Assembly (NCBI RefSeq): GCF_009914755.1
Contig: NC_060934.1
Length of the DNA: 64,000 bases
Source of the DNA: the human T2T-CHM13v2.0 reference genome, Homo sapiens
Reading direction: 5' to 3' (one strand)
A program made the translations under genes and the position numbers. Every line of letters begins with the position of its first letter. Position 1 is the stretch's first letter. The notes beneath the pieces were generated by a model. That model was not told where the DNA came from. It saw only the letters and a list, made by a program, of their open reading frames with translations, and made no database searches. Shown in pieces: positions 1 to 64,000 of this stretch.

Positions 1-800
1 AGATGCATGCCTGGTGATGAATAAAGACAAACAGCTGATCTTGGAGGCATGGAATTGGGACTTGGAACTGCACCCTGCCCCCAGCTCCTATTCTCTTCTG
101 TTATTGAACATCTGGAGAGACAGGCATATTGGCATCCTTGGTTTATCTACACTAAACCTCTTGCATACAGATGAGCAAACTGAGATCTAGAAAAATGAAC
201 TGGCCCAAATTTACAGAATTAGGTGACTTTGTCACATGAGTGGGTGAAGAGTCTCAAAGATTAGTGAAGTCTAGAAGATTGTAGGAGAGTCATCAACTAA
301 GTTATGCAAACTGTCCAATCCCCTCCCAGATTTCACATGGAGAATTTCATGGGAACAGAGCCAAATGAAGAGAGTTGGGTACACAGACGAGGGCTGGTGT
401 GGCCATTGAGATGCCTGAGCATTTACCAGGGGATTTTTATTTTTAAAGGAAATATCTGCAGCATCTTACCAAACACTCTGCCCAGGATCTCAGAGGCTCT
501 GAGAACACTAAGCTCTGCCTGTGTTCCTACATTATGAAAAACCAAGAGGGATGTAGCCCTTGTGCTTGTGTTTTACTGAGAGGGAGGCTCATGGCCCCAT
601 CCAGACAACCTTAACACCCCGCCTTTGATCCCAGAGGCTGATGGAGAATGTCTTAGCCAGCTGCAGCCCTAGGTATGGTTCTAACACATGGAGGCTCCTC
701 TGAGAAATCTACAGGGCTTCATTATGGCCATCAATAGGTCTGCTTGTCTTGCCACATTTCTGGGACTTTGCAATTTTTTTAATGGTTTGCTTTAATATTC

Positions 801-1095
<295 letters not shown>

Positions 1096-1529
1096 ATATT
1101 TGCTTCAATATTCTAACACAAAATGATAGCTTAACCTATTATCCAATATTCCCACTTCTCAATAGGATGCAACTGCTATGCTTTCTTTGAAATAATTATT
1201 TTTGAAAATATTATTTCAAAGTGTAGTCCTCCTAGACAGTGCTAATTCTATTGGGATTTTAAAGGATTACACAAAATAGCCATCACATTTCACTTAATGT
1301 GCCCTATGTAATGCAGAACCCAGCCTGCTACAGCCACTTGGGAGGCTCTCGCCCACTGTCTCCTCCAGGCTCTCTCACATGCATCAAGGCTATGATCAAA
1401 TGGGACATTCTCACTCCATCCCCTCCTAACCCCCAATTCAGATTGTAGCCCACCCCTCAGCAGTCCCTATCCGCTTTTCTTCATTTTGTTCCATAACTTT
1501 TGACACCTTCCAACATTCTACAGTTGTGC

Positions 1530-1834
1530 TTTTTTTTTTTTTTTTTTTTTGAGAGAGAGTCTAGCTCTGTCGCCCAGGCCAGAGAGCAGTGGCATGATCT
1601 TGGCTCACTGCAAGCTCCGCCTCCTGGGTTCACACCATTCTCCTGCCTCAGCCTCCCGAGTAAATGGGACTACAGGTGCATGCTACGACACCTGGCTAGT
1701 TTTTTTGTATTTTTAGTAGCGACGGGGTTTCACCATGTTAGCCAGGATGATCTCAATCTCCTGACCTCGTGATCCGCCCGCCTTGGTCTCCCAAAGTGCT
1801 GGGATTACAGGCGTGAGCCACCGCACATGCCCGG
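1530..1834 (-). mobile_element. Alu (AluY/Sc-like)
   Basis: Antisense Alu with gcaagctccgcc. Confidence 0.95.
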
Positions 1835-2429
1835 TTTTGCTAATTTCTTTAGTGAACTATTTGCTCTTCTGCACAAAATTGTAAGTTCCACGGGGATAGA
1901 ATTTTTTTTATGGCTTTATTCTTTGCGTTATGTCCAGTGCCTAGAAAAGTACCTGGTAAGTGTTGTGAAGTATTTCCTGAATAGAGGTTGAATGTTGTGA
2001 TAAGTTTCACTGTGACTCCTCATCTTGTACCTGCACTTGCAAGTTTCTTCTTGTCTGCCTGGGGCGTTGCGCTCAGCACCTTCAGCCCCCACCACTCAAG
2101 GTTCCTGTCTGCATGAGTGTAATCACCATCGAGTGTCAACAGCACCATCCCTTTCCCCACTCTCATTCAGAAGCTCCTCATCTGCTCTGGGATGGGACAA
2201 ACTCACTCTTGTGTCATCATTCTGCCAAGTTTATTAAAACTCAAAATGTGAGTGTCTGCTCTTTTCTTTCTCTTTGTCCTTTTGTTAAAACTTCCCCTTT
2301 GAAAGAGGAGATGCCAAGGTTTAGACTAAATGGGAGAGAAATAGTGGGCAACTGGAGAACAAGGGAGGAAAACCACATTGGTTAATCTATCAAATCATTA
2401 CATTTCTATATGATTAAGCATAAAATAAA

Positions 2430-2770
2430 ATGTCTTTGAAGAAGTTATGCAGTCCAAGGGGTCTCTAACTAATGAGCAGGTCCTGAAGGACATGGTAAAG
2501 CCCATATCAAAGCTGAGTTAATTAGCATTTTATCCTGAAATGCATCCGTGGGGACAAGCAGTTCAGCTAAACTTTCATGAAACAAAGACAGCATTTGCGG
2601 GGTCTGTGTCTAACCTTGTCATAGGTGGGACATCCTTTGAGGGGGATCCGTGAGTCTTAGCTAAGTCAATGGGGAAGGGAAGTTCTTTGCAGTAAGGCAG
2701 GAACACAAGGTGGTGATTTCTTTAACCATCACTGTTTCCCAGTGCCTCAGGGCTCAAGTAGAACTCAACA
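2430..2770 (-). mobile_element. ERV1 LTR fragment (MER31-like)
   Basis: - strand start TGTTGAGTTCTACTTGAGCCCTG...GGAAACAGTGATGGTTAAAGAAATC. Confidence 0.6.
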
Positions 2771-3197
2771 GTGTCACTATCAGTACCTGAACATATTTAA
2801 AAGAAATAGCTTAAGACTCCAAATACTTATTTACTGTGGAACTGCCAAACAACTGTGTTCATGGATTTTGAAAATATTGTGACATGCTGCATCTTGCCAT
2901 CTGGGACATGTTCCAGACTCAAATGAATCCCATGAACATAAGATTAGCCACAGACAGAATTGTGAAGAATAACAAAACACCTTTAACTACATGGGTAATT
3001 CAGAATCTAAGTGAAAAAAAGAAAACTGGAATGCATGGGGCCACTCTGTGAGTTACGAGGTGCATGATTCAGGCCATTCCTTTCAACCACAACCACAGAT
3101 GCAAAAGACAGTGGAACTGAGTAACTTGCAGTCTTGTCATGAGCACAAGAATCAAGAAGATCGAGAAATAGCTGTTTCTCTATGGAATTTTCTTTCT

Positions 3198-3545
<348 letters not shown>

Positions 3546-3644
3546 TAATCTTCAATTTTGTAATCTTTCATTTTATTCTATAGAAGACTGAAGATTATCT
3601 ATAGAAATTGAAGATTTTCTGGAGAAAACTCTGTATATTCAATC

Positions 3645-3954
3645 TTTTGTTTTTTAGTTTTTGTTTGTTTGTTTGAGATGGAGTCTCACTCTGTTGCCCA
3701 GGCTGGAGTGTAGTGGCACAATCTCAGCTCCCTGCTACTTCTGCTCTTGGGTTCAAGTGATTCTCCCACCTCAGCCTCCTGAGTAGCTCAGATTACAGAT
3801 GTGTACCATGATGTTCAGCTAATTTTTGTATTTTTAGTAGAGATGGGTTTCGCCATGTTGCCCAGGATAGTTTTGAGCTCTTCAGCTCAAGTGATCTGTC
3901 ACCCTTGACCTCCCAAAGTGTTGGGATGGCAGATGTGAGCCACCACACCCCGCC
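3645..3954 (-). mobile_element. Alu (AluJ-like)
   Basis: Diverged antisense Alu. Confidence 0.92.
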
Positions 3955-4100
3955 TTATGTTGTTAGTTTTTAATCTAAAAGAATGCCTCTGTCTTCATAG
4001 AGTTTTGCTCAGTGTTAATGACGAAATCCTTGCCAAAGTCCCACCAAGTGCCCCATGTGCAGTGGCAATGCCCTGAGCTCCTGCATGTTGCAGGCTGCTT

Positions 4101-4308
4101 CACTGCCTCAGCCTCCTGAGATTACAGGAGATTTAATTATTGGGATTACAGGCATGAACCACCACGCCCAGCTAATTTTTGTATTTTTAGTAGAGACAGG
4201 GTTTCTCCATGTTGGTCAAGCTGGTCTCAAACTCCTGACCTCAGGTGATCTGCCTGCCTCAGCCTCCCAAAGTGCTGGGATTACAGATGTGAGCCACTGT
4301 GCCTGGCC
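4101..4308 (-). mobile_element. Partial Alu
   Basis: Left arm plus part of right arm, antisense. Confidence 0.88.
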
Positions 4309-4783
4309 TTCCTAAGGATTTTTAAAGCTATTCTACAAACTTTGATCACAAATCTACCCATGGAAGTTGTTTCCTCTGGGAAACTACATTCCTATTTGTG
4401 CCTAACACAGTATGGCCATGGTGGCTGCAGCTCTCCTAGGGCCTACTGTGGAAGCTTCTTCCTCAACAGAGCCTCAGGGTTTATCAAAGTAAAAAAATAA
4501 AAATAAAAAATTCATATGCTATCTTACTGCTGCCACTGCTGAAGGATCTGTTATTTCTCAACCACTAATAAAACACAGAAAGAGTTTCATTAAAGACGGA
4601 TTGTTGCTTTTCTTTTGAGTGAGAATATCATTATTCTAAGACTTCCATAGTTGTTGATCTGATCAAGGAAATGTAGTGAACTTTTTGTTTCAGGTTATGA
4701 AGCAAAGCATTTTATTAGATGTGCCACAAAGGGCATATTAATAGTAAACGGCAACACAATTTTAGATTATTAGCACTAAACTA

Positions 4784-4998
<215 letters not shown>

Positions 4999-7152
4999 AC
5001 TTACCATGGACCACGGGGAAAGTGGCCATGGCCACGTTAACAAGGACACTTCAAGCCCATGGTGTTTGGAGGTTTGAGGCAGCCACAACATCAGATGTGT
5101 TTTCTGGGCTCTGCTGCAGGAACGGAGGAGCTGTGTTGGGCCCCTTTCCCCACTCTGAAGTTTGGCCATGGGCTGGATGTGCTTTTGCTTAGTGAAGATG
5201 CCACAGGCTCCTTCCTTCTTTCCAGAGACAGACACAGGTCCCCAAAGCCTCCCGTACTTGGCTGAGGAAGCCAGACAGACATGTTCCCTGTCCAGAAGGC
5301 AGGCCCCAGAGCTCCTCAGGATCTGGAAGCTGAGGAGGAATGCAGGGCGGTGTCCCTGGTCACTCCCACTGACCTTGAGGTCATCTGATTTGCAGAGCTG
5401 ATACCTTGGCTTGTGGGGGAGGAAAGTTGCATGTATTTTGAGATTTGTGTTCATTAACACACATTATTATCAAGGCCAAGGAAGTCTACTGAGAAGGAAG
5501 GAGGAGGACACTGTACGCCAGCCAGGTTGCAGTGAGGCCTCCAGCAGCCTGCTGTATGACTTAATAAATGCTGAGTCAATGCAGAGTTGCGCTTGAAATC
5601 ATCTTCCAAATCATTCCCTTTAAATGAATCTTCTTGAGTATGAGCTTTCTGCTTTTGGGAAGGTTGTTAATAATTTGCCATGTATATTCATAATGAATTT
5701 CTCTACACATGAATTCCAGAGTAATTATTCAGTAAGTCTAGAGTTAACATTTTTTCCATTGTTACTTACATACATGTGGTATGTTACTCCCCTTCATGCC
5801 AAATATTTTCTTATGCATCATACCAACTGCAGAGCTATCAGATTAATTTCAAAGACTTCAGTATGTTTCAAAGACAAGGTATCTGACCAATTCTTATGCA
5901 ATTGTTTGTTTTTAGATCTCAAATTATAGTGTTAAACTCATAACATTTTTTCACTACATTCAAATTATACTAAGCTTTTGGCTCAGAAAATGCTTAATCA
6001 CCATCTAATTACAGAAAGTTAATAAGCTAATATACAGAAAGTTAATAAGGTAACATACAGAAAGCTCAGTTGCTAACTTATCCCACTGCCAGGTCTTTAA
6101 TTTGGATGGCCACAGTTGATACTCATGAAACTCACCACTGACCTGATGCTGGCTATGTCCTTTCTACTGATATGTTTTGTGGGTATCATCCACGCGGAGA
6201 CTTTGATCTTTGGTGGAGTGGCTCCTGGATTTCTCCCCACTGGACATATCCAGCTCTCCTCCCTTCATCTCCTCTTCTAAGATAAACAGTGTGTTGTTTC
6301 ACCTCTTTCTCCCTACAAAGCCAGACAGCTTACAAAGCAGGGGCTGTTCCATGTACATCTGACTTTCTCACCCATGTCTGTGTGTGAGGATCTGCATGTG
6401 TGTGTGAATATGTGTGCGCATGGGTGCATTCATGTGTATATGTGTGCCTATATGTGTGTCTGTGCATGTGTGCCTGTGTACCAAGACCCCTGATGTTAGT
6501 GGCTGAGCATGAGGAACTTGAAGCTCTTACAAGTACTTTGAATACGGAAAGACACATTTGTGCCACATAGGTGCATTAGTCCTTTGCAGTTGCCTAACAG
6601 TCCATTTTATTTTAATGCTAATGTTTGTAATTGTGCGGTGGATTCACAGAATGGCAGAGTCCGTGCATCCCCAGCATCATTGCCCTGCATGCGTGACATT
6701 ATCCAGTGTGCACACATGTGGGTTGCTGGAGTATTTAGAGTAAACTGGGAGTTCATGGAAACCTGGCTGCTCCCAGAAGCACTCAGTACTGCCTAACATG
6801 ACATAAAGTGTTACAATTAATAAATAAATTAAGCAAAGCTACTGCATACAAGATCATTATCAACCAGATTACTATATACAACTATGAACACAAAGAAATG
6901 AAAGAACAAAAATCAAACTAGAGAACAAGAACCTATGACAAAAATGAGCCAATAAAGGGCTTACAGATTTTTAACAATAAGTCCTTCAATTTAATATAAG
7001 GAAAAAAAGCCCTAAAGAAAAATTAACAAAATAAGAAGAGTACATGAAGAAAAGTAAGGCACAGAGGCCAATAAACATTTTCTAAACTCTACCTCACATG
7101 AAACAGGTTACAGCAAGAGGATCTCTGCAGGGCAGGAGTCCAGAAACACTGA

Positions 7153-7482
<330 letters not shown>

Positions 7483-7519
7483 CACCTCAACTTCTTTCTC
7501 AGGAATCAAGAAAGAAAAA

Positions 7520-8370
7520 TCAAGTGCAAAGAATACAGGATGAAGGCAATAATAAAGCTAACAAACATCAATGAAATGGAAAAATGTACGACAGAAATAA
7601 ACCAAGGCTAAAAGTTGTTCTTATAAATAATATAGATAATAAACCATTAGCAAAGCTGATTAAGGAAAAGAGATTAAAGGACACAAGTGACCAGTATCAG
7701 AATCAAAACAACAGTCTGCTCTGCATAACAGTACTATAACAAGATAATCAGAGAATTTTGTGAAATACATATGATCAAAAGTCTGACAACAGAGATCACA
7801 ATAGATGTTGAAAACCCAACTTACTAAAACTGGCACAAAAATAGTATAAAATAAAAACACTCCTATGTATATTAAACAAAATTAATTAACTATTTTTAAA
7901 AAAATCCAACAAATCAACAAACAATAATGCTCCACAAGGAAAATACCAGGATCAGACTTTGAAAATGTTCCAAATATTTAAGGAAGAAAAAAATATCGAC
8001 ACTGCTCACTCTCTCAAAGAGAAAGAAGAAAAGGGATGGTTTTTCAATTTGTTTCATGAGGCCATCATTACATTAATACACAATCTGATCAGACAATAAA
8101 AAAACCCAGAAATAACAGATGCTCTGTTTCACAAACACAGATACAAATATTCTAAGAAAAACATTGTTACCTGAATTCAATCAAGGAAGAAATAAAAAAA
8201 ATGAAATTAAACAACAAAGACCAGACTAGGAAACAACAACCTACAATAGAAACGAACCAATAAAGGACTAATCTCTAAATTGTCTTTAAAAATGCTTCAC
8301 ATCAATACAGGAAAAACACAAATGACCCAAGATAATAAGAACACTAGATATGAAGAAAAAAAAGGGGGTG
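7520..8370 (+). mobile_element. Old L1M fragments
   Basis: A-rich degenerate ORF2-like sequence (tttcatgaggccatcattac). Confidence 0.6.
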
Positions 8371-9216
8371 CATGGGCGAATAAATATTTGCTAAGCCGTA
8401 CTTTGAAGGGGGTTATTTCCAGTTCCAGATGAGAGATACCCACAGGCAGCCCGGAGGGTGGGACCCCAGGGGGCAGGACCCCCAGGAGGTGACAGAGGCC
8501 CCGGCAGTGGGGGACCGGGGGCCCAAGGGGACCTCCATCCTTTTCCCGGGCTGCCGCCCAAGGCTACCGCCGCTCCTGGGTCCCAGTGCCCTCTCACTGG
8601 GTCCTGATAGGGGCTCCCTTTCTCACCCCGGGTCGGGCAGGAGGCCCCGGACTCCAGTCCCGGAGGAAACGGAGGCTCCAAGGCCTCCACGGAGGAGAGA
8701 AGGGGAGGGCTCCTCTCCGACCCGGGCTCCTCTCTGACCCGGGCTTCTCCAGCACCCACCCCAACGGGTTCTCAGAGGGTGAGGAGGAGGTCGGGGGCTG
8801 GGTTCAAGCCGCACTGGGCCCCGGATTCAACAACAGAAAGTGCTCCCGAGGGTCCTGTGCATCAGAGGGGTCCTGGCTCGGCCTGGAATGGGGCTCGGGG
8901 AGGGTCAGACGGTCTATTGGGCTCCCAGCCTGAGGCCTCCCTCCCCGGCCCGTAACCCCTCCTGCCGCTGGGGCCCTCCTGCCTTTCCCTGCACGCCACT
9001 CCCTGGGAGGCCGAGACTCCTGCCTGGCCTCCCTCTGCCGCTGGCACCCCAGACTCCCGGACTCACCCTTGGCTGGGTTGCCCTCTCCTCCTTTAAGCGC
9101 TGGATGCCACAAGTTCCAGGCTTCTTGGGCTCTGGGAGGAGGCACAGCGGAAGGCTAGGTAGCTATATTAGGCCGCTCCAAAGTCGCCTTGTGCTGTTGC
9201 TGCCTCACTGCCTCCA

Positions 9217-9364
9217 GCCTCCAGCATCCAGGGAGAGTGCAGGTGGGCAGCACCCAGTTCTCTTCCTTCTCCTCCTGCCTAGGGCGGACCGGCCTCCAGC
9301 ATCCAGGGAGAGTGCGGGCACATGGCGCCTGGCCCTCTTCTTTCTCCTCCTGACCAGGGCGGAG
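9217..9364 (+). repeat. Tandem duplication, 2 x 75 bp
   Basis: gcctccagcatccagggagagtgc...tctcctcctg..agggcgga starts at 9217 and 9292. Confidence 0.9.
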
Positions 9365-9394
9365 CAGTAGAGACCACGCGGCCTGGAGTGGGGT

Positions 9395-9530
9395 GAAATG
9401 ACGAAAGCCCAAGGGGGAACTATTTATAATGACTCTTATTTAACTGGCTCTCCTGGAAGGCATGTTCGGATTGGGTGAGAGCCACTGTGCAAAACAACTC
9501 TGATTGGATAATATGACCCAATCAGGGCTG
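9395..9530 (-). promoter_or_regulatory. Pol II core promoter (TATA + Inr + CCAAT boxes), predicted TSS about 9399
   Basis: On the - strand: TATAAATA (9421-9428), Inr-like TCATTTC (9395-9401, A at 9399, 29 nt from the first T of TATA), CCAAT at 9470-9474 and 9503-9507, plus an opposite-strand CCAAT at 9518-9522. Confidence 0.7.
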
Positions 9531-9566
9531 GCTGAAAGGTTCCTTCTTGTCTTATCAGAACCAGGG

Positions 9567-9646
9567 TACCAAAAGTTTATACTACTTTGACGTAAGTCTA
9601 CATTGGGAAAATACCTGAGTGACCCTAGAATGTTAACTTTTAAGAA
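9567..9646 (-). repeat. 80-bp inverted repeat arm A (pairs with 13400-13479)
   Basis: Reverse complement matches 13400-13479 at 74/80 positions. Confidence 0.95.
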
Positions 9647-9879
9647 TATATAGATGCTGGGGAGGGGCAGGAGCCAGCGCCCCCACCGGAATTGGAAGCT
9701 GGGGACGCACATGGGAGATGGCTTTGTAGCCACCTCGCCTTCGGCTTTGCCTCCTGCCACGCCCCACAGGCCTGGAGAATGTGGCCCTTGTTGTTTCCAG
9801 GAATACTTTACGCAATTAAAGTCATAATTAAAGTAACATATGCAAAAACCCTATCAGTACTCCTTTTATACTTAAAGTT

Positions 9880-10035
9880 TTGTTTAACTATAACCCTGTT
9901 TACTTGTTTATATGTTGTCTATGGCTGCTGTCATGCTGCAAAGGTCGAGTAGACTATGAAACAGATGATGTGGACCACAGCTCCAAATATGTTTACTATT
10001 TTGCCATTTTCAGGATGAGTTTGCTGGATGACTCC
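9880..10035 (+). mobile_element. MER58-like hAT-Charlie MITE
   Basis: gtctatggctgc...aaatatgtttactattttgccattttcagg...gtttgct. Confidence 0.6.
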
Positions 10036-10689
10036 TAAACTAGTGGAATGTCTGTGTTACTAGTACAGGGAGATCCTTGCCAGCCAATGTCAGAAAAACA
10101 AGTTGATTTTATGGACAATTTGTCATATACATACAAGCACCTTTCCAGTTTTTGTAACTATTAACGATTTATTTTCCTACTTAGTTTGCTCGCTATAACT
10201 TTGAGTGGCTCAACTATTCATCCTGTTTTGATTTCTTCATACCACTTATCCTCCTTCCAGATTATTTAATCAGGTGATTTTATGTTATACCTCAGTAGGG
10301 TCCTGAGCCTCTTGTTTGTTTACATGTCTCTATGACCCTCTTTGTTGTTTCATAAATGGATTGATGATATGTAAAATGTACATATTCATGGAAATAGCAT
10401 TTGTTCCAATTGACAAAACTATTTATAAAATGAGGATTGTAATTATGTGTGCTATTTGAATTGTGTACATGTATATTTCTGTCCTTGGATTGGAGGCAGA
10501 AAAGGGGTTGATTTTGGCTTCAGCCATGGTTGTTTCCTCGGAATCCTAAAGTTAGTTGTTCTAGGCATGGGTCTGTAGGATGAATATCCCAAGGTGACAG
10601 TCATGGTAGATCCTTAGACCTTATTCTCGTGGGATTTTTAATAAGTGTATTAGTATTTTAAGAGCTATATTAGCTATAAGAAGAAATAG

Positions 10690-12750
10690 AATCAATTTTT
10701 ATTTCAAAATGTTTCAATTTGAAATAATTGTATACTTCAGAAAAATTGAAATAATATTAACAGTATTTCTGCATACCCTTCATCTATCCTTACTGTTAAT
10801 GTTTAACATAATCATAGAACAATTATTAAAGGTAAGAAATTCATACTGATTCAGTACTGTTGACTAATCTTCAGAGGGCATCTGAATTCTCCCTCCAGTA
10901 CCCATTTTCTGTCCTCGTTGCATGTAGTTCTCATTTTTCCTCAGGCTCCTCCAGTTTGCATAATTTCCTCATTATTTCTTTTACATTCATGACCTTGACA
11001 CTTTTTAAGAATCATATTTATTTTGTAAATATTTTGTAGACTGCACCTCCATTTGGGTGTGTCTGATGTTTTGTCATGAAGTAACCTTCCATTTAATCAT
11101 GAGGAAACATCAGATAAACTCAAACGGAGGTACAGTCTATGAAATAAATATGATTCATGTGGCAGGAATGCCACAGAAGTAATGTTACATACTTCTCAGT
11201 GCATTTTATCAGATGGTGTGTGATGTTGCCATTACTGGTGATGTTAATCTTGGTAGAATGGTGGCTGCCAAGTATTTTTCCCTTTTTAGCTGAAATGTAT
11301 TTTGTGGGGAGACATTTGTAGATATACAAATATCCTGTTTGTTATCGTAATCTCCACCATTAATCCTAGCACCCATGAGTAGAATTTTACCTACAGCAGT
11401 TATTACGGTGGAGATTGCCTAATGATTTCTTTCCATCATTCCTTCTGTATTTGTTTGGAATGCTCCAGTAGGAAACAGCTGTTCCTTCTACACCACTTAT
11501 TTATTCAATTATTTATATTATTATGGATTCATGGCTGTTTAGTGTATTCTTTGGATTATGATCCAATGCTAATATTATTTATTTTGTTTTCAGGTTGTAT
11601 CAACTGTTGGGGTGATCAGACCCAACACCAGGCCATGGGGTCTATGAAGTCTGGCGGCATCAAAGGAATGAGGAAAGACAAGTTAAGAGAGAAAGTGGGA
11701 CCAGGGGGCCAATGCTAGTATGGAGGCTGCGAAGGCCCCAAGCTCTGGGAGCCCACACTGTTTATTGGTGATCAAAGAAACAGTTGGTGAGGATGTGGGG
11801 GTTGAAAGGAAGTGGTGTATCAAGTGAATGAGCTACAGCTGTGACGGTTCAGCATTTTCTTTGAAACATATGGCTACTTGAGATAAAGGGAGTGCTAGAA
11901 GCAAGGAGCCAGCAAGTCCAGACACATTCCAAAGGCCATGAGAGGTTTTAGACCTTGGACCCCGGACATGTTCCAAGCACTGCCTCAGCTTCTCTCCCAA
12001 CACTCAGCTTTTCTCCCAACACTCAACATTGTCCATTGAGAGCCCCTTCAGGTTGGCACCTGTTTCCTTTTGATGTGCCTTCATCATTTTTCAGTTCTTC
12101 CTTATTTTTGGCATCACAAAGCATTCCAGGCTTATCACGCGTCTTCCCTGATCTCAGCCCTGAAATTAACCCTATTTCTAGGGAGCCCTGGTTCATTAAC
12201 TGGAGAATGGTACTAGAAACCATGATCTGAGCACTAGGTGTGCTCATTGGCATGGGAATGCCATTTACTCTAGGATCTCTTCATGGACAGAGTTAGGAAC
12301 TCTATATTGGTGTACTCACACATGCGTTAACATTTGTCTATACCTATCTGACTGTGTACCTACCTACCTACTCATAAAAACTGTGAGTTCATACTGTTGC
12401 CTTTGATTCCACTCTAACACCACTGAGTTTATTCTAGCTTTTCCTTCTTTGTAACTTCTAACAGTGAGAACATTGGCTTTTATTTTCCAAGATATGTTCA
12501 CTTGTTTGTTTGTTCCTGGTGTGTGTGTGTGTGTGTGTGTGTATAGTAGATTGAGAAATGTGAAACCATATGCTTGTTAAGAAACAAATTTACTAATTAG
12601 AAGATAGTATTTGTGTGACATATTTTTTGTCTTTAGCTTTCAACAATGAAAATAGAGTTTTCCAAAGTTACTTAGGCTTCTTATGTTCTTCCCCACCTCT
12701 TTCTGCATGCTCATATTATTAGATTTCCTTTTATTAGATTCTCATTTCAT
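10690..12750 (-). mobile_element. Old L1MC/MD 3' region, interrupted by an ERVK LTR
   Basis: Degenerate antisense L1M 3'UTR motifs. Confidence 0.55.
11605..12021 (-). mobile_element. Solo ERVK LTR (LTR14B-like, HML-1)
   Basis: TG...CA termini; - strand start TGTTGGGAGAAAAGCTGAG; AATAAA on - strand; 6-bp TSD atcaac/ctcaac. Confidence 0.8.
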
Positions 12751-13008
12751 TAGATTCCCTTTTATCCTTTTTAGATATCTTATGCACAAATAAGCAGATA
12801 ACGTATATAATTTCTAATATCCCCTTCTCATTATATGAAGTGTAGCTCATACCACATGTATATATATGCATTCTTGCTCTGTGTTTTGCATTTTTTCTTT
12901 CCACTTAACAATATAGCCTATATTTTAGAACATATTTAAATTTACTTCCGTCTTAGCATGCTGTGATAGCAGTTTCATTATTTTTCAGCTGTAGAATTTT
13001 GTCTATAA

Positions 13009-13479
<471 letters not shown>

Positions 13480-13529
13480 GTAATTTAAATGTCTTTATTT
13501 ATAAATGCATATTTATGTTTCATTTCCAG

Positions 13530-13716
13530 CTGGTTGGAGTGTTTGATGAGCAAGATCTACATCATGGAGGTGATGACACCAATGCCAGCTCCATGCATAC
13601 CTAGAGCCCAGAGAGATTTGCTAGTGCTAGTGAGCTTGGCACAAACAATGTCTCAGCCTTTCAGTCTGATCAAGCAGCAAGTGAAATTGAGGTCACATCT
13701 TCAGTACTTCATGTAA
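13530..13716 (+). pseudogene. Isolated duplicated PARD3 exon 3 (gene fragment) with nonsense codon
   Basis: tttatgtttcatttccag|CTG GTT GGA... translates [61 protein letters not shown]. Recalled PARD3: [60 protein letters not shown]. TAG at 13602-13604; donor gtaagt at 13717. Confidence 0.9.
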
Positions 13717-13752
13717 GTAAGTGAAAGCTCTTTCTTCTCTGCATACTTCATC

Positions 13753-14018
13753 TTTTTTTTTTTTTTTTTTTGAGATGGAGTCTTGCTCTGTTGCCCAGAC
13801 TGGAGTATAGTTGTGCGTTCTCGGCTCACTGACACCTCTGCCTCCTGGGTTCAAGCAATTCTCCCTCTCATGACCTCCTGAGTTCCTGGGATTACAGGCA
13901 GCCACTGCCACGCCCAGCTATTTTTTGGGTATTTTTAGTAGAGACAGAGTTTTGCCATGTTGGGCAGGCTGGTCTCGAACTTCTGACCTCAGATGATCTG
14001 CCCGCCACGGCACCTGGC
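13753..14018 (-). mobile_element. Alu (AluS) with small deletion
   Basis: Antisense Alu just downstream of the PARD3-derived exon. Confidence 0.92.
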
Positions 14019-14312
14019 CACATCATCTTCATTTGAAGGATACAAAGTTTTGTCATCCAGTCTTGCTTCTGTAAATGCAAGGAATTCATTTCTTGAACAG
14101 ATAATAAAATTCATTACCTGTTTTTATCCAGAATTCAGTTTAGAACTTTGGCAAATGTCTTGCAAAGAAGTAGGCACATTAAAATCACATTTTAATGAAT
14201 TAAGCTTACTTTAGTCAACTTTTCATGGCAGGGCAGGGTCCATCAAGGCAGGGGAATAGAGAAATATTTAGACACTGGTGTAGCCCAAGTCCCAACCAGT
14301 TTTAGTATATGT

Positions 14313-14484
14313 TGAAGCGAGCACCCAAGTCCCAACCAATCTGAATGAACCATTCTACCATACCAAGCCAATATTAATATTATTCATAATAAAATCTGCT
14401 GAAGTGAGCACCCAAGTCCCAAACAATCTGAATGAACCATTCTACCATACCCAGCCAATATTAATATTATTCATAATAAAATCT
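14313..14484 (+). repeat. Tandem duplication, 2 x 87 bp
   Basis: tgaag(c/t)gagcacccaagtcccaa...attcataataaaatct at 14313 and 14400; partial third copy at 14284-14298. Confidence 0.92.
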
Positions 14485-15509
14485 TAATAAATGAAAAATC
14501 AGTAAATAAAAAATGAATATAAAATACCTAAACATAAATTTGTCCTAAAACTCTAGTTGAGGGTTTTAAACATATCAAGAGTAACTGTTTTGAGTCACCT
14601 TAAAGCATTGCAATTTGTACAACCAAAAGGAAATATATCCTAAGGAAAAAATGAATTGCCAAACGAGGACCCTAAAACTGTTTGTTGTTGGCATTGTTCA
14701 TTTTCAATTCATAGATGGGTATTATAGGATGAAGGAGATGAGGAGCAATAATACTTTAATTCTGTCATTCCTGGTGTCATTGAGGACCTAGGATTCTTAG
14801 TATAGAAGAAAGGGGATACAGATAGAAGTTACAAAGTAACAAACACTTTATAGTCCTCAATTTGGATAGGACAAGTCATCATGGATTCATGATATGCTTT
14901 AACTCTCAAAAAAAAAGAGAACCTAGAAGGAAGGAGAACTCCTGTGTGTATTCACAGAAAAAGCCATGAATCAAGGACCACCTTAGTAAGGCAGCATTTC
15001 TCATATCCAGGCTATATTCTGGAAATAACAATTTTTTATAAAAAGAGATCAGAGTTCCTTGGAGAAATGCCTGAATTTAGGTCTGGACAGAAAATGTATG
15101 AGATGATTCTGGATCATCCTGACATATCATAAAATAAGGATGCTATGAAACATTACTAGGGTATATCACAGGGCCTAGGAGAAGACATGATGCTCCTACT
15201 GTCATTGGAACATCAATTAGTATAGTAACAGCAATAAGTGCATGGATTTGTAACTATAATAAATAAGCTTACAAGCAAGAAAAAGGCTTCCAGTGATCCA
15301 ATTTATTATTTGGAAAGCTGATAAAGGAATAATTCATCTATTCTGCATTTCCTGTGTGGGTGGTGTGACTGGATAACTAAGTAACAGATCAAGGGGAAGT
15401 TACTTTTTATGTAAGTATTTCAGCTAATAAATGAAGGTGTAATGGTAGCATTAGAATATTACTATTTTGCAACTCCTGGTGAAATAATAGATCTAGGGAT
15501 TGATCATTG

Positions 15510-15959
15510 TATGAAAGGACAATAAAAATTGGGGACCCCAATTTCCTATGCCAAAAGAAAAAAATTAAGCTGAAAGCTGAGTCATGAAAGAAGCTGCCTT
15601 TCCTTGGCTTTGTAAGCAGTTACAGATAAAAGTTTAAACATTTCCACAGGTAGCTACCCTGTTCATCTTATCTAATCAAGTGCTGATTTATTGAGCATAA
15701 GATCAGTACATAATTGACTATTTCCCTACGTGCTCCTTTTCTCTTGCAACATGAGGATCACCACACACTTCCTGTTTCCTCTCTAGGTCACTTTTCCTTT
15801 TTAAATATTGAAGCCCTCAAAATCATCTTTAGAGAAAAATCACAGACCACAGACTGTGTCTGTGATTCTGTGTTTATTTCTCCTGGGCATGTTCTTAACC
15901 TTGGCAAAATAAACTTCTACACTGATTGAGACCTGGCTCAGATACTCTTTGGTTTTACA
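15510..15959 (+). mobile_element. Solo ERV1 LTR (MER4 group)
   Basis: tatgaaaggacaataaaaattggggacccc...aataaac...ttttaca; 4-bp TSD attg. Confidence 0.75.
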
Positions 15960-15961
15960 AT

Positions 15962-16445
15962 TGCTATGGTCTTAATGTATCCCTCAAAATGTATCTGTTA
16001 GAACTCTAATCCCTAAGACAGCAGTGTTGGGAGCTGCAGCCTAATGGAGGTGTTTAGGTCAAAAAGGCACTTTTTATTTGGAAAACTGATAAAAGAAAGA
16101 ATAAATTATTTATCTATTCTGCATTTCCCATATGTGGGTGTTATCTACTACCCTGCAGTAGATGAGGGGGATGTTACTTTTTATATACATATAAAATAGT
16201 TATGTCTTATATAAGTATAAAAAAGGCTTGATGGATTGGGTTTACTTTTTGTCACTCTTCTGTCATGTGAGCACATCACATCCATCCTCTCTCCCTTTCA
16301 CCTACCTCCATGTGAGAATGTAGTAGGAATACCCTCTCCAGAGGCCTCTTGATTTTGGACTTCCCAGCCTGCGGAACTGTGAGAGAATAAATTTCTGTTC
16401 TTTATGAGTTACCTAGGTTCAGGAACTCTGTTATAGCAACAGAAC
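15962..16445 (+). mobile_element. MaLR LTR (MST/MLT1A-like)
   Basis: tgctatggtc...ggacttcccagcc...aataaatttctgttc...tgttatagcaacagaa. Confidence 0.8.
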
Positions 16446-16866
16446 CCTCCCAACTGGAGTTCTTCAGCACACCCCAGTCCATCCCCTCGCTAACTCCCCC
16501 ACCTGTCCAGTCTTATCTGCCTTTATATCAAAAGCCCACAGCTAACCCAGAGGGCTTCAGCCCTGCCCTGCCTTTCTAGGAAACCCCCCTCTCCACCCAC
16601 CCTGATCAAGACACTGTCTGAAGTTTCCCCCTCATGATTTAAAAAAAAGAAATTTATCTGACAGAGGTTCTGCTGAGGAGGCCAGCTCTCACATCAGAGG
16701 GTGATGGCAGTTTGTGCTGGATGAGGATAAGACAATGCTGTCCTAGGGCTGGCCATCTGATAAAGCTTCCCAGAAAGTGCAGTAATGGACCCCTGGGAGG
16801 CTTTCTGCTCTCCTGTCTGCGGGTTCCTGGTGAGAGGACCTATTGGCCACTAAGGTGTCTGAATAT

Positions 16867-16871
<5 letters not shown>

Positions 16872-16905
<34 letters not shown>
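16872..16905. repeat. (TG)n microsatellite
   Basis: Direct; other (TG)n tracts at about 12519-12542 and 17863-17899, and a TG-rich tract at 6377-6478. Confidence 0.95.
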
Positions 16906-16907
<2 letters not shown>

Positions 16908-17338
16908 AGAGTGATGTGTGTGTTCTTGGCTTGATTTCTTTCAGCATGAAGCCCACTGTTTTGCTGAATGTATCTGTTTCCTGAAACTCAGTGCATTCAG
17001 CTGGCTCAAGGGTCCTGGGGCCTTACTGTGTCATATTTGCACAAGCCTTGTGTCTGTGCAGACTGTACACTGGAGTTCAGTTGTAAAACCCTTTTTCTCC
17101 CTTATCCTGACACAGTAATAGAAAAGCCATTTCATTCAATGGAATAGAAACCCAGATCTAATGGAGAGATGGTCTAATCTGCCATACATTGGAGCAGTAT
17201 CCAGTGATTTGGACTTTGTGGCATTGATGGAAATTTCCAGGTTCTCTAGGTGGTGGGCAGAGACCTCACTTTTTAAGAAACTCTCCACCCCTGCCAATGA
17301 GGACACTGCTTGAGGACATTCCTGTCAATGTTAAGTAG

Positions 17339-17695
<357 letters not shown>

Positions 17696-17860
17696 TAAGG
17701 GAGCCAGCTCCTGAATACTGCCAGGTGCTTGGGCTGAGACAGGTCTAGACAGCACTGTCTGAAAATGGGCTCAAGGAAGTAGCTGTGAAAGGGCCCTGGG
17801 ATGTTTTCTGCTCCCCTCTCTGCAAATGTCCTGGAGGGACATCCTGTTAGTCACTTTGCG

Positions 17861-17901
<41 letters not shown>

Positions 17902-18889
17902 CATCAGTTGGTTTTATGTTTTTGCTTTTCTTCATGAAATCTGCAGAGCTGCCAAAAGTACCTTGATGTTTTCTGAAAGCAGAGCCAATGACCACACTCC
18001 AGGGACTGAGTTCTCAAATGTATGGTATTTGCTAAGGACGGGTGTTTACCTGCAGATAGTGTGATGGGGTTCAGAGCCAAGGAACACTAGTTTCTGTGCC
18101 CTGTTTCTATGTTAAAAAGACATTTCGTTCAACTGGATAACAGGGCAATTCTGGTGGAGAAAAGGTCTATTCTGCCATAGGATGGGGCAGCAGCCTGCAG
18201 TTCAGAACACTGGTGTGTGTCTGGAGATTTCCAGGAACTCCAGCTGCTGGTAGAGGCCCAGAAGGTAGGGGGCATTTGTCTTCAGATCAAAGGTGAGGGT
18301 TCTGCTCACCCCATTATCTTGGCCATGTGTGGACCCTTAAGTTTGCAGGATTGGATGTCCTGACTGACTGTGCCATAGGAGGGTATAAGAGACTGAGGGC
18401 AACACAACTATAGACTGTGGGGATGATGTTCATAGGGAGCGTCCCTGCTGCCTGTGGCAAGAGTAAAGAGTGAAATGCTTGGGGCTGGGAAGAGGCAACA
18501 AAAGTCTACATAATCTATTGTCCTCAGCTCATCTCCCATCCTAGTCCAGTCATGGCCTAACATCTTTAGCTACTGATCGCAGAGGAGACTGTGCATTTGT
18601 GTTCATGTGGCCTTGGATGTTGGCAAATTCAGATTGGTGCCCCAGGCATCTGTGCCTGTAACTGCAGTTTCAATGGGCTCAGAACCAGCCTAAAGGGCCT
18701 CCAAGCTTCCTCCAGTTTCCTGGTGCATGCATGTGCAATATACTCCCGTCGCCTGGGTCTCTTCTGCCTCTTCTTGCCAGTTGGGTCAGAGCTAGCTTAT
18801 TAACCAGTGTTTTCTGAGATTTAATAGAACTGGCTCAGACCAGTTGGAGACTTGAAAAGGGCTACGTGATAGTAATAGATTTTTAAAGA

Positions 18890-19620
18890 TACATTATTAT
18901 TTTAGAGTAGATTTGAGTGTACAGCAAAATGGAGTGCAGAGTCCAGAGTTCCCATATGCCCTCGATTCCTGTACACTCTTGGGTCACTCAACCAACAACC
19001 TCCTACACCAGAGTAGAATATTTATTATAGTCAGTGATCTTACACTGACACATCATTATCACCCAGAGTGATACTGTTGATGGCACACATTCTAAGGGTT
19101 TGGAGAAATGTATAACGAGAATGAAATGTATAATGAATGTATCATTATAGCTGTTATGATATCCTGCAGTATATTTTCATTACTGTAATAATCTTGTGCT
19201 CTATTTATTTATCCTTTCTTTTCCTAACCACTGGAAACCACCAATCTTTTCACTCTCCAAAGTTTTGCATTTTTCTGAATGTTATATACTTGGAATCATA
19301 GATAACTTTCCAGATTGGCTTCTTTCAGTTACTAATATGCATTTAGTATGTAATATGCAGTTAGTAATAGCTCATTTCTTTTCAGATGTGATTAACATTT
19401 CATTTTCTAAATATACCACATTTGTATTTATCATTAAGCTACTTAAGGAAATCTTGGTTCCTCCTGACTTTTGGCAGCTATTTTAAAAGCTGTTATAAAC
19501 ATCTGTGTGCAGATTTTTGTGTGGACATAAGCTTTCTGGTCATTTGGATAAAGACCTAGGGAATGCAACTACTGGATCACATAGTAAGATTATGTGTAGT
19601 TTTGTAAGAAACTGCCCATA
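18890..19620 (-). mobile_element. L1MB/MC 3' fragment
   Basis: Antisense L1 3' sequence (aaacatctgtgtgcagatttttgtgtggacataag...tttgtaagaaactgcc). Confidence 0.7.
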
Positions 19621-19669
19621 TTAGGAGAGTCTTTACATTGGTAGAGGAGACTGTGCTAACATACTGCAG

Positions 19670-19805
19670 AACCATGCTCAGCTAATTATTTGTTTGTATT
19701 TGTTTTAGAGATGGGGTTTCCCTAAGTTGCTTAGGCTTGTTTCAAAATCCTGGGCTGAAGTAGTCTGCCTGCATTGGTCTCCCCAAGTGCTGGAATTACA
19801 GGCCA
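19670..19805 (-). mobile_element. Alu monomer (FLAM-like)
   Basis: Diverged left-arm sequence. Confidence 0.75.
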
Positions 19806-21699
19806 TCTAAACCTTTTATCTTAGATTTGCCTTGTGACAAAAGGAGGGGTACTTTTTCTGATATGATGAGGCAGAGAAAGATGAGGTGGGTGCATCCTGT
19901 GCATATTATTTTCTTAGGCTTTTGCCTGATGGGATATATTTTCTCCTTCAATGATATGGCAAGATATTCAGGTGAAAGAAGTTGAATAAAAGTTAGAAGA
20001 ACAGAGAAAAGATTGGTTCTACATGTTGGGTTTTTGAATAAATGATGTCATTGGAGAAACAAAACTTTTATTGATTTTTGGAAATATTCAGGGCCAATTT
20101 GTTGTGTAAGTAATTTGAACTTATGATGATACCTCTGACCACTTTTTGATATTTTTGGGGTTCAGCTGAGTGGTGTCAATGAGCCAACACAAAGTGGGGC
20201 TCATCCAGGGATGAGATTTTGCCAGAGAAAGGATGAGCATCAAGTCAGGGAGCTTAAGATAATTATGAGAAAGTGACTATCTAAAATTGCTTAGGTAAGA
20301 GAGAGATTGGATTTTTGTGTATTTGGTATTTGGGAGAAGAGGGGTGTGGGTATGTATATGAGATGTGTTGTTTATTCTCTTAAGAGAGAAAATGAGAGGA
20401 TTAATGGACTGTAGTTCTGGACAAGGTGAAAAACTCTTAAAGTGGAAGTATTGGTGCAAGTGCTGTGACAGGCTGGAATGGTGCAGTCAGTCCCTTCATC
20501 CATAAATCAGTAGAATGTTAGCAGTTCATACTCAAACCTTGTAAAAAATAGGTGGAGAAAAGGAAGTCCCTCACAGTAACTGGCACCATAATCAAGACAG
20601 AATGTTTCCAGAATAAATGGAGTTATCTGCTTTCAGCTTCAGGTGGTAGCTATTGTCTGCCCTGATGATATGTGATAATAATTTGTGATCCCGATGTCTT
20701 AAAATGGGATCACTCATCTCCAGTAGAATTAAGTCCACAGTGAAGTTGTCCCCTCATCCCCAAAGAGATAAACATATATGAATGGACTGAGATGATAATA
20801 ACTACTGCTGCCTGGGATCATGAGAGACCTGAAATGAACTGATAGGATGTGAAAGGTGGCTGAGAAAATGAGAATGGACCCATCTGCGGAGGATCATAAA
20901 ACCAGCAAAGCTTCAGAAGCTTTGTCCATGAAAACTCTAAGGACTTCTCCATACCTGGTGGCTGCTGCTGTGATCTCTGCCCAAAAGGAGCCTCTGATCA
21001 GTATCCAAAGGGCTTCTGGACCCACTGGAGTCTTCTGGAGGTACATTGGTATCCTGAGACATCACTGTGGTTTTTTACTCTCTTTATTACTGCCTGTGTG
21101 TAGAATGATAATTGCCTAATTGATAGTGTGAATACCTCTTGATACATGGTAAATCTGAGCATATGTAATTGGGTGTCATGTCATTCTGAAACCTCACAGC
21201 TTCAGTCAGTGTCAGCACAGCTAGGCAGCTTGCACCTAATGCAAATATCAGTGGACATAGTCTATAGGTACCTAATGACTCAGGTACTTTAACAGTCACT
21301 AATGAGTGTATCTCCAAGAAATAGTCCAACAACACATGGCTGGCCTGACTCAAGGTAACTATATGTCCAATCCAGGGTCATACTGAGTGGACATCTGGCA
21401 ACCACAGGTCATTCCCCCTGCCTGCCATTGAACTGCTAGTTCAAAAGTGACTGGTGTAAGCAGACAGGAGTGGGCTTGTTCAACTCACTATTTGCTTCTT
21501 CTGAAGGGATCATACTCAGGATCTAGGTCATCGTGCCTTATTGGAGTCCTACACATTTCACTTGCAAATTATATTTGAAAATGAAATTACCATGTTGCTA
21601 GTCATTCACAAAACATTTTTTAAAATTACATTCTAGAACCAATATTAACATCCTGTGACCCATAGAAAACAATAGAGAAATGTATTAGGCAAAAAGTTC

Positions 21700-22400
21700 T
21701 GGCAAAGACCAGTCTGATATTGGCCTGATTACTCAACCTCAGGCATTGGTCACATTAACTCACAGAGCTAAGAAAAATAAAAAGTACCAGCCTTGTTACT
21801 CAAGACATTAGGAACTGTCGATTTAGATAGATAAAAGATTTTAGCTAACAAAATATTACAATGTCATCCTGAAGAATATGTCCCTCTTCCAGAGAACCCA
21901 GGAGGTTATCATGACCCCTGGAAAGCCCGACCAGCAATAACAGTGAAAGTTACATAGCTGCCCGAGTGCAGAAATATAATCTCTACTGAAAATGTTTTAT
22001 ACTAGGCACGAATTTCAAGATATACATAGAATTTTTGCTCACGAAGTCAAATCACATGTACAAATTCCATATGGTTTAGGAGTTAATGGTGGTAAATTCA
22101 CTATGCTTACTGGAAGCGAAGTAGGACAAATGACTGGAATAGCAAACAACTGCAGGTTTCATGATGAATTAATTGCTAGAGCACAAAATATCGAAGATCT
22201 TCATGACTTACGATGGGGATGGGTAACAGAAGTTGGATGAGACAATACCCAAACATGATTCCCAGGTTTACCTAAACTAAACAATGGAAGACTGTAGAAG
22301 ATGCCATGAAGATATCTCATGAATATGGAAGATTATTATTCACTTCTGATGTGACAGGACTTTATAGGGCACCTGAAAAAATTCTCATGAAAAACCACTT
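21700..22400 (+). mobile_element. Class III (ERV-L-like) endogenous retrovirus gag remnant
   Basis: Frameshifted translation ...KARPAITVKVT...FYTRHEFQDIHRIF...NGGKFTMLTGSEVGQM...WGWVTEV...WKTVEDAMKISHEYG parallels recalled ERV-L gag SRPITRLKS...YTPKELLEF...DNGGRNIELDQAEF...FAWLAE...WFNVEEGIQRLREIG. Confidence 0.7.
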
Positions 22401-23383
22401 TTACAAAATGTCAAGTTATGATATCCAAGATGAAACCAATGAGTCACAACATTCACATAATATACTGTACAACCCTGATCTCTTGACTGTCATCAAATGT
22501 TTCTTACCTCTAAACCAAAGTTTCATTTTATAATTTAATTTTTCTCATTTTTTCTTTCCTCTCAGCTTAAGACAAGATCATTACAACCTTTTTTGTATGT
22601 TTTCATATATGCTTGCAAAGGGTTGTAAAATTTTATTGTGATTATTCTTGCTTTAAGCCAAAACTTCCCTAATCTTTCTTTAGAGATTGTGGAATAGCAT
22701 GCTAGTTTCCTTTCCATATCCAATTGTTTCTTCTGTATTCATTACCCTAGCTATATGATTACATCTTTTGAACCTCCCCTGCAGCTAGGTATGGCCATTT
22801 GACTAAGTTTTAAGCCAATAATTTGTAAGCCGTGTGCTATGAGTACCTTCTAAAAAACCTTCCTCCTTCTTTTCTCCCTCTACCCTATTGTCTGGAATGA
22901 AGATCCAATAGCTGGAGATCAGTAGTCATCCTAGCTAAAGCAGGCAGGGGTGATGGGCAACACGGTCTGTTAATTCCCTTACTGGAAGATAACTTTCACA
23001 AGAATAAGAACCTTTGTTGTGTTGGTTCAAGCAATATCCCCAGCACTTACATACAGTGTGCGGCATGTTTGCTAAGAGCTCAGGTACTAAATGGGTATTG
23101 AATGAATGGATGAATTAATTAGTTTGCTTTGGAGCTATAAATAAACAAGGTCTCAGCTCATTTCACAGAATCAAGCTCCTAATTCAAATCACACTATTCT
23201 AATTTATTTCTCTTTGCTCTCTCAGACTTGCCAATGTCATGGTAGGTTAGGATTTTTCTTAGCGTACTTCAATATTGTCTTCACTCCAAATGTTTTAAAA
23301 TCTATTTTCATAACAATGCTTCCCAATATTTTCCTGTTTAGAGAGTTTAAAATTCTTCCATTTTTAAAGTCGTGGATATCTGT

Positions 23384-23680
<297 letters not shown>

Positions 23681-26246
23681 AAAGTCATGGATATCTGTTT
23701 TCGAGTGTGTCTGTTGTTAAGCGCAGGCACTATTTTGTAACTTTAAATAGACATCATCTCAAGTCTACAAGAATTATCCAAAATGGTATCTAATGATATT
23801 TCTAGGTCTTCAGACACTATTAATTTTACTAGATATTGGTTACTGAAACTGAACTTTCTTGAATTCTTTTTTTTTTCCACTGTGGTTTCCCGCATTTCAA
23901 CGTATCACCTATTTTTGTCCTCGAACTTTACTGAAATATTTTCAACAAAATTAAATTACATATGAATCATCGCTTCTTCCCTGATTTTTGAAATTACCCA
24001 TTGCTTCCTATGATAATGATTCTTCTGGTCCTTTTTGTAGTTAACTTATGTTAGAGTTTGTAAATATTCACACATTTTGGAATTGCATATAATTTTCTTC
24101 TTAATTATTTTTTCCTCTTCCCCCAAAGTTGTTGTTATTTCTTTTAACTCTTTGTGGGAAAAATTAAACCCGTGTTTCACTTTTTGATATACTTGTCATT
24201 GAACTCCTTGATTTATGCTCAAATTGCTTTTCAAGTTACCCACTTTTAGGGAAGACATTATTTGGGTTTTGTTTAGTGTATCAAGCTTTTTTTTTTTGTT
24301 AGATGTATCAAGAAGTGTAGACTTTTCTATACATAGTATCCTTTTTCCCACAGTAGTTTTTTTGAAAATTCTATTAAAATAAAGGTCATCAAAAGATCTC
24401 TTCCTAAACCTTTCCTCTACCAGAAATACCTCTGGAATGACATGGTCCTTTCTCCCTTTCTTTTTTTAAATACAAACTTTATTTAATATAGAATTAACAT
24501 TAATTTTGGAAGCAATACTGTTAAGTACATTCATAGGTATATCTAAAGTCAGTTTTTATTCAAAGCATGATTTTAAATAAATCCCTTCTTGCTTTTGTAG
24601 AAGTCCAAAGCTAATCTGCCCCAATCCGGATTGCATGCACTTGTGCCTTTTGGGGGCCCTTGTGCATTCGTTCTTCCTTCCCTTCTAAACTCAAAAATGT
24701 ATTTTCTGTATTGGCTCTTTCCCTTTAATATAGAAGTATACTCACCCTTTTTGTTGAATCTTGGAATAAAAGGCTTTCTTTACCATATGTCTCCCTTTGA
24801 CTACTACTACATCTCTCTTCTCAGCCAAATACTTGGGAAGAGAAGCCCTCAGTTTGTGTCATTGTTTTCTCACCTCCAGTTCAATACTTTACCCACTTCC
24901 TGACATCCAGCTCACTCACACACACACACAAGCCCAATCACTAAGTTATCATAGCTGATTTGTAGCTTTCCTGCCCTCCTGGCAACATTTGACTCTGTGC
25001 ATTGAGATAATACACGTTGAGTACCTATTGACCAGGCACTGTGTTAGGTGCTGCTGTTATAGAAATGAAAAGCAGACATCATCTCCTTTCTAATGACTTA
25101 CAGAGGCAGCCATTCCTGATTTATATGCAGGTGTCTTGACTCCCAGTGCTCACATTTGCAAGCTTCACTTAATGCCATGGAAATCACCCTATTCTCCGTA
25201 TTTTTTTCTTCCCAATTCTTCTTACTATACAGAGCTTCTCAAGGCAATCACTTCCATGCCCATGGCTTCAGTTGCATTCTCTATTCTCTGAGGACAATAG
25301 AATTTTAAATGTTTTGTTTCATGTATTAGTTTTATTTTATACAAGATGCCTCATTTGCTGTAACCATAGATTCAGAGTTGCTCCATGAAAGTAATAAATG
25401 AAAAATGGTGATATTATTAGCATGCAAATTTTAGGAAATTTCCCCGGTTACTCTTAATGGTTTGATTTAGTATGTGTGTTATTTTTGAAAATATATGTTG
25501 GGATGTCACAAATGGACTTAGGCTACAGAGATTTATATTCAACTTTTGACCATAGAATTCCATTTTATGTGACACTGAGAGTAAAAAACTATCTTTTCCT
25601 CCTTACCTATTTCTCTTCCTACATTCTCTGCCAGGAGGAAGGCACCGCTACATACTCAGTCTTCCCCAGCAGAGCCTGAGCGCTCTGTTTTCCCTCTGCT
25701 TCCCCTCTTCTTTCACATCTCATGACCAAGCACTTCCTATTCCATCTCCCAAATGATCAGAAAACTTTTTCCTCAACTTTTGTCACTGCCACTGCCTTTA
25801 TCATTACTCTTCTTTTAGATAAAGTCTCTTAATTGGTCTTGTTGCTTCCTTTAGTCCTTCATTATTATACAGACCACTATACACACATCTGACAGAGATG
25901 CCTCACCTTTGTATGATTCAATGACTCAAATTTTCAGAATAAAATTAAAACCATCCCAGCAACAAATTTGGGATCAAATATGGGTGGGTCTGTATCCTAG
26001 GTTCATACCCTGTCCAGCAGTGTAGTCTCAGAAAACTGAACTCCTTAAGCCTTTGTTTGTGTATCTGCCTACACTAATTGAGAGTTAGGACTGTTTCACA
26101 CATACAGTGCCTGGTATGTAGAAGGGACTTAATGTTGAATGAAGGGGAGGCATTTTAAAATCCACATCAAGAAATGTTTTTCTTTTAAAAATATACTAAT
26201 CTACAATGTCACTTTCCCTCCAAGCTTGACTTCTACCTTTACTTTC

Positions 26247-26640
26247 TGATATGGTTTGGGCATGTCCCCACCCAAATCTCATCTTGAATTGTAATCTCAT
26301 AATCCCCACGTGTTGAGGGAGGGACCCAGTGGGAGATAACTGGATCATGGGGACAGTTTCGCCCATGCTGTTCTTATGATAGTGAGTGAGTTCTCATGAG
26401 AACTGATGGTTTTATACATGTTTGATAGTTGCTCCTTCACATGCTCACACTCTCTGGCCTGCTGCCATGTAAGAAGTGCCTGCTTCCTTTTCCACTATGA
26501 TTGTAGGTTTCCTAAGGCCTCCCCAGTCATGTGGAACATGAGTCAATTCAACCTCTTTCCTTTATAAATTACTCAACCTTTATAAATTACCTGTCAACCT
26601 CAGGTATTTCTTTATAGCAGTGTGAAAATGGACCAATACA
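26247..26640 (+). mobile_element. THE1/MSTA MaLR solo LTR
   Basis: tgatatggtttgg...cccaaatctcatcttgaattgta...aataca; perfect 5-bp TSD ctttc. Confidence 0.92.
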
Positions 26641-27941
26641 CTTTCTGATAATCCTGCTTGAGAAATTGGGGGAATTCATACTACCTGGGATCAAATTGTG
26701 GCCCCAGCCTGAGCAGTCGTGTGACCTTGGGGAGATAACTTACTTTCTCCATTTCAGTGTCTTCTGTAAAACCTGTAAAATGAGATTGTTTCTGAGGGTT
26801 AAATGAGCATAGCACAGTTAGAATACTGTCAGGCACATACTGATTGCCAGATGTTGAGTATTCATCTTTATTGAATTAGGACTGTGGTACCCCACTTTAT
26901 GGCTCTCTATTTTGTATGACAAAATCATGCTTAGTGCTTTGTTAGTAAAAGAGAGAATAATCTGAAAGTTTTTCCTGTGGAAGGAAGAAACAGAGGGGAG
27001 AAAAGGGAGTTGGTAAGTTTCAGCATTTCAGAACTTGGAGGGACAAGTCAGGTTTCTATTTTTTGGAGAAAGAGGTGGAGGCAGGATGGGTCCTAAGGTG
27101 TCATTCAAGACACACAGCCATAACTCTTTATTGAGAGTAGAGCTAGAGCCCCAGGGACTGCTATGGTCAAGTTGCAGACAAAAACTACCACTCATTGGAA
27201 GACAGGAGAGGAATATTTAGTTACAAAAGCAGTCAACAATTCAGGTGTATCTACATTCAGTCAGCAAATAAAAGTTGCTCAACTTGGTTGCTAATGGGAC
27301 CCACTCTACTAACTGAGGATTTGTATAGAACTCATAGAGGAAGATGGCTTCAAGTAAGGAACCACCTTGTGCTTTTCTTGGGACTAAAAAGCTCAGGAAG
27401 CCGGTGATGAATGAAAATCTTAGTCCCACTGGCACTGTGCAAGGGGCCAGGAGAGCAGCAGCATCATAAGCCTCAGGGTGAGGCAGCCCAGGCAGGGGCA
27501 TTCTGAGCTGTAGGGGAGGTGGGGCAGCCAGGGTGGGGCATTGTGAGCTGTCAGGGAGGGCATTGTGAAGTGTGGGGTGGGGCATTGTGAGCCACAAGCC
27601 TGGGCTTCCACCTGGGCTAGTGTGCTTCAGTCTGTAGGTGACTGCAGAAGGAGGAGGAGCTCCATCTGTACTCTCTTCAGGCAGTTGTGTCTCTCAGTGC
27701 TTGTTGGGTTCACACCTATTAAATAAGCTGGCTGGTCTTCACCCTCCAAGAGAAGTCAACTCATGGGAGGTGGCAGGGTACAGGCATTGGCCCAAGCTGT
27801 GGCTGGGGCCAGGCTGTGGTGTCGGCAGGCAAGCAGCAGACAAGACCATCTCTGCAAGTGCAGCACAGCCTCAGCCTAGGGCAACGGGAGTGTGAGGCCA
27901 AAGCTGTGAGCAGAGGCATAGGTAGTGGCAGACAGGAGTAG

Positions 27942-28211
<270 letters not shown>

Positions 28212-28730
28212 TGACTTAACAGACATTATTTACCTCCTTGTTCTAAAAGAGAGGTGGGGATGGTTTGTGGTCAAAACTTTTAAAAGACATAAAATGTAAA
28301 TATAGACTTTGAATGTGTAATATAAAGATTTAAGGTTAAAATGTCAGACCTTGCCTGTGTAAGAGTGTTTGTTGCCATGGCTCCCCCTTTGTCCTTACCC
28401 CTCCTGACAATAGCGTCCTGTTCAAAGATAAGAAAGTTGGAGTTTTTCAATGTCTACACTGCTGGGAGAGGCAGAGGGATGGGAGGTGGTAGAAAAGAGA
28501 AAACAATTAGTTGGTTTGCCTCTAAAATTTTGCAAAGGGATGAATCTAAGTAAAAAGAATTCTGGGTAACAATACAGTTCTTGAATAAAAACTAAATTTT
28601 TCAAAATAGAAAACATTGTATCACAAAGATATTAAATCCTTTGGCTCTTTGGTTTCATTTAAATGCCAGAGATATTATTACTGTAGAGGAAATGTGTTAT
28701 AGCTCTTCTATTTAAACTTTGATTGGGCTC

Positions 28731-28983
28731 TGTATAGCCAAGACAATCCTAAGCAAAAAGAATGAGAACACATGGACACAGGGAAAGGAACATCACACAC
28801 TGGGGCCCATCGGGTGTAGAGGGGCAAAGGGAGGGAGAGCATTAGGACAAATACCTCATGTATGTGAGGCTTAAAACCTCAATGATGGGTTGATATGGGC
28901 AGCAAACAACCATGGGACTTGTATACTTATGTAACAAACCTACACATTCTGCACATGTATCTCAGAACTTAAAGTGAAAAAAA
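28731..28983 (+). mobile_element. Short L1PA insertion with internal deletion
   Basis: L1 3'UTR plus A tail; 17-bp TSD aaactttg(a/g)ttgggctc at 28714-28730 and 28984-29000. Confidence 0.92.
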
Positions 28984-29577
28984 AAACTTTGGTTGGGCTC
29001 ATTTTTTCTGAGGTAGAATAATTAAGACTCATGATGAGTGTGACTTTTTCAAGATATTTAAGAATTTAGAATAAACAAATATGTGAATGAATTCATTATA
29101 CCTTTATACACAAAGCATGTAACTATTTGTGTAAACATACTCCACTTGGTGGTGTAAGGAAAGCCTCTGAGTGATTTTACACACCAGTTAATAGATGGGT
29201 AGTGTTGGATGAGAGCCCAAAAAAGGCTCTTTATTGTCATTCTTTAGGATTACAGCACAGTTTACGTATGTCTCATTTGGCCCTTTGCAATACAAATAAG
29301 GCCTATATGTATGTTCTCCCTATGTTTTGCTAATGAAGAAATGAAGACTTAGAGATTTCATCTGACTATGGAAGACAGCTACTCAACAGAACTAAGGTTC
29401 TATGTACTCAGAATGACATGGAAGAGATAGATATGCTGAATTTACTTTTTAAAAATTTTAAACACTCCAGAATACATCTTATATTTTGCCAATAAAATAG
29501 ACCTGTCTTTTAAAACATACTGCTCTCTTGTTTTATTCTATGAAGTTGATTTTACACAACTTAAAGGCAAATTTGCC

Positions 29578-29716
29578 TTTTTTTTTTTTTTTAAATAAAG
29601 GAGGGTCTCACTATGTTACTCATGCTGGCCTCAAATTCCTGACCTGGGCTCAAGGGATTTTCCCATCTCAGCCTCCTGAGTAGCTGGGAATACAGGCATG
29701 CACCATCTTGCCTGGC
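29578..29716 (-). mobile_element. Alu monomer
   Basis: Poly-T plus single antisense arm. Confidence 0.8.
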
Positions 29717-29861
29717 TTCGTCTTATGTCTATACATTCAATTTCAATGGATAAATAAGAATAAAAATAGAGGTAGTGAAATAGCCTAAATGCAGCAGTAA
29801 AATAAATGAGATGATAAATTTTTATAAATGATCACATCTTTTTTCTTCTCTCCCTCTATAG

Positions 29862-29936
29862 ATTTACCTTTGGAGTCCAACCCTTCTGACCATCCAGAGG
29901 CAAGCACAATATTCCTGAGAAAATCTCAAATAGATG
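29862..29936 (+). pseudogene. CCNYL exon 2 (75 nt)
   Basis: ttttcttctctccctctatag|AT TTA CCT...ATA GAT G|gtgaga; DLPLESNPSDHPEASTIFLRKSQID. Confidence 0.93.
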
Positions 29937-30681
29937 GTGAGACAACATTGTTTTTTCTGCCAAGAAAAAAAATAAAAGTCTTGTTCTTTGATCAGCTGTA
30001 TTATAGAAAGTATTTAGAAACTCATATTGGTTTAATTTTTTCAACTTTTCACATATTTACTTGTCTTATTTTAATATGTGATATACTTTTTTTAAGTTGT
30101 TACTGTGTTAGTGAAATCATGTAAACTTTTTGTTTATACATTTTGCCATCTTTTTATCAATGCAATTTGTCATGTGATGGAGGAGTCATAGATTTATCTT
30201 TATTTATAATTCTTTGCCCCTTTTCCCTTGCTCCAAAGAGTACATTTTAAAGATAGAACTTAGGCTTCAGCTTGGTTTCCAGTTAAACAAATAAAAGAAA
30301 ACATAGTTGTTCATCAGCAGAGATTGAATCTGTGATTTTGGACTCCTCTTGCACAGTCCCCTGATCACATGTGTTTATCACATCCAAGTTTATGCTTCTT
30401 GAAACTTTTAAGTTATTAACCTTTTCATCTAATGTAGTATAAATTTAAACATGCCCCACTCTTGCTTATTTTCCTTAATGTTATGTTAAATCCTCACTTG
30501 TTTGCTAAAAAGCCATACACAGCCAAGTTTTCCAGTTGATTTAAGCAGCAAGAATACAAGTGAGGATCTATAATAATATGGGAAGTAATGCAGCACAGTA
30601 AAATATGGGAGTTTGTAACCTTTCTTTTTGTAGTTTGAGTAGACTTTGCCTGTCTTGAGTCAGGTATTTCTGGTTAGAATT

Positions 30682-31081
30682 TGTGTTCAGTTTTGCATTA
30701 CTATAAAGAGGTACCTAAGGCTGGGTAATTTACAACAAAAAGAAATTTAATTGGCTCATAAATCTTCAGGCTGTACAAGCATGGCTTCAACATCTGCTTC
30801 TGGTGAGAGCTTCAGCAAACTTACAATCATGATGGAAGGCAAAGGGGAAGCAGGTGGTTCCACATGGTGAGAGAGGGAGGGAGAGGTAGGTAGAGGGAAG
30901 GTGTCACACTCTTTTAAACTACCAGAATGAGAATTTGCTTCTTATCATGGGGATGGCACCAAGCCATTCATACGGAATCCACCACCATTACCCAAACACC
31001 TCCCACTAGGCCCTGTCTCCAACATTAAGGGTCACATTTTAACATGAGATTTGGAGGGGGAAAAATATCCAAACCATATCA
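30682..31081 (-). mobile_element. MST MaLR solo LTR
   Basis: Ends ccaaaccatatca; TSD gaatt/gagtt. Confidence 0.88.
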
Positions 31082-31852
31082 GAGTTGTTTTTCCCAGTTC
31101 CTTCCAGAGCTATGGGCTTCTCACACATAGAGAGCATGGAAGAGGTAAAACAATAGCTATTCCATGTCCCTCACTCTTCAGTGGAAGGAATGTTTGCCTG
31201 CAAGGCCCTTCCAGCATCAAAGGTGGAGGTGGTGTAGGAAACAAAGCATGACCTCTTAGAGCTTTTATTATGCTGGCCTTTTTTTTTTTTTGAGAAAAAA
31301 AAAGATTTTCTTTGCTGCAGACACCATGTCCAATCAGGTTTGTATAGTCATTTTAAAATTTAAATTTAAGATAGGTTACTTTCCAGTTGTTTTGTTTTTA
31401 GTGACATGTTAGTAGATGATCACTAAGTGCGGTTCGAGATGCTTACAGCGATTCTGGTGCATCTAGAGATAGGTGCCTGGCCAGAAAGTAGTTCATAGAG
31501 CTGTTAGGATTCTGGTAAATGAGAAAATACTCATGGCTCATATATGCAAGAGTTAAACTTTTTTATTAGCTAACTTTTTCATCTGGCCTCATTTTTTCCC
31601 CTTTTCTTTTGTACACAAGGATTCTTTCATGTGTATGTAATAGAAACAAAGAGCAAACTGGGTTCAAAAAGTAAAACTAAGTTTTTAGATTTTACTTTAT
31701 GAGATTTATCATGCCAGATAATTTAAATATAAATTGTTGAAAGTAATTTTTAAATGGAATTTTTCCTCATTTAGGAGTATTCAGTAAGACATTAACTACT
31801 ACTCTTATTTTATAGTATTTGTATCAGAAGTGACCTTTTTTTTCATTCTTAG

Positions 31853-31887
31853 TACAAGAAAAAAGAAAAAGCAACTATACAGAGCGT
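31853..31887 (+). pseudogene. CCNYL exon 3 (35 nt)
   Basis: tttttttcattcttag|TA CAA GAA AAA AGA AAA AGC AAC TAT ACA GAG CGT|gtacgt. Confidence 0.88.
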
Positions 31888-34522
31888 GTACGTAAACAGT
31901 CAAAAAGTTAAGAAATTGATAGTTTGATATAAAAATATGTCTCTCTTGATTCCTTTAAATTATAATGGGGACCCAGTGGTGATAGCATGGACTTCTTTTT
32001 GTATTTTCCTAAGTATCGAATTTATCCAGAGAAGTCTTCAGCTTAGTGTGTCCACCTTTTAAGAATTTCTGACATTTAAGTTAAATTTCAATAGTCTGGT
32101 TGTGTCATAAAGATCTGCCTTAAATATTTAATCATATTTTTAATCAGATAACAAAAATAGAATAGCTAAGAAATAACAAATAACAGAATAACAAATACAG
32201 AATAATAAATATGAAAAATAGAATAGCTATCAGCACTGTCTATTGACTTTGTCATAGCAGATGAAAGCATACCTTCCTCACTACACCATGACCTTATTTT
32301 TCTCCCTCTGTTTCTTCCAATTGTAGCACACTTTTTAATTAAATCAGTAATATTTACATGATTATGACTATGCAAATTCTATTCACTGCTAAGTCATATG
32401 GTGTTTTCGCTGTGCCTCTGCATTATATGTCCTTCATTCCTTCTCTGAAACAGTTCTGAAATCTGAGCATTTCTGCACTTTTTCTGGGTCATCTCTTTTT
32501 CCCTAGCCTATGTTGCTTTACCCAGACAAATGCAATAAGTAGCCACTGGCTGGTCTGTTTGCTTTCACATCCATTATTTTTTAGCATGAAGCTAATTTTC
32601 TGACTATATTTGTTTGCCTGTTTTCTAACAGCTGTTTTCCCTTCAAGTGTTGTAGCATTTATCACATGCCTTTCAAAGATACTTTCCATCTGCTAAAACA
32701 CATCTGTTCCATTTTTTTTTTTTTTTTTTTGCCGTCGGTAGTGGGGCAACTTTCTTTGGCATTTTGTCATTCTAGTTCAATATAGAGTGGCTTTCCCTAG
32801 ATATGCTCGATGTCTGCTTTTCTGTGCTAGCGCCTTAAAGTCTTTTGGGATCTCACATAACTGCCATCTTGTGTGGGATCACCTGAGTCCTAGATTCTGT
32901 TTCCTGCTGTCCTGTTATCCTCTCTGGTTGTACTTGAGCACATTTTCCTGGGCAAAGATGTTTAGGGATCTGGCCAGTCTTAAAATCCCTCCTTTTTGAT
33001 AGAGAGTAAACTTCTAGGTTGAATCTAAACTTTATGGTTCTGAAGATATTTCACAATTGTGCTCTCATTACAGTGTTGTTCTCGACTCTATTGCCATTGT
33101 GAGATACATTATTTATGACCAAGTTTTATGTATCTGTGGAAGCTTTTTAGAAGCTTCTTGCTCACTGAGAGTCTGAAATTTCTTAATAACAGCTTGGTGG
33201 GAATCTTTTCATTTTATTGAGGCTACTATGTCTGAAGACTATCTCTTCTTGGGAATTTTTAAATTTTCTCTGTTCCTTTTTTTCTGATAGTCTTGTTATT
33301 CAGATACTCGGCTGCTTAGACCAGTATACTTGCATTGTTTTTTAATTTTTCCTCTTCGATTTTTCAGTTTCTGTGACTTCTTACTCTAATATTTCTATTG
33401 CATTTCATATCTTTTTCAGTGTGTTTTTAGTTTTTTTTTAAATTTTATTATTATTATACTTTAAGTTTTAGGTTTTTAAAAAAGTTTTGCTCCTGATTTT
33501 GACTGGTCCATGAATCCCTTTTTTCTGTTGTTTTGCTCTCTCTTGTTGGAGGCTTCCTTCCAATGTGTGATGGTCCCTGGCTTTATTTGGAAGCAGGACT
33601 TCTGTTAACTGATAGCACTCAGTGTGAGGTTTTGGAAGCCAAACTAGCTTTTCATTTGCGAGACTTCAGTGAATTATCTGGGGATCTTTACTAGAGTCAG
33701 TTCAGTTTCTTCTGAGAAAGGATCTCCCAATTTTCTGCCTGGGAAGTAAAAGAATGTCTACTTGCTTTCCAAAAGCAGAGTTAGGGAAGCAAGTTGGAGT
33801 TCTATTTTTGGTGTACAGTTTTCTTTATATCTCAGGTTTAAGCTGTGATATTTCTGAACCTAGAAATTCTCAGGTTTGGTATATCCAGAGAACACACATC
33901 TGTTTCTTATCAGATGGGAGGACAGGTGGACTTGGGGCTCTAACCACAGATTTTCTGACCTTGCTGGCTTTTGTTTTACATTTTACCCTACTTTCCAAAG
34001 TTCCATTTGCCTGTAAGTTCACAGCTTGCCTTTACTTCTACAAGACAAACTGGCTTGCTTCTCTTCCAGTCACTTTCTGTAGGGACCAAAGTTGTGCTTC
34101 TGTGTTATTTACCACTACTTTATGTACTTTTTATGTCCCAGCATTTATTAAAAATCATCTCTGTCAACCTTTTCTCCTGATCCTGTGTGTAACCTGTATT
34201 TTATGTATGAGTAATGAGATTTCCAGAGGCAGAGGAAATAAATTTGTGGTCAATGTATTATATTTAATCCAAATTTAAGACCTATATTTACATGTGAATC
34301 AAAGTTTAATTTCAATATAATTAATGGTATTAACCCAGACAATTTTTTTATTGATGTATCTATAATAAGCGTATTATACTTTTCTCCTAAGGCCTTGTTT
34401 AATATTTTTATTCAAACTTACACTGCCATATTATCCAATTACCTCACAACATAGATGGAGCTGTTTTCATGAATGCCCAAAGTGTTAGAAATATTTAAGT
34501 TAATTAAAATTTGTTTATTTTT

Positions 34523-34738
34523 AGCTTGGTCAACATAGCAAGAACTCATCTCTACAGAAAGGTTAAATAACAAATTAGCCCGAGGCATGGTGGCATGTGC
34601 CTTTAGTTTTACCTACTCAGGAGGCTGAGGCAGAGGATCGCTTGATCTCAGGAGTTTGAGGCTGTAGTTAACTGTAACTGCACCACTGCACTCCAGCGTG
34701 AGCAACAAAGGGAGACCCTGTCTCAGAAAAAGAAAAAA
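34523..34738 (+). mobile_element. Partial AluJ
   Basis: Diverged Alu with A tail. Confidence 0.85.
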
Positions 34739-34845
34739 GTTATTATTTAAAAACATATCTAAAATTTGTCCTGCCAAAAAGGAGAGAGGAAAACATAAAC
34801 TTGAGTTTTCATTTTATTTTATAGTTGCTGGGAAGAATGCCGTAG

Positions 34846-37210
34846 TTTATTTATTTATATATTTTTATTTCCATAGGGTTTGGGGGAAACAGGTGGTATT
34901 TGGTTACATGAGTAAATTCTTTAGTGGTGATTTTTGAGATTTTGGTGTACCTGTTGCTTGAACAGTATCCACTGAACCCAATTTGTAGTCTTTTATCCCT
35001 CACCCCCTTCCCACCCTTTTCCCTGTGTCCCCAAAGTCCATTGTTTCATTCTTATGCCTTTGCATCCTCATAGCTTAGCTCCCACATATGAATGAGAACA
35101 CATGATCTTTAGTTTTCCATTCCTGAGTTACTTCACTTAGAATAATAGTCTCCAATTCAATCCAGGTTGCTGGGAATGCCATTCATTTATTCCTTATTAT
35201 GACTGAGTGGTATTTCTTAATCCACTTGTTGATTAATGGGCATTTGGGCTGGTTCCATATTTTTATAATTGAAAACTGTGCTGCTGCAAACATACATGTG
35301 CAAGAATCTTTTTTTGTATAATGACTTCTTTTCCTCTGGGTAGATACCCAGCAGTGGGATTGCTGGATTGAATGGTGGTTCTACTTTTAGTTTTTTAAGG
35401 AACCTCCACACTGCTTTCCATAGTGGTTGTACTAGTTTCCATTTTTACCAGCATTGTAGAGAAGTGTTTTCTTTTCACTGCATCCACACCAACATCTATA
35501 ATTTTTTGATTTTTTGATCATGGCCATTCTTGCAGGAGTAAGGTGGTATGGCATTGTGGTTTTGATTTTCATTTTCCTGATCATTAGTGATGTTGAGCAT
35601 TTTAGTGGTATATCTTCTTTTAAGAATTGTGTATTTATGTCCTTAGCCCACTTTTTGATGGGATTGTTTGTTTTTTCTCTTGCCCATTTGTTTGAGTTCC
35701 TTGTAGATTCTGTATATTAGTCCTTTGTCAGATATATAGATTGTGAAGATTTTCTCCCATTCTGTGGGTTGTCTGTTTACTCTGCTGATTGTTCCTTTTC
35801 CTGTGCAGAAGCTCTTTAGTTAAGTCTCACCTGTTTATCTTTGTTTTTGTTGCATTTGCTTTTGGGTTCTTGGTTATGAAGTCTTTGCCTAAGCCAATGT
35901 CTAGAAGGTTTTTCTGATGTTATCTTCAACAATTTTTAAGGTTTCAGGTTGTAGATTTATGTCCTTTATCCATCTTGAGTTGATTTTTGTATAAGGTGAA
36001 AGGTGAGGATCCAGTTTCATTCTCCTGCACGTGGCTTTGCCAATTATCGCAGCACCATTTGTTGAATAGGGTTTATGTTCTTCAATTTATGTTTTAGTTG
36101 GCTTTGTTGAAGATAAGTTGGCTGTATGTATTTGGGTTTATTTCTGGGGTTTTCATTCTCTTCCATTGGTGTATGTGCCTATTTTTATACCAGTACCATG
36201 CTGTTTTGGTGACAATGGCCTTATTGTATAGTTCAAAGTCAGATAATGTGATGGCTCCAGATTTGTTGTTTTTACTTAGTTTTGTTTTGGCTGTGCAGGT
36301 TCTTGTTTGGTACCATATTTTAGGATTGTTTTTTCTAGTTCTGTGAAAAATGATGATGGTATTTTGATAGGAATTGCATTGAATTTGTAGGTTGTTTTTG
36401 GCAGTATGGTCATTTTCACAATATTGATTCTACCCATTCATGAGCATGGGATGTCTTTCCACTTGTTTGTTATCCATGATTTCATTCAGCAATGTTTTGT
36501 AGTTTCCAATGGCATATCAAAAAGATAATCTGCCATGATCAAGTAGGTTTCATATCAGGGATGCAGGTATGGCTTAACATATGGAAGTCAATAAATGTGA
36601 TACACCACATAAACAGAATTAAAAACAAAAATCACGTGATCATCTTAATAGATGCATAAAAAGCATTTAACAAAATCCAGCATCCTTTTATGATTAAAAC
36701 CCTCAGCAAAATTTTCATACAAGGGACATACCTCAATGTGATAAAATCTATCCATTACAAACCCACAGCCAACATAATATTTAGTGGCAAAAATTTGAAA
36801 GCATTCCTCCTGAGAACTGGAACAAGACAAGGATGCCCACTCTCACCACTCCTATTCAATATAGTACTGGAAGGCCTAGCCAGAGCAATCACACAAGAGA
36901 AAGAAATAAAGGGCATGCACATCAGTAAATTGGAAGTCAAACTGTCACTGTTTGCTGATGATATGATCGTATACCTAGAAAACCCTAAAGACTCCTCCAA
37001 AAAAACTCCTAGAACTGATAATTGAATTCAGAAAAGTTTCCGGATACAAAATTAGTGTACACAAATCAGTAGCTCTGTTATACCCCAACAGCAACCAAGC
37101 TGAGAATCAAACCAATAACTCAACCCCTTTACAACAGCTGCAAGAAAAAAAAAAAAAAAACCTTAGGAATATACCTAAGCAAGGAGGTGAAAGACCTCTA
37201 CAAGGAAAAC
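34846..37210 (-). mobile_element. L1PB-type element with 5' inversion
   Basis: 3'UTR/ORF2 on the - strand 34846 to about 36507, then RT-region ORF2 on the + strand to 37210 ([13 protein letters not shown]). Confidence 0.92.
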
Positions 37211-38576
37211 AGCTTTAGTGTTTTTAATGTGTTAAAATGATGGGCAGCAGGTACAGTGGAAGAAGTCAGTGGTTGGGCATTGGCGTCCAACGGGTACTGG
37301 ACCTTTGATGGTAAGGCTTTGGTTTTGACTTACTAAAATATGAGGTATGATTATTTTCTAGTTTTTGTCATTAAACCTTAAAACTACTAAGTAAACCCTT
37401 CCATTTCTCATTAAAGACTATACAATTTCATACTCTGTGATTTATGCTGACTGAAGTTAGATTTGTTTCTGTCTATTTTTGACTATCTTAAATAATACCT
37501 ATAAATAGTAAACTGTTAGTAGTGTTTTTGTTGTAATTAAATGTAGTAAGATTTACCTCCAAATTATAACTGAATTAATTTGTCAAGCACTTGTTGAACT
37601 TTTTGATTTATTCAAAATTTTGTGCTGAGCAGCTGGAGGTAGGAACAGTTAGGGCCCTCCCTTACTCTTATGGAGAGACATACTTTCTCATGAAGGGAAT
37701 ACTCTGCTGGAATTAGTATCTTGTAACCAGTTAGTGTACAAAAAAACATGTTTTGGTGAGGCTACTGGCAAAGAGATCCAAGAGGGTAGATGGAGTCAAG
37801 CTTGCTGAAACAAGGAAGGCGAAAAGCATTATTCCAGGCAGAGAACGGGGTAGAGCAGGAAAATGCCTAGGTGCAGGTTAGATGATTTATAGAACAAAAT
37901 TAATCAAGTTTTGAAATGAATGGAAAGTATTCTCTGAGAGTCCTATTTGAGTCATGTCATGTCAGTCTTATTTAAACATGAAGCGAAAGTTAAATTTTTT
38001 AAGTTGTCATCTCTTTTCAGGGTGTGAGAGAATATTTAAGTGACACTCTTTTTATCCTCCTCATAAGAAAACAGGACTAGAGAAACCTATGTCTTCCTCA
38101 CTTATTGGTGGACTAGCAGACCTGGTACATAGAGCCTCTGAATCTGAAACACTTGTTTTGTCACAATATTGCCTGAAATATTACATTTAGGATTAGTAAC
38201 TTAATAAATGTATTAGTCTTGTATTCATTGCAGTAAAATGGTCTTGTACCAATATTATTTAATACATTACATTTTACTGTAGTAAATAAATAACAGAAAT
38301 AGAAATTCTCAGCTGTTTTATGCCACTATAGAAAAAAACAATCAAATCTTACTTTAAACTTTTCTCATTATTTATAAAGGAAATTAATAAAATCCTTGTT
38401 AGGTTTGATGATAGGTACCATATTAAGGGCAGCATTTTATAAACCATATCTCAAACATCATCTGTGGAAGTTAAGAGCCTCCAGTGGGTTTTCTATAGAG
38501 TGCACATGATACCACACTCAGGCAGTTCATGGAGTATAAGAAATATCCTAGTACTTTGAAAAATTTGACATTTTAA

Positions 38577-38744
<168 letters not shown>

Positions 38745-39481
38745 TAATGCTAAGGGACAGACTCCTTTATTCAAAAATTATTTCAGCCATTTGGTTGTAC
38801 TCTTCAGCAATCAGTTTAAGAAATTGGAATCAACTATATATTGATATCCAGATTCTAAATATTAAGTATCAATTTCTCTTTTAATCTTAGATGCCATGGT
38901 GGAAGGAAAAAACAGCAAATAAGCAATCCCAGAAAAAGTGTAGCTATTTATTTGATGCCTTTATGCCTTAAGGCAATGTTGAATGCAATGAGAAGGATAG
39001 GTTCCCTTTATTGAGTGATTTTTGTGAAATATTAGTTTTTCAGTGCATTGTAGGCCTAAATCAATGTGTATTACTTTGGACATTAGTCTTGGAAGAAGGA
39101 ATAGCTTTTTCTCTTCTGGCACCACAGTGTATCTGCATTTGATTTTCTCCCATTGTGCATGAGCACCTCATGGACCACAAAGATGTGCTTTGAGAGCATC
39201 CTGAAATGAAGTTTATTTTAAAAGGAACAACAACCAACACCACCACCAGCTCCACTGGGTTTGTCTAGTGTACATCATTATCACCTCTTTGGGTTATGAG
39301 TATTTATTTTTAGAACACAATTTGGAAAGTGCTAATTTAGAATATTAATGTATTCATCTTTAACTTTACTTTTCATTCTATAAACATAACTAGCTTATAA
39401 ACAATTTTATTTCAAATGCTCTAGCATTTTTCACTAATTCAATTGTCAGTCACTTTTACTTTAATTAAAAATGGCAGCTGG

Positions 39482-42400
39482 CTCCTGACTTGGAGACACC
39501 TCCCAGCAGGGGTTGATAGACACCTCATACAGGAAAGCTGGCATTTGGCGGGTGCCCCTCTGGGACGAAGCTTCCAGAGGAAGGAGCAGGCAGCAATCTT
39601 TGCTGTTCTGCAGCCTCTGCTGGTGATACCCAGGAAAACGGTCTGGAGTGGACCTCCAGCAAACTCCAGCAGACCTGCAGAAGAGGCCTCTGAGTGTTAG
39701 AAGGAAAACTAGCAAACAGAAAGCAATAACATCAACATCAACATCAACAAAAAGGACAACAATGCAAAAACCCCATCAACATCAAAAGGTCATCAACAGC
39801 AAAGATCAAAGGTAGATAAATCTATGAAGATGTGAAAAAACCAGCATAAGAATGCTGAAAATGCTCAAAACCAGAATGCCCCTTCTCCTCCAAAGGATCA
39901 CAGCTCCTCACCAGAAAGGGAACAAAACTGGATGGAGAATGAATTTGACAAATTGACAGAAGTAATCTTCTGAAGGTGGGTAATAACTAGCTCCTCCAAG
40001 CTAAAGGAGCATGTTCCAACCCAATGCAAGAATGCTAAGAACCTTCACAAAAGGTTACAGGAGCTGCTAACTAGAATAAAGAGTTTAGAGAAGAACATAA
40101 ACGACCTGATGGAGCTGAAAAACACAGCACAAGAACTTTGTGAAGCATACACAAGTATCAATAGCACAAGAAAGGATATCAGAGATTGAAGATCACCTTA
40201 ATGAAATAAAGTATGAAGACATGATTAGAGAAAAAAAGAATGAAAAGGACAAAACAAAGCCTCCAAGAAATATGGGACTATATGAAAAGACCAAACCTAT
40301 GATTGATTGTTGTACTTGAAAGTGATGGGAAGAATGGAACCAAGTTGGAAAATACTCTTTAGAATGTTATCCAGGAGAAGGTCCCCAACCTAGCAAGACA
40401 GGCCAGCATTTAAATTCAAGAAATACAGAGAACACCACTAAGATACTCCTTGAGAAGAGCAATCCCAAGACATATAATCATCAGATTCAGCAAGGTTGAA
40501 ATGAAGGAAAAAATTTTAAGGGCAGCCAGAGAGAAAGGTCGGGTTACCTACAAAGGGAAGCCCATCAGACCAACAGCAGATCTCTCTGCAGCAACCCTGC
40601 AAGCCAGAAGAGAGTGGGGGCCAATATTCAACGTTCTTAAAGAATGTTCAACCCAGAATTTCATATCCAGCCAAACTTAGCATCATAAGTGAAGGAGAAA
40701 TAAAATCCTTTACAGACAAGCAAATGCTAAGGGATTTTGTCACCACCAGGCCTGCCTTACAAGAGCTCCTGAAGGAAGCACTAAATATTGAAAAACTGGT
40801 ACCAGCTGCTGCAAAAACATAGCAAAATATAAAGACCAATGACACTATGAAGAAACTGCATCAACTAATATGCTAAATAACCAGCTAGCATCATGATGAC
40901 AGGATCAAATCCACACATAATAATATTAACCTTAAATGTAAACAGGCTAAATGCCCCCATTAAAAGACACAGACTGGCAAATAGGATAAAGAGTCAAGAC
41001 CCATTGGTGTGCTGTATTCAAGAGACCCATCTCATGTGCGATGACACACACGGGCACAAAATAAAGGGATGGGGGAATATTTACCAAGCAAATGGAAAGC
41101 AAAGAAAAGCAGGGGTTGCAATTCTACTCTCTGATAAAACAGACTTTAAACCAACAAAGATAAAAAAAGACAAAGAAGGGTATTACATAATGGTAAAGGG
41201 ATCAATGCAATAAGAAGAGCTAACTACCCTAAATATATGTGTACCCAGTACAGGAGCACCCAGATTCATAAAGCAAGTTCTTACAGACCTACAAAGAGAC
41301 TTAGATGTCCACACAATAATAGTGGAGACTTTAACACCCCACTGTCAATATCAGACAGATCAGTGAGACAGAAAATTAACAAGGATATTCAGGACTTGAA
41401 CTCAACTCTGGAACAAGCAGATCTAAAAGACACCTACAGAACTCTCCACCCCAAATCAACAGAATATACATTATTCTCAGCACTTATTCTAAAATGGACC
41501 ACTTAAATGGAAGTAAAACACTCCTGAGCCAATGCAAAAGAATGGAAATCGTAACAGTCTCTCAGACCATAGTGCAATCAAATTAGAACTCAAGATTTAG
41601 AAACTCACTCAAAACTGCACAACTATATGGAATCTGAACAACCTGCTCCTGAATGACTATTAAGAAGAACCTGCTCCTGAATGACTACTGAGTAAATAAT
41701 GAAATTAAGGCAGAAATAAAGAAGTTGTTTGAAACCAATGAGAACAAAGACACAACATACCAGAATCTCTGGGACACAGCTAAAGCAGTGTTTAGAGGGA
41801 AATTTGTAGCACTAAATGTCCAGATCAGAAAGTGGGAAAGATATAAAATCAACACCCTAACATCACCATTAAAAGAACTAGAGAAGCAAGAACAAACAAA
41901 TTCAAAAAGCTAGCAGAAGAAAAGAAATATCTAAGATCAGAGCAGAACTGAAGGAGATAGAGACTCAAAAATCCCCTCAAAAAATCAATGAATCCAAGAG
42001 CCGGTTTTCTGAAAAGGTTAACAAAATAGATAGACTGCTAACCAGATGAATAAAGAAGAAAAGGGAGAAGAATCAAAATGATACAATAAAAAATGATAAA
42101 GGATATCACCACCAATCCCACAGAAATACAGACTACCATCAGAGAATACTATAAACACCTCTGTGCAAATAAACTAGAAAATCTAGAAGAAATGGATAGA
42201 TTCCTGGACACATGCACCCTCCAAAGATTAAACTAGGAAGAAGTTGAATCCATGAATAGACCAATAACAAGTTCTGAAATTGAAGCAGTAATTAATACCC
42301 TAACAACTAAGAAAAGTCCAGGACCAGACGTATTCCCAGTCAGATTCTACCAGAGGTACAAAGAGGAGCTGGTACCATTCTGAAACTATTCCAAACAATA

Positions 42401-44949
42401 GAAAAAGAGGGACTCCTGCCTAACTCATTTTATGAGGCCAGCATCATCCTGATACCAAAACCTGGCAGAGACACAATAGGAAAAGAAAATATCAGACCAG
42501 TATCCCTGATGAACATCAAACATGAAAATTATCATTTAAATACTGGCAAACTGAATCCAGCAGCACATCAAAAGCTTATCCACCATGATCAAGTCAGCTT
42601 CATCCTTGGGATGCAAGGCTGGTTCAACATATGCAGATCAATATATGTAATCCATCACATAAACAGAACCAATGAGAAAAACCATATGATTATCTCAATA
42701 GATGCAGAAAAGGCCTTCAATAAAATTCAACACCACTTCATGCTAAAAACACTTAATAAACTAGGTATTGATGGATAATAAGAGCTATTTATGGCAAACC
42801 TACAGCCAATATCATACTGAATGGGCAAAAGCTGGAAGCATTCCCTTTGAAAACCAGTGCAAGACAACGATGCCCTTTCTCACCACTCCTATTCAACATA
42901 GTATTGGAAATTTTGGAAATTCTGGCCACGGCAATCAGGCAAGAGAAAGAAATAAAGCGTATTTGAATAGGAAGAGAGGAAGTCAAATTGTCTCTGTTTG
43001 CAGATGATATGATTATCTATTTAGAAAACCCAATTGTCTCAGTTCAAAAACTCCTTAAGCTGATAAGCAACTTCAGTAAAGTCTCAGGATACAAAATCAA
43101 TGTGCAAAAATCACAACCATTCCTATACACCAATAATAGACAAACAGAAAGCCAACTCATGAGTGAACTCCCATTCACAGTTGCTACAAAGAGAATAAAA
43201 TACCTAGGAATACAATTTAAAAGGGATGTGAAGGACCTCTTCAAGGAGAACTACAAAACATGCTCAAGGAAGTAAGAGAGGACACAAACAAATAGAAAAA
43301 TATTCCATGCTTATGTATAGGAAGAATCAGTATTGTGAAAATGGCCACACTGGCCAAAGTAATATATAAATTCAATGATATTTCCATCAAGCTACCACTG
43401 ACTTTCTTCACAGAATTAGAAATACTACTTTAAATTTCATATGGAACCAAAAAAGATCTTGTATTAGCTAAGAAAATCCTAATCAAAAAGAACAAAGCGG
43501 GAGGCATCACACTACCTAACTTCAAACTATACCACAAGGCTACAGTGGCCAAAACAGCATGGTACTGGTACCAAAACAGATGTATAGACCAATGGAACAG
43601 AACAGAGGCCTCAGAAATAATGCCACACATCTACAACCATCTGATCTTTGACAAACCTGACAAACACAAGCAATGGGGAAAGGACCCCCTATTTAATAAA
43701 TGGTGTTAGAAAAACTGGCTAGCCATACGCAGAAAACTGAAACTGGACCCCTTCCTTACATCTTATACAAAAATTAACTCAAGATGGATTAAAAACTTAA
43801 ACATAAGACCTAAAACCATAAAATCCCTAGAAGAAAACCTAGGCAATACCATTCAGGACATAGGTGTGGGCAAAGACTTCATGACTAAGACACCAAAAGC
43901 AATGGCAACAAAAGCCAAAATTGACAAATGGAATCTAATTAAACTAAAGAGCTTCTGCACAGCAAAAGAAACTATCATCAGAGTGAACAGGCAACCTACA
44001 GAATGGGAGAAAATTTTTGCAATCTATCCGTCTGACAAAGGTCTAGTATCCAGTGTCTACAATGAACTTAAACAAACTTACAAGAAAAAAACAAGCCCAT
44101 CAAACAGTGGGTGAAGCATATGAACAGACACTTCTCAAAAGAAGACATTTGTGCGGCCAAAAAACATATGAAAAAAAGCTCATCATCACTGGTCATTAGA
44201 GAAATGCAAATCAAAATTACAATGAGATACCATCTCATGCCAGTTAGAATGGCAAGCATTAAAAAGTCAGGAAACAAGATGCTGGAAAGGATGTGGAGAA
44301 ATAGAAATGATTTGCACTGCTGGTGGGAGTGTAAATTAGTTCAACCTTTGTGGAGACAGTGTGGTGATTCCTCAAGGATCTAGAACCAGAAATAGCATTT
44401 GACCCAGAAATCCCATTACTGGGTATATACCCAAAGGATTATAAATCATTCTACTATAAAGACATATGCACATATATGTTTATTACTGCACTATTTACAA
44501 TAGCAAAGACTTGGAACCAACCCAAATGCCTGTCAATGATAGACTGGGTAAAGAAAATGTGCCACATATACACAATGGAATAATATGCAGCCATAAGAAA
44601 TAATGAGTTCATGTCCTTTGCAGGGACATGGATGAAGCTGGAAACCATCATTCTCAGCAAACTAAGACAGGAACAGAAAACCAAACACCACATGTTCTCG
44701 CTCATAAGTGGGTGTTGAACAATGAGAGCACGTGGACACAGGGAGGGGAATATCAAACACCAGGGCCTGTCAGGGGGTCAGAGGCAAGGGGAGGGATAGC
44801 ATTAGGAGAAATACCTAACGCATGTGGGGCTTAAAACCTAGATGATGGGTTGATGGGTGCAGCAAACCACCATTGCACATGTATACATATGTAACAAACC
44901 TGCACGTTCTGCACATGTATCCCAGAACTTAAAGTATAATTTAAAAAAA
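39482..44949 (+). mobile_element. Near full-length L1PA (mid-age, about L1PA7-8), inactive
   Basis: Partial 5'UTR, ORF1 remnants (RHIIIRFSKVEMKEKILRAAREKG), ORF2 from 40893 (MTGSNPHIIILTLNVNRLN; [10 protein letters not shown]), 3'UTR and A tail; many stops. Confidence 0.97.
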
Positions 44950-44955
44950 CATGGC

Positions 44956-45283
<328 letters not shown>

Positions 45284-46019
45284 TTACACTCATGATAATG
45301 TCACTTCCCTCTCTCCCTTATCATAGTAGTAGAGATAAAATTGTGTTTCAGTAAAAACTGGATTCAAACCCTGTCTCAAGTCCTGAGCTTTGGGACCTAT
45401 TGAGTAATCGGTAAATGTTTGTATTCAGCTAAGCCTCTAAATCCTTGAGCAACAACAACAAGAACAACAACAACAACAACAGGTCACTCTGGCTCATGTC
45501 CCTGGCTTCTTCTGAATTCAAAAGTTTTGATGTGATAGTATACAATTCAAAAGGAGTTTTAAACATTACTCCATTAATCTTGCTCAAACAAATTTCATGC
45601 TTTTTTCCTCATTATTCTAATTTTTAGAAGTCTACTTCTGAAAGTAAAGTAAGTTTTAATTTCCCATCAACAAGTTTGAGAAATTATCATTTGGTATATT
45701 CACTATTAGTGAAATAAAGGTTTATTGAGCAAATTAATAGGGCACATTGGCTTCAAGAAAAGATTTTGAAAAATGTTTATTACGGGTTAGTAGTGCACTG
45801 TTGTCAATGGGGTAGATGGAACTCATTGGGATCACTTTTGCAAGGTTTGTTTTCAAAATACATGTCTGCAAACATTTGTGTCTTCCCACCTCAACCTTCC
45901 CTCTATCTCTAGGTACTGAGAAGCCCTTTAGGAAAATTGGAATGGATGTGAGGCATCGTCATGTGAAGAAAAGCATCTCAGAAGGTTCTGATTTTCACAC
46001 CAACTCAATCATTCCAAAC

Positions 46020-46185
46020 TTTGCTGCACTTTGAAATCACCAGGGAAATTTTTAACAATAACTCTGATACCCAAAGTCCTACCCAATGCTAATTAATTAA
46101 ATCAAAAAGTCTCATGTTGAAAATAAGGCAGTTATTAAAGCTCCTCAGTTGATTTTAATGTGCAGCAAAGTTTGAGAGACACTGC
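46020..46185. mobile_element. MER5-like MITE
   Basis: gctgcactttgaaatcacc...gattttaatgtgcagcaaagtttgaga. Confidence 0.65.
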
Positions 46186-46818
46186 TTAATTTGAATTTAG
46201 GACGAGAAACTGCTCCTATTTAGTGGGACCTTGGGCAAGTCAGTTTTAAGGTTTCTTTCCCTAATCTGTAAAATGAGTTTTGGATTAAATGTCATATAAG
46301 GTCATTGGTCCTTTCCAGCATGTAACTTCAAATTCTGTGATTTTAAAATGATTTTAGAGATGAAAACTATTTGAAGCACTATAGACATATTCATCTTAAA
46401 TGCTAATGTTACAGGCTTTTTAAAAAGTGTTAATATTGTATAGACCTATTATTAAAATTCAGATTTGCCTTCCCTCAGTTATTCTGAGCCTCATTCTAGA
46501 TGCTGAGGGCAAATGGAAGCACATAACTTATGCAAGAGAACCTCTTGTTTTGTGATATGCAGCATCTGTGAGTAACTTAGGAATACAGTTACATATATCT
46601 GAAGAGGTGTATCTGTTCATAAATATTTCAGTTAAACTAGTTGAAGGTACCTGCCGTTCACATTATACTGTGTCGTGTTACACTGCCTTGTTAGCACAGC
46701 TTATTTTAGGATCACTGCACCTATCATTGATTTCCTGTGTGCTTATGTTTACTAATATATTTTTTAATAATTATGCAAAAGTGATTTCAAATAATTTTGT
46801 TATAAAGCACTTTCATTA

Positions 46819-47319
<501 letters not shown>

Positions 47320-47568
47320 TTATTTATATATTATAATCATCAACAGAAACATGTCTTCTAAAAGCATACTGCCTTGAATTTTGGTTCTCATATTTTTGCG
47401 AAAAGCTAAGAAACAAAAACAAGAAAGTGCCCTTATGGTACTGTTCTGAACTATAAGATTTGAATTTCAGAGCCGCTAGGAGTGTTTCCTCTGCCCCCCT
47501 TTTAAAAAATGTCTTCAAGCCTAACAAATGATAACATTTATTGTTATGAATTTTTTTCCCTTCCACAG

Positions 47569-47604
47569 TGTGACCTTGGTGATATATTAACATATCAAGC
47601 AAAG
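47569..47604 (+). pseudogene. CCNYL exon 5 (36 nt) with TAA at 47588-47590
   Basis: ttttcccttccacag|T GTG ACC TTG GTG ATA TAT TAA CAT ATC AAG CAA AG|gtgagc. Confidence 0.9.
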
Positions 47605-47879
47605 GTGAGCTTTTCTAAAACCTGTCTTGTTATTCTGGCTAATTACTTTGCATGATATCAAGCTGAGCGTTAGGTCACAGCTCTAGACATCATAAGCTGT
47701 ATTGTGCCTACTAAAATATCAAAGCAAACTATTTGTGTTTTCTTTGGTCCTTGAGACTTTATAAATTCTTAAATGATTGAGTATCCCAATGAGTATGATT
47801 TTATATTGATTATATTTATATTTACTGTGATAGAAATATAAAATTGATATTTTTTCAAAATCTATTTTTAGTTTAGATT

Positions 47880-48040
47880 TCACAGACTTAACACTATTGC
47901 TATCATGAGCTAGATAATGCTCTGTGAGGACTGTCCTGTGCATTACAAAAAGTTTAGCAACATTGATGGCCTCTACCAACTAGATGTCAGTAGTAACCCA
48001 TGACCCAGGTTGTGGCAATAGAAAATATTCCTTGAGAACA
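47880..48040 (+). mobile_element. MER20-like DNA transposon
   Basis: ctgtcctgtgcatt...tttagcaacat..tggcctctacc.actagatg.cagtag. Confidence 0.75.
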
Positions 48041-48699
48041 ATATTGTTAACATAAATTTTTAGATGAAAATATAACTTTTCTATGATAAAACGTTTAGTA
48101 TAAAGTGTGTCATGTATTTACATTATTGAAAATCTGTAGTGTTGAGCTTAATAGAAGGCAGCTGGATTCTCTCTTTCTTTGCAATTTGCTTTAAAGAAGC
48201 AATAAGATGACCTAGCCTCATGCAAATATATAGTTGGTAAAAGGTGTATTTTTAAAGCTTTAAGACAGTTTGGGTATTCTTTAATACTAAATCAAAACTT
48301 TACAAGTGCTTGTTTCTTAAATTAGTTATAGTGGCATTTTACATAGTAGCAAATGTATTCCATCAGTACTCACTGATCTTTCTTGCACAATAAATTGTTC
48401 TTTCCCCACATACTTGCATTTATAATATTATGCATTAGTTATTTAGAAAATATTGGTTTATGTTTTATTGTGTCAGAAATCACTTTTTTAAATTTAACCA
48501 CCAATCTTATTTTAAAACATCTTTAAGTATTGAGAAGCTGTCAAGCTTACAGTAGAAGGAACAAGTTTTTCAAAGTCCTCAGGAAAGCTCAACTTTTGTC
48601 TTTGGAAACAAATACTTATTTTCCTTGTGACACATTTTGTGACACATTTCCTTGTGAACGAGTGACAGCTTCATTTATTTTTGAGAATGATAGTTGCAC

Positions 48700-48973
48700 C
48701 TTTTTTTAAGACTGAGTTTCACTCTGTCACTTGGCTAGAGTCCATTGGCATGATCTCAGCTCAAGCAATCCTCTCACCTCAGGTTCCTGAGTAGCTGGGA
48801 CCACAGATGTATGTCAGCATGCCTGGATAATTTTTTTTGTATTTTTGGTAGAGACAGGGTTTCGTCATGTTGCCCAGGCTGGTCTCAAACTCCTAAAGGA
48901 GCTCAAGTGATCTGTCTGTTTTGGCTTCCCAAAGTGCTGGGATTTTACAGGAGTGAGCCATTGCGCTGGCCGG
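48700..48973 (-). mobile_element. Alu (AluJ-like)
   Basis: Antisense diverged Alu. Confidence 0.9.
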
Positions 48974-49460
48974 TTGTACTTTTAAATGAAATTGATGTTT
49001 CTCTTTAGTTATCTGCAGTATATTCTCATGATATATTTATTATTTTCAGTAGTTTAAGGGAAGCTAGCAAATCTGAATCACATTTAAATTTGTTAAAGTT
49101 CTAAGGAGAGTATTGTCCACCACTACTACTTTGTAAAACATTTCTGTGTTTCAGTGTGTGGTTAGAGGAGTGACAATGTGTTTGGTTTATTGCCATTGCC
49201 TGTTAGGGAGGGTCAATACTCACAGGCATTTCTGACTGGTTATGGTATAAAAGACTGCACAGTACAGGACATGCTATGCTGAGGAAGAAGAGGTCAGGAA
49301 ACCCTCTGCAAGTCAGTATCAAGGAGAATTTGTAAAAACTGTTTGCTTTGGTGAAGTAAACACCAAAGCACATAGGCACACAGGAGGCATTATTTTACTA
49401 AATGGATATTATACTAAGATATTAACAGTTTTTGAAGTAATACACATTCTTATTTTATAG

Positions 49461-49512
49461 AGATGCAGATAGATCTTTGGGCATATTTGATGAACGGTTA
49501 CACCCATTTACA
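49461..49512 (+). pseudogene. CCNYL exon 6 (52 nt)
   Basis: ttcttattttatag|A GAT GCA GAT AGA TCT TTG GGC ATA TTT GAT GAA CGG TTA CAC CCA TTT ACA|gtaagt. Confidence 0.92.
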
Positions 49513-49525
49513 GTAAGTGTCACTT

Positions 49526-49809
<284 letters not shown>

Positions 49810-49831
49810 CAGTAAGTGTCACTTTTATTGA

Positions 49832-50150
<319 letters not shown>

Positions 50151-50472
50151 TGAGTTTGTATTTTCATCATAGATTTGTATCTGTTTCATGCCTGCAGTCA
50201 AAGGCATCTTTCTTTAAGTCTTGTTCCTCATTTCATGTGGCATCTAGTCATCTTATTTTAAAAGTGTTGTAAAAAGTACATGCTGGAATAAGAACTGATC
50301 TGCAGGTATGTTTAATTAGTGAGATAATATGAGCAAATACACTATCCAAATAACAGAAAACATATCTTTTTAAAAGATAATTGTCAGTAGTATCAAGCTA
50401 TATAAGTATATGTAAATACTTTTAACACAGAAGCATGATTTTTATGAAGAGGGTTAAAAATAATTTAAGTTC

Positions 50473-50788
<316 letters not shown>

Positions 50789-51252
50789 TCAACTTACATG
50801 GTGTAAAAACTTAAAAATGTATTTTCTCAGGTGCATAATAGCCACATGTGACTAGTGACTGTTGTATTTATCAGCACAGGCTTAGAGCCTCATGGTTACA
50901 GGAAACTATATTTTTTCAAAGTTTATTGCAGAGAAGAATGACATACGGTCAGTAAGACATTAAAGCCTAGTAATAGCTTACATTTGGATGGAATTATGTG
51001 GGGGAAAGGGTAAAAAAGAACACAAACATTTTCTGAGCTTAAGCTCAATTATTTTTAAGTGAATGTTGATGAGTATGAAATCATTATGGTATTTCAGGAT
51101 TCTACTGTTCATATTGTAAAAACTAAAAGACATCTCACCAATCAAAATTATCGTTAAGTGACACATGGGCACAAATGTGAACACTTCTGTCTTAAGAACA
51201 CCTCAGGTTTTTTCTTCAATGGATACTTACATTACATCCTTTCTTCTTTCAG

Positions 51253-51372
51253 TGAGAAGACGTTTTGGAGGAATATTTTAAATATGATCCTTAACACAAA
51301 TTGGTTTTCAGTTTTGTTTGTATTCTGTTTAAAGCCATAAGGCTAACAGCTGAATTTGCAATTGTAAGTTTG
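51253..51372 (+). pseudogene. CCNYL exon 7 (120 nt) with stops at 51253-51255 (TGA) and 51292-51294 (TAA)
   Basis: ttttcttctttcag|TGA GAA GAC GTT...GCA ATT GTA AGT TTG|gtaaga; LTAEFAIVSL is the start of the cyclin box. Confidence 0.92.
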
Positions 51373-52463
51373 GTAAGATATTTTCTATTTCTAAAGCAGC
51401 TTTAGAAATTCTTCTTGTAAACAGGGTGGTGTGGTCCTGTTTTTAAATAACAGTAGGTTTCTGAAATTATCTCAGAATTTCGAGAGGAACTTATGAAAGC
51501 AAATACACACATTTTAGTTGAATCATCATTATGGCTTAAAATCTCACAATTGCTTTTCTCATCACAGAGCAATTGCTATTAAAGGCAGCAGGAGGGATTT
51601 CTGATTTCTCCCCCAACACTTCAATAAACACATGCACACACAGTGCACACACATCCAGGGCTTGTGGAGGGTTTGGAATGGGGAGCAGTAACAAAACCAT
51701 CTGGCCGACGGGCAGGAAGGGATGCTGGTGTAGGTCTAAGCTGAGTCCCAGGCTGTATCCCCAGGCAATTCTGATGCATGTTGTCATTGACAGCTGCTGC
51801 CCTCAAGTCTTTGTTCCTTGGATGATGTGGGTTAATATATCCCTGCTGATCACCTGTGCCTTCTCATGAAGTTGCCCAGGAATGTGGTTCCAGTTGGTCT
51901 ACCAAACCATAGCTGTGTCATTACATTTACATTATCCCTACAGAATTCCTTTTGTAAAACTATAATTTTAAATAATAGATTCTGTTCAAATTATTAAAAA
52001 TAGTCTTACTCCTCCCCACAACAGACCTATGGAGGAAAGTCAACTTCATGGCCAGGAATGAAAAAATACTTATGTGAATACTTCTTTAGCAACCAGCTAG
52101 AGTCTAGAGGAGAAGGCTCCTGCTGTGCACTTGGAATGAAAGCCCTGAAAGGGCGCTGGACCAGATACAGGCCTTCTCGAGGAGCTGCAAGTCATTTGGA
52201 ACTCTTAGCACGTGCTAGAGGGAAGCAGGAGTGGTGCTTCCAGATGTAGAGAGATAGGTGATGCAGGAGGGAAAGCTGGATTGGAAAAGGGAGAGTTTTG
52301 TACATGGGCTAAGCTTGATGTGCCTTTGAGAGAGCAGAGTAGCAGAGTGTAGTCATCATTTGGATATACAGGACTAGAGCATGAATCTGACATAGAGCTA
52401 CAGAATGAAGAGCAACAGAAGCTGTTTAAATACCAAGAAAGTGTGTAGAATGAAATTGGACAA

Positions 52464-53200
<737 letters not shown>

Positions 53201-54898
53201 ATAAAATGGACAGAAAATAGTTTGGTAAGGACTATTATCATTTGAGGGACAAGCCCCCAGTGGAGTAGCCACTAGAGTGGGAAGAGGAAAAGCAGAAAAG
53301 GATAATAAAAGGAGAAAGAGTTCAAGATAGGAGAAGCTGTGGTCACAGTGCTGAATGCTGCCAAGCAGTGACTTGATTCATGAACACTCACTGGATGCTG
53401 ACCCTGTGCCGCTCTTCTAAGTGCTGGGGTAGAGGAGAGGACAGGTGGATCACAGTTCTTGCTTTTATGAGCTTATGTTCTAGGAAGATGGAACTTAAGT
53501 ATTTTCTCAGGTAGTATGAAACAGCAGGAAGAGGAAGCAGGATAAAGGGATACAGAGTGATTGGGGGCTATTTTAGGTAAAATGATAAGGAAGAGCCTCT
53601 CTAGAGAGCTGACATTTGAACAGTGACCTGACTGAAGGAACAACGGACAAGAGTGCTGACATTACAGGCAGCAGGATGACTGTAAAGACAGACAGAAATG
53701 CATTTCTTATGTGTTTGAGGAACAAACAGCAAGGTGACCAGCATGGTCAGAGTGAAGAATGAGGGAAACAGTGGAGATGAGGCCCCTCAGGCAGTACCAT
53801 AGCTCACAGGGCCTTTTGGCTTGTAGGCCATAGGAAGAAGTTAAGGTTTTACTCCAGTTTGATGGGAAGCTCATGGTAGATCTTGAGCAGGGCAGTGCCA
53901 TGCTCTAAATGAAGAGGTTATGCTGGCTGCTTTGGGGACACTAAGCCATAATTGGGAGGCAGAGTGAAGGCAGTGAAGAGGGTTAAGAAGCACCTAGGGT
54001 AATACAGGTGAGCAGTGACAGACTGTGGGTCATCATCAAACCATGCAGACCACCAGTGAAGGTAGACGTAAGAGGCATTGCACACAGATTGGAGCAGGGG
54101 AACTGAAATGCAGGTATTTGCCCCAGCACCTAGGCAAATGGCACATGTGTGGCCTTTGAAATAATTATTTGGCCAGTGACAGGTCTAGGGCCTCTGGACT
54201 GTGAAAAATGTGTAGTTTCACCCTGAGTTACACATTGTGAATTTGCCTTTGCTGGTGTTCCCCCTGCTTTTATCTGAAGTTCTGTTTTATAGAAACCTTG
54301 AGATACAGAATAGCCACAGATCCCTGTGCCCCATCCCATCCCCAATAGGAGTGTTGCATGTGTTTAGAAATTGGGCTGATGAGTTAGAAGTTCCAGTGTT
54401 CCCCTCAGGCAGTCTGAGAAACATTGCTGGAGCATCACCCAGTGCTCACCACACTCAAGAGGTTCCCGGGGCACTCATACAACCACAGCAGCACTTTGGG
54501 GGCCCCGAGTTACCTGTGAGAGTGTAAGAAATCTTGCTGAGTCATGGGGTTGCTCACAGATGGCACCAACATGATGCTGAAACAGAAGCTTCATGGGGTC
54601 TTTCTTCCAGTCTAGCCTCATGACTGCTTTAAAGGGAAGGGCCTTGGAGCTGGTAGGTAGAGAGAGCCAGGGAGGCATTTTGAGCAGAGGCTCTCACAGT
54701 GTCCACTAGAGATTGAGAATGGCTTTGTGGGTGACACTTAGGGAAACCTGAAGGAACACCTCTTGATGACATTGAGCACCGTATGAAGATCAAGATCATG
54801 ACAGGCAGTGGCAAGAGGTTTCGGGTTTTTGTTTTTCTTTTTTTTTTTTTTTTTTTTTACATTTGCCTGTTTCTCCAGTTAAGACTGTCTTTCAGAAT

Positions 54899-59028
<4,130 letters not shown>

Positions 59029-59727
59029 AAGACTTTCATTCAGAATTACTACATTGTATATTTACAAGTGAATTGAGGATTCTTGTGACTAAGAAGAGAC
59101 TCACTAGTGATGGTCAGTTGGTTTTGAAATGGCTGCTAAATTACTGCTTTGCTAATAGTAGAAACTGAGTTGTCACGGTGATATTGCTAGTAGCCATTTT
59201 AGCAAAGGATGTAACAGAAAACGAATTTGAAAAAAATAGAAGTACTTTGAAAGTTGCAGAAGCTAAAGTGCTCTTAATCACTACTGTAATCAGTCTGTAC
59301 ACTGGTTTCTTGAAGGGAGCAAAATTTGTAATTATGAACACTTAGCTCTGCTATAAGGCAGCTAAATTGTTTTCAAAACCTTCAGCTAATCCAGTGGGGC
59401 TCTAGTTCTAGTTACAAGGTCAGAGAATATCCAGAGAAATGTGCAGGTTTCCACAGATGTGAGCTCCAGAAGCAGTGGTGGCAGAAGCCAGCTCCAGTTC
59501 TACACAATGCTGTTTGTGAATGCAGAAGCACCCAGATCTATGCTCTGAGCAGAAACTGTAAAACGTTGCAACAAAGTGTGTAATGTACATTTATCTTGTC
59601 CCTCTGCTGTTGATTGTAATGATCTCTTTTGGACTGTGAATTGAACCATTTAAAAATTAGTGTTTATCAGATTTTTCTTAAAACTTTTCAACATCTGTTT
59701 GTCTTGTTAGAATACATTTTCCTTCAG

Positions 59728-60225
59728 AAACGTCACTAATTTTCAGGGAAATGAAAATAAAAACCACAGTGTGATACCACCTTACTCCTGCAAGAATGGC
59801 CATAATTTAAAAATTGAAAAAATCATACATGTTGGTATGGACTTGGTGAAAAGGGAACACTGACACTGCTGATAGGAATGTAAACTAGTACAACCACTAT
59901 GGAAAACAGTACTGCCATTCAATCCAGCAATCTCACACTGGGTATCTACCCAAAGCAAAAGTCATATGAAAAAGACACATGCACATGCGTGTTGGTAGCA
60001 GCACAATTTGCAATTGCAAAAATGTGGAATGTCCATCAATGAATGGGTAAATAAAGTGTGGAATATATACACCATGGAATACTGCTGAGCCATAAAACAG
60101 AATAAAATGATGGCCTTTGCAGCAACTTGAATGGAGCTGGATGCCATTATTCTAAGTGAAGTAACTCAGGAATGGAAAACCAAATATCACGTGTTCTCAC
60201 TTACGGGTGGGAGCTAAGCTAGGAG
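59728..60225 (+). mobile_element. L1PB-like 3' fragment
   Basis: Typical late-ORF2/3'UTR sequence (gataccaccttactcctgcaagaatggcc...ctaagtgaagtaactcaggaatgg). Confidence 0.85.
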
Positions 60226-60856
60226 GATTTTATATGTATTTATACACATACACACACACATACACACACATACATATAAGTTAAACTGAGCAGCTCCTAT
60301 TCAGAAAATGTGCTGTGCCTATAAAGGGTATGCTATTCAGCCATTTAAAAAACAACAAAAAACTAAGAAGATACATATCCTGTAAGGCATAATGGCTTTC
60401 TTCAATAACTAAGCCTCTATTAATAAACATGTTAATTATATAAAATACTGTATTTTACACATTTAAAATATGTTTACGGAAAAACATGAGATTATGAGGT
60501 ACATATATTTCTATAGTAAATTAAGTCCTGATTAGCTGATTATTAAAGCATTATATGATTTACATTCCTATAGTCTTATGGTTATATGAATAGGAAAGTA
60601 ATATTAGAAGTAGTTTCAGTGGGGTTTTCAGTTAAACAAATGAGAAAACCACATATCTGCTTATATCCTAACTGCTTTCCATACCAGAGAATATCAAGCA
60701 TTTGTTGACTTAGCTAATGGATAAAACTTTAAAACCAAGAAACCAAATATGTTGTTGAGGTATTAATTGTTTTTATAAAGTTAAGTCTTTACAGGGATTA
60801 CTATGAAAGTGGTAAGATTACTCTAGTTCTATATTTATTTAAACATTTGACAAAGT

Positions 60857-61110
60857 GCTGGACACAGTGGCTCATGTCTGTAATACCAGCAATTTGGGAG
60901 GCCAAGGTGGGAGTATCACTTGATCACAGGAGTTTAACACCAGCCTGGGCAACAGGTGAGACCCTGTCTCTACAAAAAGAATTTTAAAAAAATAGCCCAG
61001 CATGAACCTGTAGTCCCAGTTACTTGAAAGGCTAGGATCATGCCACTGCACTTCAGTCTGAGTGACAGAGAAAGACCCTATCTCAAAACAAACAAACAAA
61101 CAAACAAAAA
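60857..61110 (+). mobile_element. AluJ-like with deletion
   Basis: Diverged sense Alu with (AAAC)n tail. Confidence 0.85.
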
Positions 61111-61924
61111 TCTTTGGCCAGGACAGCTGGATAATCACGTGGCAGAGGGCTGCTCCCAGCTTGTTCCCCTCTCAGTACATTCAACTCATCCCCACATTCT
61201 GTTCTGGCCAGGGGTGACAGATGCTGAGCACCTTGGGGTTTCATTTCCAACTCAGGAGAAACACTGTGTAAGGCCAGCATCCTAGCAAAAGGCATGTCAT
61301 AAAAGGGGTTTAATCTAGCCAAGGTGTTTCTCTTTGATCTTTCTACCATCTGAAGTGTAAAGAGTATTCCTGCACCGTAATAGTGACAGATAATAAATGG
61401 CATCCATCATTTCTGTCATCTGATCACTATTGTGATGCCTTGGGAGTGAGCATGGAGTCTGAGTTGTGCAATAGAACCCTCAAGAATGAGCCCTGAGTCA
61501 GCTGCACGAGGGCAGAGAAGGGTGTCGCCTTTCTCCTCAACCCAAACTTGGGGTGCTAGATGCAGAATGGACTGCAAGCAGCTGTGCCCTCTTTGGACAT
61601 TAGTGTAGGAATCCACCCGCATAGCCTGTATTTGTTTCAAAAAAGAATTTGGAGCTATCCTAATAGCTCAGTGTGATATTTTTAAATAAACAGAAAAAAA
61701 TTTTATTAACTGACTTAACAAAAAACACTGCCTATTAAATTCATTTAATATTGTTTAAGGAGTATCTACAAAATTCTGACTTCAATGTTTTCTTACAAAA
61801 GAAGTGGAAGTAAGGACAGAGACCCTTTCAAATGAAGAATCACTGAGAAACAAAATATTTATAAGTAGTATAACATTTACTTATGCACATTTTTAAAGAT
61901 TATGCCATAATCAGTTTGCATCAG

Positions 61925-62548
61925 GCTCTCCAGTTTCACAACACTGAGAGGGTTTCCCTGTAGGAGAAATTTTCATATAAATGTTGAAGAAATTGTTAAA
62001 ACTGAAAACTTTTCTGTATTTGGTAATCTACTGGGGTTCCAATCCAGTATGCTTTCTTATATTTAGAAGGTCTTTCTACAGTGTGTTATCATGGATCTTG
62101 GAGCAAATATCATGTAAATGAAGGCATTTCCACATTCTATACATTCATAGGTTTTATTTCAGAAATGAGTTCTTATCTTCATGTGGAACTGGAACAACTG
62201 AAGACCTTACCACGGATGTTTGTATTTATAAGGGTTTTCTCCATTGAATCCTTTCATATTTTCAAAGAAATGAAAAAGCTGAAGGCTTTACTGTGTTTCT
62301 TAAGATTATGTCAATTTTCTCCATATTAAATTCGAATATGTCTTTGAAAGCACGTGGGAAAATCAAGTTTATTAACACAGTTTTTACATTCATGTTGTTT
62401 TTGTTTTTCTAAGTTTTCAAAGAGAACTGGGAAAGTTGCATGCTTTCTTGTATTTCTTAGATCGATAGGGTTCTGTACAGTGTGAGTTCTTTCATGTGTT
62501 CTAATAAAGTAGAGCACATGATGCCTTTGCCACATTTTTTACATGAGA
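61925..62548 (-). pseudogene. Degenerate C2H2 (Kruppel-type) zinc-finger array relic
   Basis: - strand fragments CKKCGKG, THERTHTVQNP, HECKNCVNKLDFPTCFQRHIRI, GENPYKYK..GKVFS, KTYECIECGNAFI, TGKPSQC; many stops and frameshifts. Confidence 0.82.
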
Positions 62549-62607
62549 ATAATGTTTTTGAACTAACATTGTCCTGTGTTGGTTTTGTTGTGTTTCTCCT
62601 TCCCCAG

Positions 62608-62770
62608 GAATGAGTTGGAAAGGGAATTCTTGAAGCTAATTAATTACAATATCAGCGTTACTGGCAGTGTTTATAGCAGATTCTACTTCAATCTTCGAAC
62701 CATGGCACATGACAACAGCCTGTATTCGCTAGTTTATCTTCTTGACAGAGAAAGAGCATGGAAGCTGGAG
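62608..62770 (+). pseudogene. CCNYL exon 9 (163 nt), open frame
   Basis: Branch-like ctaac at about 62563; tttctccttccccag|G AAT GAG TTG GAA AGG...AAG CTG GAG|gtaagg. Confidence 0.93.
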
Positions 62771-63864
62771 GTAAGGCTACGAAGTTACTAAGTGGGTTTT
62801 CAGTCAAACACCAATGCCAACATCTGTGACTAGGTCATATTAAGCAGTGATTAGAAAAATGGAAAGCTTCAAAATTAACTAACATACTGAAGATCTTGTT
62901 ACTTTTTGGCGTTCTATTTCCTGTATATTTTATGGTTTTTACAAGGATCCACATTATTTGAAAATTATAGCTATTATCTTCCCTTTTATGACCTTAATTC
63001 AGAATATTTTAATCAAATTTAATTCATTTGTAATCTTTCCTTTTTGAACCTTTACCCTTTCAAATAATCATATGTAAATGATTTCTTGTTATTGTATTCT
63101 GAGCAATGTCTACATACATAATGCACTTACCACTCTTGACTATTTTTTATTATTCAGTTTGCAAATTTATGTCATTTTCTACTGTATATACCACAGTGCA
63201 GTCAGTCCCATGGGTTTGTTAGAAAAAGCATTAGTGCCTAAGCCAAGAGACCTGCACTTAGACTGTATAAGGTGTGTGTGTCTCAAGTACTGGATGCAGA
63301 AAGTACATGGGATTTTACTGGAAATAACTTTTATGGGACAAAGTAATATTTATGGCTTGTGACTTTTGGTAAGTACACAGCAAAGTTACAGCTGACAAGG
63401 ACGAGCATTTAAAATAGGCATGTTCTGTGGTACCTTGGAAGTATTTTAAAATAATACATTTTCTATCATAATTAATGTGCAAGTGAAGTAGTGCCTTTTG
63501 ATGCTTTAGTCATTAGACTTCTTTGATGTTCCAATACAATCCAGCACATGCCTGCATCATTAAAATTTGCTTTGAGTATATAATAACTACTATAGATTGG
63601 GTAGAGTTTGAATAGATTAATAAACTAACTTTTTGCAAAAGTGTACATTCATTATGCTTAAGGAACAAGTACACAGGTAACAGATGATACTGCTCTTAGA
63701 AGCCTGTCACAATACTGTGACATCTTTGGGTGCCCAATTTTTAAGTAACTTAATAAAACAAGTTCCCCTTTGCTCCAGCAATCTAATTCTAGCCCTGAAA
63801 GGAGATTATCTTAGCGAGTTGACAGAACTTGGCGGTGTAAACCTCAGCCAAGTAGCTATAACTG

Positions 63865-64000
63865 GGCCAGGCACTGTGACTCATGCCTGTAATTCCAACA
63901 CTTTGGGAGGCCGCGGCGGGTGGATCATGATGTGAGGAGTTCAAGACCAGCCTGGCCAAGCTGGTGAAACCCCGTTGTTACTAAAAATATGAAAATTAGC
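63865..64000 (+). mobile_element. Alu left arm, cut by window end
   Basis: ggccaggcactgtgactcatgcctgtaat... Confidence 0.92.

What the first reader, a model, noticed from the sequence alone, without database searches (positions are those of the whole stretch)
8390..62770. Composite duplicon: divergent lncRNA promoter + PARD3 exon + cyclin Y-like body
Seen: in order, a - strand CpG promoter, an inverted repeat, the PARD3 exon, an ERV-L gag relic and the CCNYL exons. Known: the N-terminus of the primate AGAP4-family (CTGLF) proteins, MGNILTC...STIFLDDST...DADRSL..DEQLH, derives from CCNYL2-type exons 1-6 fused to an AGAP retrocopy. Intron 6 here (49513-51252) holds only Alus and has no AGAP retrocopy. 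Inference: this copy keeps the pre-fusion structure of an exon-shuffling cassette that has seeded new primate genes.
Basis: partly seen in the sequence, partly recalled or inferred. Interest (0 to 1): 0.7.

Follow-up and report, generated by a model that had tools for sequence, protein, structure and literature searches.

The report
Unfused cyclin-Y-like pseudogene in duplication mosaic
This stretch of human chromosome 10 is one arm of a known duplication flanking the centromere; it carries a decayed cyclin-Y-like pseudogene that never received the AGAP1 gene copy that created the AGAP4-type genes, which makes it an ordinary though tidy relic.

Summary
The window contains a GC-rich block, an 80-nt inverted repeat, a PARD3-like exon and CCNY-family exons 1-6 in the stated order. 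It holds no AGAP retrocopy.

Two items fail:
- The "CpG promoter" misses the CpG-island criteria (GC 66%, CpG obs/exp 0.39). It lies inside the last exon of the predicted lncRNA, whose annotated start is at 21027.
- No "ERV-L gag relic" could be confirmed.

The whole 64 kb is collinear and inverted with chr10:43.29-43.36 Mb (6.3% mismatches). That makes it one arm of the ZNF37A/ZNF37B pericentromeric duplication.

It is a mosaic of four parts:
- A, 1-9566: shared only with the 10q11 twin.
- B, 9567-16438: a PARD3 genomic fragment.
- C, 16449-~21250: shared with AGAP copies, with a distant match on chrY.
- D, 21553 to the window end: a CCNYL gene related to a chr19 pseudogene.

AGAP copies share only C and D, up to 50387. 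There a 5'-truncated AGAP1 retrocopy replaces window 50388-52234, which includes exon 7. The site is therefore genuinely empty and ancestral.

The PARD3 exon, inverted repeat and GC block never travelled with AGAP genes. CCNYL4 itself is broken. The cyclin-plus-retrocopy origin is already published (Baertsch 2008). Low novelty.

The parts
1..9566 (.). Module A: ZNF37A 3' flank and intergenic DNA. Low-copy homology only to the 10q11 twin (C10:43.353-43.363 Mb, inverted).
   Evidence: JC distance to the twin 0.081 over 9441 aligned bases.
8400..9400 (-). It looks like a decayed former CpG island and is not a CpG island by standard criteria.
   Evidence: GC 66%, CpG o/e 0.39, 43 CpG. The 10q11 homologue has o/e 0.54 and the chr19 counterpart 0.57. 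Lies inside lncRNA exon 3651-9382 (hub table).
9449..9561 (.). 113-bp element with conserved CCAAT/ATTGG boxes, bordering the GC block.
   Evidence: 73% identical to C19:30439980-30440091, about 26 kb upstream of the chr19 CCNYL exon 1 and next to a GC-rich block there.
9567..9646 (.). Left arm of the inverted repeat: an inverted copy of PARD3 intron sequence.
   Evidence: pair I5, 80 nt, 93%. Matches C10:34545655-34545738.
9567..16438 (+). Module B: genomic fragment of PARD3 (intron, one exon, intron), in sense orientation on the + strand.
   Evidence: Ten collinear HSPs to C10:34549190-34539818 on the minus strand. 4240 aligned bases, 18.6% mismatches, JC 0.213. Shared with the 10q11 twin only.
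13400..13479 (.). Right arm of the inverted repeat, in its native position just upstream of the PARD3-like exon.
13530..13712 (+). PARD3-like pseudo-exon, 183 bp. AG and GT splice sites kept; in-frame TAG at codon 25.
   Evidence: The parent exon at L026:5419-5604(-) is open. Par3 N-terminal Pfam exons lie upstream on the same strand.
15510..15959 (.). Interspersed repeat of about 450 bp inserted into the PARD3 fragment after it was copied. Family not determined.
   Evidence: Absent from the PARD3 parent: HSPs abut at 15509 and 15960. Many copies at 78-82% genome-wide.
16449..21250 (.). Module C: low-copy segment shared with AGAP copies, with a distant match on chrY. Contains the annotated lncRNA start.
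   Evidence: Query 16449-17340 gave 9 candidates, all scored: self, the twin, six AGAP-side copies at 86-87%, and chrY at 67%. chrY:21743679-21748880 is collinear at 67-70%. In the 50.83 Mb AGAP copy homology starts exactly at 16449.
20955..21027 (-). Annotated first exon (start site) of lncRNA LOC105376500.
   Evidence: Hub table. The region 20369-21318 is 88-90% identical to six AGAP-side copies.
21553..64000 (+). Module D: the CCNYL gene unit, related to a chr19 pseudogene locus (C19:30.460-30.513 Mb).
   Evidence: chr19 matches at 79-83% over 21553-26133 and 76% at exon 1. The late exon is 63% identical in protein. JC 0.214 over 1918 bases.
21980..22530 (+). Two open frames (86 and 85 aa).
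   Evidence: No Pfam hit. Only 3 genomic matches for the first frame.
27632..27921 (+). RefSeq CCNYL4 exon 1 (non-coding), which ends upstream of the family's ATG.
   Evidence: Hub table.
27951..28149 (+). Coding exon 1 (begins MGNILTCC), cut short at 28149/28150 by a window-specific 753-bp deletion that removed its last codons and the splice donor.
   Evidence: The same gap appears against all chr10 paralogues and against chr19.
29862..29936 (+). Exon 2.
   Evidence: hub table.
31853..31887 (+). Exon 3, not annotated.
38631..38729 (+). Exon 4 (contains STIFLDDST), not annotated. No GT directly after it.
47569..47604 (+). Exon 5.
   Evidence: hub table.
49461..49512 (+). Exon 6 (DADRSLGIFDERLHPFT). 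In AGAP genes this is the last host exon before the retrocopy.
49517..50149 (.). Two Alus absent from the AGAP copy but present in the 10q11 twin.
   Evidence: Hub masked list. The AGAP copy joins 49532 to 50151. The twin aligns without a break over 44031-54151.
50385..50390 (+). Empty integration site of the AGAP1 retrocopy.
   Evidence: AGAP copy 39647-39680 aligns to window 50354-50387. AGAP1 exon homology starts at AGAP-copy position 39679. Sequences read.
50388..52234 (+). 1.85 kb present here and in the twin but replaced by the retrocopy block in the AGAP copy.
51253..51372 (+). Exon 7, with two in-frame stops.
52235..53769 (+). Last stretch shared with the AGAP copy (86-91%), minus an Alu at 52579-52897.
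62608..62770 (+). Late cyclin-fold exon with an open frame.
   Evidence: 83% to the twin, 63% to chr19, 54% at C10:35.59 Mb, 52% at C2:208.23 Mb.

Best explanation
The window is the 10p11 arm of an old inverted duplication that flanks the chromosome 10 centromere; its twin is at chr10:43.29-43.36 Mb. The duplicated block is a patchwork of four pieces.
- A: ZNF37A-side DNA with a decayed GC-rich block.
- B: a 6.9-kb genomic piece of PARD3 with one now-broken exon.
- C: a low-copy segment.
- D: a cyclin-Y-like gene unit whose nearest outside relative is a pseudogene locus on chr19.

CCNYL4 is a dead, transcribed copy of that cyclin-like gene. Before the 10p/10q duplication, a sister copy carrying only C and D received a 5'-truncated AGAP1 processed copy about 875 bp downstream of exon 6. 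That copy lost the next 1.85 kb, including exon 7, and began splicing exon 6 to an acceptor that lies inside an AGAP1 exon. It then multiplied into the AGAP4-type genes.

The window therefore shows the unfused, ancestral state of the site. The PARD3 exon, inverted repeat and GC block are passengers of the 10p/10q block, not parts of the cassette that made AGAP genes.

Shown: the homology map, the empty site, the tree and the lesions. Inferred: the order and timing of events, and that nothing here encodes a protein.
For: - Whole-window collinear inverted match to C10:43288059-43363215. 58,448 aligned bases, 6.3% mismatches.
- PARD3 fragment and exon.
- Of 12 chr10 places matching the exon-1 region, 9 have an intronless PH-ArfGap-Ank frame 20-22 kb downstream. 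Three do not: the window, 43.33 Mb and 39.05 Mb.
- The same frame is split into at least 8 pieces over chr2:236.37-236.61 Mb, so the chr10 form is a processed copy.
- 5' junction: AGAP1 exon homology begins at AGAP-copy 39679, where window homology ends at 50387. One 85-bp AGAP1 exon spans the splice acceptor in use.
- AGAP copies share the upstream region only from 16449.
- Tree of 10 rows rooted on chr19: AGAP clade 100/100, with the window, its twin and the 39.05 Mb copy outside it.
- JC distances: window-twin 0.066, window-AGAP 0.121, window-chr19 0.214, window-PARD3 0.213.
- Lesions: 753-bp deletion of the exon 1 end and donor; two stops in exon 7.
- Print: CTGLF1 began as a cyclin gene and gained PH, ArfGap and ankyrin domains from a CENTG2 retrocopy (PMC2584115, passages). 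ZNF33A/37A/33B/37B are listed as genes in duplicons (PMC3048570, table rows).
Against: - The grouping of the three unfused copies is weak (78/76, and 76/68 for window + twin). They could be a grade rather than a clade, although either shape fits a single insertion.
- The 3' end of the retrocopy block was not resolved. There is no clear poly(A) at the junction with window 52235, and the search meant to place that flank was swamped by Alus. 'Insertion plus co-deletion' could therefore be two separate events.
- Only one AGAP copy was aligned in full, and it lacks module C. The 16449 boundary was checked at base level in only one other copy.
- The 113-bp chr19 match in module A suggests that A's end and D were once linked. 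That sits awkwardly with AGAP copies starting exactly at the B|C joint, and it remains unexplained.
- PARD3 and AGAP1 are named from position and from Pfam domains, plus my recall of gene locations. The tools gave no gene names for those loci.
- No expression, methylation or other-primate data were available.
Confidence: 0.85

Rival explanations
1. Secondary loss: the ancestor of CCNYL4 and CCNYL2 once carried the AGAP1 retrocopy and later deleted it.
For: Pericentromeric duplications undergo deletions and gene conversion (general knowledge; PMC11534156, passages). The window itself has a private 753-bp deletion.
Against: The window keeps 1.85 kb with a family exon 7 that the AGAP copy lacks. 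A loss would therefore have needed an insertion without that deletion, followed by a clean excision. The AGAP copies form one clade, 100/100. No AGAP-like coding remnant is present anywhere in the window or the twin.
Confidence: 0.03
2. One reading: GC promoter + PARD3 exon + CCNYL body is one mobile exon-shuffling unit that seeded the AGAP genes.
For: All parts are adjacent here and in the 10q11 twin. Module C, which holds the annotated lncRNA start, does travel with 6 AGAP copies.
Against: The PARD3 piece has 4 genomic matches only: self, the twin, the parent and the inverted-repeat arm. The GC block matches at full length only in the twin. In the 50.83 Mb AGAP copy homology stops at 16449. 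The PARD3 exon has a stop.
Confidence: 0.04
3. The locus works as RNA: CCNYL4 and the antisense lncRNA are regulatory transcripts. The conserved CCAAT element beside the GC block would be a live promoter.
For: RefSeq calls CCNYL4 a transcribed pseudogene and predicts a three-exon lncRNA (hub table). The 113-bp CCAAT element is still 73% identical to chr19 while its flanks no longer align.
Against: CpG o/e is 0.39 here against 0.54 in the twin, which points to CpG decay. The lncRNA is a predicted model only. There were no Rfam matches in the window. No expression data were available.
Confidence: 0.1

Closest known systems
AGAP4-AGAP14 (formerly CTGLF) chimeric genes on chromosome 10
   Same: Exons 1-6 and introns are homologous (about 89% substitution identity over 18.7 kb). 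The upstream region is the same from 16449 in 6 copies.
   Different: No AGAP1-derived PH-ArfGap-Ank exon. The window keeps exon 7 and later cyclin exons that AGAP copies lack. It lacks the AGAP-side duplicated exon 2. It carries extra upstream modules A and B.
CCNYL2 locus at 10q11.21 (chr10:43.29-43.36 Mb in this assembly; gene name recalled, position from calls)
   Same: Collinear over all 64 kb, including the ZNF37-type flank, GC block, inverted repeat, PARD3 exon, empty site and the two Alus after exon 6.
   Different: Inverted, on the other side of the centromere. It still has the end of exon 1 with its GT donor, which the window has lost. Its GC block keeps more CpG (o/e 0.54 against 0.39).
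chr19:30.44-30.51 Mb cyclin-Y-like pseudogene locus
   Same: Same gene layout, with exon 1 and a late exon 47 kb apart. Shared 5 kb upstream of exon 1. A GC-rich block with the CCAAT element lies 26 kb upstream.
   Different: JC distance 0.214. No PARD3 fragment and no module C detected. It has its own in-frame stop in exon 1.
Mosaic pericentromeric segmental duplications (the ZNF33A/37A - ZNF33B/37B duplication of chromosome 10)
   Same: Long, inverted, high-identity blocks on both sides of the centromere, built from pieces of different origin. The duplicated KOX zinc-finger clusters flanking the chromosome 10 centromere are an old finding (Tunnacliffe 1993: title seen only in the reference list of PMC8889308; paper not held).
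   Different: Nothing essential. This is one more stretch of that block.

Membership tests
AGAP4-type chimeric gene (CCNYL host + AGAP1 retrocopy) | N-terminal exons 1-6 of the cyclin-Y-like host | tested here: met
   Exons located and translated. Collinear with an AGAP copy from 26397 to 50387.
AGAP4-type chimeric gene (CCNYL host + AGAP1 retrocopy) | Intronless AGAP1-derived exon (PH, ArfGap, ankyrin) in the intron after exon 6 | tested here: not met
   tblastn of the 500-aa frame against the window gave noise only. None of the 10 contiguous chr10 matches lies in the window.
Cyclin-Y-like unprocessed pseudogene (CCNYL2/CCNYL4 type) | Family exons separated by introns, i.e. a duplicated gene rather than a processed copy | tested here: met
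   Eight exons spread over 35 kb. The late exon matches C10:35.59 Mb at 54% and C2:208.23 Mb at 52%.
Cyclin-Y-like unprocessed pseudogene (CCNYL2/CCNYL4 type) | Disabling lesions | tested here: met
   Exon 1 end and donor deleted. Two stops in exon 7. No GT after exon 4. A motif scan between 51373 and 62607 found no cyclin-box exon, but that scan is weak.
Segmental duplication (>=1 kb, >=90% identity) | Long high-identity paralogous block elsewhere in the genome | tested here: met
   58,448 aligned bases with 93.7% identity, counting substitutions only, to C10:43.29-43.36 Mb, inverted.
CpG-island promoter | GC >=50-55% together with CpG obs/exp >=0.6 over >=200-500 bp (criteria recalled) | tested here: not met
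   GC 66% but o/e 0.39. No 500-bp window qualifies.
CpG-island promoter | Transcription start at the element | not testable with these tools
   The hub table puts the lncRNA start at 21027, and 9382 is a splice acceptor. No CAGE or RNA data were available.
ERV-L gag relic | Similarity to a retroviral gag, and many genomic copies | tested here: inconclusive
   None of 68 frames reached a Pfam cut-off. The frame at 21980-22240 has 3 genomic matches. 24600-26150 is low copy, with 19 candidates. Pfam may lack an ERV-L gag model, and no repeat library was available.
PARD3-derived duplicon | Collinear homology to the PARD3 gene including a coding exon | tested here: met
   Ten collinear HSPs, with the exon region at 83%. 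The parent exon is open. It lies downstream of the Par3 N-terminal exons on the same strand. The gene name rests on that evidence plus recalled coordinates.

The most novel reading that the evidence does not exclude
With its 10q11 twin and the chr19 relative, this window lets the birth of a core-duplicon gene family be read base by base.
- A cyclin-Y-like unit and a PARD3 piece were copied at about the same time (both JC about 0.21 from their relatives).
- A sub-copy starting exactly at the PARD3 joint (16449) then took in a 5'-truncated AGAP1 processed copy at 50387.
- That copy lost exon 7 and adopted an acceptor hidden inside an AGAP1 exon.

I found these details in no paper. In searches, CCNYL4 and LOC105376500 each had 0 occurrences. 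The one review read that mentions CCNYL2 (PMC6971155, passages read) says there was nothing on CCNYL2 in PubMed.
Probability: 0.55. Interest if true: 0.35.

Novelty: already known. Interest (0 to 1): 0.2.

Why it matters
The AGAP duplicons are linked to structural instability at 10q11.22 (PMC11534156, abstract and passages). An unfused sister copy gives the empty-site reference needed to date and describe how their founding gene fusion happened. Beyond that, the window is an annotated pseudogene inside a known duplication. It raises no new mechanism or open question.

Tried and rejected
- Retrocopy in the GC-rich stretch 52-57 kb: its 41 open frames of >=60 aa show nothing AGAP-like, and tblastn was negative.
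- Naming short exons by Pfam or PDB: 6 of 7 frames gave nothing, and the PARD3 parent exon had no PDB match.
- ERV-L relic. Not found, but not excluded.
- Placing the retrocopy's 3' flank on AGAP1: the search was swamped by Alus, with 40 of 13,183 candidates scored.
- Rfam over the whole window: 0 matches.
- Guy 2003 and Tunnacliffe 1993 are not held. What they say about this exact stretch was therefore not seen, and it may already cover the mosaic.
As a result only one AGAP copy was aligned end to end.

Full report
**What is in the window.**
The hub table places the window at T2T chr10:38192001-38256000, between ZNF37A and the centromere. It lists a predicted antisense lncRNA and the transcribed pseudogene CCNYL4.

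- *GC-rich block.* A block at about 8400-9400 is real: GC 66%, 43 CpG. Its CpG observed/expected ratio is 0.39, and no 500-bp window anywhere in the 64 kb reaches GC>=0.5 with o/e>=0.6. By the usual criteria (recalled) it is not a CpG island. It lies inside the last exon of the predicted lncRNA. Position 9383-9384 reads as a splice acceptor on the minus strand, and the annotated start is at 21027.
- *Inverted repeat.* Among 9 inverted pairs of >=40 nt between 8 and 28 kb, 8 are Alu against Alu. The one non-Alu pair is 9567-9646 / 13400-13479, 80 nt and 93% complementary.
- *PARD3-like exon.* It is at 13530-13712 with AG and GT retained and one in-frame TAG.
- *ERV-L gag relic.* I could not find one. 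None of 68 open frames of >=50 aa between 17.8 and 27.7 kb reached a Pfam cut-off. The two protein-like frames at 21980-22530 gave no hit. The first of them has only three genomic matches. The stretch 24600-26150 is low copy, with 19 candidates. Without a repeat library this stays open.
- *CCNY-family exons.* They are all present. Three of them (the coding part of exon 1, exon 3 and exon 4) are not in the RefSeq transcript.

**The window is one arm of a large inverted duplication.**
- BLAST of the window against 90 kb fetched from chr10:43.28-43.37 Mb gives one collinear, inverted chain from base 1 to base 64000.
- The chain has 58,448 aligned bases and 6.3% mismatches, JC 0.066.
- It includes the ZNF37A 3' flank, so this is the zinc-finger duplication flanking the chromosome 10 centromere. 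A table in PMC3048570 lists ZNF33A, ZNF37A, ZNF33B and ZNF37B as genes in duplicons.
- For the founding papers (Tunnacliffe 1993, Guy 2003) I saw only titles in a reference list, because they are not held.
- The GC block, both inverted-repeat arms and the PARD3-like exon are all present in that twin.

**The block is a mosaic.**
- *Module B (9567-16438)* is a genomic piece of PARD3.
  - Ten collinear HSPs match C10:34549190-34539818 on the minus strand, with 4240 aligned bases and JC 0.213.
  - The parent exon is open.
  - It lies downstream, on the same strand, of the two Par3_HAL_N_term exon matches at C10:34.84 and 34.72 Mb.
  - The left inverted-repeat arm is an inverted copy of the 80 bp just upstream of that exon.
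- *Module C (16449-~21250)* is low copy.
  - A query of 16449-17340 found 9 candidates, all scored: self, the twin, six AGAP-side copies at 86-87%, and chrY at 67%.
  - The chrY match runs collinear at 67-70% to 21246.
- *Module D (21553 onward)* is the cyclin-like gene unit. chr19:30.460-30.4647 Mb matches 21553-26133 at 79-83%. Exon 1 matches at 76%. The late exon is 63% identical in protein, 47 kb further on. JC is 0.214 over 1918 bases.
- The chr19 copy has its own stop in exon 1.
- At the end of module A, a 113-bp element with CCAAT boxes (9449-9561) matches chr19 at 73%. The match is 26 kb upstream of the chr19 exon 1 and sits beside a GC-rich block with o/e 0.57.

**What AGAP copies share.**
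- *Copy count.* The exon-1 region has 12 matches on chr10. Nine of them have an open 500-aa intronless frame 20-22 kb downstream. That frame carries PH, ArfGap and ankyrin domains. The same frame is split into at least 8 pieces over chr2:236.37-236.61 Mb, so the chr10 form is a processed copy. The window, the twin and a partial copy at 39.05 Mb have none.
- *Extent of homology in the fetched copy.* In the AGAP copy fetched whole (46.54-46.59 Mb), homology to the window runs from 26187/26397 to 50387. It resumes at 52235-53769.
- *5' junction.* AGAP1 exon homology starts at position 39679 of that copy, exactly where window homology ends. One 85-bp AGAP1 exon spans the splice acceptor in use.
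- *What the window keeps.* Window 50388-52234, including exon 7, has no counterpart in the AGAP copy.
- *Upstream reach.* Other AGAP copies reach further upstream, to window 16449. In the 50.83 Mb copy the homology stops at that very base and different sequence follows.
- *PARD3 piece.* It has four genomic matches only, none near an AGAP copy.

**Order of events (inferred).**
A tree of the 1.75-kb exon-1 region used 10 rows and was rooted on chr19. The six AGAP copies form one clade (100/100). The three unfused copies lie outside it, and their own grouping is weak at 78/76.

Distances (window-chr19 0.214, window-PARD3 0.213, window-AGAP 0.121, window-twin 0.066) suggest this order:
1. The chr19-type unit and the PARD3 piece were copied at about the same time.
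2. The AGAP-host lineage then split off.
3. Within that lineage came the retrocopy, the loss of exon 7, an Alu and an extra exon 2.
4. In the other lineage two Alus landed after exon 6; they are shared with the twin.
5. The 10p/10q duplication followed.
6. Last came a private 753-bp deletion in the window that removed the end of exon 1 and its donor. The same gap is seen against all chr10 paralogues and chr19.

Absolute dates would need an assumed rate, so I give none.

**Comparison with print.**
- Baertsch et al. [quoted passage not shown] They name a mouse cDNA as the ancestral form and report the fusion as absent from marmoset (PMC2584115, passages and a table row).
- The 2024 AGAP duplicon paper describes AGAP4-14 as catarrhine-specific. 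In the passages found it does not mention CCNY or PARD3: 0 occurrences each.
- A review says PubMed held nothing on CCNYL2 (PMC6971155).
- A whole-word search for CCNYL2, CCNYL3, CCNYL4 and LOC105376500 found 24 papers, of which 20 were listed. By title and abstract start none of the listed papers was evolutionary, and the last two names had 0 occurrences.
- The fusion story and the duplication are therefore known. The base-level details here may not be, but two key older papers could not be read.

**Verdict.**
The copy is truly unfused. It is also a broken pseudogene inside a known duplication, and the PARD3 exon, inverted repeat and GC block were never part of the unit that produced the AGAP genes. 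Interest is low.

Noticed in passing
window 16877-21246: Collinear match at 67-70% to chrY:21743679-21748880. For the first 900 bp it is the only match outside chr10. The origin of this module is unknown.
   Followed up: partly
window 24600-26150: Low-copy matches at 71-77% to four places on chr22 (24.08, 25.78, 29.86, 32.62 Mb). An 87-bp match at 80% lies at C2:208177962, 7.7 kb upstream of the chr2 exon-1 match. This may be a shared upstream element of the cyclin-Y-like family.
   Followed up: no
window 9449-9561 and L036 (C19:30439980-30440091): A CCAAT-box element is conserved at 73% between chr10 and chr19 while the flanking GC-rich blocks no longer align. This implies module A's end and module D were once linked. 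That is hard to square with AGAP copies beginning exactly at 16449.
   Followed up: partly
AGAP copy C10:46560327-46560487 (L031): An extra copy of exon 2 (89% to window 29791-29951) sits between exon 1 and the regular exon 2. It is absent from the window.
   Followed up: no
C10:39048211-39068401 (L020-L022): A third unfused but truncated cyclin-Y-like copy next to the centromere. It matches window 27686-46911 only, partly rearranged by L1-like sequence.
   Followed up: partly
C9:85800283, C1:178942323, C4:68653968: Further AGAP1-like intronless matches outside chr10, at 74-85%. These are presumably independent processed copies.
   Followed up: no
window 8400-9400 versus C10:43352915-43354100: The GC block has lost more CpG on the 10p side (o/e 0.39) than on the 10q side (0.54). 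This suggests different methylation histories for the two arms.
   Followed up: no
window 52000-57000: A 5-kb stretch with raised GC (47.5%), strong positive GC skew and almost no CpG (o/e 0.11). It is not coding and not AGAP-derived; its nature was not determined.
   Followed up: partly

What the first reader, a model, noticed from the sequence alone, without database searches (positions are those of the whole stretch)
13530..13722. Orphan PARD3 exon 3 upstream of, and co-oriented with, the cyclin Y-like gene
Seen: a 187-nt exon with an intact pyrimidine tract and AG, and two overlapping GTAAGT donors (13713 new, 13717 ancestral). It matches recalled PARD3 exon 3 at about 45/60 aa, with a 6-nt duplication (gctagtgctagt) and Q>stop. 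The ORF track misses it. Known: PARD3 and CCNY are near neighbours on human 10p11, on opposite strands as I recall. Inference: retained intron flanks mean DNA-level duplication, not retroposition. The locus would then be a rearranged PARD3+CCNY chimera in which a polarity-gene coding exon may now serve as a 5'UTR exon.
Basis: partly seen in the sequence, partly recalled or inferred. Interest (0 to 1): 0.85.

Follow-up and report, generated by a model that had tools for sequence, protein, structure and literature searches.

The report
Old dead copy of PARD3 exon 3
This is a real but broken, neutrally decaying copy of one coding exon of the polarity gene PARD3, carried with its intron flanks into the mosaic of duplicated DNA beside the chromosome 10 centromere; it is an ordinary pseudogene fragment.

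Summary
Window 13530-13716 (+) is a 187-nt copy of the third coding exon of PARD3 (parent chr10:34545604-34545424, minus strand). It shares 157/181 nt and 45/60 aa with the parent. It has an intact AG acceptor, the ancestral GTAAGT donor at 13717 and a new one at 13713, a 6-nt insertion and a CAG>TAG stop.

It lies in a 6.6-kb block (9864-16438) colinear with PARD3 introns 2 and 3. That makes it a DNA-level duplication, not a retrocopy. The copy is old: 80.0% identity, K2P 0.236, and no Alu shared with the parent. It evolved neutrally (dN on the copy lineage is about half the intronic K).

A sister copy at 10q11.21 (94% identical) keeps the frame open. AGAP-type loci and chr19 lack the piece.

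The "PARD3+CCNY neighbours" idea fails. The cyclin Y-like gene here shows intron-level homology to a chr2 locus (CCNYL1 by recall) and to chr19, not to CCNY at chr10:35.59 Mb, where one 10-kb region was compared. A 5-kb module of other origin separates the PARD3 piece from it.

No listed RefSeq transcript uses the exon, and no RNA data could be examined. Verdict: ordinary passenger pseudo-exon, low interest.

The parts
9864..16438 (+). PARD3-derived block: the end of intron 2, exon 3 and the start of intron 3. It is colinear with chr10:34549190-34539818 (minus strand).
   Evidence: One search found 10 colinear blastn blocks. One search found 4247 aligned sites, 80.0% identity and K2P 0.236 (non-CpG 0.228).
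13510..13529 (+). Inherited 3' splice site: a pyrimidine tract and AG (13528-13529).
   Evidence: AG is kept in the window, the q-arm copy and the parent. By my count, 4 of the 20 upstream bases differ from the parent.
13530..13716 (+). Pseudo-exon, 187 nt, a copy of the third coding exon of PARD3.
   Evidence: It shares 157/181 nt and 45/60 aa with the parent. BLASTP against an orangutan PARD3 gives E 1e-24.
13602..13604 (+). In-frame TAG. The parent and the q-arm copy have CAG here.
13620..13631 (+). Tandem gctagt x2. This is a 6-nt in-frame insertion relative to PARD3, and the q-arm copy shares it.
13713..13718 (+). New GTAAGT created by a C>T change. It is specific to the window.
   Evidence: The parent and the q-arm copy read GCAAGT here.
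13717..13722 (+). Ancestral GTAAGT donor of PARD3 exon 3.
   Evidence: The parent exon ends ...CGAGCAA|gtaagt.
13080..13388 (+). Alu inserted into the copy after the duplication.
   Evidence: the parent is continuous across this point (34545739 to 34545749); the Alu is shared with the q-arm copy; 5.3% non-CpG divergence from a local Alu consensus.
13750..14006 (+). Second Alu inserted into the copy just after the exon.
   Evidence: It has no counterpart in the parent in the chain's orientation, and it is shared with the q-arm copy.
9567..9646 (-). An 80-nt inverted copy of 13400-13479 (PARD3 intron 2 just before the exon), found on the p arm only.
   Evidence: 92.5% identical to 13400-13479. 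One search found no second hit in the q-arm copy.
16449..21553 (+). Neighbouring module, not part of the PARD3 block. It is shared with the multi-copy chr10 (AGAP-type) loci but not with chr19 or PARD3. Its edge abuts the PARD3 block.

Best explanation
The stretch is an unprocessed, partial pseudogene. A genomic segment of about 9 kb holding the third coding exon of PARD3 and parts of both flanking introns was copied at DNA level from 10p11.21 (34.54 Mb) into the region that is now pericentromeric 10p11.21. There it became one module of a mosaic:
- ZNF37A 3' flank;
- PARD3 piece;
- a 5-kb module shared with the AGAP-type loci;
- a cyclin Y-like gene copied from chr2.

The copy has drifted neutrally since. 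It gained a 6-nt insertion and two Alus. The whole block was then duplicated across the centromere to 10q11.21. After that, the window copy acquired a stop codon and a second GT donor.

Shown here: the homology, its extent, the order of events, and the neutral rate. Inferred: the absolute dates and the lack of function. The PARD3 copy step has per-lineage divergence 0.118. With recalled calibrations, that places it older than the New World monkey split, around the base of primates. The p/q step has per-lineage divergence 0.031, about the age of the Old World monkey/ape ancestor.
For: Identity:
- 83% identity, E 2.9e-101, to chr10:34545387-34545738(-).
- Pfam PF12053 (Par3 N-terminal domain) matched in 4 of 8 candidates genome-wide. 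Two lie at chr10:34843416-538(-) and 34724817-924(-), upstream of the parent exon on the same strand. The other two lie on chr2.
- the parent exon translation gave 2710 of 2761 candidates at E<=1e-3. Of the 120 rows listed, 118 are 100% and 2 are 98% identical. By my count 115 of the 120 carry a name, and every name is Par-3/PARD3, from elephant to apes.
- the window exon, with X at the stop, scores E 1e-24 against PARD3 (45/61 identities).

DNA-level copy:
- 10 colinear blocks span window 9864-16438.
- 4247 aligned sites, 80.0% identity, K2P 0.236.

Age and order:
- None of the 5 Alus in the parent stretch and neither of the 2 in the copy is shared between parent and copy.
- Both copy Alus are shared with the q-arm copy.
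- Non-CpG divergence from a local consensus is 5.3% for the full-length copy Alu (13080-13388) and 5.2-9.3% for the 4 full-length parent Alus. The second copy Alu and the fifth, partial parent Alu were too short to score. All five values lie below the per-lineage 11.8% of the duplication.
- Window versus q-arm copy: 94.1% identity, K 0.062.

Neutral decay:
- dN between parent and copy is 0.130 (window) and 0.113 (q arm). The parent protein is invariant in mammals, so this falls on the copy lineage. It equals half the intronic K (0.118-0.122).
- Window versus q-arm exon: 6 nonsynonymous changes against 1 synonymous.
- The exon is no better conserved between the two copies than its flanks: 8 differences in 187 nt against a 5.9% background, P(X<=8)=0.22.

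Same epoch as the cyclin part: K(window-chr2) is 0.231 over 2461 sites.

No listed use: none of the RefSeq transcripts named in the hub table has an exon at 13530-13716.
Against: - Both splice sites are intact in both copies after about 0.12 substitutions per site.
- The 26 nt after the ancestral donor are identical in the parent, the window and the q-arm copy. This has about 4% probability if only the copy lineage drifted, but the stretch was picked after looking.
- The exon is co-oriented with ZNF37A upstream and CCNYL4 downstream, so read-through splicing is physically possible.
- The q-arm copy keeps an open frame across the exon.
- No RNA data, no GENCODE annotation and no other primate genome could be examined. 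The lack of function and the dates therefore remain inferences.
Confidence: 0.87

Rival explanations
1. One reading: the pseudo-exon is alive as a noncoding exon. It would be spliced as a 5'UTR or upstream exon into CCNYL4 transcripts (CCNYL2 on the q arm), or into ZNF37A read-through transcripts.
For: The AG acceptor and the GTAAGT donor are intact in both copies. The orientation matches ZNF37A and CCNYL4 (hub table). There is an invariant 26-nt stretch after the donor.
Against: The one CCNYL4 RefSeq transcript starts at 27632, 14 kb downstream. The listed ZNF37A exons end at 2251. The only gene model spanning the exon is on the other strand (hub table). There is no excess conservation of the exon between the p and q copies (P=0.22). 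In the 20 nt before the AG, 4 bases differ from the parent (my count). No RNA evidence was available to me.
Confidence: 0.1
2. The locus is a rearranged chimera of the two 10p11 neighbours, PARD3 and CCNY, produced by one local rearrangement.
For: PARD3 exons (34.5-34.8 Mb, minus strand) and a cyclin Y exon (35.59 Mb, plus strand) are neighbours on the same arm as the window.
Against: The window's cyclin exon is 54% identical in protein to the chr10:35.59 Mb exon and 63% to chr19. Colinear intron homology exists with chr2:208.22 Mb and chr19:30.51 Mb. In the 10 kb around the CCNY exon only Alu-type hits appear. Two larger searches gave no hit near 35 Mb, but only 40 of several thousand candidates were scored in each. 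A 5-kb module of other origin lies between the PARD3 piece and the chr19-shared block.
Confidence: 0.02
3. It is a processed (retroposed) PARD3 fragment, or a chance resemblance.
For: None found.
Against: Introns on both sides are colinear with the parent over 6.6 kb. The splice sites are retained. The DNA match has E 2.9e-101.
Confidence: 0.01

Closest known systems
Pericentromeric partial gene duplications, such as the ABCD1 (ALD) exon 7-10 fragments at 2p11, 10p11, 16p11 and 22q11
   Same: A genomic segment of a few kb, with exons and introns, is moved into pericentromeric DNA. It is non-functional and sits in a mosaic with pieces from other chromosomes. It was later re-duplicated between pericentromeric sites.
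   Different: This copy is much older than classical segmental duplications: 80% identity to its source against the usual 90% or more. It holds a single exon, and its source is on the same chromosome arm.
CTGLF/AGAP4-type chimeric genes of chromosome 10 (Baertsch et al. 2008, PMC2584115, passages read; Genome Res 2024, PMC11534156, passages read)
   Same: The DNA from 16449 onward in this window is shared with those multi-copy loci at 83-93% identity. That these loci are the AGAP genes is recalled from their coordinates, not shown by a tool. The 2008 paper states that CTGLF1 began as a cyclin gene that acquired a CENTG2 retrocopy.
   Different: The PARD3 piece is not part of that duplicon. At the one AGAP-type locus examined in full, homology stops exactly at window 16449. 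The 361-nt exon query hit none of these loci. There is no evidence that the PARD3 exon contributes to any transcript.
Duplicated KRAB zinc-finger clusters flanking the chromosome 10 centromere, ZNF33A/37A versus ZNF33B/37BP
   Same: The window and chr10:43.29-43.36 Mb are inverted paralogs at 89-96% identity. The PARD3 piece is carried in both.
   Different: That literature, as I recall it, concerns the zinc-finger genes. I found no mention of a PARD3 fragment. Searches gave 0 papers for CCNYL4 and no paper with 'PARD3 pseudogene' or 'PARD3P1'; the 2 word-start hits for 'PARD3P', judged from the search listing only, look unrelated.

Membership tests
Unprocessed (duplicated) pseudogene fragment | Significant homology to an exon of a functional parent gene | tested here: met
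   E 2.9e-101; 157/181 nt, 45/60 aa; the parent exon is the PARD3 protein sequence.
Unprocessed (duplicated) pseudogene fragment | Intron sequence and splice sites of the parent retained in colinear order | tested here: met
   10 colinear blocks from 9864 to 16438, with AG and GTAAGT kept.
Unprocessed (duplicated) pseudogene fragment | Disabling lesions or neutral evolution | tested here: met
   TAG at 13602. dN on the copy lineage is 0.113-0.130, about half the intronic K of 0.236-0.243. Only one exon of the gene is present.
Processed pseudogene / retrocopy | Intronless copy of the mRNA with a poly(A) remnant | tested here: not met
   Flanking introns are present on both sides. The T-run after the exon belongs to an antisense Alu.
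Segmental duplication in the database sense (at least 1 kb and at least 90% identity) | At least 90% identity between the copies | tested here: not met
   PARD3 versus the copy is 80.0%, so this pair falls outside the usual definition. The p-arm/q-arm pair, at 94.1%, does meet it.
Exon-shuffled chimeric transcript (PARD3 exon used as a 5'UTR exon of the cyclin Y-like gene) | Transcripts that splice the exon to the downstream gene | not testable with these tools
   No RNA data were available. The RefSeq models in the hub table show no exon at 13530-13716 on the + strand.

The most novel reading that the evidence does not exclude
The pseudo-exon kept working splice sites in both pericentromeric copies. 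It is spliced, probably in testis, into read-through or upstream-start transcripts that link ZNF37A/ZNF37BP to CCNYL4/CCNYL2. If so, a fragment of a polarity gene would have become a noncoding exon of a primate-specific transcript. A milder variant is that the PARD3 piece (K 0.236) and the chr2 cyclin Y-like piece (K 0.231) arrived in one composite duplication event near the base of primates.
Probability: 0.1. Interest if true: 0.3.

Novelty: new member of a known kind. Interest (0 to 1): 0.15.

Why it matters
It matters little for biology: a dead exon fragment in pericentromeric duplicated DNA is a well-known kind of object.

It has three practical uses:
- The fragment and its q-arm twin can mis-attract short reads or probes meant for PARD3 exon 3, though 87% identity limits that.
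- At 80% identity to its source, it is invisible to segmental-duplication catalogues. It therefore serves as a marker for dating the first assembly of the chromosome 10 pericentromeric mosaic, which appears to be much older than the AGAP expansions.
- It corrects the assumption that the cyclin Y-like pseudogenes here derive from the nearby CCNY. Their intron homology points to chr2.

Tried and rejected
- translated the exon from 13531, the wrong frame. It was redone from 13530.
- The PDB sequence search with the parent exon found nothing at E<=1. Solved Par-3 structures evidently do not cover this segment.
- Literature: 0 papers hold 'CCNYL4'. Twenty hold 'CCNYL2', of which 15 were listed. Most listed titles concern RET-fusion partners or gene lists. 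One review says nothing is known of CCNYL2 (PMC6971155, passages). No paper holds 'PARD3 pseudogene' or 'PARD3P1', and the 2 word-start hits for 'PARD3P', judged from the listing only, look unrelated. A search for the ZNF37A/ZNF37B duplication literature gave 4 papers, none on the structure of the locus. A look-up of a recalled 2003 Genome Research paper by DOI failed because it is not held.
- I considered coding constraint on the open q-arm frame and rejected it. dN equals the neutral rate, and the p/q comparison shows 6 nonsynonymous changes against 1 synonymous.
- I considered CCNY as the source of the cyclin part and rejected it.
- I considered that the flanking Alus came over with the exon and rejected it. 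They are absent from the parent.

Full report
**What is there**

At window 13510-13529 a pyrimidine-rich tract ends in AG (13528-13529). From 13530 the + strand reads [61 protein letters not shown]. Two overlapping GTAAGT follow, at 13713 and 13717. The in-frame TAG is at 13602-13604, and a tandem gctagtgctagt is at 13620-13631. The stop splits the frame into stop-to-stop ORFs of 51 and 39 aa, which explains why an ORF list with a 60-aa floor does not show it.

**Is it more than chance, and what is the source?**

The window is chr10:38192001-38256000 of the genome held as G000. A 361-nt query (13400-13760) against that genome gave four matches:
- itself;
- chr10:43347582-43347942(-) at 96%;
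- chr10:34545387-34545738(-) at 83%, E 2.9e-101;
- an 80-nt inverted piece inside the window (9567-9646).

Nothing matched on chr2, on chr19 or at the multi-copy chr10 loci.

Several results show that the 34.545 Mb locus is PARD3. The Pfam model of the Par-3 N-terminal domain (PF12053) hits four places in the genome (4 matches among 8 candidates). Two are on chr10, at 34843416-538(-) and 34724817-924(-), covering model positions 1-41 and 40-75. They lie upstream of the parent exon on the same strand. The other two are on chr2 (205.03 and 205.17 Mb, +), which I take to be PARD3B (name recalled).

The parent exon (chr10:34545604-34545424, 181 nt) translates to 60 residues. Against the large protein collection this gave 2710 of 2761 candidates at E<=1e-3. 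Of the 120 best rows listed, 118 are 100% and 2 are 98% identical. By my count 115 of the 120 carry a name, and every name is 'partitioning defective 3 homolog', PARD3 or Par-3, in species from elephant and mouse to lemurs and apes. In a 1355-aa bat PARD3 the exon is residues 93-152, directly after the N-terminal domain. 'Exon 3' is therefore the third coding exon. I did not check the exon number against a transcript record.

**Exon-level comparison**

| Feature | Result |
|---|---|
| BLASTP against an orangutan PARD3, X at the stop | E 1e-24 |
| 6-nt insertion | present in both the window and the q-arm copy |
| TAG stop | window only; parent and q-arm copy have CAG |
| Parent exon end | ...CGAGCAA\|gtaagt, so 13717 is the ancestral donor |
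| GT at 13713 | window-specific C>T; parent and q-arm copy read GCAAGT |
| q-arm exon (chr10:43347812-43347626) | 187 nt, open frame, 47/60 aa identical to the parent |

**Extent and mode of the copy**

blastn of the window against 30 kb of PARD3 gives ten colinear minus-strand blocks. They run from window 9864 to 16438 and correspond to chr10:34549190-34539818. This is 6.6 kb here against 9.4 kb in the parent. The difference comes mostly from Alus and other insertions or deletions.

Realigned with MAFFT, the blocks hold 4247 aligned sites at 80.0% identity, K2P 0.236 (0.228 without CpG sites). The q-arm copy gives 0.243 against the parent. The two copies are 94.1% identical to each other (K 0.062).

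Introns on both sides are thus present. This is a DNA-level duplication, not a retrocopy.

**Order and age of events**

None of the five Alus in the parent stretch has a counterpart in the copy. Neither of the two Alus in the copy (13080-13388 and 13750-14006) has a counterpart in the parent. At 13080-13388 the parent is continuous across the insertion point. The other Alu matches are in the orientation opposite to the chain. Both copy Alus are shared with the q-arm copy.

Measured against a consensus of 57 Alus from the held sequences, non-CpG divergence is as follows:
- the full-length copy Alu (13080-13388): 5.3%;
- the four full-length parent Alus: 5.2-9.3%.

The second copy Alu and the fifth, partial parent Alu were too short to be scored. 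All five values lie below the 11.8% per-lineage divergence of the duplication and above the 3.1% of the p/q split.

The order of events is therefore:
1. PARD3 piece copied.
2. 6-nt insertion and Alu insertions.
3. Block duplicated across the centromere.
4. Stop codon and new donor arise in the window copy.

Absolute dates rest on calibrations that I recall and did not compute here (human-macaque about 0.06, human-marmoset about 0.11-0.12). On that basis the p/q step is about as old as the catarrhine ancestor. The PARD3 copy step is roughly twice as deep as the New World monkey split, near the base of primates. [quoted passage not shown] That fits the younger steps.

**Selection**

The parent protein segment is invariant across placental mammals. 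Non-synonymous differences must therefore lie on the copy lineage. dN is 0.130 for the window and 0.113 for the q arm. Half the intronic K is 0.118-0.122. The copy has changed at replacement sites at the neutral rate since it arose.

Between the two copies there are 6 non-synonymous changes against 1 synonymous. The exon is not better conserved between the copies than its surroundings: 8 differences in 187 nt against a background of 5.9%, P(X<=8)=0.22. There is no sign of coding constraint and no sign of constraint as an exon.

One point runs the other way. The 26 nt after the ancestral donor are identical in all three sequences. This has about 4% probability if only the copy drifted. I picked that stretch after seeing it, so I give it little weight.

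**Context: the mosaic**

| Window span | Content | Evidence |
|---|---|---|
| up to about 9568 | region after ZNF37A, shared with the q arm at 88-91% | |
| 9864-16438 | PARD3 block | |
| from 16449 | colinear at 83-93% with many chr10 loci (46.6-50.9 Mb, 74.57 Mb and others) | |
| from 21553 | also colinear with chr19:30.46-30.51 Mb at about 75-83% | |

I take the many chr10 loci to be the AGAP-type duplicons (name recalled). At the one locus examined in full (74.57-74.59 Mb), homology stops exactly at window 16449. Nothing there matches the PARD3 block.

The cyclin exon at 62609-62770 shows these protein identities:
- 83% to the q-arm copy;
- 63% to chr19:30513088;
- 54% to chr10:35594463(+), which is CCNY by recall;
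- 52% to chr2:208225166(+), which is CCNYL1 by recall.

Intron homology decides between these. Window 59031-63864 is colinear with chr2:208222893-208227690 and with chr19. The 10 kb around the CCNY exon gives only Alu-type hits. Over the shared blocks the distances are K(window-chr2)=0.231 (2461 sites), K(window-chr19)=0.199 and K(chr19-chr2)=0.226.

The cyclin Y-like gene here is therefore an old genomic copy of the chr2 gene, not of the neighbouring CCNY. Its divergence from its source (0.231) is the same as that of the PARD3 piece from PARD3 (0.236). The two pieces reached the mosaic in the same epoch. Whether they arrived in one event is open.

Baertsch et al. 2008 (PMC2584115, passages read) describe CTGLF1 as a cyclin gene that gained a CENTG2 retrocopy, with a cyclin-only mouse gene as the ancestral form. 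That agrees with a cyclin Y-like origin of this duplicon family. The paper says nothing about PARD3 (0 occurrences).

These points are right:
- the identity of the exon;
- DNA-level duplication;
- co-orientation with CCNYL4;
- neighbourhood and opposite strands of PARD3 and CCNY;
- presence of the exon at the CCNYL2 side.

These points are not right:
- The AGAP-type loci do not carry the exon.
- The locus is not a chimera of the two neighbours.

The proposed role as a 5'UTR exon is untested. In the hub table the single CCNYL4 transcript starts at 27632 and the listed ZNF37A exons end at 2251. The only model spanning the exon (LOC105376500) is on the minus strand, with the pseudo-exon inside its intron. 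I had no RNA data and no annotation of the q-arm locus. Supplements were not consulted.

**Verdict**

This is a real, well-described, but ordinary object: an old, neutrally decaying, single-exon unprocessed pseudogene fragment of PARD3. It is a passenger in the pericentromeric duplication mosaic of chromosome 10. I found nothing in print on it. Searches gave 0 papers for 'CCNYL4' and none with 'PARD3 pseudogene' or 'PARD3P1'. I could not check GENCODE. Interest is low.

Noticed in passing
window 9567-9646 (-) versus 13400-13479 (+): An 80-nt inverted duplicate (92.5% identical) of the PARD3 intron-2 sequence just upstream of the pseudo-exon sits about 220 nt before the start of the PARD3 block. 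It is present only in the p-arm copy. Its end maps to parent position 34545738, next to the point where the Alu at 13080-13388 was inserted. This suggests a local rearrangement at that site.
   Followed up: partly
window 16306-16376 (-): Exon 2 of the predicted lncRNA LOC105376500 lies inside DNA derived from PARD3 intron 3 (block 16214-16438), on the opposite strand. It has AG before it and GT after it on the minus strand. The only annotated exon made from the PARD3 piece is therefore antisense intron sequence.
   Followed up: partly
window 28155-64000; L018 (chr2:208220001-208230000); L013-L015 and L017 (chr19:30.44-30.47 and 30.508-30.518 Mb): The cyclin Y-like pseudogene shows colinear intron homology to a chr2 locus (K 0.231) and to a third old copy on chr19 (K 0.199). 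In the one CCNY region compared in detail (10 kb around the cyclin exon at chr10:35.59 Mb), only Alu-type hits appear. The chr19 copy starts at the equivalent of window 21553 and lacks the PARD3 piece.
   Followed up: yes
window 16449-21553: A 5-kb module between the PARD3 block and the chr19-shared block is found only at the multi-copy chr10 loci (86-92% identity). Its origin was not traced. Its left edge (16449) is both the end of the PARD3 block and the end of homology with the 74.57 Mb locus.
   Followed up: partly
window 14307-14397 and 14394-14484: A 91-nt tandem duplication (94.5% identical) lies within the PARD3-derived block, just before the intron-3 homology resumes.
   Followed up: no
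genome: chr10:34.5-35.6 Mb and chr2:205.0-208.2 Mb: Par-3 N-terminal exons and a cyclin Y-type exon lie near each other on both chr10 (34.72-34.84 and 35.59 Mb) and chr2 (205.03-205.17 and 208.23 Mb). This looks like an old paralogous gene pair arrangement. The mosaic in the window joins the chr10 member of one pair to the chr2 member of the other.
   Followed up: no
literature (search listing only): Several lung-cancer papers list CCNYL2 as a 5' fusion partner of RET. If so, the q-arm paralog is transcribed and can donate 5' exons. I did not read them to see which exons are involved.
   Followed up: no
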